A stretch of 64,000 bases of DNA, taken from contig CAWFAK010000004.1 of assembly GCA_963813715.1 (NCBI GenBank), positions 1-64,000 on the forward strand, given 5' to 3'. This DNA comes from an uncultured Planctomycetaceae bacterium. GTDB lineage: Bacteria > Planctomycetota > Planctomycetia > Planctomycetales > Planctomycetaceae. Shown one piece after another: positions 1-64,000 of the stretch. Below the pieces are notes generated by a model. That model did not search any database. It saw only the letters and a program-made list of their open reading frames with translations, and was not told the origin of the DNA. The stretch's first letter is position 1. Each line of letters starts with the position of its first letter. Both the position numbers and the translations under genes were made by a program.

Positions 1-287
1 CCGTCGGCGGTTACGGTCTGCGTCAGGGCTGTCTCGAAGCCGTCCAAAAAACTTGTGGGTTTTTGCGACGCCTCCGGAGGGGGCTTTGCATCGCGATACA
101 AATCTCGTACGCTTGGGTTGAGCCGCATGACACCGTTTGTGCATGCCCGGGTCGCTCCGAATTGCAAATTCGCAAACCGTTACGGCGTGAGTCAAAGCCC
201 GGGCACTGCACGCCAGCTGGCAGGTGCCACCTCCCATAATAGGGTCCGTTGATGTCGTTTGCGGAAAACAGTTGAGATTACGGAACC

Positions 288-875
288 TCACGGTCGGTGC
301 GGTTCGCTGACCACTCTTCCCCGGATGCTCTGACGCGGGACCGGGCCCCAGGCACGCGAATCCTGGCTTTGGTCGCGATTGTCGCCCAGCAGGAAGAAAT
401 GATCCGGGGGGACGAGGACTTCAGCAAAGCAATTCTTCGCCGAGTCGGGCGTGAAGGTAATGAGATGTGAACAATTTCCCAGCATCTCGGTCTCGATAAC
501 CGACCCCAGGTGGTTCTCCGGTGAAACCGAACGAAAAGCCGCCGCGTCCGCCGCCGCGTACTCGACGAGCGTGCCGTTGATACGCAGGCGGTTCTGGTGC
601 ATGGCCACCCGGTCACCCGGCAGTGCCGCGACCCGCTTAAACATCAGGCGGCCATCCTCGGGTGACGCGACTTGGACGAGGTCTCCTAGGTGCGGTTGAC
701 ACCGGGTCAACAGCACGCGGTCGGAGTAGGGGATGCGGACATCATAAGCACCTTGCATAACCCAGACTTGGTCCCCCAAGAGCAGCGTTGGTGCGTCAGA
801 AGGACCGGAGAGGGTGTATGCATGGATATAAGCCGGCAAGAGGCCGAGCACAACGACCAAGATAACGGCACCCAC
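288..875 (-). CDS. lepB: Signal peptidase I (S26)
   Basis: N-terminal TM, Ser box SGPSDAPTL, Lys box FKRV, C-terminal GDNRDQSQDSR. Confidence 0.85.
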   Translation of the reverse strand: MGAVILVVVLGLLPAYIHAYTLSGPSDAPTLLLGDQVWVMQGAYDVRIPYSDRVLLTRCQPHLGDLVQVASPEDGRLMFKRVAALPGDRVAMHQNRLRINGTLVEYAAADAAAFRSVSPENHLGSVIETEMLGNCSHLITFTPDSAKNCFAEVLVPPDHFFLLGDNRDQSQDSRAWGPVPRQSIRGRVVSEPHRP

Positions 876-1311
876 TATCAGTTTCGTGGCGCAGGCTGCG
901 CTTTGAACTCTTCATGCCGCCGTTCCCCATCGTCGCAAGACGGCTAGATTCGCGAGGACGAGCTAACCGTCGACTAGCAGATGATGGTCGTATTAACACG
1001 ACGGCCAGGTCAAGCTAATCGCGGACTCCCTCGTAATTAAATACTGGAATCGTCGTGTCGCTTGGTGCATGTTGCGGTCACGGGTTGGTTCTGTGCTAAA
1101 CGGAGCGACGTCGTTTTCAAATCGATCAAACTCGTTGTCAAGGACCAGCGGGACTCACGCGAGCAGTTGGAACGAGATGCACTGCCTAATGAACGCGTAC
1201 GTCCGTGATTGCCTCGTCACCGGCTACGCTACTCGACCCGATGACCGTCGCGTTATTGCGATCTCTGTCGGGGACCGAAATTCCGCACGAAGGCTGCAAA
1301 TGCCCGTTGAT

Positions 1312-4300
1312 TCACGCCGTCGTATCCGTGACATCCCAAACGCCGCTGCCGCTGACCACGACACCGCCGCCATAGTTCTCGGTATACGACCAGGTGCCGG
1401 TGATCAGATCACCCGTTGTCGTTTGAATTGCTTTGCCGACAAAATGAACGGTGACCGTCAATCCTTCGGATTGGAAGGTCACCGTGCCGGTGATGTTGCC
1501 CTCGGCGTCGATTGTTCCTGTTCCCGTGCCTGCCACGCCCGGAACCGAGACGGTGACGACGCCGTTCGAGACCGCGAGTTCAATGGACGTGTTGGTGACG
1601 CCGCCGCCCCAAAGGGAACTCGTGGTGGTCGTGCCGTTGTTGTCGGTGACAACCGTTCCGCTAAAACTCCCGCCGTAAGATTCGTTAAAAGTTAGTACCC
1701 TTGCCAGGCTCCACGTCCCCTGACCGGTTTCCATCACGCCGTTGCCCAGGTTGGCCGTGAAACTCCAGGTGCCCGCGGCTCGAACTCGGGACAAGATCCA
1801 GTCGCGGTGCCGAGTGAAGGTCACTGCGACCGTCACCCCGTCCGTGACGAAGCTTGTCGTGCCGTCAGGTTACCGTTTGCTGCAATCGTTCCCGTGCCCG
1901 GGGCGAGCCCGGTGCTGCTCGGGTACGCGACTTGCGCAAAGCCATTCGAGATCGCCGCTGTAAACGAAGTTGGAGCGACCGGACTCGTTGTGGTCTGGCC
2001 ATTGTTGTTGACGACGACGGAACCCTGGTAGCTGCCGGCGTAATTACCGTCGAAGTCGGTCACAACCTGTGCACCGCTCATGGTCCACAAGCCGTTGCCG
2101 CTCACGACGATTCCGTTGCCGACGTTTGCCGAGTATTGCCAGGTGCCGTTGGCCGCCGTACCCGAAGGGCCGACGGCGGCGATCATGCCGGTGAACGGCA
2201 CCGCGACGGTGACGCCGTCAATTTGGATGTTCACGCTACCGCTGATGTCTCCCTGCGAATCGACCGTGCCCGTTCCAGAACCACCCGGGATGGTCACCGA
2301 GATCAGTCCGTCTTTGATGGCTGCCGCGTAGGCAGTCGCGGTAACAGGCGTAGTGGTGATCGTGCCGTTGTTGTTAACGACGCTCGTCCCGGTATAGGTC
2401 CCAGTGTAATTTCCGTTGTAGAGGGCAAGTGCCGGGGAGGATCGTAAACGTCAACGGGATGCTTGTGCGCGTTGCCGTAATTGGGATTGGAACTCGTAAA
2501 TGACGCCACTACGGTGTATGTGCCGGCGTTCGTGGGGGCCGTCGACGAACCGGTCCCGCTCACGGTGCTCCCGAGATAATACGCAAACGTCGAACTGCCG
2601 CTGACCGTCGCGCCTCCGACGCCGGTTGCCGTGGCGGTGGCTGCGAACGGATTGCCGTTGTACGTGCCGCCGTTGTTGACCGCGACGACCGTCGGTGTTG
2701 CGGTTGCGATCGCAAACGTCACCGGCGCGCTTGACGCGTTCGAGTAATCGGGATCGTCACTGGTGAACGACGCGACCACGGTATAGGTGCCGGCATTCGT
2801 GGGTGCTGTCGACGAACCGTTCCCGCTCACGGTGCTGCCCGTGTAGTACGCGTACGTGAAGGTTCCGCCGACCGTGGAATTGTTCAGGCCCGTGGCCGTG
2901 GCGCTGGCCGCGAACGGCTCTCCATCGTAAAGTCCGCCAACGTCGGCAACGGTCACTGCAGGCGTCAGCGGGCTGATCGTGAAGGTCACCGGTGCGCTCT
3001 GGCTGTCGACGTACATGGGATTCTGTCGAAGTGAACAGCCCCACAACGGTGTAGGTGCCGGCGGCGGTCGGCGGCGTTGTGGAACTCGGGCCGGTCGCCG
3101 CGCTGCCCGCAAAGTATTCGTAGGCATAGGTGCCTGCGACCGGTTCCCCGACTTCGCCGGTGGCGGTGCCGCTAGCCGGGAACGGATTGCCGTTGTAGAC
3201 CCCTCCCGCGTCGCTAACGGCGACCGTGGGCGTAAATAACGGGACCGTGCTGATTTGTGTGGTAAATGTCAACGTCATCCCGTCGACCGTGTACTGCATC
3301 TGAATGAAGAAGGCAGTGGCCCCCGAGGACGGCAGACTGACCTGCGCGACGTAGTTGCCCCCACCCTGGTCAGTCAGTACGGAGCTGGTCCAGTTGGCCC
3401 CGAACGTCTCGAGCCGGAAATCGCGATCGTCCGGGTTTGTCGCTTGCCACATCAAGACCGAGGTCGGGGTGCTGACCGTGTTCAAATTGATTTCAGTACC
3501 GCCGTTGGTCACGGTCCAGGTGAATTGGGGCAAGGCCGCACCATCGATCACGGCTTTCTCGAAGTCGACTCCGCTCGTGAAGGCCGCGGCATCCAGTGAG
3601 TGATCCGTATTGGGGACGTAATCCAGGTAATTCTCACCCGGCAGGCCGCCGAAATAAAATTGGGCGCCGGGAGTGAAGAACTGGTCCCCCGTCGAATCGA
3701 TCATGTACTTGGGAATGTCGTATGTCGGCCGGTTGATATAGCTGAATGGGTCGATGATCTGGTCGAGTGCCTCACCCTGCGGCGTGTCGAGACTAGCAAA
3801 AGCGGTGGCATACGGCTCGACGGCGGTCGAATCGCCGTCGTAAATGTCCTGTGTGACGCCGACGTACGTGTCGAGTTGATTGGCGATGTTCTCCTGAAGA
3901 TTTAACCCGTCGAAGACAAAGGGGACGATCGCCACGACGCGATTATCCACCGCCGGCGTGAGCCAGGTTGTCCATCCCCGCTTGGACTGCCCGGTGACGA
4001 TAAAGTTGTTGACTGCCAGCGCCGTCCGACTCGGTCGAAACGAACGACTGTGTCGCATTCATGGTGGCGACTGCGCTTTTCACGATGGGCAGCAGAATCG
4101 GCCAATCCTGTCCGTTGCCGTCGAGGAATTGGTCTAACGTGTAGGCAACGAGCGGGTCCTCGGTCAGAGGTCCGGTTCCCGGGAAACTTTCCGGTTCGTT
4201 CGGCACAGTCGGCAGAAAGACGGCAATGGCATTGGTCGTCGTTGCAATTTGGACCGTGTAGGCATCGGCCGTGGTCGGCGGCGTCGCCGAGTTATTCAGC

Positions 4301-4710
4301 GCCTCCTCATTTTCAATGTTGAGCACGGCCGTTTGGGCGGTGACATTCGTCGGCACGACGATCTGCAGCCAATGCTGCCAGACTTCCGAGATGCCGGGCG
4401 CCGGGTTCCAGGTCTGCGACGTCAGGTTCACCACATAATCTTTATACCCCGGACCCGTGATCACGCTGTTGAGCGAGTAGCCGTAGGATGGGTCGGGTGC
4501 GGCGACGTAGGTGTCGAGTGCGGTGATTTGCGACGGAGAGAGCGTCGGCAGTGTCGAGGGCGTACCTGTCAACAGCAGCCGATCCTTAAGCGCCTCGATG
4601 GCGGCGATCGGCGATGAATAAACCAAACGACGAGAGAAAACTGTGAGCCTGCGACGCGGTGTGCGACCCAGCAAGCCGCCGTGAACATGTGTTGCAGGAA
4701 GGGAATTCAA
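1312..4710 (-). CDS. Large secreted protein: PqaA-like (PhoPQ-activated pathogenicity-related) alpha/beta hydrolase, MBG-like repeats and C-terminal beta repeats; split by several frameshifts
   Basis: Planctomycete-type IEALKDRLLL motif; VTGQSKRGWTTW and VPNTDHSL PqaA motifs; three GxYxGxPFxA..TNAGTYTVVASFTS repeats; ORF pieces 3943-4710, 2757-4058, 2303-3127, 1833-2297 and 1312-1836 join up. Confidence 0.75.
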
Positions 4711-5867
4711 GAGACGGGTGCGCTAGAGCCCTTGCCACATGGTCGTTTTCCCGGTTCGAGAGAATTACGAGAAGGGGGCCCGCTGGTTGGAGATCGTAAA
4801 CGGTCAACTAAGGCAAAATCAACACACAAAATCGCCGTCAAAATTGTTCTTAATCAAAAACCTCCCGCGCGGTTTGTCCTTAATTTGTTCGGTGCGAGAA
4901 TCGCCTTTTGCCTCCATTCGGGCGAATTGCTCAGGGGGATCGCTTTGCCGTAATTTGGCTCATCATGGATCGTCGGGACTTAAACACATTGAAACCAAAA
5001 GTGGCCAATCATGCTAAAACGCCGATGGCCTCCCGACGACGAGTTTCCGCGGACCCGGAAAAGCGTTCTACTTGCATGCGTCGGTCACGGCGACCGAGGC
5101 ACCGAATCCTGCCGCTGGCGATGGAACCGAAAATCGTTCGTTTTCTGATTTTGCTCAGTCCGAGCAGAAGTGGGAAATTCTCGGGAAAACGTCAGTCCCG
5201 AAAACTCATCTCGGAAATCAAATTCCCGGAATCTCGTCGGATCTGGCGTATTCGACTTCGCTTCATCCAGATCATTCTGGCGTTCTGAACGACCTCCAAT
5301 AGCTAAAAGGGGGCTAAGTGCCGGTCGCTCGTTCTGATCGCCGCTCGCCGCTCGACCGACCCTAGCGCCTGAATGAGGCACTGGACTGATCGAGCGGCGA
5401 GTCGGTTGGCTTCAGCAGTTGGGAGGTTCGGCCGCGGTTAGAGCCGGCCTCTGCTCGACATGCGAGAACGCTCCACCCATCCAGGCATCCGCCTTTCGCC
5501 GGACAGGGATGACCCCAATTGTGCGAATGAAGTCACGCGCGTGAATCAGGCTGCATGTGAGGAATTCGGCCGGGACACGATGTCCGCCTGTTTTTGTCGT
5601 CCGCATCGTAATGGGTGCGCTGGAGTGGTCCACGCGATTCCGGCGGCGGATCCAAAGGACATTTGGGGCCAAAACAGTTCGTGGGAGAGCACCAGTAGCG
5701 GGAGCGGCCCTCGGATGGAATGCTTTCCACCCGAAGGACGCCGCTCTCGCTGACAGAGTTCAAGACCGAGTCCATGGGCGGCTGCATCCTCGATGCCAAC
5801 TTGCCGGTCGCCGGGCACATGCGAATCGTTGTGAAGGGTTAGCCAGTCTTCGGCCGAACTGCGAAGC

Positions 5868-6510
5868 TCAAGCCACTGCAACCGCGGCTGCCTTGTCATT
5901 GCTCAGCTCGCCCACGAACCGGAGCCAGTTCTCACAAAGGTCGCGACGTAGCTGGCTGACGCGTGCCGCTGAAACCCGAAACATGCGGGCGACGCGACCA
6001 GTCGTTTCGCCGAGCGCCAGTTTCTCGGCGAGCTGCCGGTCCCGGTTCGACAAGGTTGAAAGCCAACTGGCGAAATCGAGCCGCGTCATCGCGATTTGAG
6101 CCGGACCTGCTGTTCGGTCCTCGACCAGAACTTCGCGCCACTGACCCGTGCGCTGATCGAACCGGTCGAGTGCTCAATCGTGAAGCCCTTCGTCACAGCC
6201 GCACGCGGTGACGTGAGGTCCCGGCTGTTGCTCTGCGAGCCAAGTCGCCGGCCTGCACGGACCTTCTTAATCGCGAACTGGGCGAGTGGTGTGGCATAGA
6301 CGAGAGCCGACTTGCGCCTCTGGCGCAGCCGCACGAACAGGGCATAAGCCTGGCGACGACCTCTTGCATCAGCTCTTCGCGGGCATCTACGGGTATTCCG
6401 CGAAACGCGTACTCGGCTTGTTCTCGAATGGTCCGTAAGAGCTGCAGAAATTTGTCGTTCCGGCGGCGGGAGGAGGCCGGGCATCTCGGGCTTCTTGCAG
6501 TGGCGAGCAT
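5868..6510 (-). CDS. Sigma-factor-like HTH protein (two frameshifts)
   Basis: ORF pieces join: AREELMQEVVA..AYALFVRL..; C-terminal LALGETTGRVARMFRVSAARVSQLRR resembles a sigma region-4 HTH. Confidence 0.55.
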
Positions 6511-6528
6511 GTGGGCGATCCTTCGAAT

Positions 6529-6615
6529 AAAAAGGGACCGCCCGTCTGCGGGGCGGTCCTGTTCGGGAGAACAAGAGCCGCCCCCGCGTTGAAGCCGGGG
6601 ACGCTCAGAGACAAA
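6529..6615 (-). terminator. Intergenic terminator hairpin with upstream competing GGGGCGG (attenuator-like, copy A)
   Basis: Minus strand GGACCGCCCCGCAGACGGGCGGTCCCTTTTT. Confidence 0.6.
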
Positions 6616-6813
6616 TCAGGCGACGAAGGCAGGCCGCTTGCGGCGCTGCTGGAAAGAAATCCGTCGTGTCTGCTGGGCTTCGTCCCAGTCGACTGTCTGG
6701 GGCTCGCGTTCTTGCGGGACACCCGTCAGCGGGACGAATCCCATGCTTGAGACCACGGACACCGACTCGCCGGTCGCGCGGGCGACGGCGCGGTTCAATT
6801 CGTTCTGGGTCAT
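6616..6813 (-). CDS. Small hypothetical protein (MTQNELNRAVARATGESV...)
   Basis: AGGAG RBS, ATG at 6813, 65 aa. Confidence 0.65.
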   Translation of the reverse strand: MTQNELNRAVARATGESVSVVSSMGFVPLTGVPQEREPQTVDWDEAQQTRRISFQQRRKRPAFVA

Positions 6814-6844
6814 CGCTTCTTCTCCTGCAGTAAGTGAGTGCCAG

Positions 6845-6925
6845 AAAAAGCGACCGCCCCGGATCCGGGGCGGCCGTGTGAGGAATACACAACCGCCCCT
6901 TGAACAGGGCGCAAGAACGCAAAAC
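6845..6925 (-). terminator. Intergenic terminator hairpin with upstream competing GGGGCGG (attenuator-like, copy B)
   Basis: Palindrome CCGCCCCGGATCCGGGGCGG followed by TCGCTTTTT on the minus strand. Confidence 0.6.
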
Positions 6926-6934
6926 TGATCAGAC

Positions 6935-7183
6935 CTAGACAGGGATCGACGGCAAGTGGCCTTCGATCCAGCGGGTCTCAGCGGCGAGCGCCTGACTTCG
7001 CTGGGCAAACGGTCCCAGAGTCGGACCGCCAATTCGTGACAGGTCGGCGGTCCAGTGGCCGCTATCAGTCGGCTCGACGAGGGAGGCTCGGCGAATCGTG
7101 AGTGGGCCAAGTGAACCGAGATCGAGCTCTTCACCGTAGAGGCAGCGCAATTGGCCGGTCGGCGCGATGAAGAGCTCCATCAC
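6935..7183 (-). CDS. Small hypothetical protein of the Ycf46-type cluster
   Basis: 82-aa ORF whose start overlaps the upstream stop codon. Confidence 0.65.
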   Translation of the reverse strand: MMELFIAPTGQLRCLYGEELDLGSLGPLTIRRASLVEPTDSGHWTADLSRIGGPTLGPFAQRSQALAAETRWIEGHLPSIPV

Positions 7184-8136
7184 GCCCGCTCCGAACGCTG
7201 CGGCCGCAGAATGTTCCTCCGCGGCCGATCGATCAACAGCCCATCGAGGACCGACTGCACCCCGGAAAGCTGACTGGTCACGCGCTGTCGCAAGTTCTCA
7301 TTGTCCCGCAACTGCTTCGCCTCAACGCCGCGTACCGCGCGCTGGGCTTGAGCCACGATTTCGTCGAGCTGGTCGTTGGAGCGGATGTTGAGCCGACGAA
7401 ACCGCTCAAAGAACTCGCCCAGGTTCTCGACGACAGAGTCCCGGAATATCTTCGGCTTGCCATCCTCGGTGCCGCTCAAGCGTTCGGTGAGATGCGAGAC
7501 CAGCGCCGCCAGTTCCTGCAGAAAGGCCTGCTCGGCCAAACGCACCGCCTCGTCGAATTGGGCGGAGACCCGGCGGCACTCCTGCTCGTAGAGCTCGGAA
7601 CTGAGCCGCTGCAGATAGGCCGGCGGCTCAACCGATGGAAAGTCCCAAGTCACGTCGAACAGGCCCCACAGGGACTCCGGGTAGTCGGCCGGGTTGAACA
7701 GGCGACCGAGTTGCTCACGGGCGGCCGATTTGAGCGAGGCAAAGTGCCGGCCGAGATTGCGGACGGCCTCTTCGAGGTCGGCCTTGAGAGTTTTGAGCTG
7801 CAAATTGACTGGCCCGACGTCGTCCTGACGGATGAGCCGGATCCCCGGCTCGGGGTAGGGGAGACTGATGCCCCGCCAATAAGAAACGATCCGTCCCCGT
7901 GCGCTGGTCACTGCCTTGACGTCGGGATGTTTGGTGTCGATCAGCTTCTTGCCTGCCGACAGGAATTCACCCTCGGCACCAAAAGTGTCGGCGGCCTGCG
8001 CCTTTTGTTCGGGAGTCAGAGTTTTGCGAGTGCCAAACCAGGTGAACGACAGGCGGACGGCCGCGGTCGAAGCCCGCAGTCGCTGGCCGGCTGAAGAGTC
8101 AGTGTGAGAAGCAGGTTCATCCAAGAGTGTAGTCAT
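7180..8136 (-). CDS. Helical hypothetical protein, DUF3150-like
   Basis: MTTLLDEP start after GGAG; downstream of the AAA ATPase; FNPADYP and FDVTWDFP motifs. Confidence 0.6.
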   Translation of the reverse strand: MTTLLDEPASHTDSSAGQRLRASTAAVRLSFTWFGTRKTLTPEQKAQAADTFGAEGEFLSAGKKLIDTKHPDVKAVTSARGRIVSYWRGISLPYPEPGIRLIRQDDVGPVNLQLKTLKADLEEAVRNLGRHFASLKSAAREQLGRLFNPADYPESLWGLFDVTWDFPSVEPPAYLQRLSSELYEQECRRVSAQFDEAVRLAEQAFLQELAALVSHLTERLSGTEDGKPKIFRDSVVENLGEFFERFRRLNIRSNDQLDEIVAQAQRAVRGVEAKQLRDNENLRQRVTSQLSGVQSVLDGLLIDRPRRNILRPQRSERA

Positions 8137-8197
8137 GCAAGAACGGTCTCCGTTTGTAAGGGGAGCGTTTGAATGCCAGGACCTTGAAAGAGGCCGC

Positions 8198-9683
8198 TCA
8201 GTTGTTGGCGGCATTGCGGCTGACTCGGCGGCGTGAGTCGTTAACCTGATCACGGCGATAGATACCCGGCTTGTCGGCCGACAGGCAGCGGCCGCTGGCC
8301 CAGTTCCTAAGCCGCTCAACCGACTCAGCCGCCGTGACCGCCACCGGCACGATGTTTTTGCCGGCTTCGAGCAATGGCATGTCCAGCAACGCCGAAAGGC
8401 GGCAACAGGCGCGAATCTCGGCTCCCGTCCAATCGGTGTCGACGGGCCGCTGTTGCTTGGCATTGAGAGCAAACTTGTCGAGGTACATCTGCCAGATCGT
8501 CTGCTTCTCGCGCTGACCCGGCAGATCGACGAAGAAGACTCCATCGAACCGTTCGGCGCGTGAGAACTCGGGGGGCAGCTTCGACACGTCATTTAGGGTT
8601 CCGACGAAGAAGACGTCGGTCTCGTGATCGTTGAGCCAGGTGAGCAGGGTTCCAAACAGCCGGGCCGAAACACCGCGATCGGTCTGTCCGCTGGAGGCGA
8701 CGCCGCTGAGCGCTTTGTCGAGTTCGTCGGCCATCAGCACACAGGGAGCCATGGCATCGGCGATCTTGAGTGCCTGACGGATGTTTTGCTCTGTTTGACC
8801 GACCAACGACCCCATCAGTGCGCCGACATCGAGAATGAGTGTCGGCCGGCCCAGTTCGTTACCCAGCGCCTTCGAGATGGCCGATTTGCCACAGCCCGGA
8901 GGTGACAGAAGCAGAATGCCCCGCGGTCGGGCCGCAGCATTGGCTACCGAGCGGTGCCGTAGGGCACGCCGACAAAATTCCTTGAGCGACTCCAGTCCAC
9001 CAAGGTCGTTGAAGCACTCTCCTCCGCGGTGCAGCTGCAGTAGGCCGCTCTTTTTGAGCATCTGGGACTTGAGCTCCCAGATGGTCTCAGGCGCGAGACG
9101 TCCGTGCCGCACAATCGACAGGCTGAATGCACCTTCTGCTTCGTAACGAGTGAGCCCGGCCGCTGCGTCGAGAAGGGACGCCAATCCTGCTCCATCCGGC
9201 AGTTCTCCTGGCTTGTCGGCGATTCCTCCGGCGATCTCCTGCAGTTGCTCGCGATTGGGTAGCTCGTGTTCCAGGCAGACAAAGAGCTTTTCCAGTTCGA
9301 CGGGAATCTGCACCACCGGCGCCAGGATCACCACGAAGGTCCTGTTTTGTTTGCCGGCCGTGATCTGGCGTGCCAACGCCTGGACAATCTCCGGCGAATT
9401 CAAGAAACGATGGAAGTTGACCAGAACCAGTACAGGCAGTCCCTTCAGGCTCCGCCAGCGTGCTCAACGCGTGCACGGCCGCCAGCGGATCATGGCCGGT
9501 GTCGGCAGGTTCTTGCCGACCAATCAACAGTCCCCGGTCGATATCCCAAGTGGCCCAACGCCAATTCTCGGCGCGACACAGCTGGGCGATCTCGGTCAGG
9601 GCGTCTTCATGTTCATGCGATTCGATCCAGAGGCCGGTGAAGCACGCGCGTACGTGCTCCGCCAGGCGCTGGGATAGCGTCAT
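8198..9683 (-). CDS. Ycf46-like AAA+ ATPase (frameshift near 9435)
   Basis: LGGLESLKEF, Walker A SPPGCGKS, Walker B MADELDK, LPPEFSRAERFD, WTGAEI. Confidence 0.85.
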
Positions 9684-9778
9684 TGGAATCTCCTGTGTTG
9701 TGGGAAGCGGATTCAGATCGCGAGGTGGCGCCTCGTGACGTGGGTGTCCAGCGTCCGCGGCAGGCGAGAAGAGAGCAC

Positions 9779-9997
9779 TCAGCCTTGTTGGAGGCGGGCA
9801 ATCTCGCGCTCGAGACGAGTGACCCTTCGCTGCTGCTTCTCAACCGCATGAAAAGCCCGCCTGAGCCGGCTCATCCAGCGGGTAAGGGTTTGCTGCTCGA
9901 CCTCGAGCTTCGAACGACGGACCGAGAGTTGTGTCTGTCGTAGGCTGTCATCAGCCAAGCGAGACGGACGCAGAAGGCGACGGCGGGGCTGACTCAT
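9779..9997 (-). CDS. Small basic coiled-coil hypothetical protein
   Basis: 72-aa ORF directly downstream of the DUF2997-like gene. Confidence 0.55.
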   Translation of the reverse strand: MSQPRRRLLRPSRLADDSLRQTQLSVRRSKLEVEQQTLTRWMSRLRRAFHAVEKQQRRVTRLEREIARLQQG

Positions 9998-9998
9998 G

Positions 9999-10190
9999 TC
10001 AGGCGCCCTCCTTCAGCCGTTGGGGCTGGTTCTCCTGGGCGTAAAACTCGCCCGTGAGCCGCTCTCCCGTCCGCTGGCCCAGAGCCGTCTCGATGAATTC
10101 GCTGGCCTGCCGGCATTCGGCTCCGGCAAAACCCTTGGTTTCGACGCTGGTTTGCCCAGTAGGAGTGACCGTGATTTCGATGGTCTTCAA
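9999..10190 (-). CDS. DUF2997 family protein
   Basis: IEITVTPTGQTSVETKGFAGAECRQASEFIETALG..LTGEFY. Confidence 0.8.
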   Translation of the reverse strand: MKTIEITVTPTGQTSVETKGFAGAECRQASEFIETALGQRTGERLTGEFYAQENQPQRLKEGA

Positions 10191-10555
10191 GCGGCACCTC
10201 CGACCTGAATCGAGACAAGGATCGCGCCGTTGGGGAGGATTTGCTCGATGGCCGAGTAACCTTTGCGGCGGGCTTCGATCTTGGCCTTTTCGATGGCGTA
10301 AGCCTGCAGGAACCGGTCAAGTTCCTGCTGGTTGCCCCAGCGGCCGCCGTAGTCGTCGAATTCGATCTTGCCGGTCTTGAGGTTGCAGACGGCCGGATAC
10401 GTCCAGCCAGGCAGTTGCACCGCCAGGCCCTGGGCCGTGCCGCTAAACAGTCCATGCAGGCCATGCGCTGCGGCCGGCAGTTTGAGACGCTCACAGGCCG
10501 CCTGGACGGCCGTCGCATCCCGGACTTCGGTCTCGATGGTGACAATGTGCGACAT
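10187..10555 (-). CDS. DUF1257 / Ycf35-like protein
   Basis: MSHIVTIETEVRD start, LQAYA..ARRKGY..EQ..NG..V end. Confidence 0.75.
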   Translation of the reverse strand: MSHIVTIETEVRDATAVQAACERLKLPAAAHGLHGLFSGTAQGLAVQLPGWTYPAVCNLKTGKIEFDDYGGRWGNQQELDRFLQAYAIEKAKIEARRKGYSAIEQILPNGAILVSIQVGGAA

Positions 10556-10567
10556 CGTTCTCCTCAT

Positions 10568-11182
10568 TTAGTGACAGCTGTTGGTGGGGGAGGGGAGTGC
10601 AGGCAGAGGGCTTGGTGTTGGTGGCAGATCCGAGCTTGATTGGTCCTCGTCGATCGTGAGGGGCAGGGCGGCGTGAGCGCACGCCATGAACAGTGGGCCC
10701 TGAGTCGCGAGCTCTTCGACCAGGATCTCTGCGGCCGTAGAGTCCTCGCTGGTCGACAGCAACAAGGACCGGACCAGGTACCAACAGACCACGAGCGGGA
10801 GTGCCGCGGCGACAACGAGCGCGAGTCCGTTGATCGACTCCGCAATAACCGGGTCGCGCAGACGCTGGTCAGCCAGCGAGCGGCGTTCGTCCTCCAGATC
10901 CTGCCGCTGTTGATCGAGAGTCGAGCGCTCGGTGTGCAGTTCCTGCTGCAACTGGTTTGCGTCGGACTGGACTGCCGACTCGGCTTTGATCAGCTCGTGA
11001 GTCGTCTCGATGACAGCCTGACTCTGTCGGGCCATCTGAGCATTCTGCTCGGCCTGCCGATTCAGGCTTTCTCGGGAAATCTCGACCACGCGTTGGTCGG
11101 AATCACAGCCCGGTTGGATGATGCTCATCACGATTGCGGCGAGCAGGAGCGACCACCTGAGGCGGCGCGGGGTTCCTCGCAT
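10568..11182 (-). CDS. Putative lipoprotein with coiled coil and TM segment
   Basis: Signal peptide ending QPGC, Q/E/R-rich helix, hydrophobic segment. Confidence 0.6.
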   Translation of the reverse strand: MRGTPRRLRWSLLLAAIVMSIIQPGCDSDQRVVEISRESLNRQAEQNAQMARQSQAVIETTHELIKAESAVQSDANQLQQELHTERSTLDQQRQDLEDERRSLADQRLRDPVIAESINGLALVVAAALPLVVCWYLVRSLLLSTSEDSTAAEILVEELATQGPLFMACAHAALPLTIDEDQSSSDLPPTPSPLPALPSPTNSCH

Positions 11183-11328
11183 GCGGATTCCTCCAGAGGG
11201 AAAGAAGTCGGACCAAGAGACGCTGTAGGGCGCGGCGGAGCCGCACCTCGCGGACGAGGGCCAGAATCGTGGCCAAGAGCAGGAGCGGAAAGCGGTGGTC
11301 GGAGTCACGTGGCGGTTTCCTCCCTGGT

Positions 11329-11405
11329 TGTGGATGCGGACGCAACAAAAACGAAAACGCCCGGTCGTCGGCTTGGATGGCCAAGAACCAGGCGTTTCTT
11401 GCGTC
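11329..11405 (-). terminator. Long hairpin with U-tract upstream of the module
   Basis: GAAACGCCTGGT...ACCGGGCGTTTTCGTTTTT on the minus strand. Confidence 0.45.
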
Positions 11406-11901
11406 TAAAATTCGAGACCGACAGCTAGGCCGGCCCCGTCATGTCAATTTACCCCGAAAACGCTTTGGATTTAGTCCGATACTGCAGTTGTCCGCATTCA
11501 GTTGGCAGTCGATTACGATTCCTGGACATGATGCCCGCCTGCAGTTTTTCTTGTTCGTCGACATCACGCGATCAAGATAACGGAACTCGACGGAGCGACG
11601 CCATCAGCCGAGTCGGCAGACGCGATCTGCACGCCGCTGAGGCCCTCTGGCTGGCCCTGAGGCTGCGAGCTGTGGACCAGGACCACGAAAGGCGCGTTGC
11701 GAAAGCGTGCACGATTCACAGTCGACCTGGCAAAAATGGGCTGTAAGGCCATTACCACTTTTACCACTGAACTCCTTGGATACCACGTCTTCTTGCGAGA
11801 AAAGGGCAAGGTTTGCAACGGAATGCAAAGAGCGATAGCATGCCGAAAACTAACTTGCCCTCAAGGGTTTCCAGGCTTTTCGACGAGATTCCCCGGCACG
11901 A

Positions 11902-11943
11902 CTCCGGAGCCAAAGGTTGCAGGTTCGAATCCTGCCGGGAATA
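11902..11943 (+). tRNA. 3' half of tRNA-Arg(CCG): att-site fragment, not a full tRNA
   Basis: CTCCGGA anticodon loop, GCCAA, T-arm GCAGG-TTCGAAT-CCTGC, acceptor strand CGGGAAT; upstream lacks the D-arm and the pairing anticodon strand. Confidence 0.8.
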
Positions 11944-11994
11944 CTGACTTACGTCGACAACCTTTAGGTTGGCACAGATTTTGGCACAGAAACC

Positions 11995-12023
11995 CCCCCG
12001 TCTGTGGCGAACAGACGGGGGGC
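11995..12023. repeat. Perfect inverted repeat CCCCCCGTCTGT/ACAGACGGGGGG after the att site
   Basis: 12-bp stem read directly. Confidence 0.8.
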
Positions 12024-12087
12024 GACTGAAGAGCGAGCACTCCGGCTCACCCTTGGAGCGTTTCAAGGTTCAAGCCGGAGAATCGTC

Positions 12088-12219
12088 ATGCCGAAGTTCG
12101 CCAAGCCCTGGTGCCGAAAAGGACGCGGCTGGTATGTCACGCCGGACGGAAAGCAGATCGCTCTCGGATTGCAGCGCAAAGCGGCCTTTGAGCTCTATCA
12201 CGACCTGATGCGTCGGCCG
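12088..12219 (+). pseudogene. N-terminal stub of a tyrosine integrase (arm-binding region)
   Basis: GGAG RBS, MPKFAKPWCRKGRGWYVTPDGKQIALG..AAFELYHDLM, next to the tRNA fragment; no catalytic domain follows. Confidence 0.65.
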
Positions 12220-12338
12220 CTGGTTCGGGTCCTCGATTGGCAAGCCTGTGACGACGTTGTTCCGGAGCACGAAGGGAATGTTGGTGATCAGCTCCAAGCG
12301 GCGGCTCAACGGGGTAAGAATCGTATAGGAACCGAGGT

Positions 12339-12455
12339 AGGCAGCAACTCCACTGCGGTCACGCCGAGTTGCTGCAGATAAGGGATTTTTTCAATCAAGC
12401 CGGCGAATGTGCCGCGTTTCTGCTCATCGACGCCAGAGTTTGGATGGCGCGTAAA
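12339..12455 (-). pseudogene. glgX: Fragment of glycogen debranching enzyme/isoamylase
   Basis: FTRHPNSGV..RGTFAGLIEKIPYLQQLGVTAVELLP. Confidence 0.8.
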
Positions 12456-12601
12456 CGAGTTCGTGACGTAATGCCGAATGCGATAGCGCGTAAGCCAGGT
12501 CATTGCGTGGCCGACCCAATTTCAGGTTGAGGACCTCAGGCGTCGGAAACGGCGTTACAAAGCGGCTCCTTTGCCATGTGTGAGGTCGCAAACAGCCTGT
12601 G

Positions 12602-14086
12602 CTAATTCGGGAGTTTTAGCTTGATGCGGTACTTGCTTTCCATCTGTCGAGCGACGTCGGCCGTGCCCTGGTACAGCATCTTCCAAATTTCGTCGCGCTG
12701 GCCGGCTGACTTTTCGACTTGGGACTCTTGCTGACCACGGACCTGGTCGAGGTTGTCGACGCTGCTCACCCACAAGGGAACGTAAAGCGGCCCGGAGAGC
12801 GAAGAGTAGCCGTAAAGGCGATAATCGACGGTTTCATCGGTGCGAATCGAACGTTCCAGCTCTTCGAGCTGCACGACCTCTCCGCGCAAAGAAGCGGCCA
12901 GTGCCAGCAATTCCTTGCTCACGTCTCGAGCCCAGTGGACCAGGGCCGGGTCGACGGCCGTCGTCGCAAGGGCCGCAATCCGGCGGGCGAATTGCTCGTG
13001 CCACAGCGCGGTCTTCTGGTATTCGGTCGCGTCGCGATTCTTGTAGAGTAGCGAGTTCAACAGGTCGCAAACTTTGTCGTAATAGGCTGCGGACGCCAGG
13101 GCATTCGGCGTTCGGTCTTCTTTGCCGCCGGCTTCTTCGGCCGAAATGTGCGGCGACTGGATCAGGCTGAGCAAGCGCCGCAGGCCCACCTCATCGAGAG
13201 GCGCCTCGAAGGTCAGTGATTTCTCAGAAAGCGTGGTTTTGGCGGCGGCCAGCGCGTGTGGCCGAGCGCCCGCGTCGTCGAGCCACTGGGCAACGGCCTT
13301 CTCCAGCCCGTTCTCGTGCTTCCCGATCGGCAGGTCGAAGTCGAGTCGCAGCTCCGCGACGATTGCCTGCGAGACTCGCACCGATATCCGCGCCATTTTG
13401 AGCGACGACAGAACCTTCGCCAGCCCTTCGATGTCGTCGGTCGCGCGGAGCTTCGGCGTCCCCACAATCCAATTCAGCACGGAGCGCGGGTTGAGCCTGC
13501 CTTTGAGATCGACGACGATCGCGACTTGATCGCTCGATTCGGCCTTGAGCGCGTCGACAATCGCCGGCGCGATCGGCGTCAACTGCTTTTCATCGAGTGC
13601 GGTAACCCACGCCGATGCGGCCTGGCGATTTGCCGGCTGCATCGCACCGGTCAATCCGTTGGCAAGCTGGATGAAGCAGACGTTGCGCGGAGACATGACC
13701 GCGGAATGTCCGGCCAACTTTTCCATCGAAGCCATCTCGTGCTTGGCGATGTCTGTGATGATCGAGGAGCGGTCCATCACATAAATCGAGTACGTCACCG
13801 GCTCGCCGCGGTTCGCCGAACCGACCGTCGTCGCCTGAATGATTTCTTTCACCCACGGCGGGCCGGAAAGGAGCCCTTCGGCATAGGCGGTACGCGCTTT
13901 GTCGAACCATTTGCCGCGCTTACCTAATGGGCTATTGACCAGACTCCGCATGTGCACGACTGCGATCGCATTACACGAGCCGGGGACCGCGCTGAACGGA
14001 TCGTTCCCGGCCGCCACTCCCGCGGACCCGATCATTTCAAGGACGCCGATCATAAGCAGCGCAGGAATTAGCCGATCGATGAACAT
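12602..14086 (-). CDS. Secreted hypothetical protein
   Basis: 494-aa ORF with signal peptide and RBS. Confidence 0.75.
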   Translation of the reverse strand: MFIDRLIPALLMIGVLEMIGSAGVAAGNDPFSAVPGSCNAIAVVHMRSLVNSPLGKRGKWFDKARTAYAEGLLSGPPWVKEIIQATTVGSANRGEPVTYSIYVMDRSSIITDIAKHEMASMEKLAGHSAVMSPRNVCFIQLANGLTGAMQPANRQAASAWVTALDEKQLTPIAPAIVDALKAESSDQVAIVVDLKGRLNPRSVLNWIVGTPKLRATDDIEGLAKVLSSLKMARISVRVSQAIVAELRLDFDLPIGKHENGLEKAVAQWLDDAGARPHALAAAKTTLSEKSLTFEAPLDEVGLRRLLSLIQSPHISAEEAGGKEDRTPNALASAAYYDKVCDLLNSLLYKNRDATEYQKTALWHEQFARRIAALATTAVDPALVHWARDVSKELLALAASLRGEVVQLEELERSIRTDETVDYRLYGYSSLSGPLYVPLWVSSVDNLDQVRGQQESQVEKSAGQRDEIWKMLYQGTADVARQMESKYRIKLKLPN

Positions 14087-14353
14087 AAGGCTCTACCCTT
14101 TCTCGCCGGATGGTCCCGAGATGTGTCCGCGACTTGAGTCCGCGCCGCGTTCGCGTTGCCCCGATTGCGCCCCTTGAGCCCGCATCTCTCGGACTTCAGT
14201 CCGAGAGCGTTCTCCCGTCGCCAGCGCAGAGTCTGCGGTGAACTCCGAGTGACATGCTCGCAGTCGAACGTGATCGTCATGAGCGTGGGGTTTCTCTCGG
14301 CGACACGCGAAAAGGGGAAAGGACAACGTCAATCGCCGGGTCGCTCTGGTGTT

Positions 14354-14530
14354 CTAGACGTTATCGCCTTCGGTCGAAGTGCGCGCGCCCTCGGCCGAAC
14401 TTGTTTGCATCCACGTCCAATTGCGGATCTCGGGCATGTCGTCGCCGTGCTTGTCGATGTACTGCTTGTGCTCGATCAGCTTCTCATGGATCGCCTGCTT
14501 GAAATACGCGGCGCGGGCACCGAGTTGCGG
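14354..14530 (-). pseudogene. xfp: C-terminal fragment of phosphoketolase
   Basis: Own translation: PQLGARAAYFKQAIHEKLIEHKQYIDKHGDDMPEIRNWTW..STEGDNV*. Confidence 0.75.
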
Positions 14531-14532
14531 TC

Positions 14533-14748
14533 CCAGTAAGGATTCGCGTACTCATCATAGCCGGTGTCGTAAAAAAGGGATCCGGCCGCCCACGAGGTGA
14601 GACCAATTGCCGCGGAAGTGACGCCCCACGCGGCCCAAGGGTGCTGATAGCCAGCTCCATATCCCCAATGTCCGCTCCAGTAGCCGTGGTACCAGTCGTT
14701 ATGCACGTTCTGCCAATGGTCGTGTCGATTATTGATCCGATCGGCACG
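14533..14748 (-). pseudogene. Internal fragment of a Trp/Gly/Tyr-rich Planctomycete secreted protein
   Basis: HNDWYHGYWSGHWGYG..WAAWG..YANPYW with no own start or end. Confidence 0.5.
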
Positions 14749-15428
14749 GTAAGCGGGTCCCAGCCGATTCTCTGGGTCAGGTGCATCGCATTGCTGCCCT
14801 GCACGCGAATGTTGATGTCTGACAGCAGAAAATTCTTGTTGTCGCTCCACTTGCAGGAGGTGATCACGACCGAATCGGGGCTTTCATCGATCCAGTCGCC
14901 GACGAGCCATTCCAGGGGCATGAGCCGTTCGTGGTTGGTCAGCTCGGAGTCTTCGGTTTCGCGCACGAATCCGATCAGCCACCTTCCGTCTGAGGATTTG
15001 AGATGCACGGCGGTGTAAGTGGATATATCGGGAGTGCCTGCCGCGCTTGGCGTGACCGTGGACTTACCGATCTCGATGGCCAGGGCCGATCCGACGAAAC
15101 GAATCGATTCGACGTCGAGCTTAATGCGCCCTTGCGGCGACTCGGCAAAGGTCCCCGCGACCCGCTTTTCGATCGCGTCGCGCCCCTGCGTCGTCTCTCC
15201 GTCCTCGTCGATCACGTGAGCCTCGGTTGAGAACAGCCCTGCGACCGCCTTGGCGTCGTGGGCGTTGTACGCTTTAACGAATGCCTCTACGTTGCCGCGG
15301 ATCGTTGACTCGTCCTTGGAGTTGCTCGAACGCGGCTTGTGGGTGGACTCTTCTTGATCTTGGCCGACGAGCGTTGACGACAACGCAACTAGAATCACCA
15401 GGATTCCGTTTCGAATCGATGCACGCAT
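14749..15428 (-). pseudogene. SgcJ/EcaC-like (NTF2/DUF4440) secreted protein, 3'-truncated
   Basis: FVKAYNAHDAKAVAGLF..GRDAIE; LEWLVGDW..IGWDPLT then abrupt change of sequence. Confidence 0.7.
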
Positions 15429-15690
15429 GGTTTACCTTCGGATGGGCCGCCAAAGCTTGCCGAACGCATGCTGTAGCAATTGCAGAGTGATGGATGTTTC
15501 TCGGTACTGAAAGATGCAGCCGGCGACGCGTTGGTCTGCGGCCCCACCGAAACGATGCTTGTTCGATCCCTGTCTCAGTTGCTCGATGACGCGACCTTCC
15601 GGCGCCGCAGGATATTACGGCGCCGGAGGGCCATTCTTTCTGGTCATGATGCTGTGGTGAAAATCAAGTTCACAGGCTCAGTCGTCTTCG

Positions 15691-16557
15691 TCATCCCCTG
15701 ACGACGTCCACGACCTGCGCGACCTCCTCCCTGGCGGCAGCACGCAACTTGTTGCCGGCCTCGTGAACCTTGGGCCGGTATTCCTGTCTGATTTCGGCGA
15801 TCTTCGTCTTTTGCTCGTCCGTCAGGTTCAGGTCGGCGAGGTTCGCGATCCGGTGAGCCCAGCGATCACGGACGCGCTCTTTGCGCTCTTCCTTCAACTC
15901 CGGGAGTTTTTCCTGTTGCTCCGCGGTGAGGACGGATTTGATCTTCTCCAATTCATCCCTCACGACCGTCACCAGCTCTTTGCCGATGGCTTCGACTTTC
16001 GTCTTTTGTTCGTCGTTGAGATTGAGGGATTCCCGGATTTCTCTGCGGCTCTTCCCCGCTTTCAGGCCGTCCTCTCGGGCCTTCTTCTGTTCGTCGGTCA
16101 GGAGACCGGTCAATTCCTTCATGACCTTCTCGATCTTCGGGCGGTACTCTTCCCGAATTTCGGCGATCTGCCCGGTCTCAGCGTCGGTCAAATCCATATC
16201 GCGCAGGTGGGCGATCCTCTCGGCCACACCTTCAAACCGATGCTCCTTCCGCTCTTCCTTGAGCGTTTCGAGCTTCTCCTTTTGGTCCGACGTGAGAAGC
16301 GCTCGAACCTTTTCCACCTCTTCCTTGACGACCGCGGCCAATTCTTCAGCGGCCGCTTTCACCTTGGGGCGACATTCCTTTCTGATGTCTGCAATCTTCG
16401 TGTCCTGCTCATCGGTCAGATGGAGGTCCGCCATCCTGGCGGCTAGGCGTTCGCGCACTCCTTCGCGGTCCTCCCCCTTTGACTCCTGCGCCCGAGCGAC
16501 CTTCTGGCAAACCAAGATCGCTGCCATCAGACTGACCAAAACGCACAGGTTCCTCAT
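15691..16557 (-). CDS. Spy/CpxP-like (LTxxQ repeat) periplasmic protein
   Basis: Signal peptide and six LTxEQ-type motifs in three repeat units. Confidence 0.75.
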   Translation of the reverse strand: MRNLCVLVSLMAAILVCQKVARAQESKGEDREGVRERLAARMADLHLTDEQDTKIADIRKECRPKVKAAAEELAAVVKEEVEKVRALLTSDQKEKLETLKEERKEHRFEGVAERIAHLRDMDLTDAETGQIAEIREEYRPKIEKVMKELTGLLTDEQKKAREDGLKAGKSRREIRESLNLNDEQKTKVEAIGKELVTVVRDELEKIKSVLTAEQQEKLPELKEERKERVRDRWAHRIANLADLNLTDEQKTKIAEIRQEYRPKVHEAGNKLRAAAREEVAQVVDVVRG

Positions 16558-17419
16558 CGTCAGTCTCCTTCTTAGGTGGAACGAACAGCAGACGAGCCTG
16601 CCCGTCCTGCCAGGACAAAAAGGCAGAAACCGTCGGAGCTGTCCGTTGTTGCCTGGGACCCATTCCCATGACGCACGCCCCTTCACATTCCGCTTTTTTC
16701 TCGATGGCCCAGACCTCCTTTCTGTCTGACGTTTTCCGATCGACACGATTTGCTGGTCGATTGGGCGCTCGCTGGGCGCACAGGTATTCCTGTGTTGAAC
16801 GAACCGCTTCGCGTCCTGCCGGACCGGACCGGCACCTCCTGAAGCTCAGCTTCACTTGGTGGATTTCCAAACCGAGTCGAATTGGGCGATGACCGTTCTC
16901 AGCAATCGTGATGCGGCAAACGCATTTGACGGTACGCCGCGGGAACGCCTTGACCACAGGCGCTGCGGCGGCGCGGCCGATGGCCTGACGCCCAATGCCG
17001 AGGGTGGCCCGACTCGGCAAAGAAAAGCCTCGGCGTGCCCCGTGTGGTTTGTAACGGGGCGTGCTGACCTGGCTTTCGAATAGTGTGAACTCGGGACGCG
17101 CTCCGACGTCGGTAAGCTCACTGTGACGATCGCAGCAGTCGTCGCCGCAACCCGATCGCGCTACGCCACTGCTTCGAGACGGAGCTCGTGGCGACTCAGT
17201 GAGCGAAGGAACCCCGAAGCTTGTATCGGGGCTTCTCTTCGCAGGAATTGAAAACCTCAGCTCCGTGAACTGGAGCAATGAAAGGCATTCACTGCCAAGA
17301 ATTCTCGTTCTCGTCAACGAGCGCCTGGCAGTCTGCGCTCGTGGATCACAAATGTCAACGACACCCGGTCACGGGCGGGCACTGGCGGACATTCGGTTCG
17401 TGAGCCGTGTCCCGCCCAT

Positions 17420-17836
17420 GCCGGAGGAGCCGATGGAATTCTGCATGTGTACGACGCGAAGACAGGACGCGAAATCAACCACGTGCCGACGGGCCAGATC
17501 GAAATCAATGCCACGGTCTTTGCTCCGGACGGCAAGACGATCGCGACCAGTGGTGACGATGAGACGATTCGTCTTTGGGATGCAGTCGACGGCAAGCCGC
17601 GTTTGCGCATCTCCGGTCCGAAAGGACGACATGCCTTTTCCGTCCTCTTCACGCCAAGCGGCGGGCAGATCGTGACCACTTGGAACGATCCCGTGATCCG
17701 TATTTTCAACACCCAGACCGGCGCGTTGGAGGGAGAATTGAAAGACTCCAAAGATACAGTCAACCAGATCGCACTCGCGCCCGACGGCAAGACGCTGGCG
17801 TCGGGGAGCGACGATGGTGCCGCACGGCTTTGGTAG
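17420..17836 (+). pseudogene. WD40-repeat fragment
   Basis: FAPDGKTIATSGDDETIRLWD, LAPDGKTLASGSDDGAARLW; only about three blades. Confidence 0.7.
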
Positions 17837-17936
17837 ATTTGTTTGATCCATCGCATTCTCGGTTCTGAGTATCTGTCATGATCGTGAGCCCGTTGCACAT
17901 TGCGGCGAGGGTGGGCACCAACGGCGTTGTTCCACG

Positions 17937-19823
17937 TCACGGGTGCGCCGATTCCAGCACCAATTGACCGACGTTTTGCGGAGTTGTCGGCGTCGTCCGC
18001 TGCATCAGTGGCTGGAGGAGGCCGTGGATCTTTTCTTGAGCCGCGGCCAAGGTGCCGACGAGCGCTGTTGTCGGCCCGCAACCGAGGCGCTCTTTCGTCT
18101 TGTTCAAGTCGCCTGTGGCGTTCCACAATCCGACGATCAGATGTGCGTCTGGAAATCGCCCCTGAAGACGTTTGCAAAGGTAACGCGCATGCGCGGCAGC
18201 TGTGGGAGGCATGGCCGAAATGCAAACCACGTCCGCTTTGCGCTGCTCAACGAGATCGACCATTTCGCTGGCGAGCGCGGTCACCGAGATCGCCTCGACG
18301 ACGCACCCCTTTTCTGCCAATAACTGCGCGAGCATGCGTCCGGCGATTTCGTCGGCCTCGTCGCGTGCGGGGAGGCAAAGGACGCGAACGTTCGACTCAT
18401 TGGTCGACGCGAGGGGTTCCGGGGCGCCGTCAGGCTCTTTCGCCGTCTTGACAGCCTCTTTCGCCCGCATTTCTTGGTGGCGCTCACCCAGTTCTTCAAC
18501 CGTTTCCTTGAGGCTCTGGAAGATGAATTTGTGCCGGTCCTCGTTGATCTCCCCGCGCTGCCAATGGGTTTCCGCTAAGGCCAATGCTGGGATCAGCACC
18601 GTGTCGTAGACTTCGCCCAGCGGCATCTGCTCGAGATAGCCCTCGATCAACTCGTTCGCCTCTTCCTGGTCTCCCGCGAGCAGCCGCTGATAGACACGCT
18701 TTTTGGGCTCGAAAACTTCCTCATTGCCCAGCAGGATGTCCAGGAACGCGAGTTGGGGCACGTACTTACCGATCACCATCAGACATACGGTCAGCGGAGT
18801 CGCGAGCAGCAACCCGACGGCACCCCACAACCAGGTCCAAAACACGGCCGCCACCAGAACCGCCACAGGGGAGACTCCCGTGTTCTTGCCATAGAGCCAC
18901 GGTTCCATCACGTTGCCGATGAACAGCTCCAGCCCGGCAAACAGGCCCACGGTAAGCATCGGAGCGACCCACCCCGTCGAGAGCGCCAGTGACAGGCCAA
19001 TCGGCACTGCGGCCGCGATCCACGCGCCGATATAAGGAATGAACCGCAGCGTCGCTCCCAAAATTCCCCACAGCAAGGCGCTGGGCACGCCGATCAGGTA
19101 CAGCCCAAGGGCGACCGCGATGCCGAACGTGACGTTCAGCACCAGCTGCATCGAGAGGTAGCGGCTGACCCGCGTGGCGGCATCTTCGATTGCCTGGGTG
19201 GTGACTGTCACGTCGCCTTTTCCCACCAGGCGGATGAATCGATCGCGCAAATCCTCGCGCCGGACCAGGAAAAAGATGACCAGCACGATTACGATGCCGG
19301 TCGACCCCATCACTTCGAGCAGCGTGCCGAACATCCCCGTAATGACCTGCACGGGGCTGGGCGGCGTACTGATCACACGAACTGAATAGGGGTGCTCTTC
19401 CCGACTTTGCGGCTCGGCGTTCGACGGTGATGACGAGGCAGTCGGAGCCTGATTCTCGGTCGTCCTGGTGACCTTAGTCAGCAGGTCGCCGACATACTCA
19501 TTCGTGGCATGCAACTTCGTTTGAATGTTGGCCTGGTACTCAGGCATTTTTGGCGCCAGATTGCTCATCTGGACCACGGCCATCCACGACACGACGCCCA
19601 ACATCGTGAAGGCCAGGAGTGCCGTCACCAGAACAGCCGGAATTCGGCCGAACCGCCAACGCTCGAGTCGATCGCAAACCGGACTCAGTAGAAAGCTGAG
19701 CAGCACGGCCAACGTTAGAGGAACGAGGACCCCTTTGGCGAGGTACAGCGCCCCCGTGACGACTGCGATCGACGCCAGCGTTAAGATGCCCGACAACTTT
19801 GCGAGGGGCTCAGGAGCCGCCAT
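17937..19823 (-). CDS. AI-2E family transporter with C-terminal B12-binding-like domain
   Basis: LRFIPYIG, EPWLYGKNTGVSPV, GLLLATPLT; C-terminal DEIAGRMLAQLL..VVCISA. Confidence 0.9.
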   Translation of the reverse strand: MAAPEPLAKLSGILTLASIAVVTGALYLAKGVLVPLTLAVLLSFLLSPVCDRLERWRFGRIPAVLVTALLAFTMLGVVSWMAVVQMSNLAPKMPEYQANIQTKLHATNEYVGDLLTKVTRTTENQAPTASSSPSNAEPQSREEHPYSVRVISTPPSPVQVITGMFGTLLEVMGSTGIVIVLVIFFLVRREDLRDRFIRLVGKGDVTVTTQAIEDAATRVSRYLSMQLVLNVTFGIAVALGLYLIGVPSALLWGILGATLRFIPYIGAWIAAAVPIGLSLALSTGWVAPMLTVGLFAGLELFIGNVMEPWLYGKNTGVSPVAVLVAAVFWTWLWGAVGLLLATPLTVCLMVIGKYVPQLAFLDILLGNEEVFEPKKRVYQRLLAGDQEEANELIEGYLEQMPLGEVYDTVLIPALALAETHWQRGEINEDRHKFIFQSLKETVEELGERHQEMRAKEAVKTAKEPDGAPEPLASTNESNVRVLCLPARDEADEIAGRMLAQLLAEKGCVVEAISVTALASEMVDLVEQRKADVVCISAMPPTAAAHARYLCKRLQGRFPDAHLIVGLWNATGDLNKTKERLGCGPTTALVGTLAAAQEKIHGLLQPLMQRTTPTTPQNVGQLVLESAHP

Positions 19824-19880
19824 GCGATCCTCATTCCGCCCCGCGCCCGTGACGCGAGAGGCGCTTCCAAAAACACTCGC

Positions 19881-20156
19881 TCACTTTTGATCCGCCGCGG
19901 GTTGTGCCGGGGCGGCCGTCTGGTCATCGCTCTTTTCCGCAGGAGCGTCCGACTTGCCCTTCACCTGGTTTCCCAGATTTTTGACTTTCTGGGCGACTTT
20001 CTTCTCGTCCTCTTTGATCTTGGTCGCATCCGCCGAGAAGGTGACATTGCGTTGGTCGTTGGCAGCCTCCGAAGTGACTTGGAACCACCCGCGGTAGAAG
20101 CCCATGCCGGCGAGACAGACCACGACAAACGCCAGGAAGATCAAGAATCGTTTCAT
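19881..20156 (-). CDS. Small membrane-anchored hypothetical protein
   Basis: AAGGA RBS, TM then GFYRGWF. Confidence 0.75.
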   Translation of the reverse strand: MKRFLIFLAFVVVCLAGMGFYRGWFQVTSEAANDQRNVTFSADATKIKEDEKKVAQKVKNLGNQVKGKSDAPAEKSDDQTAAPAQPAADQK

Positions 20157-20178
20157 TTCAAATTCCTTCGCAACCGCT

Positions 20179-20325
20179 TTAGCGGACTCTGCGTCCCTGC
20201 AGCAGATTGAAGATCAAAACCACGACCGCGACGACCAACAGAATGTGGATCAAGTTGCCCGCGACGCCGAATCCGAGTCCCAAAGCCCACATGACCAGCA
20301 GAACTAACAGGAGAGTCCACAACAT
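20179..20325 (-). CDS. lmo0937-like (DUF5670) small membrane protein
   Basis: Own translation: MLWTLLLVLLVMWALGLGFGVAGNLIHILLVVAVVVLIFNLLQGRRVR. Confidence 0.8.
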   Translation of the reverse strand: MLWTLLLVLLVMWALGLGFGVAGNLIHILLVVAVVVLIFNLLQGRRVR

Positions 20326-20427
20326 AAAACGCCTCATGAATTGAAGATGTGTAGCAGAGATTCAGTCAGTAACGCTCACTAGAGCCAGACAGGTTTGGCA
20401 GACAGCGACGCTGCCAGCCGTTATTTC

Positions 20428-21135
20428 TCACTGGGTGCCGCTCTCAGCCGATCGAGGCTGACGCGGTGGGACCTTCGCGTAGAACTCGCGCGCCTGCGCC
20501 AGCAACTCCGGCTCGGTCGTGTGCTTTTCGTCGATCGGGACACTGCCCACGACGCGTTTAGCCAAATCGGGGTGATGGCGATCGAGTTCGGCGAGCAGCT
20601 GAACCATGGCACTGCTCGCACCGGTTCCTGGGCCGAACAACAAGATCTGCTCGGCGCTCCGTAGCGTCTTCGCCACGGCTTCGTAAAAGCTTTTGCGCTC
20701 GGGCCGGCGCTGGCCGTTGGCATCGTTGTCAACATTGTGGAGGTGCCGGCCAGCGCCGTCGGGGTCATCCGGCACGATCCGCTCCGGCAACGAACCAGGG
20801 ACGTCAGCCTGGTAGATGCGGGCCTGGCGGTGGTCGATCACGACGAACAGACGACTGCCCTTTGCTTTCAGCGGCAGGACTTTCGTGCCGGATCGCTCGA
20901 GGAATTGTCGGACCTCTCGCAGTTGCTCCGTGCCGACGAAGCTCTTGTCAGCCGGCTGCAAGAACAGCGTGTTGCCGTTTCCCGTGATCTTCAGCTCTCC
21001 GCCGTTTTCTTCGACCGTGTCGACAAGCGCGTTCAGCAAGGAGCGAAGGTCCTGCCATTCCAGGTCGTGCGGCATTGAATCGCCGCCGATCGCCTCATAA
21101 GTGTGCCGCTGTGAGTCGCTGAGTTGTTTTTTCAT
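20428..21135 (-). CDS. Host-attachment/eRF1-like domain protein with HicA-like N-terminus
   Basis: LEWQDLRSLL..VRQFLERSG then VVIDHRQARIY..FYEAVAKTL..ILLFGPGTG. Confidence 0.6.
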   Translation of the reverse strand: MKKQLSDSQRHTYEAIGGDSMPHDLEWQDLRSLLNALVDTVEENGGELKITGNGNTLFLQPADKSFVGTEQLREVRQFLERSGTKVLPLKAKGSRLFVVIDHRQARIYQADVPGSLPERIVPDDPDGAGRHLHNVDNDANGQRRPERKSFYEAVAKTLRSAEQILLFGPGTGASSAMVQLLAELDRHHPDLAKRVVGSVPIDEKHTTEPELLAQAREFYAKVPPRQPRSAESGTQ

Positions 21136-21209
21136 CAGATCTCTCTCTAGAGCATTGGCGACCATTGGGGCTGCCAATGCCGATTGTTCTCGCACGTCGA
21201 CCGGACAAC

Positions 21210-21416
21210 CTAAGGGCTCGCGTCAATCAAACTGAGCTGTCGGCGCGTCTCCGCCCAGGCGGCCGCAAAGAGCTCGATGTCGAAGTCGCCGTATTCTTCG
21301 CAGACACGCCGTTCGCACTCGGCGCTCGTCAACGCGGCACGGCTCGAATCCGGGACACTCAAGAGAATCTCCCGGACGGCTTCCGACAAATAGGTTTTGG
21401 ACAGTTTCTTCTGCAT
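21210..21416 (-). CDS. Small hypothetical protein
   Basis: 68-aa ORF with GAGG RBS, in operon. Confidence 0.5.
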   Translation of the reverse strand: MQKKLSKTYLSEAVREILLSVPDSSRAALTSAECERRVCEEYGDFDIELFAAAWAETRRQLSLIDASP

Positions 21417-21513
21417 ACTCGCCTCTTCGCTGCTTTCTCACACGGACGGCAATGAGCGCGCTCAGACGCGAGAATTGCCGAGCGATCCCAAACTCGCGCG
21501 TCGTATGGCAGGT

Positions 21514-21924
21514 TCAGCCGCCTTGGTGCCGGCTCGGTTCATCGTGGCCCGAATAGTCACCTTCGAGCACGCGTTCGATGGCTTCCGCGAGTTCGTCAGG
21601 GTTCGCCCCCTTGATCCCGCGCAGTCGGAAGGACAGACAGTCGGTCGGCTCGTCAGTATTGGGCCAGGCCCTTACGGAAAGATTGTCAAAGTCGTCCGCC
21701 TGACTCGTGGCGAAAATCAGGATGTTGAGCGAGCGCCATCCTCCGGCCAATACGTCCACGTCGAAATCGACGGAGAATTGATCCACCCGGCGGCCTTCTC
21801 GCAAATTGGAAGTCGATTTCCCCGTGCGAAGTGACAGGAGGATGATCCCCGGCAAGTCGCCGAGGGCTTCGACGAGCTGCCGCAACCGCTCGTCGCTGGT
21901 CTTGTCCTCAACTTGTGCGGTCAT
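21514..21924 (-). CDS. Hypothetical protein
   Basis: MTAQVEDK start after AGGAG. Confidence 0.6.
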   Translation of the reverse strand: MTAQVEDKTSDERLRQLVEALGDLPGIILLSLRTGKSTSNLREGRRVDQFSVDFDVDVLAGGWRSLNILIFATSQADDFDNLSVRAWPNTDEPTDCLSFRLRGIKGANPDELAEAIERVLEGDYSGHDEPSRHQGG

Positions 21925-22543
21925 GTGGTCTCTCCTGTTTCCCTTGAGGCCGGCCCGGTCGCTTCGTGCCGACCTCCGTACGCTCACCCGCGCCTGCCGG
22001 AACCGCGTGCGCTGCCTCATCTCGCTCGAACGAGCGGTGGTATTGTTCGAGCGTTTGTGACTCTAAGTACACGTCCACGAAATCCAGCAGCTTCGCGTCA
22101 ATCCAGGCCGCGACCTTGCCCTCACGCACGGCCGCAATCGGCACGACCACCTGATCGTGACCCTGGAATTTGAAATAGATCGGCAGGATCTCCAGATCGT
22201 ACGTCACGATCGCGTTCTCGAGTGTCATGTCTGGCGACACCAGGAACGAGAGTTTCGTGCTCGCCGGAAATTCCACCGTCTTCAGAAATCGGCAGCACCA
22301 CTGCGATTCGGTATCGGCCTCCGGCGGTGCTAAGAGTGCATTCGGAAAGAAGGCCACGACCTTCTCGATGCGCGGACGAATGATCGAAGCCATCAAGTGC
22401 CGGGCGGCACTCTGATAACCGTCGCGTCGCTGCTCGCGCTCATCCGTGGTGCGGTCACTCGACTCCTGCGCGACCTGTCGTCGATCGGTGGCAAAGGCAA
22501 GTTTGATTCGAATCTCGTTTTCAAGCTCTTTTAGGTCTTCCAT
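21908..22543 (-). CDS. Hypothetical protein (resembles proteins normally ending in a YHS domain, absent here)
   Basis: YDLEILPIYFKF..WIDAKLLDFVDVYL. Confidence 0.55.
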   Translation of the reverse strand: MEDLKELENEIRIKLAFATDRRQVAQESSDRTTDEREQRRDGYQSAARHLMASIIRPRIEKVVAFFPNALLAPPEADTESQWCCRFLKTVEFPASTKLSFLVSPDMTLENAIVTYDLEILPIYFKFQGHDQVVVPIAAVREGKVAAWIDAKLLDFVDVYLESQTLEQYHRSFERDEAAHAVPAGAGERTEVGTKRPGRPQGKQERPHDRTS

Positions 22544-22553
22544 ACAACACCTT

Positions 22554-23439
22554 TCAGATTGATTCGCCGGGAGGCTGAACGAGACGGCCGTTGCGGTGGC
22601 GTCCACGCGTAAAGGAATGCACGGCATCCATGACATCGATCGGTATTCCCAAAACGACCGTGTTCGAGGCTGTGGGGCCCAAGCCGTCGATGGTCTGCAG
22701 CGTCCGCAACTGCATCGCTCCGGGGCTGGCTGCCATCGTTTTGGCGGCCGCCGCCAGGTTATCTGACGCTTCGCGATCGCCTTCGGCCTTGGTGATGGTC
22801 GCCCGCTTCTCGCGTTCGGCGGAAGCCTGGCGGGACATCATCTTTTTGAGTTCCTCAGGCATGTTGATGTCCTGAATTCGAATGCCGGTCACTTCCAATC
22901 CCCAGCCCTCGATGTCCTTCTCCACGTTGGCTTCGATTGCCTTGCCGATCTGTTCGCGTTCGACGAGGAGCTGGTCCAGGGTCATTTGGCCAATGACGTC
23001 ACGCAACGACGTTTGGGCGTACTGCGAAATGGCATAGCGGTAGTCCTGGACCTTGATCACGGCGTCGGCCACGTTGTCGACCTTGAAGAAAAACACGCCG
23101 TTGATCGTCACGGGCACGTTGTCCTTGGTGATCACCTGCTGGGCCGGGATGTCCGTAGCGCGAATGCGGATGTCGATCATTCGCACCTGATCGACCAACG
23201 GGACGATCACAAACAGCCCGGGCCCCCGGATGCTGTGGTACTTGCCCAGTCGGAAGACGAGCGCTTGCTCCCATTGCGCGGCCAATTTGATGCTCGACGC
23301 AGCCACGACGTCGGCGACAAGCCACGTGATCGCAAAGAGCACGGCCACGACGGGGCTGCCTAGCCCGATCGCAAGCGCGATGCACCGCGCCGATCACAAG
23401 CAGCACGACGAATACCAAGCCCGAAATGTAATTGATCAT
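22554..23439 (-). CDS. SPFH/stomatin (slipin) family protein, frameshift near the 5' end
   Basis: FRLG..GPGL, ITKDNV, QTSLRDVIG, RQASAEREKRA, AMQLRTLQT. Confidence 0.9.
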
Positions 23440-23478
23440 GGAACCTCCAAGACTCAAGCCGCACGTAGCATGGCTCGC

Positions 23479-23685
23479 TCAGCGACCACCGAGTGGTATC
23501 CAGGCCGGCGCATCGCTGCAGGGAAATGACTCCGCGGATGCTTCATCCACCGAATCCCAATCCACGCGCCGATCGGCTCGAACACCGGGAGCGCCGTCGC
23601 GCTGTGGCTCCTTCGCAGGCTCGGCGTCCGCTTGAGCCAGCGGAACCTTGTGGTCAGCCTTGTGTTTCTGATTCGCGTTCATCAA
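23479..23685 (-). CDS. Small stress-type protein with DEASxESFPxSDxPAW motif
   Basis: Conserved C-terminal motif. Confidence 0.65.
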   Translation of the reverse strand: MMNANQKHKADHKVPLAQADAEPAKEPQRDGAPGVRADRRVDWDSVDEASAESFPCSDAPAWIPLGGR

Positions 23686-23718
23686 TCGGTTCGCCGCGTG
23701 TTGGATCGGAGACTTGGC

Positions 23719-24216
23719 TTAATTCCAGCCGACGAGAATGCGTTCGATCTCTTCTTTGTGTCGCGTCTCGTCGGCGATCTGACTTTCCAGGTTCACTTTG
23801 AGGCCGACCTCGCCGAGCGCTTCGGCCTGGCAAATCCGCTCTTCGTAGTCGGAGATCGCTTGTTTTTCCGCCGCCAGCGCGTTTTCGAGCATTTTTCGCG
23901 GCTCGTTGGCCTGGGGAACCGCGCGCGGCTGAGTCGTCGGCTCGGCCCCCAAATTGGCGATCTTGTCGGCCAGAAACTGCGCGTGGCCCTGTTCGTCGGG
24001 AATCTCTGCTTGGAAAAGGGCACGCAGCTCTCGGCGGTAGGGCCCCGTCAGCTTTGCGGAATATTGCGTGTACATCACGATCGCCTGGTATTCGCCGGCC
24101 AGATCGTGATTGAGACCGTCAATGAGCACTCGACGGGTGACAGAGGTCGGTCGATCGGCGGAGTTCTCATCTTCGTTGGCCGTCGACTTGCTATCTTTTT
24201 GGATGTGTAGGACCAA
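23719..24216 (-). CDS. Ferritin-like (bacterioferritin-type) protein
   Basis: LAGEYQAI..Y, DEQGHA, AEKQAI..Y, DETRH diiron motifs. Confidence 0.85.
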   Translation of the reverse strand: MVLHIQKDSKSTANEDENSADRPTSVTRRVLIDGLNHDLAGEYQAIVMYTQYSAKLTGPYRRELRALFQAEIPDEQGHAQFLADKIANLGAEPTTQPRAVPQANEPRKMLENALAAEKQAISDYEERICQAEALGEVGLKVNLESQIADETRHKEEIERILVGWN

Positions 24217-24348
24217 TGCGATGGACTCCTCTTCGTGTAATCGCGTGAAAGATTTGGTGTCCGACGACCTCGGTGCGAAAAGGCGGACGGCGCGAAATCA
24301 TGTTGATCGTGAAGTAGGCATGTCGCTTCACGCCGTCCGCAGTCGCAG

Positions 24349-24492
24349 CTATTTCTTCGCCACGGTCATTTTGAACTCGTTCATGGCGTCGGCTCCGCTG
24401 GCGGGGTGGCCTGTCACCTTGATCGTGAAGTCGCCCAGCGCGGCATCGGCCGCGACCTTGACTGCGACCTTCGTTTCCTTGTCCCCGTGCAT
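24349..24492 (-). pseudogene. Probable C-terminal fragment of a beta-sandwich protein
   Basis: MHGDKETKVAVKVAADAALGDFTIKVTGHP..KK*. Confidence 0.4.
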
Positions 24493-24618
24493 CACGGAGT
24501 CCCCTGATTACAGCCCGTCGTCAACAGCGCCATCGCCACTGTCAGACCAGCGAGTAAACACTTCATCGGTCAATCCTTTTCAAAAGGGCAAACCCATTCG
24601 CGCTCGCACCGAGCGAGG

Positions 24619-24867
24619 TTAACGTCGATCCCCGGGAACGTTCCGAGTAGGAGGTGAACTCCTGACAGGGATGAGCACCGGCGCGCTCGCTCCGAACCGC
24701 TTCTTCGATTGTGCTTTGGCTGAGCCGCAATCCTGTTGAATCTTCCCTGCAGACTGTTCGCGTCTCCCGGCAGCTGCCATCAAATCGTCGTTGGTAAGCG
24801 TGCCGACCTTCTCTTTTATTTTGCCCCGGAATTGTTTCCAGGTGCCCGCGATCTCATCCCAATTCAT
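24619..24867 (-). CDS. csbD: CsbD family protein
   Basis: MNWDEIAGTWKQFRGKIKEK.G.LTNDDL..G.REQ..GKIQ. Confidence 0.8.
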   Translation of the reverse strand: MNWDEIAGTWKQFRGKIKEKVGTLTNDDLMAAAGRREQSAGKIQQDCGSAKAQSKKRFGASAPVLIPVRSSPPTRNVPGDRR

Positions 24868-24993
24868 GGCCCACATCCTTGGTAAGGAGTCGTTAAACAG
24901 CACTCTCACTCAACTGGTCACCCCCATGCGGCGGAAAGGGAACTGGTGAGACAAAAGGTGTGCCACAACATGGGTCGGACGATTCCCGTCCGA

Positions 24994-25158
24994 TCAAAAG
25001 CCGCGCGGCACGTGTCCGAGAAACATCAGAATGATCAGGACCAACAGCACGACACTCAGGAGGCCGCTGGGTCCGTAGCCCCAATTGCGAGAGTGGTTCC
25101 AAGTCGGCAGTCCGCCCAGCAGCAGCACGATCAAGATGATCAGCAGGATGAGTCCCAT
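24994..25158 (-). CDS. DUF3309 family small membrane protein
   Basis: Own translation: MGLILLIILIVLLLGGLPTWNHSRNWGYGPSGLL... Confidence 0.85.
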   Translation of the reverse strand: MGLILLIILIVLLLGGLPTWNHSRNWGYGPSGLLSVVLLVLIILMFLGHVPRGF

Positions 25159-25224
25159 TCGAGTGCCCTTTTTGTTGGAGGCTCCGACGTCCCGGAGCGG
25201 AATTGATCCGCGATGAACCTCGCG

Positions 25225-25452
25225 TCAGGCCGGAGGCGTCGCCGCGCCTTCCTTCCGCTCTTCGGGCGAACCGCGCGTGCGGATTCGCTCCCAGAGCTCC
25301 GATCGATGGATGAAAACACTTGGATCGCCCTCGAATCCCAGCCTCACTCTGCCGCCACAAATCTCGAGCACGGTCACGGTGAGCAGAGGCTGGGTGTCGT
25401 CCAAACCTCCGATGGCAATGGATTCCAGCTTCTTTCTGGTTAAGACCAGCAT
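25225..25452 (-). CDS. csrA: Carbon storage regulator CsrA
   Basis: MLVLTRK..ESI.IG..VRLGF..V.IHRSEL. Confidence 0.9.
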   Translation of the reverse strand: MLVLTRKKLESIAIGGLDDTQPLLTVTVLEICGGRVRLGFEGDPSVFIHRSELWERIRTRGSPEERKEGAATPPA

Positions 25453-25465
25453 CGCAAAACTCCCT

Positions 25466-25885
25466 TTATGGCTGATGGCCTCGTTCGATCCCGTTCCACG
25501 TATCCGCCGTGACGCTGTGGGCGAGCAGAAACACCTGCACCATGGTTCCGCTGGTGAAGACCTGCACGACGGCGCCGGTCGTCATGTCGACTTCGGCGGT
25601 CGCTTCGCGCACATCGACGCCGGTGATCTTTTTGATCTCCTGTTTGAGCGACTCGGAGTCGTTTGCGAACAGCTCCCGATGAAACTCTTGCACCTGAACG
25701 GCACCGGCCGGGCTTTTGGACAAGGCTTTCTCGGCGGGTGAGAGCGCCCCGTGCAGCGTGATGACGAGCGTGTCGTCACTCAGCACAACGGACACGGCTT
25801 GGGGCACGTGGCCCGTGCGCCGTCCCTGAAATGCGCTCGCGGCTTCGGCGATTTGCCGCGCCATGGTTGAGCTGGGTTGGTCCAT
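25466..25885 (-). CDS. DUF2294 (MpsC-like) protein
   Basis: TGHVP..V.V.L..DTLVITLHGALSPAEKAL..IKKITGVDV. Confidence 0.8.
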   Translation of the reverse strand: MDQPSSTMARQIAEAASAFQGRRTGHVPQAVSVVLSDDTLVITLHGALSPAEKALSKSPAGAVQVQEFHRELFANDSESLKQEIKKITGVDVREATAEVDMTTGAVVQVFTSGTMVQVFLLAHSVTADTWNGIERGHQP

Positions 25886-25931
25886 TTTCGTTCGTCCCTG
25901 TTGGTTGGCGGCCGCTCCACACCGCGCAAAC

Positions 25932-26036
25932 AAAAAACCGACGTGGCTGAACACCCTTGAGGTGTTCGACCACGTCGGTTTACTCGTCAACGGACTCCCC
26001 AGCCCGGCTGGGTTGCCCTTTATCTAGTCATCCGAC
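25932..26036 (-). ncRNA. Candidate cis-regulatory leader RNA with terminator/antiterminator, copy 1
   Basis: GTCGGATGACTAGATAAAGGGCAACCCAGCCGGGCTGGGGAGTCCGTTGACGAGTAAACCGACGTGG..CCACGTCGGTTTTTT; three copies in window. Confidence 0.75.
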
Positions 26037-26082
26037 GATCTGTTGCCGAGCCGAGCTTGTGGTTCGACTCCGCACATAGGTC

Positions 26083-26111
26083 ATTGTATCGCGCGACACG
26101 AGGAACAACAA
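26083..26111 (-). promoter_or_regulatory. Sigma70-like promoter for leader copy 1
   Basis: TTGTTG-17 bp-TACAAT. Confidence 0.55.
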
Positions 26112-26233
26112 TGGCCTTCCACTCGATTGCGCTCTGTGCTGCCTCTGTGAAGCACGGATACACGGCCTCTGATCCCGAATTGCTCGCCCACTCTGACCGC
26201 GGGAATTGTCACTCGAACGCTCGCCGATCCTGT

Positions 26234-26803
26234 TCATTGCAAGTGTTCGGCAAGGAACCACACCTGCAATTCGTTGGTGCGAATGACATCAGAGACAATG
26301 ATGTCATTTGTTCCCAGGTCACCTTTGGCCGCGGAGTCCCGCGCCATCGCCCGACTTTCCAAGAGGATGATTTCGTGCGCCTGAAGCAAGCGTGCGATTT
26401 GATTCGCGACATCTTCGCGGTCTTTGGGCGCACGCGGAATGAGAGTGGCTTGTGCGACATCCGGAGCCATGGCGATGGTGACGCCGCCGAGCGTCTGCAC
26501 CCGCTCCGCAAGCAAATCGACGAGTTTGGATTGCTCCTCAAAGTGCTTATCGAAAAGCAGATGCATGACGTAAAACGATGGCCCCGAGGCCTGCCAGTGA
26601 TGCTTCTTGTACAAGTCCCGCAGTGTGAGAGTGTCGGCCAGCAGCTGATTCAGATAGTCGATGCTGGCGGCGGCTGTCGTCGCGTCCAGGGCCAGCGGGT
26701 TCTTTCGGGCCGTGCTGAAGGCCTGGGTTTCCCCGCGGGTCGCCGGAACAATTGGCTCTGTCAGGTGGACGCCGTCGGTCCGGGTGATTGTAGAGGTCGT
26801 CAT
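26234..26803 (-). CDS. dps: DNA starvation/stationary phase protection protein Dps
   Basis: KKHHWQASGPSFYVMHLLFD, DLLAERVQTLGG, GDLGTND. Confidence 0.95.
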   Translation of the reverse strand: MTTSTITRTDGVHLTEPIVPATRGETQAFSTARKNPLALDATTAAASIDYLNQLLADTLTLRDLYKKHHWQASGPSFYVMHLLFDKHFEEQSKLVDLLAERVQTLGGVTIAMAPDVAQATLIPRAPKDREDVANQIARLLQAHEIILLESRAMARDSAAKGDLGTNDIIVSDVIRTNELQVWFLAEHLQ

Positions 26804-26869
26804 TTAAAAACTCCCAATTGAGTGACAGAAAGGGAAGGACACTTCTACTGATCCTGACCGGCTTGGCGA

Positions 26870-29299
26870 TCATGCGATCCCGAGCCGTCGGAAGACCGGC
26901 CCTTTGGCCGCGTCCACGACGAATGCGAAGACAAACGTCGCGACAAATGTGCCGGCGACGACCGATATCGGTAGAGGCGTCATCACGATCCCGCAGATCG
27001 CCAACGTCGTCGCGATCAAGATGTCGGCCACGGATGACCCGATGACCCAATAGCTCGGCCAAGAAGACCACAGGCGCCGGCGCTCGCGGATGGCATAGGT
27101 CGCCGCCTGATTGCCAAACACGATGACGATAAAGGCCAGAGTTCTCAGCGCATCCATTTCGAGCTTCAGCCCAAACTCGCCGATCGCCAAAACTGCGCTG
27201 CAAAAGCCCAGTTCGAAGATCCCCATAAAAACGCCCGCGATCGTCAGTTTGCCGATGCGCCAGGCGTTGGGCAGCGGGGACGGTCGCACGTTGTCGGTGG
27301 TCAAGGACATTCCCAGGAAGTCCCCAGTGATCATGACGATGACCATCAGCATGGGCGTCAGGATGGCGTCGCCGGTCATGATCAGACCGACGGCCAGGAA
27401 GAGCACTTGGACGACTTTCTTGTTCACGGAGTTCAGCGTGTAAGTCAGGATGCGCTGGAACGTCACTCTCCCTTCCCGGACTGCGGCAACGATGCCGTCG
27501 AGTCCAGGCTTGGTCAGCACGATCCCCGCCGCCGACTTGGCGACGTCTGTCGCAGTCGACACCGCGATTCCCATTTGCGCCTGGCGCAGTGCCGGCGCGT
27601 CGTTGGCGCCGTCGCCGCACATTCCGACGGCGTGACCCTCCTTTTGGAAGGCCTTGACCAGGCGATACTTGTCTTCCGGCAGAACGGCGGCGAACCCCGC
27701 GAAGTCTTGCGGACGCACACTGTCGACGATCGGCCCAGGTGGACAGACGCCCCCCTCAAGTCCGACCGCGCGAGCTACGATTGCCGCCGTCGCCGGCGCG
27801 TCGCCGGTCACCATCACAGTGCGCACACCCAACGTCTTTAGCTCCGTGATCAGCGCTGCCGAGTCCGTCCGAGGTGGGTCACTGAGTGCAATGAGGCCAG
27901 CTAGCCGCAGCGCGGCCGGCGGACCGATGGCGACGGCCAGGACTCTGAAACCTTGCGATTCAAACTCGCTTGCCGCCGTGGAAGCCGCTGGCGACGGTTG
28001 CGTGAGACGGACGATGACAGCGAAGGCCCCCTTCACGATGCGCAGATTGCCGCCGCTCGGATCCACGACCGTCGCCTCGGACATTTTCGTCGCCGGATCG
28101 AACGGTACGAACGCGATCCGTTTCGGCAAATCGGACGGACCGTTGTGCGTGGCGGCAGAGCGAATGGCAGCATCGACGGGATCCTGTCCACCATCCGAGC
28201 CTGCGAGGGCAGCGAACCCCAGGAGGTGAGCCTCGTCGAAGCCGGATAACGGGCGGACGGTGGTCACGGTCAGTTCATTGCGCGTCAACGTGCCCGTTTT
28301 ATCCGCGCACAGAACGTCGATGGAGGCCGCCTCGTCGACGGCGGAGAGTCGCGTCGGCAGAACGCCCAGGCGTGCCAGGGACTGTGCGCCAACCGCTGCC
28401 GCCAGAGTAAAGGTGGCCGGCAGCGCGACCGGGATTGACGCAAGAACCGCCGTGAGCACGAGGGAAATGATTTCCCCAAGCGGCATGGCGTGAAGCCAGG
28501 CGTACGCCACCAGGATGACGATGAGCGTGCCGTTGAATAAGGCCAGGTTGCGCACCACGCGCAGCACAGCCTTCTGCTGAGAACTTACGACACGCGCAGT
28601 GAGAACGAGCTCCGCAGTTCGACCAAACTTCGTGCGAGCCCCGGTCGCCGTCACCACTGCGACGGCCTCGCCGCGCCGCACCAGCGCCCCAGCATAAGTT
28701 TGGAACGCGGGGCCAGACTCGATGGGAATGGATTCGCCGGTGAGCATCGATTGATCGAGCAGAACTGATCCTTCGACCAAGCGCACGTCGGCGGGAACCA
28801 CGGCGCCCAACGACAGCTTCACGATGTCGCCAGGGACCAAATCGGCTGCGGGCAGATTCGTCCAGGCGGCGTTGCGCCGCGCCGTCGCGGTCAGCGCCAG
28901 CCGTGACCTCAGCGCGGCCAGGGTTGCCTGGGCGCGCCCCTCCTGAAAAAAACCGAGAGCCGCGTTGAAGACCAGGAGAGCCGCGATGATCGCCGCCTCG
29001 ACATACTCGCCGAGCGCAATTTGAAGCGCAATCGCAGCTTCGAGCATCCAAGGCACAGGTGCCCAGAATTTGTCGAGTGCCAGCCGAAATGGATTCAGAG
29101 TCGTGTCAGAGACCGCGTTTGGGCCGAACTGCTTCAGCCGGCGGGCGGCCTCTTCGTTTGTGAGACCTGTGTCGAGGTTGGCAGGCAGCGTCTCGCGTGT
29201 GTCGAGACCTGGCGCCGCACGGGCGATATCATCTCTGTCCCCGCTCGAACGCGGGAGCTCCGTGCCCAATTTGTCTATTGCCGTTGGCACATCGACCAA
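26870..29299 (-). CDS. P-type ATPase, P3A plasma-membrane proton-efflux type
   Basis: LTGES, IPVALP, DKTGTLT, KGA, DPPR, TGD, GDGANDAPAL. Confidence 0.9.
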   Translation of the reverse strand: MVDVPTAIDKLGTELPRSSGDRDDIARAAPGLDTRETLPANLDTGLTNEEAARRLKQFGPNAVSDTTLNPFRLALDKFWAPVPWMLEAAIALQIALGEYVEAAIIAALLVFNAALGFFQEGRAQATLAALRSRLALTATARRNAAWTNLPAADLVPGDIVKLSLGAVVPADVRLVEGSVLLDQSMLTGESIPIESGPAFQTYAGALVRRGEAVAVVTATGARTKFGRTAELVLTARVVSSQQKAVLRVVRNLALFNGTLIVILVAYAWLHAMPLGEIISLVLTAVLASIPVALPATFTLAAAVGAQSLARLGVLPTRLSAVDEAASIDVLCADKTGTLTRNELTVTTVRPLSGFDEAHLLGFAALAGSDGGQDPVDAAIRSAATHNGPSDLPKRIAFVPFDPATKMSEATVVDPSGGNLRIVKGAFAVIVRLTQPSPAASTAASEFESQGFRVLAVAIGPPAALRLAGLIALSDPPRTDSAALITELKTLGVRTVMVTGDAPATAAIVARAVGLEGGVCPPGPIVDSVRPQDFAGFAAVLPEDKYRLVKAFQKEGHAVGMCGDGANDAPALRQAQMGIAVSTATDVAKSAAGIVLTKPGLDGIVAAVREGRVTFQRILTYTLNSVNKKVVQVLFLAVGLIMTGDAILTPMLMVIVMITGDFLGMSLTTDNVRPSPLPNAWRIGKLTIAGVFMGIFELGFCSAVLAIGEFGLKLEMDALRTLAFIVIVFGNQAATYAIRERRRLWSSWPSYWVIGSSVADILIATTLAICGIVMTPLPISVVAGTFVATFVFAFVVDAAKGPVFRRLGIA

Positions 29300-29377
29300 T
29301 CCCTCAACCCCGTAGCTGGACTTGCTTCGCCGGCTCGCTTTGTCTCGTAGGCCCGTCGCTGGAATGAGCTTGTCGAG

Positions 29378-29866
29378 TTAAGTCGGGACCACCAAATAGA
29401 CCGTTTGCCCACCGTAGATATAGGGCTGGTAATACACGCCGTCGCACACATCGTAGGTAATGCCATTCGCTAAGACCGTTTGGCAGCCGTCCGGCAGGGT
29501 GTCGTACAGGTAATACTGCGCACCGCCGAGCATGATGGAGCGGTACCCGGGACGAAAGTGCCGGGCATAGTCGCTGTGGTAGGGATTGCGAGCGGCGCCC
29601 CCTAACTCCCGGCCCCGCTGGACGGCCGGGCCTACAGGGTCACGACCTGCACGTTCGCCAAAGTGGATCGACCCGACGCGAGCAACCGCTTGTCCGCCCC
29701 CGACACGACCGCCGCCGACATGAGCTCCGCCGCCTCCGCCTCGAGCGCCGCCGCCTCCACCACCTCCCCCGCGGCCACCTTGATACGCGCCGATCGGAGC
29801 CGTCGCCCACACCAACGCGGCCAGACCCAGAGTCAAAGTACCGGTCCAAAAAATGATTCGCCTCAT
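29378..29866 (-). CDS. Secreted Gly-rich protein with Tyr-rich C-terminal domain
   Basis: AAGGAG RBS, signal peptide, poly-Gly, LPDGC..YDVCDGVYYQP. Confidence 0.7.
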   Translation of the reverse strand: MRRIIFWTGTLTLGLAALVWATAPIGAYQGGRGGGGGGGGARGGGGGAHVGGGRVGGGQAVARVGSIHFGERAGRDPVGPAVQRGRELGGAARNPYHSDYARHFRPGYRSIMLGGAQYYLYDTLPDGCQTVLANGITYDVCDGVYYQPYIYGGQTVYLVVPT

Positions 29867-30048
29867 GATCGTTGCTCCTTTATCACTGCAAGAAGAATCC
29901 CAAGTCGAGCCGTCTGTGCAAGGAGTCCGGGGCTTGTCACGCCACAACAGGCTCCTCAGAACGCGACTCGATTTAATCCAGCGCGGAATGCTGCCGTTTC
30001 CCCCGAACGTGAACACATTCACGATGTCGGAATCAGCTCATTACCCCT

Positions 30049-30837
30049 TTACCCGCTCGCCGCATCCTTCGCGGGTTTGGGCTCGGCATGCCGGTTCAGG
30101 AAATCGACCTTCCGCAAACCCTCCGGCGGCTGGAACTGAAACATCTCATCGCTCAGCTTGGGGTTCACGTCCCAGCGGTGGATGAGAGCGGTGAATTGCG
30201 GCTGGTCGGCCTGCTGCTTGAACGTGATCACGAGCTTGCGCGGCAGCGGTTCGTCGCCCGCGTCGATCCAGATTTGCCAGTCCACAGCCTTCTGCCGGAA
30301 CGCGAGGTGATGGCACTTCACCTTGCCCACGTAATGCAGGCCGACATACTCGCCGCTCTGCACGTTTTCCGTGAACTGCTTGTAGGGGTCGGCAAACAGA
30401 AAATCGGCCAGGGGCTGGTCCGTCTCGAAACGCTCGTGCAGATCGTCGAGCATCCCATCGATGGTGCCGGGCACCTTCTCGACAGCGTAGGTCTTTTGAG
30501 CGCGGTCGAAGACGGTGACCGTCTTGCCGTCGTAATAGAATCGGGAGTTGGCCGTGTCCCCCTCGCTCTCGCCGAAGATCTTGTCGGGCCGACTCACGGA
30601 CATGTGGCGCTGGTTGCTGAGCTGCAATTTCTGACCGTCGTCCTGCGTCTCGTCGAAGAATTCCTCGACCTGGAACGAATACGTGTGGAGGCCGGCCAGG
30701 TAGTTCGACATGGCCTTCAGATACTGTTCCGCCTTGGGCTCGATCTTGGGGGCCTCTTGTTGAGGATCGCCTGCGAAGGCGACTCCCCAAAAAATGGCCG
30801 CGACCGCCAATCCGACTGTCGCCATTCGCTTTTTCAT
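30049..30837 (-). CDS. DUF2092 periplasmic protein (LolA-like)
   Basis: LKAMSNYL..RPDK..YDGKT..CHHLAFRQ..VDWQIWI..PLPRK. Confidence 0.85.
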   Translation of the reverse strand: MKKRMATVGLAVAAIFWGVAFAGDPQQEAPKIEPKAEQYLKAMSNYLAGLHTYSFQVEEFFDETQDDGQKLQLSNQRHMSVSRPDKIFGESEGDTANSRFYYDGKTVTVFDRAQKTYAVEKVPGTIDGMLDDLHERFETDQPLADFLFADPYKQFTENVQSGEYVGLHYVGKVKCHHLAFRQKAVDWQIWIDAGDEPLPRKLVITFKQQADQPQFTALIHRWDVNPKLSDEMFQFQPPEGLRKVDFLNRHAEPKPAKDAASG

Positions 30838-31064
30838 GATCAGATTCTCCGTCATTTGCCCGAAACACAGCCGCCGCACCATCGGGACACGCACCGACGC
30901 GCAGAACTGTCAGTTACTTGCCGCTGTCATTGACCCGCGATCGGCGCGCGGCCCGATTTTCTGGTGCGAGGGCCGGCGGGAATCGCGCCGAGGCAGACAA
31001 GAATCAAGCCCACAACGAGGGTCGTCGGACGCACTACTGGTCGTCGTTTGGAAAAAACGCGAAC

Positions 31065-31958
31065 CTAAAAACGATTTCCGCCCCGGAACTGCGACTGGGA
31101 AACCACTTTCGCGCGCCGGAAGATTCGGCGGGACGATGACTTTTCCGGACGGTCACACGCTTTCGCGCCCGCGTCTGGGACTCGTGGAGTCGATGCGAGA
31201 GGAAGGCGGACGACAAACTCACTTCCGCGACCCAGTCCAGGGCTGTTCGCACTTACGCTGCCGCCGTGCATCTCCACCAACTTCCGCACCAGCGCCAGAC
31301 CGATGCCCAGACCCCCCTCCGAATGATCTCGCGTGCGCTCCACCTGCCAGAAGGACTCGAAGACATGTGGGAGCATTTCCCGATCGATGCCAATCCCGGT
31401 ATCGCGAACTCGTAGAACGACATCGCTCGCTCGGGCCTCGGCCGTCAGCCAGATGCGGCCGCCTGGCTCCGTATACTTGGCCGCATTGTTCAGGAGATTC
31501 TTCAGCACCTGTTCCAGCCGGCCGGAATCAGCGTTGACGGATACGGGCCCCGGCGGGAGGGTGACTTCGAACTGGTGGCCGCGCTCGTCAAAGGACGAGC
31601 GCACGGTTTCGACCGCGCGGGCGACACACGCCGCCAGATCCACGGGCTCCTGACGCAAATGGATTTTGCCGTGCTCGATGCGGGAGACTTCCATCATGCC
31701 GTCGATCAGGCGGCCCATGCATTGTGTTTGCCGCTCCATCAAGCCCCGGACGCTGTCCCGTGTGGCGGCGTCTTCCCCATCGAAGGCAAGCACCTGAAGC
31801 GCACTACAGATCGCGGCCAGAGGGGAGCGCAACTCATGCCCCAACTCGGCGAGGAACTCGTTCGTGTGCCGATCGGCGTCGCGGAGTCGACGGTCGGGAG
31901 GGGCGTTGCCGATCGTACGCTGGAAGTCGCTCCCTGCCCGGATCAGTTGTTGAGCCAT
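31065..31958 (-). CDS. Histidine kinase (HisKA + HATPase) lacking sensor and receiver domains
   Basis: FLAELGHELRSPL, NLLNNAAKYT, DTGIGI, GGLGIGL. Confidence 0.85.
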   Translation of the reverse strand: MAQQLIRAGSDFQRTIGNAPPDRRLRDADRHTNEFLAELGHELRSPLAAICSALQVLAFDGEDAATRDSVRGLMERQTQCMGRLIDGMMEVSRIEHGKIHLRQEPVDLAACVARAVETVRSSFDERGHQFEVTLPPGPVSVNADSGRLEQVLKNLLNNAAKYTEPGGRIWLTAEARASDVVLRVRDTGIGIDREMLPHVFESFWQVERTRDHSEGGLGIGLALVRKLVEMHGGSVSANSPGLGRGSEFVVRLPLASTPRVPDAGAKACDRPEKSSSRRIFRRAKVVSQSQFRGGNRF

Positions 31959-32028
31959 AGTCGAAGTGGGCCTTTCCAGCGATTCGGCGGCCGTTCCGGT
32001 CGCGAATTGCCGTCCTGCACCACGGAAT

Positions 32029-32133
32029 AAAAAAACCGACGTGGCTGAGCCCCCTGAGGGACTCGACCACGTCGGTTTACTCGTCAACGGACTCCCCAGC
32101 CCGGCTGGGTCGCCCTTTTTCTAGTCATCCGAC
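32029..32133 (-). ncRNA. Candidate cis-regulatory leader RNA, copy 2
   Basis: Near-identical to copy 1, with a different but still paired inner terminator stem. Confidence 0.75.
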
Positions 32134-32181
32134 AATGCCGAGAGCGAATTGCAAACGCACGCTTACGCTCCGACATCGTCC

Positions 32182-32210
32182 ATACTAACGCGGATCGCCC
32201 GAAAGCACAA
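32182..32210 (-). promoter_or_regulatory. Sigma70-like promoter for leader copy 2
   Basis: TTGTGC-17 bp-TAGTAT. Confidence 0.5.
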
Positions 32211-32338
32211 TGAGCCTGTGGTCCTTCGCTGGCGATTGGTATCATCATGCAGACAAGTTTGGCAAAAACGCCGAACGCGGCTGCTCTTTCTGAAACGGTG
32301 TGTTGATCCGTGATCGGCTCGCTCAAGTGGCTCGGATC

Positions 32339-32719
32339 ATGAAAACCCAGGGCGAAATCGAAGCCGAGATTTGCGAAGGGATCTCGCGCTTTGAACAGGA
32401 CTTCATGGGTCGGGGTCCCAAGGACATCCGCACGCATCTGATCGGTGACCTGCTGATCGTCCGTCTTCAAGGCGTGTTGACCGCAGCCGAACAACAACTG
32501 GTCAAAGTGCTCCCGGCCGAGAAGGGGAGGGATCTGCTGAAGCAGGTGCGGACCCAACTGGTCGAAACGGCGCGGCCGCTGCTGGAAGCCATGGTGCAGG
32601 AGACGACGGGTGTCAAGGTGCTGGCACTGCACCACGACATCAGCACGGTGACGGGCGAAGAAGTCGTGCTCTTCACGCTCTCCGAGTCGCCGCTATTCCG
32701 GCAAGCCAAGAAGAAATAG
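32339..32719 (+). CDS. DUF2294 (MpsC-like) protein
   Basis: MKTQGEIEAEI..MGRGPKDIR..RLQGVLTAAEQQL..LHHDISTVTGEEV. Confidence 0.9.
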   Translation: MKTQGEIEAEICEGISRFEQDFMGRGPKDIRTHLIGDLLIVRLQGVLTAAEQQLVKVLPAEKGRDLLKQVRTQLVETARPLLEAMVQETTGVKVLALHHDISTVTGEEVVLFTLSESPLFRQAKKK

Positions 32720-32730
32720 CCAGCGCTTTT

Positions 32731-32878
32731 CTCCCTCGCCCGTCCGCTTCGGATTGACTTCGGCGCGTTCGCTTCGGGCCCGACTTCGGCGAGCTCAGTC
32801 GAGCCGAGCCTCAGGGTCGAAGACAGTCGAGCGGGAGAGGGCCGACCTGCGACGAGCTCAGTCGGGTCGGGTGAGAGC
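32731..32878. repeat. Nested REP/MITE-like palindromic repeats
   Basis: GACTTCGGCGAGCTCAGTCGAG units inserted into other hairpin units. Confidence 0.55.
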
Positions 32879-32879
32879 G

Positions 32880-33692
32880 AAATTTCTCCGGGCATTCTTC
32901 GGTGAAACAACGTGTCCCGTCCCGATCCCGTCCCAATGTCCCTCGACGACTCGCGACGGCGGCGGGTCAACTACTTTGGTGGGTCATGTTCCTGGTGAAA
33001 CAAAGTGTCCCGACCCACCGGCCAATGCCTTTCCACCTGCCGACCCCCGCGCGTCCCGCCTCGGAAGTCCTCGCTGGGCCAGAAACTCCGGGCTTTTCTC
33101 GGTAAAACAACTTGTCCCGTCCCGTGTCCCGCCCGCGCCGGCCTTTCGGGGACCTAGGACCCCGCGCCCACGCCCGACCTCCATCCGGCCCGCGCGGTGG
33201 GTCCAGTTTCGCATCCCCCCCTTATATTAAATGAGAGGGACCCGTCCCGCCGGGTCCAGTTTTTATGAGTCCCGCCGGGACAACCTGTCCCACCGGAAAC
33301 TTTCTTTCCGCGTATCCCGTCCCATCGAGTCCCGCGCTTTCGTGTCCCGTCCCACGGTAGGACCGGGTCACCAATTCGGTGGGTCACGTCATGAGTAGAA
33401 AATTGTGACCCAACCCCCCCGTGAAAGTACTTAGCCCCCGATTGGCGAAAGTGTCCGGACCGGAGGTCGACCGGCAAACGAAAGGCACCGGCTTACTGCG
33501 TGCGCGGCTCCTAAAAGGCTGACGGGGATCTTTTTCTCCCATCCGTATAAAAAAAGGATCCCCACCCCGCCGGGGATCCTCTTTCGTTTCTCCGCGGGCG
33601 CCTCCACCGCGCACAAAACCGCTCGCGCCGAGATCCGCTCTCTCCATTCAGCCATAAAAACGAGCTTCGTCCAAGATCAGTTTGCTGGAATT
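32880..33692. repeat. Non-coding GTCCC-iteron and hairpin-rich element, copy A
   Basis: Many TGTCCC/GTCCCG repeats; blocks collinear with 49375-50792. Confidence 0.7.
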
Positions 33693-34095
33693 CCTCGCCG
33701 AGCGCGACCTCGATCTTGGCCTTGAACCTGCGACAGCCTGTTCGGCTGACCCTGAATTTTGGACCGAGCCGAAGGCGATCACGAATGCCCGGTTTGCCCA
33801 AGATCGGTTCTCAGTCGAAGCGACCGGCGCCGGCAACAGGCGCGGGTGCCGGCCGCGTCGATCGATGTGACCGACGGGCGCCCCGGGAGACAACTCAAGT
33901 AGTCGATCAGGTCGCTATTTCACTCGCTTTTTCCAAATCCTCGGTGCGTTTCTTGCATGATCTGGAACATCTTGAGCGCTTTCTCTCGTCGAATTACCTG
34001 CAGTATGATTGCCGTACCCGGTTTATTAAATGCGTCTATCGGCGTGCCGAATCTTGGTGCACGCCGCGATGCGGTCAGTTCACATGCGAGGTGGC

Positions 34096-35578
34096 ATGCG
34101 AGTCGCGACAAATCAAACGTTGGTGCGCCATTCGGCGGCCGGCTGTTGCGCTGCCTGGGTTGCCTTCGCCGCGCTGTTCCTGACGGCGGCAATCGCTCAC
34201 GCGGCCGACGCCGGGCGACGGCCGAACGTTGTCTTGGTGATGACGGATAACCACGGCGCGTGGACCTTGGGCTGCTACGGCAATCGCGAGATCAAAACGC
34301 CAAACATCGATCGGCTGGCAGCCGAGGGAATGCTGTTCACGCGGGCGTACTGCACGCACTCCCTTTGTTCGCCGAGCCGGGCGACATTCTTGACAGGACT
34401 CATTCCGTCGCAGCACGGGCTGCACTACACCGTAACGGAAGCCAGCGACGCCGATCCCGCGGGATCAGACCAATCCTGTGCGATCCGAGAGTTCGAGACG
34501 CTGCCCAAATCTCTTGCGCGTGCGGGGTACGTCTGCGGATTGTCGGGCAAATGGCATCTGGGCGGTTTCACTCGGCCACAGGAGGGATTTCAGTACTGGT
34601 TCACGATGCCGGGCGGCCATACCATGACTTACTACGGCGCCCAGGTTTTCTGGCAGGGAAAGATACAGAAGGAGCCAGGGTACCTCATCGATGCCATGAC
34701 GGATCATGCCGTCGATTTCATCCGCCAGAACCGCGACAAGCCGTTCTTCCTGTTCTTGACGTACGACGCTCCCTACGGGGTCAGCAGCTGCTTCACGCGG
34801 CCTCACGAAAACCGCCACACCGCCTACTACGCGGACAAGCCCCTCACGTCCTTCCCGCGCGAAAAGGTCCATCCGTCGCAGAAGTACCGTTTGGAGCTGA
34901 TTAACAATCCCGTGGCAATTCGCGGCTACGCGGCCGCCGTCAGCGGCGTCGACGACGGTGTCGGAACGATCCTGAAGACGCTGGCGGATCTCGGTATCGA
35001 CAAGGATACGATCGTGATCTTCACGGCCGATCAAGGCTTTAACGGCGGACACGGCGGAATGTGGGGTCTCGGCGAACATACCGAGCCCCCGAACACGCGC
35101 GAGCCGGTCGTCCGCATCCCTCTGATCGTCCGCCATCCGAGCCGGATTGCGCCCCATGCCGTCTGCGATCGAATGATTGCGTCTTATGACCTGCTGCCGA
35201 CTGTCCTCGCCTATTTAGGGTTGTCCGACCGCATTCCGTCGAGGCCTTCGCTGCCGGGACGAGATTTCTCTCCACTGCTGCTGGGGCGCACGATGGCGTG
35301 GGACGATGTGATCTTTCACGAGTTCGACCGGACGCGAATGATCCGCACGCCCCGCTGGAAGCTGACGCGGCGCTATCCGCACGGTCCGGACGAACTCTAC
35401 GACATGCAATCCGACCCCGAAGAACGCCGAGACCTGCACGCAGACGCGGCGAGCGCTCAGGACGCTCCGCGACTTGACCGCGCGGCTTGAACAGTTCTTC
35501 GATCGCTACGCCGATCCAAAATATGACCGGACCCGCAACGGCAAGTCAAAGTTCGAGCGGGATTTCAATTTCAGGTGA
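34096..35578 (+). CDS. Arylsulfatase-family sulfatase (frameshift near the 3' end)
   Basis: RPNVVLVMTD, CSPSRATFLTG, GKWHLG, FTADQG, ELYDMQSDPEE. Confidence 0.92.
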
Positions 35579-35908
35579 CGGCTTCAATCAGATGACGAGT
35601 GCGCGAGCCGCCGAACGCCGGGCCGCAATTTCGAGTCGCACATTGGTGCCCGCAAATTCAATTCAGAGGCGAACGCGGGGCCACAATCGACGGACGAAGA
35701 GACCTGCTCTCGCGCCTCGACGTTCAATCAACCGCGGGGGATCGAGCGGCACTTGAAGCACGAACGAATGGCCACAGGTGCACTTGATTGCTTTGCCGAC
35801 CAGTTCCTCCGCAGCCTTTAAAGGCTGGGAGTATTGCGGACAGGACGTGGTGACCATGGCTCGGCGCTCCGGCTGTCAGCAGGGGCGACATCGCGCGTCC
35901 CCAGCTGC

Positions 35909-35942
35909 CCGACGAAGGCAGTCCGTCACGAACCCGTCGACG
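35909..35942. repeat. 34-bp direct repeat (partner at 40342-40375)
   Basis: CCGACGAAGGCAGTCCGTCACGAACCYGTCGACG, one mismatch. Confidence 0.8.
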
Positions 35943-37256
35943 CTCGCGCTGCCAGGAGAGCGGTCTCAGCAACCGTCGGGGCTGCTTGGGGACCCGTCCG
36001 GTGCTGAATGTTTGGTCCGTCCGGTTTCGGCACGGCCGCGAGCTCGACGGCCAGGATGGAGCTGTCGTCTTGAGGTCTCTCGGCTCCCTGCCACTGCGAG
36101 ATCTCCCCCAGCAGGCTCCCGAGCCCGACTCGCAGCGGTTCGGCTCGATATCGCTCGATTGCTTCCCGGAGCCGGGCCTCGCCGAAGCGTTCGCCGTCGG
36201 CGTTCATCGCATCGGGCAAGCCATCGGAGTACAGATACATCCGGTCCCCCGCGCCAGATGGACCCGTCGTTCAGCGTACGCTTCCTCCGCCAAACCGATT
36301 GGAAACCCTGGGCTTTCGAGGATCACCGGGGGCCCATCGGCGGGAAGTAGCAGTGGGCCGGGATGGCCCGCGGAAACATGACGGAAATCCCCGTTCGCGA
36401 CGTCCAGGACGCCGTACATCAGCGTCGCGAATTGCTCCGTCGCCATGTCAAAGGGAAAGAGCCGATTGAGGCAGTCGGCGACCTCGGCTGGGGGCGTGAT
36501 CTCGAGTCGATCGAGGGCGGCTCGATCACGGATCAGGATCGAGGACGGTTCTGACGGGGGCGAGAGGAGACGGCAGAGTGTCACCGACAGCAGGGCCGAT
36601 GACACGCCATGGCCGCTCACATCCAGAATACAGAGGCCAACCTTGCCGTCGCCGAGCGGAATGATGTTCAGCCCATCGCCAGCCAGTTCGTCGCAAGGCT
36701 GGTAGCACCAGGCGAACTCGGTGCCGGGGACCCGAGGCGCCGCGCAAGGTAGAAATGTCTTCTGGATCCTTGCGGCCGCCTCCAGATCGCGAGCCATTCG
36801 GCCGTTGACCCTCTCCAGTCGCGAGTTGGTCTCCTCCAGCTCGACGTGCAGGCGGCGGAGTTTCAGATGCGTCTCGACGCGCGCGTGCAATTCCTCCATT
36901 TGAAATGGCTTGGTGATGTAATCGACGCCGCCGACGGCAAACGCCTTCACCTTGTCGAGATTGTCGTTGAGGGCGCTGATGAAGATGATAGGAATTCCCC
37001 GCAGAGTCTCATCAGCTTTCAAGCACTGGCAGACCTCGTAGCCGTTCATTTCCGGCATATTGATGTCCAACAGGATCAGATCGGGAGGGTCCTTCCGCGC
37101 TGCCAGGAGCGCCAGTTTGCCGCTCGGAACGGGACGGGTTTTATAGCCGCGGTCCTTGAGCATGCCGGTGAGTACCTGGAGATTGGCCGCGGCGTCATCC
37201 ACCACCAGGATGCTGGCTGTTTGGCCGATATCGGTTTCAGGCTTTTCCGCCTTCAT
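35926..37256 (-). CDS. Response regulator with PP2C/SpoIIE (RsbU-like) phosphatase (frameshift near 36250)
   Basis: REC ILLDINMP..DYITKPF; ELAGDG, DVSGHGV, AGHP, YSDGL, QDDSS. Confidence 0.9.
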
Positions 37257-40200
37257 GGCAGGCTCTCGACAGGACTCAATGAACTTTCCGCAGGTTCTCC
37301 CTGGTCGAAGAGATCGAGCAGCTTCTGGTATTCAAAGCTTTCCGCCAGGCGGCGCAGCTTCTGGGCGAGTCGGGGATTGCAGTCTTCAACGCTGCGGATT
37401 TGTTCCAGCAGATCGTCCAGATCGGCCCGGATGATGGCTTCACGCATCTGGTGAATGAAGTCGTGCGGCAACTCCGCCAGGGACTCGGGAGTGATCTCGA
37501 CCGTTTCCTCGGGGTCCGGTGCGGCAGGCGGCTCGGCGTAAACGAACTCTACGCCCAATTGGGCGTGAATCTTCTGGAAGAGGTCGATTTCCCGGAATGG
37601 CTTGCTGATGAAATCGTCGGCGCCGATCTTCAGCAGCTCCTGTCGGTTCTCGTCCATCGCACTGGCCGTCACGGCAATGATCTTGATCTCCCCGCCGCCG
37701 GCCATGGCCCGGATCTGCCGAATCGCCTCATGGCCGTCCATCACCGGCATGCGAAAATCCATCAAAATCAGATGGGGTCGCCATTTCTCAAACTCCCGGA
37801 CGGCTTCGGCTCCATTGGTCGCCAGCCCGATCTCGAAACCGACGGGACCGAGAAGCTGGGCCAGCAGCTGGCGGTTATCCTCGACGTCGTCGGCAATCAG
37901 CACCCGGCAGTTTGCCTGCCCGGGCTGCAGCCTCAGGACCTGTCGGGGCGTCTCCTTCACTTGAACTGCCTGGGCCTCTCCCTCCTTCAATGGCAGGTGA
38001 ACCACGAAAACGCTGCCTTTGCCAACCTGGCTTTTCACCGTGATGTCGCCAGCCATGAGACGAACAAACTCGCGGCTGATGGCCAGGCCGAGCCCCGTTC
38101 CGGTCGCCGCTTGTTGCCCCGACTTGGTTTGCTCGAAATGCCGGAACAACTTCTCTTGATCTTCGGGCGAAATGCCCGAGCCCGTGTCCTCAATTTCGAC
38201 CACGAGAATGGGTCGCGTTGTGTCATTGCGGTCCGCGCGCACGCGCAACGCGATCCCCCCTTGCTCGGTAAACTTGACTGCGTTGCCCAGCACGTTAATG
38301 AAGACCTGCCGCAGCTTGTTGATATCGGTCACGATGTATTGGGGCACGCTGCCGACCATCTCGACCGAGAACGATAGCTTTTTCTCATTCGTGCGGAGGC
38401 GGAACATCATCTCCACGTCTTTGAGCAGCGCGAACAGGTCGAACGTGGTGAGATTCAGGGTCGTGCGGCCGGCCTCGATCTTGGACATTTCCAGGATGTC
38501 ATTGATCAGGGCCAGGAGATGCTCGCCGCTGCGATTGATGGTTCCCAGGTACTGGTTTTGTCGCGGCGTGAGATCCTGGTCGCGGAGCATCAACTGGGAG
38601 AACCCGAGGATGGCGTTCATGGGCGTGCGGATTTCGTGCGACATGTTCGCCAAGAAGACGCTCTTGGCGCGGTTGGCTTGCTGCAACGACTGCTCGTAGC
38701 GTTTGCGTTCGGTGACATCGCGGGCCGCGGCGAACACCCCCTGAAGCTTTCGGTCGCGATCGTGGAAGGTGGATGCGTTATAGGACACCACGGTTTCCTT
38801 GCCGTCCCTGGCGCGCGGTGAGTTCGTAGTCGGTGACCTTGCCTTCGCCCAGCACCAGCTTGATGCCCGCTTCGGCCCGATCGGAGTCGGTGAAGTAACC
38901 CTTGAACGGCGCGCCGATGAGCTCGTCGCGCGTGCATCCGGTGAGCGCCTCCATCTGCTTGTTCACGTCGGTGATGATGCCGCGCGGATCGGTGGTGATC
39001 AGGGCATCAATGTTCGATTCAATCAGCGAGCGGGTGTAGAACTGTTGATCGCGCACGCGCTGATCCAGCAGCATTCGCTCGGCTTCCACCTGCTTTCGTT
39101 CGGTATTGTCGGTGCCAATCAAGAGATAACCGATAATTCCGCCTTCCGCGTCACGCAGCGCCGTCACCGACACGATGGCCGGAAAGCGGCTGCCATCCTT
39201 GCGGATGTAGGTCAATTCGTAGATGTCCTCGATCCCGCGCGAGGCCTTGAAAACCAACGCCTCGAAGCCCGGAGTGATCGTGGTCCCTAGCTGGGCGCTC
39301 AAGGCTTTGGCGCGCGTAATCACTTCCTGCGGATCGGAAATGTCGGCCGGCGTAATCTTGTTCATCACGTCCGCGGCCGTGTACCCCAACATGGCCTCGG
39401 CGCCGACGTTGAAGATTTGGATGACGCCCTTCTCGTCGGTGGCGATGCTGGAGAAGTTGGGGCTGTTGAAGATCGCGTTCTGCAACGCGCCGGCTTTGAG
39501 CAGCGCTTCTTCCGCCCGCTTGCGCGGTCACGTCCTCCATCGCCAGAACGAGCAGTTCCCCGTGATGCCCCGCCTGAAGCTTGCGGGCGTTGAGCAGCAT
39601 CACCCGGCGTCCGATGACCGGGAACGTGTGCTCGAGCTCGAAGTCGTCGAAGACGGAGCTTTTGGGCACAACATCCTCGAGCAGCGTCCGCAGATCGGGA
39701 ATGTCCCATTGGCCGTTGCCCAATTCATAGATCAGGCGGTCCTCAGTCTCCGCGGACGAAACGTGAAAGGCCTGATAGAAGGCGCGATTGGCGGACCGGA
39801 CGCGCAAGGTGGCATCGAGGATCAGCAGCGGCTCGCGTACCGTGTCAACAATATTCTGGGCGTAGGTTTCGATCGCCTTCAGATCGGCCTCGGAGCGCCG
39901 CCGCTCCGTTACGTCCTCCATCGCCAGCACGAGCAGTTCCCCGTGATGGCCCGCTTGAAGCTTGCGGGCGTTGAGCAGCATCACCCGGCGTCCGATGACC
40001 GGGAACGTGTGCTCGAGTTCGAAGTCGTCGAAGACCGAACTCTTGGGGACAATGTCCTCGAGCAGCGTCCGCAAGTCGGGGATGTCCCACTGGCCGTTGC
40101 CCAGCTCGTAGATCAGACGGCCCTCGGTCTCCTTGGGCGAGACGTGGAAGGCCTGGTAGAAGGCGCGATTGGCGGACTGAACGCGCAAGGTGGTGTCGAG

Positions 40201-40281
40201 GATCAACAGCGGCTCGCGCACCGTGTCGACAATGTTCTGGGCGTAGGTTTGGATATCCTCGACCAGTGGTTCTTGTGTCAT
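37253..40281 (-). CDS. Multi-PAS hybrid histidine kinase (PAS x4, HisKA, HATPase, REC); frameshifts near 39525 and 38810
   Basis: FLANMSHEIRTPMN, NAVKFT, GTGLGL, LMDFRMP; two nearly identical N-terminal PAS domains. Confidence 0.88.
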
Positions 40282-40341
40282 GGGCGTTCCTTTATGTGCT
40301 TCGAGGTTCTCACGGGCGGCCGCGCGCCCCAAGTGCACGCG

Positions 40342-40375
40342 CCGACGAAGGCAGTCCGTCACGAACCTGTCGACG
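40342..40375. repeat. 34-bp direct repeat (partner at 35909-35942)
   Basis: Direct comparison. Confidence 0.8.
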
Positions 40376-40625
40376 GTCTGCCCGCCGGCAAGGGAAACAC
40401 TTGCGTTGCCGCCGAACCGTCTTCAGAGGTCTCCACGACCGAGAACCTGATCCCGGCGTCCGTGAACACTCGCGGCATCTTGGTGATCGCGTCCATGGCA
40501 TCCTCCAGTGTCGAAAGAACATCGGCGTGGGAGCGCTGCGCGATTTCGCGAAGGCCCTCTTTACCGGGCCGCGTGATCCATCTCACAACGCCCGAACTTG
40601 ATACTGCTTTTACAAGGTAAGGCAT
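40359..40625 (-). CDS. Small hypothetical protein, paralog of 49844 and 50054
   Basis: AGGAG RBS; MPYLVK..WI..G.R..A..T..DA..AI.K.P..F. Confidence 0.7.
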   Translation of the reverse strand: MPYLVKAVSSSGVVRWITRPGKEGLREIAQRSHADVLSTLEDAMDAITKMPRVFTDAGIRFSVVETSEDGSAATQVFPLPAGRPSTGS

Positions 40626-40729
40626 GAGCTCAGCACTCCTCGCAGAACTGCGACGGGCATTGACCGCGAATGGCAGGGGTGTCTCGCCATTGAGCCAGTC
40701 GCCCGTAAATCCAATCAAAGACACGAGAG

Positions 40730-42286
40730 TTAGGGCGCCGGTCGCCCAACCGTTTTGAACAGTTCGCGCAGCTTCGTCACGTCCACGGGCTTGACGTAGT
40801 AATGGTTAAATCCGGTTTCCTGTTGACGCTCGCGGTCGGCTTCGCTCGGCGTATAGCCGGTCAAGGCACACATCATCACGTCCTTGAATCCCGGCAGCTG
40901 TCGCAAACGCTTGGCGACCTGATAACCGTCTATTCCCGGAAGGCCAATATCCAACAGCACGACGTCGGGCCGACAAGCCGCGGCCAGCTCCAGGGCTGCC
41001 GGGCCAGAGCGAGCCACTTGGACTTCGTGCCCGTACAGACGCAGCAACAGGCTCAGGCTATCCGCCGTATCGACGTTATCTTCCACCACCAACACCCGCA
41101 GCGACCGTTCCGGGTGGTCCAGTTCGAGCACGGTTCTCGTTTCCGGCACCGGCGCACGTGTCAGCACCGGCAACTTGATCGTAAATTCGCATCCCTTTCC
41201 CAATCCGGCACTGGACGCCTGCAACCTGCCTTCGTGCATCTCGACCAGGTTGCGAGCGAGAGCCAGGCCGATCCCCAATCCGCCGTACGAGCGACCGAGC
41301 GAGCCGTCGACCTGTGTAAACAGCTCGAAGACGTGAGGCAGCAGTTCCGGGGTGATCCCGACTCCGTTATCCCGCACTTGGATCACGGCTTCGTTACCTT
41401 CCTGACTGACGGCCATGCGGATCAGTCCGCCCGCTTCGGTGTACTTCGCCGCATTGTTGAGCAGGTTGACCACGACCTGCTCAATTCGAGTGGGGTCCGC
41501 CTCCACCCAGATCGGCGCGGTGGGGAGAGAGACCGAGAAATCGTGTTTCCGCGCGTCCATGAAGGGCCGGACCGACTCGGCGGCGTCGTTGACGACGCCC
41601 CGCAGTTCGACTTGCTCCTTGGTCAGCCGCAATTTCCCTTTGGTGATCCGGCCGATGTCCAAAAGGTCGTCGACCAGTCGCACCATCACGCCCACTTGCC
41701 GGTCGATGATGTTTCCGGCTTGCGCGATGATCGGGTCGTTCGTCTTCATCTGTCGCAGGATGCTCAAAGCATTGCGAATCGGCGAGAGGGGACTGCGGAG
41801 TTCATGGGAGAGCAGCGCCATAAACTCTTCTTTGCTCCGGTTGGCTTCAGCCAGTCCGTCGGCCCGCTTCCGTTGAGCCAGCGCCGCTTCGCTTTCGGTG
41901 AGGTCGTGCATCACTCGAGCGAATGACCGGGCCTGCTTGTCCTCATTGAGCAAAGGCGTCACGGTCGCGTGACACCAAAACCGTGTTCCATCTTTGCGGA
42001 GCTGCCAGCAGTTGTTGTGAGCCCGCCCCTCAGCCAGCGCCGTCTGGAGTTCATGCTCGGGTGCGCCGCTGCGAATTTCTTCGGGGGCAAAGAAACAGGA
42101 AAAGTGCTGCCCCACGATTTCGTTGGACAGATAGCCGAAGAGTTGTTCCGCCCCTGGGTTCCAACAAATGACATGTCCTCCCAGGTCGACCAGGAAGACG
42201 GCGTATTCCTTTGCGTCGGTCGCCAGCAGGTCGAAGCGCTCTCCGATTTCTTGCGACGAGAGATGGCCTGAGCTTTCTGAAGACAT
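40730..42286 (-). CDS. PAS hybrid histidine kinase with REC
   Basis: WNPGAE..RKDGTRFW, LSHELRSPL, GGLGIGL, LLDIGLPG. Confidence 0.92.
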   Translation of the reverse strand: MSSESSGHLSSQEIGERFDLLATDAKEYAVFLVDLGGHVICWNPGAEQLFGYLSNEIVGQHFSCFFAPEEIRSGAPEHELQTALAEGRAHNNCWQLRKDGTRFWCHATVTPLLNEDKQARSFARVMHDLTESEAALAQRKRADGLAEANRSKEEFMALLSHELRSPLSPIRNALSILRQMKTNDPIIAQAGNIIDRQVGVMVRLVDDLLDIGRITKGKLRLTKEQVELRGVVNDAAESVRPFMDARKHDFSVSLPTAPIWVEADPTRIEQVVVNLLNNAAKYTEAGGLIRMAVSQEGNEAVIQVRDNGVGITPELLPHVFELFTQVDGSLGRSYGGLGIGLALARNLVEMHEGRLQASSAGLGKGCEFTIKLPVLTRAPVPETRTVLELDHPERSLRVLVVEDNVDTADSLSLLLRLYGHEVQVARSGPAALELAAACRPDVVLLDIGLPGIDGYQVAKRLRQLPGFKDVMMCALTGYTPSEADRERQQETGFNHYYVKPVDVTKLRELFKTVGRPAP

Positions 42287-42368
42287 TCGGCCCGCCTTTC
42301 GAGACTCGCCCTGTCGGATCTTCGGACAAATGACGTGTGGCTTTCGACCCTTGCGGAACGAATGGGGA

Positions 42369-43379
42369 TTAGTTCTCGATTGGCAAGGCCAGCCTCATGT
42401 GTTTTCTCTCGCGCGGCTCGGGACAATCTCGCAGGTAGTCGAGAAGGTCAGAGAGTTGCGCCGTGGCCAAGGCCAGGCAAGTGTCCGCGCCGCCGTAGTA
42501 GATGCGAATCGTGCCGTTGGGACCCAAAATCCAACCGCACGGAAAGACGACACCGTTGACGTCTCCGTGACGTTCGTAGGCCGTTTCCGGCGCGAAGATC
42601 CACTCGTCGCTGCGGCGAATGACGCGACGAGGGTCCTCCAAATCGAGCAGAGCCAACCCCAGTCGATAGAGGCAGCCTCCGGCCGTGACGCGGACGCCGT
42701 GATACATCAGCAGCCAGCCCTCCGGGGTTTCGAGCGGAGGGGGGCTCAAGCCGATCTTGTTCGCATCCCACCAGGCTCCGCGGCGTGCCGGCAACAGGAT
42801 GTGATGATCGCCCCAGTGAGTCAGGTCGGGTGAGAAAGACAGCCAAATATGCGCCCCCGAGCTCCCCGCGGAAACCGGTCGATGGATCATCGCGTAGCGA
42901 TTGCCAAAGCGAACGGGAAACACGGCCGCGTCCTTGTCCTCGGGGGGCATGACGGGGCCGAGCCGGGTAAACGAGTTGAAGTCTTTGGTGGTCATTAGTG
43001 AGACGAGCGGTCCACTGGGCGAATAAGCCGTGTAGGCGATGACCCATTCGCCGCGCTCGGCGACCCACGTCAACCGCGGGTCTTCGACGCCCCACTCTTC
43101 TTCCGGGAAGTTCGCCGGTTCGGGGGCGAAGCTGGGCTTGGAATCGATGTGCCAGTTCGACACGCCGTTGTTACTGCGGGCCACAGTCAGATGCGAATGG
43201 CCGCGCCGATCCTCCACGCGGACAAGCAACACCGTTTCGTCACCGACCTGGCACGCGCCGGCATTAAACACGGCATGGGCCGGATAGGGCCAATCGCGAG
43301 CCGTCAGGATCGGATTGGACGGATTGCGCTTCAGAAGTTCTGTATAAAGACCAGATGGCTTCGATTCTCGCAGCATCAC
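42369..43379 (-). CDS. GH130-type glycosidase/mannoside phosphorylase
   Basis: NPIL, VFNAGA, GVEDPR, EDKDA, HRP, VVFPCG, YYGGADT. Confidence 0.9.
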   Translation of the reverse strand: MMLRESKPSGLYTELLKRNPSNPILTARDWPYPAHAVFNAGACQVGDETVLLVRVEDRRGHSHLTVARSNNGVSNWHIDSKPSFAPEPANFPEEEWGVEDPRLTWVAERGEWVIAYTAYSPSGPLVSLMTTKDFNSFTRLGPVMPPEDKDAAVFPVRFGNRYAMIHRPVSAGSSGAHIWLSFSPDLTHWGDHHILLPARRGAWWDANKIGLSPPPLETPEGWLLMYHGVRVTAGGCLYRLGLALLDLEDPRRVIRRSDEWIFAPETAYERHGDVNGVVFPCGWILGPNGTIRIYYGGADTCLALATAQLSDLLDYLRDCPEPRERKHMRLALPIEN

Positions 43380-43418
43380 GGCTTTCTTATTGAGTCAGTT
43401 GATCGCGTTCGCGCGATT

Positions 43419-44525
43419 TCAGACGACGTCGCAGTGTTCTTGCGCAACGTGCGCTGAGGTTTCCGCCCCGCATATTTCCGCACTGCGCAATTCGGTCCAT
43501 AAATACGCCAAAGTCGATTCGGCTCCCTGGTTCCGATTCAGGCCCGAGGCCTGTAATCCGTCGCAGCAAGCGCCGTCCGACGCGTCGACGAGTGGTTGCC
43601 TCAAGCTGTTTTCGCCGTAGAACCAGGCGCGCGCCCTGCGGAAGGTCGAGCGGTACCTCTCATCGCCCAGCAGGTCTAAGCCGGCGAGTGCCGCGTCGGC
43701 CATTGTGGAGGCTTCCACCGGCTGCTGATCGTAGAGCGCCTTGTCTTCTCCGTGCGGGTACCAGTCGTCATTTCCAACGGGCCAGAAAATTCCGTCGCTC
43801 GTCGTCTCCGCTTCGAGAAATGCAAACGCGGATGCGGCGACATCGAGAAACCCGTTCCCCTGCCAAAGCTGGGCGGCGACGAACAGGGCGTGTGGCAACA
43901 CCGCATTGGCATAAGTCATCCGCGATTCGAACCACGGCCAGTCACTCCGCATCGAGCGGTTGTAACACTCGACCAGTCGCAGAGCCGCCGACCGCGCGAC
44001 GCTTTCGATCGCGCTAATCTCCTTTGCCCCCTGTCCCCACAGATGGCCCCAAGCCAGGATCACGTAGGCCTGAGCGCGGAAGCTGCGCAGCTCGGCTAGA
44101 GCCGGGAGAACCGCTTCGATCAACTCCCGCGCCAAGAGCCGGTAGCCCTCCGGCAGAGAGCTGCCGGCGACCTCGGCGAGCGCGATGACCGCCTGACCCT
44201 GGCAATCGCCGGTGCCTTCCGCATCGAGCCAATCTCGCTGGTAACTCAGGAAGTTGTGGAATCCGCGAACCGGGCAGCGGGCGTGTTCCAGAAAACTCAG
44301 GTAGCGCGTCACGCGACCGAGCATTTGCTCGTTCGGATCGCGGGCCCAGAGTCGAGTGCACAGCCGCAGGGCGCGGGCGTTGTCGTCCGTCGTGTAACCA
44401 CTTTCGCGTCGCGGAATGCTGTAAATCGCATGTTGAATCAACCCGGTTGAGTCGGTCATCCGGTCCAAGTGACACAACGGGATGCGATGAGAGATCCCTT
44501 GCGGGATGACATGGCCGTCGGACAT
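43419..44525 (-). CDS. (alpha/alpha)6-type glycosyltransferase-associated protein
   Basis: HLDRMTDSTGLIQHA, GYTTDDNARAL, DQQPVEA, NRNQGAESTLAYL. Confidence 0.85.
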   Translation of the reverse strand: MSDGHVIPQGISHRIPLCHLDRMTDSTGLIQHAIYSIPRRESGYTTDDNARALRLCTRLWARDPNEQMLGRVTRYLSFLEHARCPVRGFHNFLSYQRDWLDAEGTGDCQGQAVIALAEVAGSSLPEGYRLLARELIEAVLPALAELRSFRAQAYVILAWGHLWGQGAKEISAIESVARSAALRLVECYNRSMRSDWPWFESRMTYANAVLPHALFVAAQLWQGNGFLDVAASAFAFLEAETTSDGIFWPVGNDDWYPHGEDKALYDQQPVEASTMADAALAGLDLLGDERYRSTFRRARAWFYGENSLRQPLVDASDGACCDGLQASGLNRNQGAESTLAYLWTELRSAEICGAETSAHVAQEHCDVV

Positions 44526-45775
44526 CAGAGACCTCCCCCCAAAAGTTTAGCGCATCGCGCCTTGCCGCTCGATTTCGTCAGGGCGCTGCGAACAGCACGC
44601 CGCGGGGCTGCATCGTTTGCGGAGGCAGCGTTTGCAAAGGCAGCGCTTCTAAAACAGTCCAAATACTGACGGCCCACGTTCGGCCAAAACATGAGCTTCG
44701 CGTAGCTGTGGGCGCGGTGTCCGGTCTCCGCCCGAAACTCGGGGTTGTCCAGAAATCGCAAAGTCGCGTCGGCCAGAGCATCGCTTTGTGCGAAGGGCAC
44801 GATCAGGCCGCGACCCTCGGCCAGGACCTCTTCGGCGTACAGGTAGGGCGTGCTCACGACCGCTCTTCCCGCCGCCAGGGCATAGGCCAAAGTGCCGCTT
44901 GAAATCTGATCTTTTCCGGGGTAGGGCGTCACGTAAACGTCGCAGGCTTGCAAGTGTTCCATGAGTTCGTCGAGCGCAAGGAATTTGTTCACGAAGTGCA
45001 CATGCGCGCCAACACCGAGCGCGTCCGCCCGCGCGGCCAGGCTCTCCCGATAGACTTCTCCCTCGCGTCGCTTCACTAACGGATGTGTGACTCCGACCAC
45101 CAGATATTGGGCTTGCGGATGGGCCTGCACGATGCGGGGCATGGCCTCGATCATGTATTCAAGGCCTTTCCCGCGGTTAATCAGGCCAAAGGTACAGATC
45201 ACCTGACGATTGGCGAGTCCCAGCCGGGCCTTCTGTGTGTCGTCTCGCGCGGACGCGACCACCGGGACGCCATGCGGAATGATTTGCACCTTTGCTCCGG
45301 CGACGCCGTAAACCTGATCGAGGAGCCTGGCAGCCACTTTCGTCATCACGATCAGGCTTTGGCTCTTGGCCGCCAACTCCCGAATGATGAGCCAAGGAGC
45401 CGGAGCCGGCTTGGTCATCAGCGTGTGGAACGTCGTGACAATCGGCTTACGGCACGCACGCACAAAGTCCAGCACGTCGCCGCCCCAATCACCGGGGTAG
45501 AGGCCGAACTCGTGCTGCAGACTCACCACATCGCACGGACCGTCGTTCGCCACGTCTGCCGCAAGGGTGTAGGCTTCGTCGCAACTGTTATCGATCACGT
45601 GGACGACGCGCGGATCGTCATAACTGAGCGACGGGGTCTTCAGGATCGCAGCCGACGAGGAAATTGGCTCGCCTGCCGCAAGATCCACCGCATCGGCGGT
45701 GTCCTTGGTGAAGGTCGCCAGCCCACACTCTTCAGGCGGGTAGGTCGACACAAACAGCGGTCGAACGAGATCCAC
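44525..45775 (-). CDS. GT4 glycosyltransferase
   Basis: [37 protein letters not shown]. Confidence 0.9.
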
Positions 45776-45802
45776 AAGGCGCTCCGTGAAAAAGTGTGCG
45801 TT

Positions 45803-46165
45803 CTAGACCATCGACCGCTGATGAACGCCATGATTGCGGTTTCGAGAGTCACGATTGCGCGTCCGGATGAATTGCGTGCCGAAGTTGTACTCGGCCCCGA
45901 TGATGAGGCTCTTGGAGGAGCAGGAGACACAATGACGTTTGGCGGTCGGCGCCGTGTTCCAACTTCCGCAGGCTCCGCAGAAATAAGCCACGAGCGCGCT
46001 CGCGCCGCACGTGCATCGCCCGGGACGAAGCCGACTGGTGGAGACGATTCTCTTGCAATGACGGCAAGACCAACGATAGAGAGGCAGCCGCAGCCAGGCG
46101 TAGGTCCCTCCCGCTAGAGCTAAAACGCAGCCACCGGCCACGACCATCCACGTCTGAGGATTCAT
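45803..46165 (-). CDS. Membrane-anchored Cys-rich (zinc ribbon-like) protein
   Basis: AAGGAG RBS, TM, CRHC/CTC/CGAC/CVSC. Confidence 0.65.
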   Translation of the reverse strand: MNPQTWMVVAGGCVLALAGGTYAWLRLPLYRWSCRHCKRIVSTSRLRPGRCTCGASALVAYFCGACGSWNTAPTAKRHCVSCSSKSLIIGAEYNFGTQFIRTRNRDSRNRNHGVHQRSMV

Positions 46166-46274
46166 TCCAACCGACTCCTTCTTCCGTCACATTTGCAGGA
46201 TCCGGCGATAACTGCCCAAGGCACTCGTTGCCGCAAACGAACGCGAACTGGCTCGCCCACGCGGGCACGGCAAC

Positions 46275-46380
46275 AAAAAAAGCCGACGCGGCAGAACACG
46301 TGAGAGTGTTCTGCCGCGTCGGCTTACTCAGCAACGAGCCCCCCGAATCGGCCGGGTTGCCCCTTCTTTAGTCATCCGAC
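46275..46380 (-). ncRNA. Candidate cis-regulatory leader RNA, copy 3 (diverged)
   Basis: GTCGGATGACTAAAGAAGGGGCAACCCGGCCGATTCGGGGGGCTCGTTGCTGAGTAAGCCGACGCGG..CCGCGTCGGCTTTTTTT; compensatory changes. Confidence 0.75.
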
Positions 46381-46977
46381 AGCGATCGCTGAAGGCGATC
46401 TCGATGTCTCAACAGGATCAAGTGTAGCTCAAAGAGCCGTGGATGCATAGGAGCGTGCGCCGCCGGTTGCCCAAAGTCAGTCTTCTTGCGGAGAGGCGAT
46501 GCTGCAGAAATACAGCGAAGCCGTCCACGAAGGGGGGCAAAACGACCCCGCCCAGCTTAAAGGGAATCGCGACGGGCCGGGCCGGCAAAAACTGACGCGT
46601 ACGATGAATAACAGCCGGCACCAGCCGTTTGCCGCACTATCACTTGTGGGCATCGGTCAATCGTCTCAATGGTTATTTGAGTCGCATCATAGTTTCGAGG
46701 GCGCTCGTGGCTTCACATTCTTGCTCGGCCGGTTACGGTGCCAATCTCAAGCTCCCCTCGCCCGCGCAAATATGTTCTTCAAATGGAACGTACCGGATTC
46801 GACGAGTTTCCAGGAATCCGACTTCGATCACCGCCTTGATCGGTGGTCGAATTCGGACAGTGCGCGCGGTAATGATGCGCCAGACCCCGGGGCAGTCCAT
46901 TCTCGGAAAAGGCTTGATGTTCCGGAATTCGACAGCCGACCTTGTCCGATTTGAATTGCCCAAAGAGGTCGGAGTGT

Positions 46978-47424
46978 TCACTTCGCCTTGGTCAGCCAGC
47001 GATCGAATTGGTCGGCGAATGCTTGCCGGTGTCGTGCGCTGAAATTCGCTGGTCCGCCAGTGATCAGGCCTTCGCCGCGCAGTCCATCTAACAAATTTCG
47101 GGCGGCAAGTCGCTCGCCAACATTCGCATCGGTGTACAGTTCGCCGTGGGGATCGAGGGCTTGGCCCCCTTTCGACACCACTTGCGCAGCGAGCGGAATG
47201 TCAGCCGTGACCACCAGATCTCCGGGTGCGACCAAGCCGACAATGTATTGGTCCGCGACGTTGACGCCCTCGCGGACGCAAACGCTGCTGATGAACGGCG
47301 ACGCTGGAGTACGCAGGGGTCGATTGGCGACAAGTGTCACCTTGATCTTGCGCCTCTTTGCGGCGCGATACAGCAACTCCTTGATTTCGCCGGGACACCC
47401 GTCAGCGTCGACCCAAATCTGCAT
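46978..47424 (-). CDS. YaiI/YqxD (DUF188) family protein
   Basis: IWVDADGCP, GDLVVTADIPLA, TGGP. Confidence 0.9.
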   Translation of the reverse strand: MQIWVDADGCPGEIKELLYRAAKRRKIKVTLVANRPLRTPASPFISSVCVREGVNVADQYIVGLVAPGDLVVTADIPLAAQVVSKGGQALDPHGELYTDANVGERLAARNLLDGLRGEGLITGGPANFSARHRQAFADQFDRWLTKAK

Positions 47425-47666
47425 GTCGCAGGTCCGTATGCCCTCTCTCACATTTGCGAACTCAATGGTCCATTCCTCGACACTTCGGCGCGTGCTCTCG
47501 GCAATGGGCAGAGTGCCGCCTCAAGGGCCCGACCGCCCTGATACGTCTCTAACGACTGCGCGACTGAACGGCCAGCAGGCGTCGGATCTAACGGCGTTTT
47601 CCTCTCACCATGCGATCTTCAGATCATCATACGTCGTTGTCCGGTGTCGCTCCCGAGCAACCCGGC

Positions 47667-48233
47667 CTAGGACGCCTCATAGGCCTTCTTCAGCCATCCC
47701 AGAAGTTCCTTATTTATTTCCGCAGTCTTGGAGAGACGCACGCGGTGGCTGACCATGGCATTGAAACTGCCAGACGCCTCAAGCCGCCCCATCGGATCTG
47801 TGCCCTTCAGATTGATGCCTACATCCAGGCGGGTCGCCGTGGAAGGCTGGAGTATGGCAAACTGCTTGTTTCGGCGCAGGCTGACATAAGCCTTCTTGGG
47901 AGAAACCTCGATGTCGTTGCCGAACCCCTGAATCTTGGTCAGCAACTGGTCGTAAAGCGGACGCAGCCCCGCCTTGGCCCCGGCATACTGAGCGTCCACA
48001 AGAGCACCGGTGTCGCTGGCTGTGTGGCTGTCCGACTGCAAGGCTTGCAAGGCAATCATGTTGGCAAAGCCGTGTGTCAGGCCGTGTTCTTCCTTGAGCA
48101 GCTTCATGAATTCCTTGTGTTTGGATAGCTTGCTGCCGCGGACGATCGCCAGCCATTCTTCGAGTGATTTCCCAGTTTTCTCGGCCATTCCCGCAATCAT
48201 GGCTGCTTTCATTGCTTCCGGCGATTTGGCCAT
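47667..48233 (-). CDS. DUF4287/DUF5655 domain protein
   Basis: KTGKSLEEW..LKEEHGLTHGFAN; PKKAYVSLRRNKQFA..WLKKAY. Confidence 0.85.
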   Translation of the reverse strand: MAKSPEAMKAAMIAGMAEKTGKSLEEWLAIVRGSKLSKHKEFMKLLKEEHGLTHGFANMIALQALQSDSHTASDTGALVDAQYAGAKAGLRPLYDQLLTKIQGFGNDIEVSPKKAYVSLRRNKQFAILQPSTATRLDVGINLKGTDPMGRLEASGSFNAMVSHRVRLSKTAEINKELLGWLKKAYEAS

Positions 48234-48812
48234 CGGTGGATTCTCCTAGAGGACTGGGTTGATATTTCTCTGATCTATGATCCCACTCGGCGCTGACTGC
48301 TTCCGGCGAAGCGGCGGAAGACGAACGAATCCAACAGGCTCTTTTATTCTCAGGGTCAATCAACGGCAACTTCGTGAGATTTGCCTGTCACGGCGGCGCT
48401 TATCGTTCCTCAAACGGAGCGTCCCGGATTCCACGAGTTTCTGAGACTCACGTGCCGCCGACATGATGGCTGTCCGAAACCGGACAGGCGCAACGAAGTG
48501 ACGCGCCATTCCCGCAATTGGGTCGCCTTCCGGATTGGAAAGGAAAAGGAATGAGTTTTTGAAAAAAAGGCGCGCTGGTGCTCGTATTTGTAAATCATCG
48601 TCTCACCAGAACTTGCGACAACATCGACGATCGCGTAACAGGCTCAAAACGGTCGAGTAAACCCAAAACACCGGGGAAATCGATAGGTCGCTCTACCCGC
48701 TGGGATAACGCACCTCGTCAGTGATGATGAGGTTTTTTGTTGCGCTGACCCTTAGCGAAGGGCAGTCAATGAACAAGACACGAACTTCACGGTAAAGGAT
48801 GCCTTCAACCTT

Positions 48813-49295
48813 TTGGTCGCCTCGTTCCTTATCCTGATAGGAATGCACGTTGTTGAACTCAGTTGGCTTTGGTCGGTTGCGGCGTTGGCGGCATTCTGGT
48901 TTGGAATGATGGCTGCGGTCTCGCTCATGGTTTGCCAATGGGATTTGGCTCAGTGTCTGGGTGTTTGGCAATTCGTTCTTTTCGAGGGTCCCTATCGTTT
49001 GTTCCGGGAGAGATTCACAAGGCCTCTGAAAACCGATCCAGAATTGCAAGCGAAGCGACTCTCAGACGTGCTGCAGATCCCGCTCGTGGATGCGGAACTC
49101 GCACTGGAATTGAGCGAAGCTTTCTTTCGTCCGACCGACAAACCTGAGTTGAACGGCGAAGCGCTGGATCTCTTCTTGACCCCCGCTCCCCATAACGAGA
49201 CCTGGCGAACACGAGCGGCTGAGTGCTGTAAAAAGTTGCGAGCGCTTGAAACAAAACGGCCCGCTCTGGTGCATTCAACGCCACAGCGGGCCTAA
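48813..49295 (+). CDS. Membrane hypothetical protein (start uncertain)
   Basis: Two hydrophobic segments then soluble tail. Confidence 0.5.
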   Translation: MVASFLILIGMHVVELSWLWSVAALAAFWFGMMAAVSLMVCQWDLAQCLGVWQFVLFEGPYRLFRERFTRPLKTDPELQAKRLSDVLQIPLVDAELALELSEAFFRPTDKPELNGEALDLFLTPAPHNETWRTRAAECCKKLRALETKRPALVHSTPQRA

Positions 49296-49843
49296 CCATC
49301 AAGGCCGAATGCTGACGTACCCACCTGCCTCGCGTCCTATGGCTCAACTCGCTATTGGAGAACGCGATCCGCTCCGGTTTCTCCCGATCTGCGATGTGTC
49401 CCGTCCCGCCGATCGAAATGTTGTCCCGTCCCATTCGTGTCCGGTGCCCCGGGGGCCGGCGGGAGGGGTGGTCACCTACTTTGGTGGGTCGACAACCTAG
49501 TGAAACAAAGTGTCCCGACCCACCGGCCAATCTCTTTCCGCCTCTTCCTGGTCCCACGCCACCCCACCCGGTACTTCGGCAATTGAATCGGCGGGGAGTT
49601 CAATTTCCCGGGTTTTCTCGGTGAAACAATGTGTCCCGTCCCGTGGGACCTTGGATTTCGGACCTTGGACCCGGCCTGGCGAAACATGTCCGGACCGGGA
49701 CTCGAACGTCGGAATTCGGGTCGCCGAGGTTGCCGGGGATCTTTTCGCTCTCTAGTGAAAAAGGATCCCCACCACCAGCAGGGCGTTTTGCTTTTGGTGC
49801 GGCCCCGTTCTCGGCCGTCCCCCGCTCCCGGTACAATCGCGGC

Positions 49844-50044
49844 ATGCCATTCATCGTAAAGGGAACCGGAAGAGACTTTGGCGTCCACTGGATTGTGCCA
49901 GGAGGTGCGGGATCCAGTACCTTCGGCGAACGCTCGAGCGCGACCATCTTTCCGACGCAGGCAAAGGCGCAGGCTGCGGCCGAAAAGGCGGCGAAGTCTT
50001 ACAGCGGGCTCGACATCAACTTCACTGTCGAATCAGCCCCTTAG
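49844..50044 (+). CDS. Small hypothetical protein, probably leaderless
   Basis: TACAAT 6 nt before ATG; MPFIVKG..WIVPG. Confidence 0.65.
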   Translation: MPFIVKGTGRDFGVHWIVPGGAGSSTFGERSSATIFPTQAKAQAAAEKAAKSYSGLDINFTVESAP

Positions 50045-50053
50045 GTAGCTGTC

Positions 50054-50260
50054 ATGCCATTCATCGCCAAACTGACCAAAGCCACACTTTGGCTAAGCAC
50101 CGCAAACGCAGCCGGAGTGCGGACGCTTACCGATCACGACGGCGCGGCCGTCTTCCAAACAATCGCCGACGCGCGGGTCGCGATCGCCAAATTGCCGGAA
50201 GTGTACCAGCACTTCGAGCTGACCTTCCTGGTCGAGCCGATGGGGCTCTCTGAGTTTTGA
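50054..50260 (+). CDS. Small hypothetical protein, paralog of 49844
   Basis: MPFIAK..WL..G.RT..A.VFQT.ADA..AI.K.P. Confidence 0.65.
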   Translation: MPFIAKLTKATLWLSTANAAGVRTLTDHDGAAVFQTIADARVAIAKLPEVYQHFELTFLVEPMGLSEF

Positions 50261-50316
50261 GGCACAAACGGCCAACCGGTTAGCGCGGTTCTTTGGGTGC
50301 CCGCTACAATGGCTGT

Positions 50317-50670
50317 ATGAGCCAACCCAAGCGCCTTCCGGTTCCGCTTCCATTCGGGGACGGCTGGGTCCTCGTGAAGCTTTCACAGCATCCAGCGGCC
50401 CCAGACCATTACTGGTCGCACGAGTCAGGATGGGTGCTGAACGCCGGGGCGGCAAAGTCGTTCGCGCTCAGTGGAGACGGCGCGACTACATGCAAGCGAA
50501 TTCGCCCCGGATGGACCAGGACTAGATTGGCCGCCCGTGGACTTTTTGTACAGCCGGCCGGCCTTCAGTTGTGCAGCCGGGCGTTCTGTTGTGCAAAACG
50601 GTTTCGTTGTGCAAAGCCACGTGTCCCGTCCCAGTCCCACTCGCCGGCCCTATTGATGACGTTTCGCTAA
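50317..50670 (+). CDS. Small hypothetical protein, probably leaderless, possible frameshift
   Basis: TACAAT 6 nt before ATG; VLVK..YWSHESGW..AKSF. Confidence 0.4.
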   Translation: MSQPKRLPVPLPFGDGWVLVKLSQHPAAPDHYWSHESGWVLNAGAAKSFALSGDGATTCKRIRPGWTRTRLAARGLFVQPAGLQLCSRAFCCAKRFRCAKPRVPSQSHSPALLMTFR

Positions 50671-50835
50671 CCTGCCCGCGCCTCGCGCACGCTTGCCGCC
50701 ACGAGCGCGCACGCAACCGCTCGCAACCGAAGCCGCTTCTTCCATTCAGCCACAAAATCCCGATTCATCCAAGATCAGTTTTCGTGGAATTCGGGATTTG
50801 ACGCCAGTCTTATTGCTTTGCTGGATGACTGGGCG

Positions 50836-51957
50836 TCACTTACCGCTCTGAGCGGTCGTCGACGTCAGGGGCCGAACGTCGTTGGCGAGGAGTTTCATGT
50901 AGACCTCAATCCCTGGGGCGTTGAGGTGGAGGTTGTCGTAGCAAAGCTCCCAGTCGTACCAAAGGAGAATCGGCAATCCGAAATGCAGACGAGGGTAGGC
51001 ATCCTGCAGGTCGTGCGCCCATTCCTCGACCGGAGTGAAGTCTTTCTCCTGCGATAAATCTCGCGGCATCGGCGAAAAACGAATCAAGAGCGGGATGTCG
51101 AGACTTTCACACCTTTCTTCCAGCAGGCGCACGCTGCGATCCCAGGTCGCATCGATCCGAACCGGCCGACCCGGCGTATCGAGTTGGATCCGCTTGCCGT
51201 GCAGTCCCGGCAGTGGATCAAAGCCACGGGAATCTTGCAGTTTACGTTGGGCTGTGCGAAACGAGTCGCCACCGCGGCCAACCATGGGGAGGTCGCGCAC
51301 GTCCACCCGCGGCTGCGCATCTAACGCCCAAACGTCGCTCCAGAGACTCAGTGAGCCACGCTTGATGAAATACCGCAAACTCTCTTGAAGCGGCATCAGA
51401 TCCGGCACCTCGGGTCCATAGTTGGCCTCGAGTCGCAACGGCAAGTCCGAGCGAATCCTCTCCGCGAGCTCGACTCCGTCGTATTCGAATGCCACCGGCG
51501 TCACACAGAGCACCACGACTTGTGGCCGCGGATGCCGCAAAAGATACGCCTCGGCCGTAATGAGCAGCCCGCTGGGCCCGACGCTCCCCAAGCTTCCCAG
51601 GTTGTACGCGCGCAACCCGGAGACGTGGCCGAACTGGATCGGATCGACATCGCAGCGGCAGGTACTGTCCCCCACAAAAATGACGTCGTTCTTCTCATTC
51701 GACCGCAGTGCATACTCCACGGGGTAGGCGACGATGGCTTCATCGTTTGTCGGCGGGCGCCGAGGCTCCAAGAATCGCAGATCCGAATCGATCTCCCTAC
51801 CGGCTCGGTATCCCACGACGAAGAGCGCGCCGAGGGTCGCCGTGACCACGAACAACGGAACCAGCGTCGGTGCAATTCTCGCCCAACTGATGCCGGACCC
51901 CTTCGATCTGGCCCCCGCCGACGATGTGCAGACGGGCGAATCAAGCGCAGTGTTCAT
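50836..51957 (-). CDS. Membrane-anchored SGNH-like protein
   Basis: TM, VIFVGDS, AYNLG, DNLHLN. Confidence 0.75.
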   Translation of the reverse strand: MNTALDSPVCTSSAGARSKGSGISWARIAPTLVPLFVVTATLGALFVVGYRAGREIDSDLRFLEPRRPPTNDEAIVAYPVEYALRSNEKNDVIFVGDSTCRCDVDPIQFGHVSGLRAYNLGSLGSVGPSGLLITAEAYLLRHPRPQVVVLCVTPVAFEYDGVELAERIRSDLPLRLEANYGPEVPDLMPLQESLRYFIKRGSLSLWSDVWALDAQPRVDVRDLPMVGRGGDSFRTAQRKLQDSRGFDPLPGLHGKRIQLDTPGRPVRIDATWDRSVRLLEERCESLDIPLLIRFSPMPRDLSQEKDFTPVEEWAHDLQDAYPRLHFGLPILLWYDWELCYDNLHLNAPGIEVYMKLLANDVRPLTSTTAQSGK

Positions 51958-52328
51958 GCTTATGATTTTGACGACTGGAGGCGAATTCCGCAGCGCGCAT
52001 TCTGAGGAGCGCACTTGGCGGCCGCACCGGAGTGGTGTTCACGGGCAATCAAACTTATGCACTTCCAAACGTCCGTTGCGCTCCTCGATGAAGCCATGAA
52101 TGGACTGACCGGATCGCGCAAAAACTCGGACTGGGGTCCACCCTCCGCCCCCGTGGCCGACCTCGGCTCCATCAATCCGCCGACAATCGTTGGAATTCTC
52201 CCCTTCACCCGGATTCTGACACCGCTTGCGACCCAATAGATGCGCCTGTCCCCTTTTATGGCATCTGGCTGCGCGCCAGCGATTCGAGTGCGACGCTCCC
52301 TAGCTGGCTGGGGAGCGATTCCGAATCA

Positions 52329-53367
52329 CTAACGGCCTCGCGGTTCCTTGCGCAGGGCTTCTTGGACGTCTTTGGCGACAATGGGCATGAAGGCCTCAGT
52401 GCCTTTGCGGTTCATGTGCATGTTGTCCCACATGGCGTCCAAGTCGTAGAGCGTGATGATCGGACGATAAACGCTCACGTTCGCGTGCCTGCTGCTGATC
52501 TCTCGCCCAGGTTTCGAGTTGGGTCCAATCGCGGGCGTCAGCATCCTCGCGAGAGATTGGGGTGAACTGAATCAGCAGGCGAGTTGGGGCACACGATTCG
52601 GCAAGGAATTGAACCCAACCATCCCAGTCCGGTTTGACAATGGTTTCCGGTCCAGGGCGCTCGGTGCTAGGCCTCGGTCGGCGGGCACCCGGGAGCTCCA
52701 TGTACCCTCGCGAGGCGAGCATTTTCGCCTGAAGCGAATGGAACGTGTCTCGCTCGTATCCATCCAACGGTACATCGAGGACGTTCTGACCCTCTTCACA
52801 AATACTGACCGCGCCACGACGAGCAAAGTAGGAAATGCCGTCGAGTTCGGAGACGACACCAGAAACTTCCGGGCCGTAATTGGCGGCGAACCGTGCGGGA
52901 AAGGCGCCGCCGATCGTTCCAGCATCCCTCTCAAAGCAAAACGGAGACACGCACATCACGAGTGCGCGTGGCTTGGGATGCAGAGTCAGGTATGCCATCA
53001 CAGTGACTGCCATTCCGTTTCCACCCAGCTTGCCACTGCTCCCCAAGTTGAACGCCTTCAGCCCAGTGATTCGCTGGAATTCAAGCGGATCAATGCCAAC
53101 TCTGCAGGTGCTGTCGCCGAAAAACACCACATCGTTGCGTTCGTCGGAATTCAGCGCGTAAGCGATCGGGTAAGCAGCGAAAGCTTCATCGATCGTGGGC
53201 CGGCGTCTCGGATCGAGCAAGCGGAGATCAGGTGGGATGCGGCGGCCGATGGCGTAGCACGCGCTAGCGAGAATCGCAAGCGTGGCGCCGAGGGATGCTA
53301 CTGCTATGCACCCGGAGCTGACCCGAGAATTGCGAAAGCATAGCGGCATAATTTGGCCCTCATCCAC
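52329..53367 (-). CDS. Membrane-anchored SGNH-like protein, paralog (frameshift near 52485)
   Basis: VVFFGDS, AFNLG, ANYGPEV, DNMHMN. Confidence 0.75.
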
Positions 53368-53646
53368 TTATCGTCCCCGTTCCCCCGTTTGAAAGAACCG
53401 CAATTCGCGGTTGACCTGGGCGCCGATGCCGGAAGTGGGCTGGCGGCCTGGCGAGAGATACCGCAGCTCGGGATCCACGCCCACGCCGGCGGCGAATCCC
53501 AGTCCAAACATGGTCGCGAACGTAAACCCAGCCGCGCAGACCGAGTGCACTGTCGCCTTCTGGCGTGGCGAGAGGTTTCGATAGAGCGTCCAGTTGATGA
53601 CTCGTATCACGCTGCTTGCATCATCGCGCCCGTAGACCGCATCCAC
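53368..53646 (-). pseudogene. Truncated third SGNH paralog (N-terminal part only)
   Basis: TM then VDPELRYLSPGRQPT, matching DSDLRFLEPRRPPT and PPDLRLLDPRRRPT. Confidence 0.5.
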
Positions 53647-54039
53647 AAGGGGCGCCGGGCCGGCAATCGCTCGATGTTGTGGCGATTCTTGCCGGAATCC
53701 CTGTCCTGGATCGATGCCGTCTACTTTGCGATGGCGGGGATGAAGTAGCCGCAATCTCACCTCGCCCGCGCCCACTCGCATCGATACCGCTAGAATGGCT
53801 GGCAGGTCCGAAGTCTCACGGAGGGGAGCACGATGCCGCACGCGATAGAGCCGCCGCAACTGGTCGAGTTACCGCAGCCTGTTTGCCGAACTGGAAATCG
53901 CCAGCCCCAATGCCCCCATGGTCGGGATCCACTTCGCTGTAAATCGGTTGCGGTACCCGTGGCGCGACTTTCGGGCCGCGGACCCGTTCCGCGAGACGGC
54001 GTTCGGCGGGCCCCGGCTGTCGCGGCGAGAGGTCGGCCT

Positions 54040-54594
54040 ATGCTGACGCGCATGCTCCCTCTTATTCTGTGCGTCGCGTCGATCTCATGCGCCGACGATC
54101 CGCCGCCTGCTCCTCCTCCAGATACGCACGCTCAAGAAGCCGCCGCACGGTTGAACGCGGCGTCAACGGCCGTCAAAAAAGAAGAGAGAAAGCTTTACTT
54201 GCTCAAGCGGGACTTGGAGCCGCAGGAACAGGCTGCCGCCTATCACGTCTTTTCCACGACGCTGCCGCCGGGGCTGACAATCAAAGGGCTGCGCACAGTT
54301 TATCTCGACCCTCGCAAGGGCGGCGACAGCATCAACTTCGAGGAACCCGACGACCGCACAGACGCCGAACAGGACAATCTGCAAAAAGTGCGTGACTTCG
54401 CCAACAAGTTCGCGGCGGAATGCCGGCAACCCGATTCGCCCACGGCGAAGAAGGTCGCCGCGGAGATCGACGCACTTCCGCTCACGAAAGAGTTGCACCA
54501 GCAACAGGAGCTCGTGGAAAAACTCCGCCTCGAGCGTAACGAGGCGCAGGCTGCGATGCCGACGGAGGAGCCTCGCCCATCGTCGGCAGACTGA
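54040..54594 (+). CDS. Secreted/lipoprotein hypothetical protein
   Basis: GAGG RBS, signal peptide, helical body. Confidence 0.65.
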   Translation: MLTRMLPLILCVASISCADDPPPAPPPDTHAQEAAARLNAASTAVKKEERKLYLLKRDLEPQEQAAAYHVFSTTLPPGLTIKGLRTVYLDPRKGGDSINFEEPDDRTDAEQDNLQKVRDFANKFAAECRQPDSPTAKKVAAEIDALPLTKELHQQQELVEKLRLERNEAQAAMPTEEPRPSSAD

Positions 54595-54732
54595 GTCCCC
54601 AGCCTGCCAAACGCTCGGGCGCTCCGCATCGCCCCGTCACCCTACGCTACGCGCCTTCGACTCGATCAGCCGGGACGTGCGACCGCTCCGCCGGCCGGGT
54701 ATAAGTGGCTCGGCGCGTCAGGGAGATTAGCA

Positions 54733-56055
54733 ATGGTGGATGAGACTCTCAGCCGGCGGGATTTTCACAAAGCGGGTGCCGCTTCTTTGACCGGCGCGGT
54801 GAGCGTTGCCGCTTCTGGTGCGTCCCTCCGGGCGACAGCTCCCTCAAATCAAAAACGGCTTGGGTTCATCGGCGTCGGGAATCGGGGCAAGCAGCTGCTC
54901 AGCGCTTTCCTCGACCATCCCGATGCCAAGGTTGTCGCGCTCTGCGACATCTACGAGCCCTATTGGCAACGCGCGCAGAAGCAAGTCGGCGGCAAGGTGG
55001 AAACCTATGACGACTTTCGCCGCGTGCTCGACCGCAAAGACATCGACGCCGTCGTGATCGCCACACCCGATCATTGGCACGCCGTCCAAATGATGCTGGC
55101 CTGCCAGGCAGGGAAAGATGTCTACGTCGAAAAGCCACTCTCGGTCACGATCCGCGAAGGGCGGCGGATGGTCGACGCGGCCCGCAAGCACAATCGCGTG
55201 GTGCAGGTCGGCACGCATCGACGTTCGTCACGCTTGTACGCCGACCTGGTGAGTCGCGTCTCCGGCGGCGCCCTCGGCAAAGTGACCGTCGCTCGGACCT
55301 ATCGGCTCAGCAACATGTTTCCCAAGGGCATCGGCAAAGCTCCGCCCAGTGATCCGCCGGCTGGCCTCAATTGGGACATGTGGCTCGGCCCCCGCGCCGC
55401 CCGACCGTTTCAAGTCACGATCGCCCCGTACAAGTTTCGCTGGTGGGACGCGTACTCCTCGCAGATCGCCAACTGGGGCGTGCACTACCTCGACGCCATC
55501 CGCTGGGCACTGGGAGAAGAGGCCCCGGCCAGCATCTCGGCGCACGGGGGCCGCTTTGCCATCGACGATGACCGCACCATCCCCGACACGCTCGAGGCCG
55601 TCTTCGAGTTCGCGTCCGGCCGGCTCGCCGTCTTCGGACAATACGAGGCCAGCAGCAATCCCGCGATTCGCAGCGGCGAAATAGAATTTCGCGGCACGCT
55701 CGGCACCGCCTACAGCGCGGAACGCAGCTTCGAGTTCATCGCCGAGCGGTCCGGACAGTTTCAAAAGGAGATACCCCGCACGACGCCGGTCCGCGTGAAC
55801 AGTCAAGACGGCGATCTCACGTGGGAACACGCACGGAACTTCCTCGACTGCATCGTCTCGCGAAGCCGGCCGAATGCGGACGTGGAGACCGGCCATCGCT
55901 CAACGACGTTCGCCCACCTGGCCAATCTCGCACTGGCCACCCGCGCCCGCCTCGATTGGGACGCGAAGACCGAGCGCGTCACCAATCACCCGGCCGCCAA
56001 CGAGCTGCTCGATTACGAATATCGCGAGCCCTGGCGGTCGCTGCAGCAGGGCTGA
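54733..56055 (+). CDS. Gfo/Idh/MocA oxidoreductase with Tat signal
   Basis: SRRDF, GFIGVGNRG, ATPDHWH, YVEKP, NWGVHYLD. Confidence 0.93.
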   Translation: MVDETLSRRDFHKAGAASLTGAVSVAASGASLRATAPSNQKRLGFIGVGNRGKQLLSAFLDHPDAKVVALCDIYEPYWQRAQKQVGGKVETYDDFRRVLDRKDIDAVVIATPDHWHAVQMMLACQAGKDVYVEKPLSVTIREGRRMVDAARKHNRVVQVGTHRRSSRLYADLVSRVSGGALGKVTVARTYRLSNMFPKGIGKAPPSDPPAGLNWDMWLGPRAARPFQVTIAPYKFRWWDAYSSQIANWGVHYLDAIRWALGEEAPASISAHGGRFAIDDDRTIPDTLEAVFEFASGRLAVFGQYEASSNPAIRSGEIEFRGTLGTAYSAERSFEFIAERSGQFQKEIPRTTPVRVNSQDGDLTWEHARNFLDCIVSRSRPNADVETGHRSTTFAHLANLALATRARLDWDAKTERVTNHPAANELLDYEYREPWRSLQQG

Positions 56056-56309
56056 AAGCCGCCGGATTAATACTCAATTCACCGACCTGAGCTCGGGGCT
56101 GCGGCGCGGTCGTCCCTTTTCCGTGAGCCCCGCTTTCCTTGAGCCCCGCCAGACGTGTGGCGATACTGTGTCGGGATTGATTCCCTCCCGGTTGGGCTTC
56201 CGGGATTCCGAGACGGTTTTTCCAAAGACTCGGCAAGCGTGATCCGTCGGCACGACGCCGGATCGGTGCGCGCAGCGACCAGTCCACTGAGGAAACGCGG
56301 AAGCCTCCC

Positions 56310-59300
56310 GTGTCGCGAATCGCCGCCCTAGAAAACGAAAAGAGCGCTGCGCTGCCGGGCGGTTTTCGACTGGCCGTGACCGGGCCTGCGCATCGCAATC
56401 CCAGCATCCACGTCGTCAACCTGCCGTTCGTGCTGATCGGCCGGGCACGGGCCGCCGGTCTGCGTCTCGATCATCCCGAGGTCAGTCGTCGTCACCTTTA
56501 TCTGCAAGTGCTCTTCGGGCGGGTTTACTGCCTCGATCTGAGCGACGGGGAATCGCCAACCGCCGATACGCCAATGTCCGGGCGTTGGCTGGAGCCGGAC
56601 GAAGTCATCTCCGTTGGTCCCTACCAGGTGCGACTCGTCGACGTCGCCGAGACGGCCGCCCCCAGCGAACCACTGCCGGCCGGCTTCAGTCCGCTCGAGC
56701 GATACGCGGGGCAGCTCGGGGCGGTGCCGAAGGTCGAGATCGAATTCTTCACCAGCGTCGCCTACCAAGCCAACTCGACAATCACGCGGCTCATCGTTCT
56801 GGGGGGAACGTCCGATCGCTGCAAGTTAAGACTTCAGAACAAAAGCATCTCCGCAATTCACTTCGCCTTGGTGCTGATGCACGACGGCTTGTGGGTGGCC
56901 GATCTCGCGGGCAAGACGGGTGCCTTCGTCAACAATCGGACGGCCCACTTCGCCCGGATCGGCGACGGCGACGAACTTCAGGTCGGCACCTTCCGGCTCC
57001 GCGCGGTACACGGGCGAGAACCTGGGCGGTTCGGCGTCGGTCATCGAAATACCGGAGAGCGAGCGGCCGCCGAGCGTTCCGGCTCCGCCGGCGCCCACTT
57101 GCCGGTCGAGACCTTCCTCAGCGAAGAACGCTCCCTGATCGACCAGCGGCTGCACGAACTCGACACCGAACGAACGCAACTCGAGGGCCAACGAACGGAG
57201 CTCGCGGTCCAGCGCGATGAGCTCAAGGCCCAGCGGACGCAGCTGGCAGCCCAAGCCGACCAAATCGGCGAGGAGCAGCGGGCCGTCGAGACGGCGCCGC
57301 CGGGAACTCGAGGATTCGCGAGGGCAAGCCGAGCAAGAGCGCCAGAGCGAAATCGACAGGCTGCGAGAGGAGTCACGGCGGGCAGAGGAATCTCGCGTCA
57401 AACTCCATGAGGAACTCGAAGAGAACCGCAGGGAAGTCGCAGCCCAACGCTCGGAACTCGAGGCGGATCGCTCGGAACTCGAGGCGAAACGAGCGGCTCT
57501 CGACGAAGAGCAGCAAAGCCTGGCTGCCGCCCAGAAACGACTCGACGACGTCGCTCAAGCAGAACAGCAGCTCGCCTTGGCCCAGGCGGAGCTCGAGCAA
57601 GTTCGGCAGGATAATGAGCAGGAACGGCAACGACTTGGGGAGGAGCGCGACGCGCTCGAACAATCACGCCGCCAGTTCGCGGCGGATTCCACTCAGCTCG
57701 AATCGCAACGAACGGACTTGCAAGCTGCTCAGGCACAAATCGAGTCGGCCGGGACTCAACTGGAGCGAGAACGAACGGAGCTGGCGCGGCAGAGCGACGC
57801 CTTGCGTGCCGAGCGGCAAGATCACGATCAACGTCACGAGACGCTGCAGGTGGCCGAATCTCGGCTCACGCTCCTGGGCGATCAGCATGAGGCGAAGCAA
57901 CGAACGCTGCTCACGTTGCGGGCCGACCTGGAGGCCCAACAGGCGGCCGTCGAAACCATGCGCCGCGAGAGCGCGGCCGAGCAGACACGACTCGCCGACG
58001 TGCAGAGCGCCCTCTCGCGACTCAGCGAAGCACTCGATCGCGATCGGGCGACGTTGAACTCGGATCGAGCCGCCCTCAAGAAAGAAGATACCGAGCAGGC
58101 CACGAACTCGCGGCGGCTGGCAAACGACGCGCAACGACTGGCGGCTCGCCAGCGCGAAGTCGACGAACTCGCGCGACGGGCTTCGGCAGAGCGCACCAAG
58201 ATCGAGGGCGAGCGGACCAAAATCGACTCCGGGCGAACGACACTGGAGGCCGAGCGGACCAAGCTCGCAGCCGAGCGCGCCGCAGCTCGGCGCCGACCGG
58301 ACCAAATTTGACGCGGATCGTAAGCAGGTCGACTCCGACCGCAAGTCCCTCGAAGCCACGAAAGTCAAACTTAAGTCCGACCGCGCCAGCGTCGAGCAGG
58401 AGCGCTCCCAGCTCGAATCCGCTCGCTCCGGACTGCTCCTGCAGAGTTCCGAAGTCGACGCGCAGCGCAAGAAGCTTGACGCCGATCACGTGCAGCTCGA
58501 ATCGGAGCGCAACCAGGTCGAAGGCACGCGCCGCCAGCTCGATGCGGATCGCAACGCCCTGGAAGCCGAGCGTGCCAAACACAAGACCGAGCGTGCGAAA
58601 GTCAAAACGGAGCGCGACGAGCTGGAATCGCAACGCGCCGCAGTCGAAGCCCGCCGCTCCCAGGTCGACGCAGATCGTAAAACAGTCGAGTCGGATCGCG
58701 CCTCGTTCGACTCCGAGCGCACCCAGGTTGCCGCTGCACGTTGCCAGATCGACACGGAGCGGACGGCCCTGGAAGCATCCCAGGCGCGACTGACGCAGGA
58801 TCAAAACGACCTCGCGACCGGTCGGGCTAAGCTCATTTCCGAGCGGAATGCGCATCAGACGGCGGTGACCTCGCTGGCAAAACAGCAGGAAAAACTCCAG
58901 TCCGCGCGGGCGGCCCACTTCGACGATCAGCGTGAGCTCGCCACGCTACGTCAATCGGTCGAAGCCGAACAAAGCGCACTCGAGGCCGAGCGGACGACCC
59001 TCGCTGCCGATCGGAAGCAATTGACCAGCTCCGAAGCCGGTCTGCGGCAGCAGGAGCGGGAATTGAACGCGGCCAAACAAGCAGTGGAAGCCGAGCGTCG
59101 GGCGCTTGTCGAGCAGAAAAAGGAAACGGCGCGAAAGCAAACCGACGTGGCCGATCAGCAAGCGCAAATCGACCGCGCGCGTGCACAAATCGAGGAAACC
59201 CAGCAGGCGCTCCAAACTAAGCAGAGCGAACTGGCGGCCGGGACGACAGCGCTGGCCGCCGGCCGCGCAGAGCTTGAAGACCGTCGGGTGGACATCGAGT

Positions 59301-60622
59301 CAGAACGGCAACGCCTGGCAGACACAAGGGGCGAGCTGGCCAATCTGAACCAGGCTCGCGAAGAGCTGGACGAGAAGACGCGAGCTGTCGGCGAAGAAAG
59401 CGAGTCGCTCGCGCAGGAGCGGGCCCAGTTGGCAATCGCTCAGGCACAGCTCGCGGCGCGCCAAGCGGGCCTAACGACTGCCCAAGAGCAGATCGAGCTC
59501 CAAAGAACAGAACTCGAGCGACAATTGGAGTCGGCCCGGCAAGCCGAGCAGGAGAGCCACTCCAACCACGCAACACGGCTGGCCGAGTTGGCGGCGCGGC
59601 AAAAGCAAATCGACGAGACGGCCGCCCGTGCGGACGCCGAACGGACCTCGCTCGACGGCGCGCAGCGAGAATTGGCAGCAGAGCGCGAGGCCATGCAGAC
59701 GGCACACGCCGAGTTGGCCCGCAGGCAGTCGCAACTCGACTCCGAGCGGGCGGCTTTGCAAACCGAGCGCGAAGCCCACGTCACAGTCGACGCCACGCTC
59801 GCGCACGAGCGTGCGGAGTGCGAGCAGCTGCAACACGCGCTCGCCGCCGATCAACTGGCCCTCGACACGCTGCGTCAAACTCTGGAGGCACAACGCGGCG
59901 CCCTCATCGCCGATCGTCACACCCTAGAGATCGAACGGCAGCAACTGGCCGACGCTCAATCGAACGTCGCTGCCCGGACCCAACAACTGGCTGCCGAGCA
60001 AACGGCGCTCGCCAGTCAGCGGACTGCGCTCGACGAAGCCGCTCGGCAAGTTTCCCGGCAGATGACCGAGCTTGATCGCCAGCGCGAGCAAATCGAGAGA
60101 GACCGCGCCCAGCAGGCGGCCACACAAAGGGTCTGGCAAGCCGAGCAGGCTGCTCGAGCCGCGGCACAAACGCAAGAGGCCGGACGGCAACGGCCAGAAT
60201 CCGACTCGACGCGCGCGTCGGTGCCATCGGAAGCGGACCGCAATCGGAGGGAACTGCAGACAATTCAGGGCACTTGGACGCTGGTCGCAGTCGAAGCCGA
60301 CGGTTGGGAGCTGCCCCAGGCACTCATCAAGCAGCCCAAGTTTGTCTGGGTGATCGAAGGGGACAAGATCACCCATCGGCCGGAAATCGGCGTGAAACGA
60401 GAATCGCTCTTCGAGCTCGACCTGTCGCAGTCGCCCAATCAAATCGCCTTCCGTCCGCTCAACGGGGGTGCCAACGGCCGGTGGAAACGGGCAATCTTCG
60501 CGCTCGACGGCGACTCCCTGAAAGTCTGCCTGAGCAAGGACGGCAACGAGCTGCCTAGTCGCTTCGCCACCAAGGCGCGCGACGGGCTGCGGATTCTCGT
60601 GTTCAAGCGACAGGCACGCTGA
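56310..60622 (+). CDS. Double-FHA, long coiled-coil, TIGR03067-like C-terminal domain protein (two frameshifts)
   Basis: IGR..VSRRH..DL and SISAIH..GAFVNN FHA motifs; long heptad-like region; ELQTIQGTWTLV..DGDSLKVC..P.RF. Confidence 0.75.
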
Positions 60623-60737
60623 AGCAAGCAAGAGGCCGGCAGCAGGACGGGCAAACTGGGCGATCTGCAAAAGCGGTTGCCACCCCGGCTCCATTTCGGG
60701 CTGCATGCTTCCCGGCGGGACTGTCGATCTTAATTCA

Positions 60738-62178
60738 ATGAGACCGCGCGAATCTGCCACGGCCGGAACGCACAGCGCAGACGGTGCCGACCGTGCTTAT
60801 CTCGACGGCGTCGCATGTGAACGCGCGGGCCGTCTGAGCGAGGCGCTCCGCATTATCGCTGGGCCGTGGCTCTGCGGCCCGATCACGCGGCGGCCTACAA
60901 CAACATTGGCGTGCTCCGCCAGCAATGGGGCGAAACGGCTGACGCGGTCGCCGCCTATCAGCGGGCCGTCGAAAGCGATCCGCAATTGGGCCTGGCCTGG
61001 TTCAATCTGGGGAATTGCCTCCGAGAAGAAAATCGCCTGGACGAAGCAGTCGCCTGCTATGAGCGAGCGCGACGGCTCCTCCCGGCCGACAGCGAAATTC
61101 GGCTCAACCTCGCCACCACCCTCAGAGACCTGCGCAGGTTCGACGAAGCCTGGGCGATTCTCGCCGAAATTCCCCAGACGTCACCCGACCGCGCCAAGGC
61201 CGAATTGAATCGTGCTTTGATTCACCTGCTCCGCGGCGACCTGGCGCGCGGCTGGGACGCTTACGACAGCCGGCTCACGATCTCCCCGACCGCGGAGCCT
61301 TCGGCGCAGCGCGCTGGGACGGAGCGCCATTGAGCGGGCGATCAATCCTGCTGCTTTCCGAGCAGGGAATCGGCGACCAGGTGATGTTCGCCTCCTGCCT
61401 GCCCGATTTGCTGGCGACGGCTGGACCGACCTTCGTCGAGTGCGATGCGCGGCTGGTACCGCTTTACGCCCGATCGTTTCCTCATGTCACCGCGATTCCC
61501 AAAACCACGGCCGAAACTGCTCTGTCTTCGGTTGGGGATTGCGACGTCGTCGATTCGCTTGGTTCGCTGCCGCGATTCCTCCGGCGGCGCATCGAAGATT
61601 TTCCCGCGCGAGTCGGCTACCTTCGCGCCGATCCCGAGCGTTGCTCCCACTGGCGCTCGAGCCTTGGCCGCTCGGGAAGCGCCCTCAAGGTGGGACTCTC
61701 GTGGCACGGCGGGAAGGACGCTGAGACCCGGCGAAGGCGTTCGGTGGCGCTCGAACTCTGGGGCCCGATCTTGCAGGTGCCCGGCGTCCGCTTCTTCAAC
61801 ATTCAGTATGGAGCCGCGGCCGCGGAGGCTGTGCGGGGCGGCCGCGATTTTCAGATTCCCCTCGACGACGGTTCCGACTGCGATCCGCTGCAGGATCTCG
61901 ACGACTTCGCGGCCAAGCTGTCCGCGCTGGACCTCATTCTGACTGTCGACAATTCGACAGGCCACCTGGCGGCCGCGCTCGGTAAACCGGTTTGGACACT
62001 GCTGCCGTTCGCAGCCGATTGGCGCTGGATGCTCGATCGGGAAACCACGCCCTGGTACCCGACGATGCGCCTGCTCCGCTGCCGGGCGGCCGACCAATGG
62101 AACGAGTTACTCCACCGGACGGCCCGCCGTCTAACCTCGGCGGTCTTCACGCGCGAGCTGCTGCCCTCGGCCGCTTGA
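60738..62178 (+). CDS. TPR protein with GT-B (family 9-like) domain (frameshifts)
   Basis: AYNNIG, WFNLG TPRs; EQGIGDQVMF, VGLSW.G, LDLILTVDNSTGHLAAALG, DWRW, PWYP. Confidence 0.85.
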
Positions 62179-62429
62179 GCCGCTCGACGGCCTTACCGCA
62201 AATTCATGCGCCAAGGCGTCCTCGAGCAGCATTGCCAGCCGTCACGGCAGGAGAAGCCGAAAACTCCGCGCAGACAGTCGGGCGGATGTTGCCGAAAGCC
62301 AACGCCCGCGCACGACCTTTTAACCATCGACAAGTCGCGCGTTTCGCCGCCGGACGTATGTTTGAGACGAACCCGACGCCGCGCGGGTCTGTTTCGTGAA
62401 AACTAGGGCGAACGATAGAGGCTTTTCCC

Positions 62430-62609
62430 ATGAACATGAAGAATCTCACCAACAGCATCAAACGTTTTCTGGGTTCCGAAGATGGTCCGACCGCCGTCGA
62501 GTACGCGGTCATGCTGGCGTTGATCGTCGTGGTCTGCTTGACGGCGATTCAGGCCGTCGGCACCAACGCCAACACCAAGTTCAACGCAGTGGCGAATTCC
62601 TTGACGTAA
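62430..62609 (+). CDS. flp: Flp/Fap type IVb pilin
   Basis: Own translation: MNMKNLTNSIKRFLGSEDGPTAVEYAVMLALIVVVCLTAIQAVGTNANTKF. Confidence 0.9.
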   Translation: MNMKNLTNSIKRFLGSEDGPTAVEYAVMLALIVVVCLTAIQAVGTNANTKFNAVANSLT

Positions 62610-62652
62610 TCGCGGAGGAAGCAATTCCCCTGCCCAAAACAGCGACTGTGGC

Positions 62653-62696
62653 AGCCCCGCGTCGATGGTGACGATACGCCCCATCGATGCGGGGCT
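62653..62696 (+). terminator. Hairpin after the pilin gene
   Basis: AGCCCCGCGTCGATGG/CCATCGATGCGGGGCT. Confidence 0.55.
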
Positions 62697-62811
62697 ATCG
62701 CGTTTTACGTCGGGATGACGCAACGCCTCAGTTGACGGCACGACGGTTCGTGGAGATGCTCAAAAGGTCCAACCGAACCTTTGAGATACTCCTCCCGTTT
62801 AGGTGCAATCG

Positions 62812-64000
62812 ATGCGCGGGCTGCGTCGGCAACTCATATTGATCGCGGCCGCCGTCGGGCTCGTCGCCGCGTCCGTTCGTGCCGGTGATGACAAGCGGGA
62901 CGCTCTTTGGTCCGCCATCCGCGCCGGCGACCTCAAGGCCGTCCAGAGTGCGCTCGACCACGGCGCCCGCCTCGAGGCCAAGAACGAGATCGGCGTGTCC
63001 GCGCTTTGGATCGCCGCCAGCAAGGGGAAAGTCGATGTCATCGACCTTCTGGTCCGTAAAGGCGCGGACGTCAACGTTCGCGACGCTATCTGGTATCAAA
63101 CGCCCCTCAGCATGTCTTCGATGGAAAAGACGGTGGACGCGGCCCGGTTGCTGATCAAGTCCGGCGCCAAAGACGTCGACAACGCCCTCTTCTCGGCGGT
63201 CGGCGCGGGCAACGAGAAGATGGTCGACATGATTCTCCATGAGGGCAAAGTGAGTCAGGACGCCTTGGACGCCGGCCTGTACGCGGCAGTCACTCTAAAG
63301 AAAGCGAAGATTCAGCCACTGTTGACCAAGGCCGGCGCAAAGCCGTTGCCCCCGGCGTCGGAGCACGATCGCCAGGCCTGGGCAAAGCTCGTCGGCACTT
63401 ATGAAAGCGATGGTGGCGCCCCGCTCACGATCGCGCTCAAGCCCGTGGGCTTAGTCGCGGCCGGCCGGTGGCTCAAGCCCACCGGGCCCGACACGTTCAC
63501 TCCTCTGGGCTCCGAGGGTTCGCAGCTTCACGTCGAATGGCGCGGCGGCGAAGTGGCCCGCATCACGATGACGCGGTTCACGGCCGAGTACAGCTTTTAC
63601 AAGTTCACGAAGCCGGTCGTGAAAGCGACCGCGCCGGCCGAGCCCGGCAGCGACGCCGTCGTCGAACCGCTCAACTGGCCCTCCTTTCGCGGGCCCGACG
63701 GCACCGGCGTGGCCGACGGCCAGCGACCGCCCGTCGCTTGGGATCTGAAAGCCGGGGAAAACGTCCGCTGGAAGACGCCGATCCCCGGCCTGGGCCACTC
63801 TGCTCCCGTCGTCTGGGGAAACCGTATTTTTCTCACCACGGCGATCAGCAGCGATCCGAACGCGAAGATTCGCGTCGGCAACTACGGCGATCCCGGCTCC
63901 GTCAGCGACAAGACGAAACACACCTGGCAGGTACTGTGTCTGGATCGCGACAGCGGCAAGATCCTTTGGACCCGCACGGCCTACGAAGGCGTGCCCAAGA
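62812..64000 (+). CDS. Secreted ankyrin-repeat + PQQ-like beta-propeller protein (runs off the window)
   Basis: Signal peptide, ALWIAASKGKVDVIDLLVRKGADVN, NWPSFRGPDGTG, WKTPIPGLGHSAPVVWGNRIF. Confidence 0.85.
   Translation, partial: MRGLRRQLILIAAAVGLVAASVRAGDDKRDALWSAIRAGDLKAVQSALDHGARLEAKNEIGVSALWIAASKGKVDVIDLLVRKGADVNVRDAIWYQTPLSMSSMEKTVDAARLLIKSGAKDVDNALFSAVGAGNEKMVDMILHEGKVSQDALDAGLYAAVTLKKAKIQPLLTKAGAKPLPPASEHDRQAWAKLVGTYESDGGAPLTIALKPVGLVAAGRWLKPTGPDTFTPLGSEGSQLHVEWRGGEVARITMTRFTAEYSFYKFTKPVVKATAPAEPGSDAVVEPLNWPSFRGPDGTGVADGQRPPVAWDLKAGENVRWKTPIPGLGHSAPVVWGNRIFLTTAISSDPNAKIRVGNYGDPGSVSDKTKHTWQVLCLDRDSGKILWTRTAYEGVPK

Follow-up and report, generated by a model that had tools for sequence, protein, structure and literature searches.

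Terminator/antiterminator ON riboswitches include the adenine pbuE, guanidine-I, fluoride, Na+ DUF1646 and Li+ nhaA-I types, and several kinds of expression platform are seen in many riboswitch classes. Among protein-responsive leaders, the RAT hairpin precedes sugar-PTS operons, ANTAR-regulated leaders contain two tandem short hairpins with conserved hexaloops, and CsrA-binding leaders contain at least two GGA motifs, typically in hairpin loops. General stress responses run by sigma factors are exemplified by SigB in Bacillus and by EcfG-NepR-PhyR in Alphaproteobacteria. In Planctomycetes, Rhodopirellula-1 has been listed as a cis-regulatory candidate, with an alignment in which AAC and CGUU flank a variable hairpin and GAU-GAAC and GUUAUC form arms (Weinberg et al. 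2010, PMC2864571), and a "general stress cluster" of R. baltica is named in an earlier report (PMC2754498).

The 64-kb stretch of DNA analysed here (the window) contains three minus-strand copies (A, B and C) of a leader that resembles the ON riboswitches in its 5' aptamer-like domain, whose closing-helix 3' strand serves as the terminator 5' arm with predicted termination by default, in its placement upstream of co-oriented genes, and in its occurrence as tandem copies (Table 1). It differs from them in having no sequence or structure match in Rfam, in preceding a broad stress gene set rather than the genes of one pathway, and in consisting of a single rod-like hairpin with symmetric purine-rich loops, without junction or pseudoknot. 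A fourth copy is present in the same genome, outside the window. The coordinates and strand of the three copies, proposed earlier from the letters of the DNA (the sequence-only reading), were borne out when the sequence was re-read, and the pattern CGGAHGAC-N38-62-AGTARRCCGRC gave exactly 3 matches in the window and none in 100 dinucleotide shuffles. The -10-like boxes that the same reading had placed 40-48 nt before each copy (TACAAT, TAGTAT and TACACT) are all present. Copies A and B have in addition a TTGnnn box 17 nt above the -10-like box, and most homologues carry TTGnnn-N17-TAnnnT-like boxes 40-65 nt upstream of the leader. These boxes were read by eye; a simple consensus scanner run at copy A called neither the promoter (8/12 matches) nor the long terminator.

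Table 1. Positions of the leaders, their predicted elements and the genes behind them in the window
Feature	Position	Strand	Details
Leader A	26036-25932	-	
Leader A promoter-like boxes	26083..26111	-	TTGTTG 26111-26106, 17-nt spacer, TACAAT 26088-26083
Leader A sensor hairpin	25974..26036	-	P1 GUCGG/CCGAC, P1b ACU/AGU, P2 GGGC/GUCC, P3 CCCAGC/GCUGGG; covariance-model score 99.0 bits (R1), 84.1 bits (R2)
Leader A intrinsic terminator	25932..25980	-	5' arm AAACCGACGUGG reuses P1 3' strand; U run 25937-25932; terminator fold beats P1-enforced fold by 11.3 kcal/mol
mpsC (DUF2294, PF10057), first gene behind leader A	25466..25885	-	E 1e-21, 77.5 bits
csrA, second gene behind leader A	25225..25452	-	PF02599, E 9e-15
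Leader B	32133-32029	-	
Leader B promoter-like boxes	32182..32210	-	TTGTGC 32210-32205, 17-nt spacer, TAGTAT 32187-32182
Leader B sensor hairpin	32071..32133	-	P3 CCCAGC/GCUGGG as in copy A; from folding and covariance model
Leader B intrinsic terminator	32029..32077	-	Overlaps P1 3' strand; ddG 6.7 kcal/mol
Histidine kinase behind leader B	31065..31958	-	HisKA + HATPase_c, without recognised sensor domain
DUF2092 gene after leader B kinase	30894-30049	-	
Leader C	46380-46275	-	
Leader C -10-like box	46421..46426	-	TACACT
Leader C sensor hairpin	46318..46380	-	P2 GGGC/GCUC, P3 CCCGG/UCGGG
Leader C intrinsic terminator	46275..46324	-	Overlaps P1 3' strand; ddG 6.3 kcal/mol
Leader C operon, whole	42369..46165	-	
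Leader C operon, Cys-rich membrane ORF	46165-45803	-	120 aa
Leader C operon, GT4 glycosyltransferase	45775-44525	-	
Leader C operon, ORF without family	44525-43419	-	368 aa
Leader C operon, GH130 phosphorylase-like gene	43379-42369	-	
PAS-kinase-receiver gene after leader C operon	42286-40730	-	

All four copies share a 63-nt irregular hairpin with helices P1, P1b, P2a, P2 and P3. The consensus runs from P1, (Y)GUCGG/CCGAC(G), through a 3x3 loop (A-N-G/A-A-G), P1b (ACU/AGU), another 3x3 loop, P2a, an A-G mismatch, P2 and a 2x2 purine loop to P3; the pairings given in the sequence-only reading, GUCGG with CCGAC, ACU with AGU, and GGGC with GUCC or GCUC, are real. This structure is the minimum-energy fold of the isolated 67-nt aptamer (-29 to -30 kcal/mol), and the full leaders fold with energies of -59.5 to -61.9 kcal/mol (z -5.6 to -7.1). 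Over 117 distinct copies, the proportion of paired cells is 89.8% versus 81.9% in shuffles, none of the 500 shuffles reaching the observed value, and compensatory changes occur in 4/4 P2 pairs, 6/6 P3 pairs and 2/3 P2a pairs; pairing falls to 26-43% once the helix partners are slid out of register. The leader thereby has the conserved structured domain with covariation by which riboswitches are recognised. P1 and P1b are near-invariant and never covary, so that conservation and energy are what argue for their pairing; the loop nucleotides are likewise invariant, and the P3 loop is variable. A further pairing, of alignment column 18 with column 94, is unsupported, at 43.6% paired. A rod shape with symmetric internal loops and a variable P3 loop is also typical of protein-binding RNAs, e.g. 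RAT.

Downstream of each hairpin in the window lies a long G+C-rich hairpin followed by a U run, and the P1 3' strand doubles as the 5' base of this strong intrinsic terminator. The expression platform is mutually exclusive with the aptamer closing helix, and, unlike in many riboswitch classes, only one kind of platform occurs in all copies seen. Of the 113 copies tested, 103 keep this overlap, in that the P1 3' region can pair with the last 9 nt before a T run at 8 or more of the 9 positions. In the three window leaders, the terminator fold is favoured over the P1-closed fold by 6.3-11.3 kcal/mol; with an advantage of 6-11 kcal/mol, read-through should need a stabilising factor, and we therefore infer an ON-type switch. 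RNA-library contigs cover the leader, extending upstream of the predicted start and across the terminator, but starts, ends and levels are not deducible from such contigs and DNA carry-over is possible, so they carry no conclusion on regulation.

A match to a characterised family had been set beforehand as a possible refutation, and Rfam 15 (4227 models) gave no match in the window at gathering score. Relaxing the threshold to E<=10 brought up, for copy A and for 8 diverse loci, miRNA and sRNA hairpin noise far under the cut-offs. SAM-IV (RF00634) matched copy A alone over its full length (13.8 bits, E 5.6; cut-off 38), and was rejected: the match did not recur on the 8 other loci, and the downstream genes are stress genes. 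None of the four families suggested in the sequence-only reading matches. For nhaA-I (Li+), DUF1646 (Na+) and c-di-GMP-I, no Rfam match appeared in copy A and the 8 loci even at E<=10. Rhodopirellula-1 is absent from Rfam; like the leader it is a Planctomycetes cis-regulatory candidate, but the window copies share none of its AAC/CGUU or GAU-GAAC/GUUAUC features, and it is without the UCGGANGACU / AGUAAGCCGAC core and shows no terminator overlap in its alignment. That the leader is an RNA family already described outside Rfam 15 and the literature searched is highly improbable: although so abundant a motif could have caught attention before, the phylum being well sequenced, and some published motifs, including Rhodopirellula-1, never entered Rfam, the Rfam 15 result and the differences from Rhodopirellula-1 speak against it. 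The full-text literature searched contained no description of the leader, and the 224-motif paper uses none of the words Planctomycet, Rhodopirellula, Pirellula and Gemmata.

Start codons in the window lie ~45-110 nt past the U run. Leader A had been assigned to csrA, which is indeed there, but as the second gene: the leader precedes mpsC-csrA and not csrA alone. The csrA product matches the NCBIfam CsrA models, but under their cut-offs. A Pfam-supported sense ORF stands shortly 3' of 54 of 99 copies (31/43 and 23/56 in two sets), whereas the 108 antisense ORFs of 81 copies gave no Pfam match at all; the homologues are thus placed like leaders and not like mobile repeats, the opposite of what had been set beforehand as a second possible refutation, and the element is a 5' leader of co-oriented genes, as riboswitches are. 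Many copies stand back to back, less than 400 nt apart, an arrangement that rules them out as the 3' ends of genes upstream; tandem copies are found at L009 (1303/1501), G112:C2 (216298/216418), G051:C24 (5649/5769) and G222:C124. The copy number, and the position of the fourth copy (L003) ~0.7 kb from an IS110-type transposase gene, would suit a dispersed repeat or mobile element carrying a hairpin without a regulatory role. This is scarcely credible, given unconserved flanks with conservation limited to the 63-nt core and the terminator base, compensatory helix changes across families, a fixed position and orientation relative to genes, and no general association with transposases. It is improbable, too, that the copies are a multicopy family of trans-acting small RNAs, their proximity to genes being incidental or their action both cis and trans. 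Every copy is self-contained, having its own promoter-like box and strong terminator, there are up to 28 model matches per genome (R2, both strands counted), and the conserved 70 nt draw many extra soil RNA-library contigs, a count that sums the copies of other organisms and is no measure of expression. However, the non-random orientation, the short distance from U run to start codon in the window, the location of the conserved nucleotides within helices and internal loops with no exposed seed, and RNA-library contigs crossing the terminator into mpsC (2 records) all argue against such a family.

The proposed building of a covariance model and search of Planctomycetota yielded homologues in many genomes. 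In the Planctomycetaceae sample, 40/151 (R1) and 51/151 (R2) genomes were positive, often with multiple copies, while a class-level sample contained 15/151 positive genomes from 6 families. Other positive Planctomycetota lineages include Gemmataceae, Isosphaerales, Phycisphaerae and Ca. Kuenenia. Among pattern-matched loci, 47 of the 51 labelled Planctomycetota scored with the model, versus 1 of the 29 from other phyla. A strictly filtered phylum-level sample, which understates the spread relative to the pattern scan, contributed 3 positive genomes outside the family.

The same RNA architecture and ON logic would also be compatible with a protein antiterminator that clamps the rod, as LicT and SacY do on RAT, an explanation that we consider possible but doubtful; candidates for the protein include products of the regulon, for instance the MpsC/DUF2294 subfamily, and CsrA, with the conserved CGGAUG as its target. 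Like the RAT hairpin of the BglG, SacY and LicT systems, the leader has an imperfect rod hairpin with symmetric internal loops over the terminator 5' arm, the stabilisation of which gives read-through in RAT; by contrast, the RAT hairpin has about half the length and an unrelated sequence. A protein contact would agree with the invariance of P1, P1b and the loop nucleotides, and several observations point to MpsC: mpsC, which encodes a small protein, is the commonest downstream gene, first behind 16 of 99 copies, a leader stands <=500 nt upstream of ~2/3 of the MpsC orthologues listed (by coordinate comparison), and co-occurrence is strong (31 genomes with motif and MpsC, 9 with the motif only, 3 with MpsC only and 108 with neither). 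Yet the query used found no MpsC orthologue in 9 of the 40 genomes that carry the motif, several of which are 92-100% complete. CsrA is brought in by the csrA genes in 4 operons behind leaders and by the GGAUG of the leader, which presumably resembles the core of CsrA sites. There is a single invariant GGA (CGGANGAC), located in P1 and its internal loop, and a second (GGGAGG) in part of the copies only; CsrA binds single-stranded GGA, and hence should open P1 rather than close it. No CAT_RBD (PF03123) or BglG-type antiterminator was found in the leader's own genome (82.6% complete), the control search being positive in 4 of 14 reference genomes. The RNA is also unlike an ANTAR target, its consensus being a single long hairpin that ends in a variable loop of 3-5 nt or in an insertion. 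The genome encodes one ANTAR protein.

The MpsC sequence has no match in the PDB at E<=1. Its AlphaFold model (pLDDT 79) contains two alpha-beta-beta repeats, and retrieved nothing with Foldseek at E<=0.001; with VIA-align the best Z was 6.9, and the RbfA/KH-like and LicT-PRD rows lay near Z 5, within the tool's noise band. Because of these null results and noise-level scores, the modelled fold speaks neither for nor against RNA binding. A likeness seen by eye between the N-termini of MpsC and the copy B kinase was dropped, the BLASTP alignment being not significant (E>4). The co-occurrence of mpsC and the motif would equally suit an autoregulated RNA-binding factor.

Between the two kinds of effector, the balance tips slightly from a protein antiterminator towards a small molecule or ion, since 9 of the 40 motif-positive genomes are without a detected MpsC, the regulated genes are very diverse, and no BglG-type antiterminator was found. 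We put at about an even chance that the leader represents an undescribed class of cis-acting ON-type terminator/antiterminator elements, for which a small molecule or ion is a likelier effector than a protein. In such a class, a sigma-70-like promoter would start a transcript of ~150 nt, comprising a variable hairpin, the conserved 63-nt rod-like hairpin and the terminator. By default the terminator would win, and transcription would halt before the gene (OFF); an effector holding P1 closed would block the last base pairs beside the U run, allowing polymerase to enter the gene (ON). The candidate effector would be a small molecule or ion signalling general stress or growth arrest. The sequence-only reading, of an ON-type transcriptional switch outside the validated riboswitch classes, is supported by the Rfam result, the gene position, the conserved overlap and the energy ranking, its ON logic remaining inferential.

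The genes behind the leaders include MpsC/DUF2294 (often with CsrA), BON, Dps, CsbD, YflT, KaiC and kinases, as well as an ECF sigma factor, Hsp20, metal-efflux genes, and the YeaQ/YmgE-type, DUF1328, DUF3309, DUF2934 and Host_attach families. They resemble a general-stress regulon, similar to those of SigB and EcfG-NepR-PhyR (CsbD, YflT, Dps, BON, KaiC, kinases and the last five families just named); unlike in those systems, an RNA leader is found here behind housekeeping-type promoter boxes, with no dedicated promoter motif. We tentatively suggest, as a reading that more probably fails than holds, that a general stress or dormancy programme in Planctomycetota is run by a dedicated riboswitch class, and not by a regulatory protein such as an alternative sigma factor. 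The leader would then keep dozens of housekeeping-type promoters in each genome off, until a single stress signal inside the cell binds to the 63-nt rod, prevents termination and so releases them all at once. That signal might be an ion, an alarmone, or a metabolite of osmotic or energy balance that is new to riboswitches, and the switch would have MpsC/DUF2294 and CsrA among its core outputs.

If a true riboswitch, the leader would form a new orphan class with well over a hundred distinct representatives across a poorly understood phylum, anammox bacteria included, and finding its ligand could show what counts as "stress" to planctomycetes. Even with a protein effector, a large regulon would be defined that is switched by attenuation and not by promoter choice, linking the unexplained MpsC/DUF2294 to CsrA, Dps, BON, KaiC, small stress proteins and metal-efflux genes. 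The leader also offers a compact natural ON switch for Planctomycetota genetic tools.

The three minus-strand leader RNAs (copies A, B and C) lie in the window where the sequence-only reading had placed them, at 26036-25932, 32133-32029 and 46380-46275. Their alignment over 190 nt has 75% column identity, the conserved portion being a core of about 105 nt with divergent flanking sequence, and a pattern derived from this core gives three matches in the window and none in 100 shuffles. The full leaders of the window copies have folding energies of -59.5 to -61.9 kcal/mol (z -5.6 to -7.1). A covariance model of the three copies detects a fourth copy elsewhere in the genome, on a different contig (G000:C7:223784-223854).

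Elements of the leader copies and the genes that follow them
Feature	Position	Strand	Sequence or genes
Copy A, promoter-like boxes			TTGTTG/TACAAT
Copy A, 63-nt hairpin	26036-25974	minus	
Copy A, G+C-rich long hairpin and U run	U run ends 25932	minus	
Copy A, genes behind			mpsC (DUF2294), then csrA
Copy B, promoter-like boxes			TTGTGC/TAGTAT
Copy B, 63-nt hairpin	32133-32071	minus	
Copy B, G+C-rich long hairpin and U run	U run ends 32029	minus	
Copy B, genes behind			kinase without recognised sensor domain, then DUF2092 gene
Copy C, promoter-like box			TACACT
Copy C, 63-nt hairpin	46380-46318	minus	
Copy C, G+C-rich long hairpin and U run	U run ends 46275	minus	
Copy C, genes behind			small Cys-rich membrane ORF, GT4 glycosyltransferase, family-less ORF, GH130 phosphorylase-like gene, PAS-kinase-receiver gene
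Fourth copy (locus L003), genes behind	G000:C7:222284-225354		pterin-4a-carbinolamine dehydratase gene, then IS110-family transposase gene

The proposed structure is the minimum-energy fold of the isolated 67-nt hairpin. It consists of P1 (GUCGG/CCGAC, extendable by Y-G) followed by a 3x3 loop, P1b (ACU/AGU) followed by an internal loop, and P2 followed by a 2x2 loop and P3; the pairing of GGGC with GUCC or GCUC, previously proposed, is borne out as P2. Structure statistics were obtained from 120 matches in many genomes, 117 of them distinct. The paired cells amount to 89.8%, compared to 81.9% in shuffles, and none of 500 shuffles reaches the observed value. Among the distinct matches, both-sided changes occur at every one of the four pairs of P2 and the six of P3. 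A further helix of three pairs, P2a (U-R-A/U-U-R), has 89% pairing, and two of its pairs covary. When the partners are shifted by 1-3 columns, pairing falls to 26-43%; a smaller sequence set gives the same outcome. P1 (CGG/CCG) and P1b are near-invariant in the distinct matches, as are the A-N-G/A-A-G loop nucleotides, the G-U-U and the 2x2-loop purines; the P3 loop is variable, with an inserted hairpin in some copies. From the helices and near-invariant purine loops seen across copies, the RNA is a rod of helices linked by symmetric purine-rich loops. In most copies, a further hairpin of variable form, P0, stands ahead of the 63-nt hairpin and behind the -10 box (e.g. loci L019 and L025, and window 26075-26037), often with a GGGAGG arm paired to CCUCCC. 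An alternative partner for the P0 pyrimidine arm could in principle be the GGGAGG on the 3' side of P3.

The 3' strand of P1 overlaps the 5' arm of the terminator. For 103 of the 113 distinct copies with sufficient downstream sequence, the 9 nt directly before a T run show at least 8/9 pairing with the stretch containing this strand, and the ten exceptions are mostly premature stops of the simple T-run finder. For the window copies, the best P1-enforced fold is 6.3-11.3 kcal/mol less stable than the terminator fold; with P1 closed, an upper hairpin of 12-14 bp can still form, separated from the U run by 5-6 unpaired nucleotides. These folds argue for termination as the default state, in which transcription would stop at the leader, and read-through would need some factor that holds P1 closed, the ON logic that we infer from the predicted energies. 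That the element is a cis-acting terminator/antiterminator leader is, in our assessment, highly probable.

Its genomic position was assessed from promoter-like boxes and downstream genes. TTGnnn-N17-TAnnnT boxes are found 40-65 nt upstream in most copies, including the -10-type boxes already noted for the window copies; those of copy A fall below the pass of a simple consensus scanner. Homologues lie 5' of co-oriented genes: a Pfam-supported ORF follows shortly downstream on the same strand in 31 of 43 sense copies of set one and in 23 of 56 copies of set two (two longest ORFs per copy submitted). As a control, 108 antisense ORFs (≥80 aa, overlapping the 450-nt stretch behind each of 81 copies) were compared with Pfam, and none has a match at E≤1e-4. 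Many copies form divergent pairs with under 400 nt between the two members, e.g. G135:C196 2281-2351(-)/2644-2716(+), G120:C175 28475(-)/28749(+), L075 and L071, an arrangement in which neither can be the 3' end of a preceding gene. In L009, G112:C2, G051:C24 and G222:C124, one gene is preceded by copies in tandem.

Parts of window 25200-26300 were found in 18 RNA-labelled soil or rhizosphere runs, among 20 listed (16 studies), and contigs of four runs (X1, X2, X3 and X6) were placed on window 24800-26900. Single contigs span mpsC, terminator and hairpin (X2 record 14, 25637-26125, 0 mismatches; X3 record 20). The conserved 70 nt draw many additional, partly fitting contigs, with summed depths in bin 25936-26006 of 534 (X1), 126 (X2) and 12.6 (X3), and of 27.7, 7.6 and 5.5, respectively, in the next bin downstream (25865-25935); X6 is without this excess (5.8 vs 7.5). 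The RNA libraries therefore contain many related leader copies, the contigs speaking for presence only and not for starts, ends or regulation.

No Rfam 15 family matches the leader, in keeping with the earlier failure to recognise a characterised class. The Rhodopirellula-1 motif (Weinberg et al. 2010, PMC2864571), listed without an Rfam accession in the main-text table, was rejected, its alignment in supplement S5 being a different element. The main text of the 224-motif paper lacks the words Planctomycet, Rhodopirellula, Pirellula and Gemmata, and no description of the leader RNA was found in the full-text literature, a scope exclusive of subscription-only papers and preprint supplements. 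Because these comparisons gave no match, we rate the leader as a new class with a known working principle.

The first covariance model of the leader, R1, detects it in 40 of 151 sampled genomes of the family, and the second, R2, in 51 of 151 genomes of a second draw, where a single genome has as many as 28 matches (both strands counted). It is present in 15/151 genomes of a class sample (E≤1e-6; 6 of 17 families) and, under strict filters, in 6/151 genomes of a phylum sample, three outside the family. One genome per species was scanned with the exact pattern, which gave at least 80 loci with flanks. Among the matches listed, R2 scores 47 of 51 Planctomycetota-titled loci, whose titles include Gemmataceae, Planctomycetaceae, Isosphaerales, Thermoguttaceae, Phycisphaerae, Tepidisphaeraceae, Ca. 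Kuenenia and Schlesneria, and one of 29 loci from other phyla. The latter, L086 (1495-1583, 35.6 bits), in an Aggregatilineales-titled MAG, has a long P3 insertion and its own terminator, and could originate from horizontal transfer or a binning error.

Given such a leader, the factor closing P1 is somewhat more likely to be a small molecule or ion than a protein. A protein effector is a possibility to which we give less credence, and MpsC is relevant to it: in the 151 genomes searched with R1, the motif and the MpsC subfamily co-occur in 31, with motif only in 9, MpsC only in 3 and neither in 108 (counts that include related, hence non-independent, genomes), and the leader lies directly upstream of most MpsC orthologues. 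This suits either role for mpsC, a core member of the regulated gene set or a factor that regulates itself. The nine motif-bearing genomes without an MpsC match, among which several are 92-100% complete, are weak evidence against a requirement for MpsC, and no structural neighbour of the MpsC model is informative. As to other proteins, a BglG-type RNA-binding domain was not found in the leader's own genome (82.6% complete); this genome encodes one ANTAR protein, but the hairpin is unlike an ANTAR target. A second, more typical MpsC/DUF2294 paralogue (32300-32719, +; 24% identity to the leader-controlled MpsC) is divergent from leader B, and no leader was found upstream of it.

The switch had been proposed to control csrA, a kinase and a glycan/signalling operon; these gene sets do follow the copies, with the amendment that mpsC precedes csrA at copy A. 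In the combined sets, 16 of 99 copies have mpsC as the first gene after them, and csrA is present in four operons. Recurrent downstream genes encode BON, Dps/ferritin, CsbD, YflT, DUF1328, DUF3309, YeaQ/YmgE-type (Transgly_assoc), DUF2934, Host_attach, PLDc_N, Hsp20-like and KaiC proteins and histidine kinases, together with an ECF sigma factor and its anti-sigma factor, heavy-metal P-type ATPases, a CusB-like protein, Csp1-like Cys-rich proteins, Ice_binding/PEP-CTERM proteins and the GT4 operon. Leader A lies in a 'stress island' (23719-29299, minus strand), where mpsC and csrA are accompanied by an H+-ATPase-like gene (plasma-membrane H+-efflux-type P-type, 598.9 bits, below the cut-off of 615.5), Dps and a second ferritin/Dps-like gene. 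In R. baltica, a general stress cluster (RB4432-4438, with Ferritin/Dps) is reported in PMC2754498 to be induced by heat, cold and salt. Within a run of PAS/kinase genes that follows the leader C operon, ORF 39151-40362 (-) contains, in translation, two near-identical repeats of ~120 aa (IETYAQNIVDTVREPLLILD ... LVLAMEDVT). The GT4 operon (42369-45775, -) recurs behind the leader in other genera (L006, L025, L033, L064); in the window, the GT4 gene is followed by the family-less ORF and then the GH130 gene, which is beta-1,2-mannobiose-phosphorylase-like, and the operon product may be a glycoside or compatible solute. As a whole, the genes behind the leader are similar in kind to general stress regulons known from other phyla.
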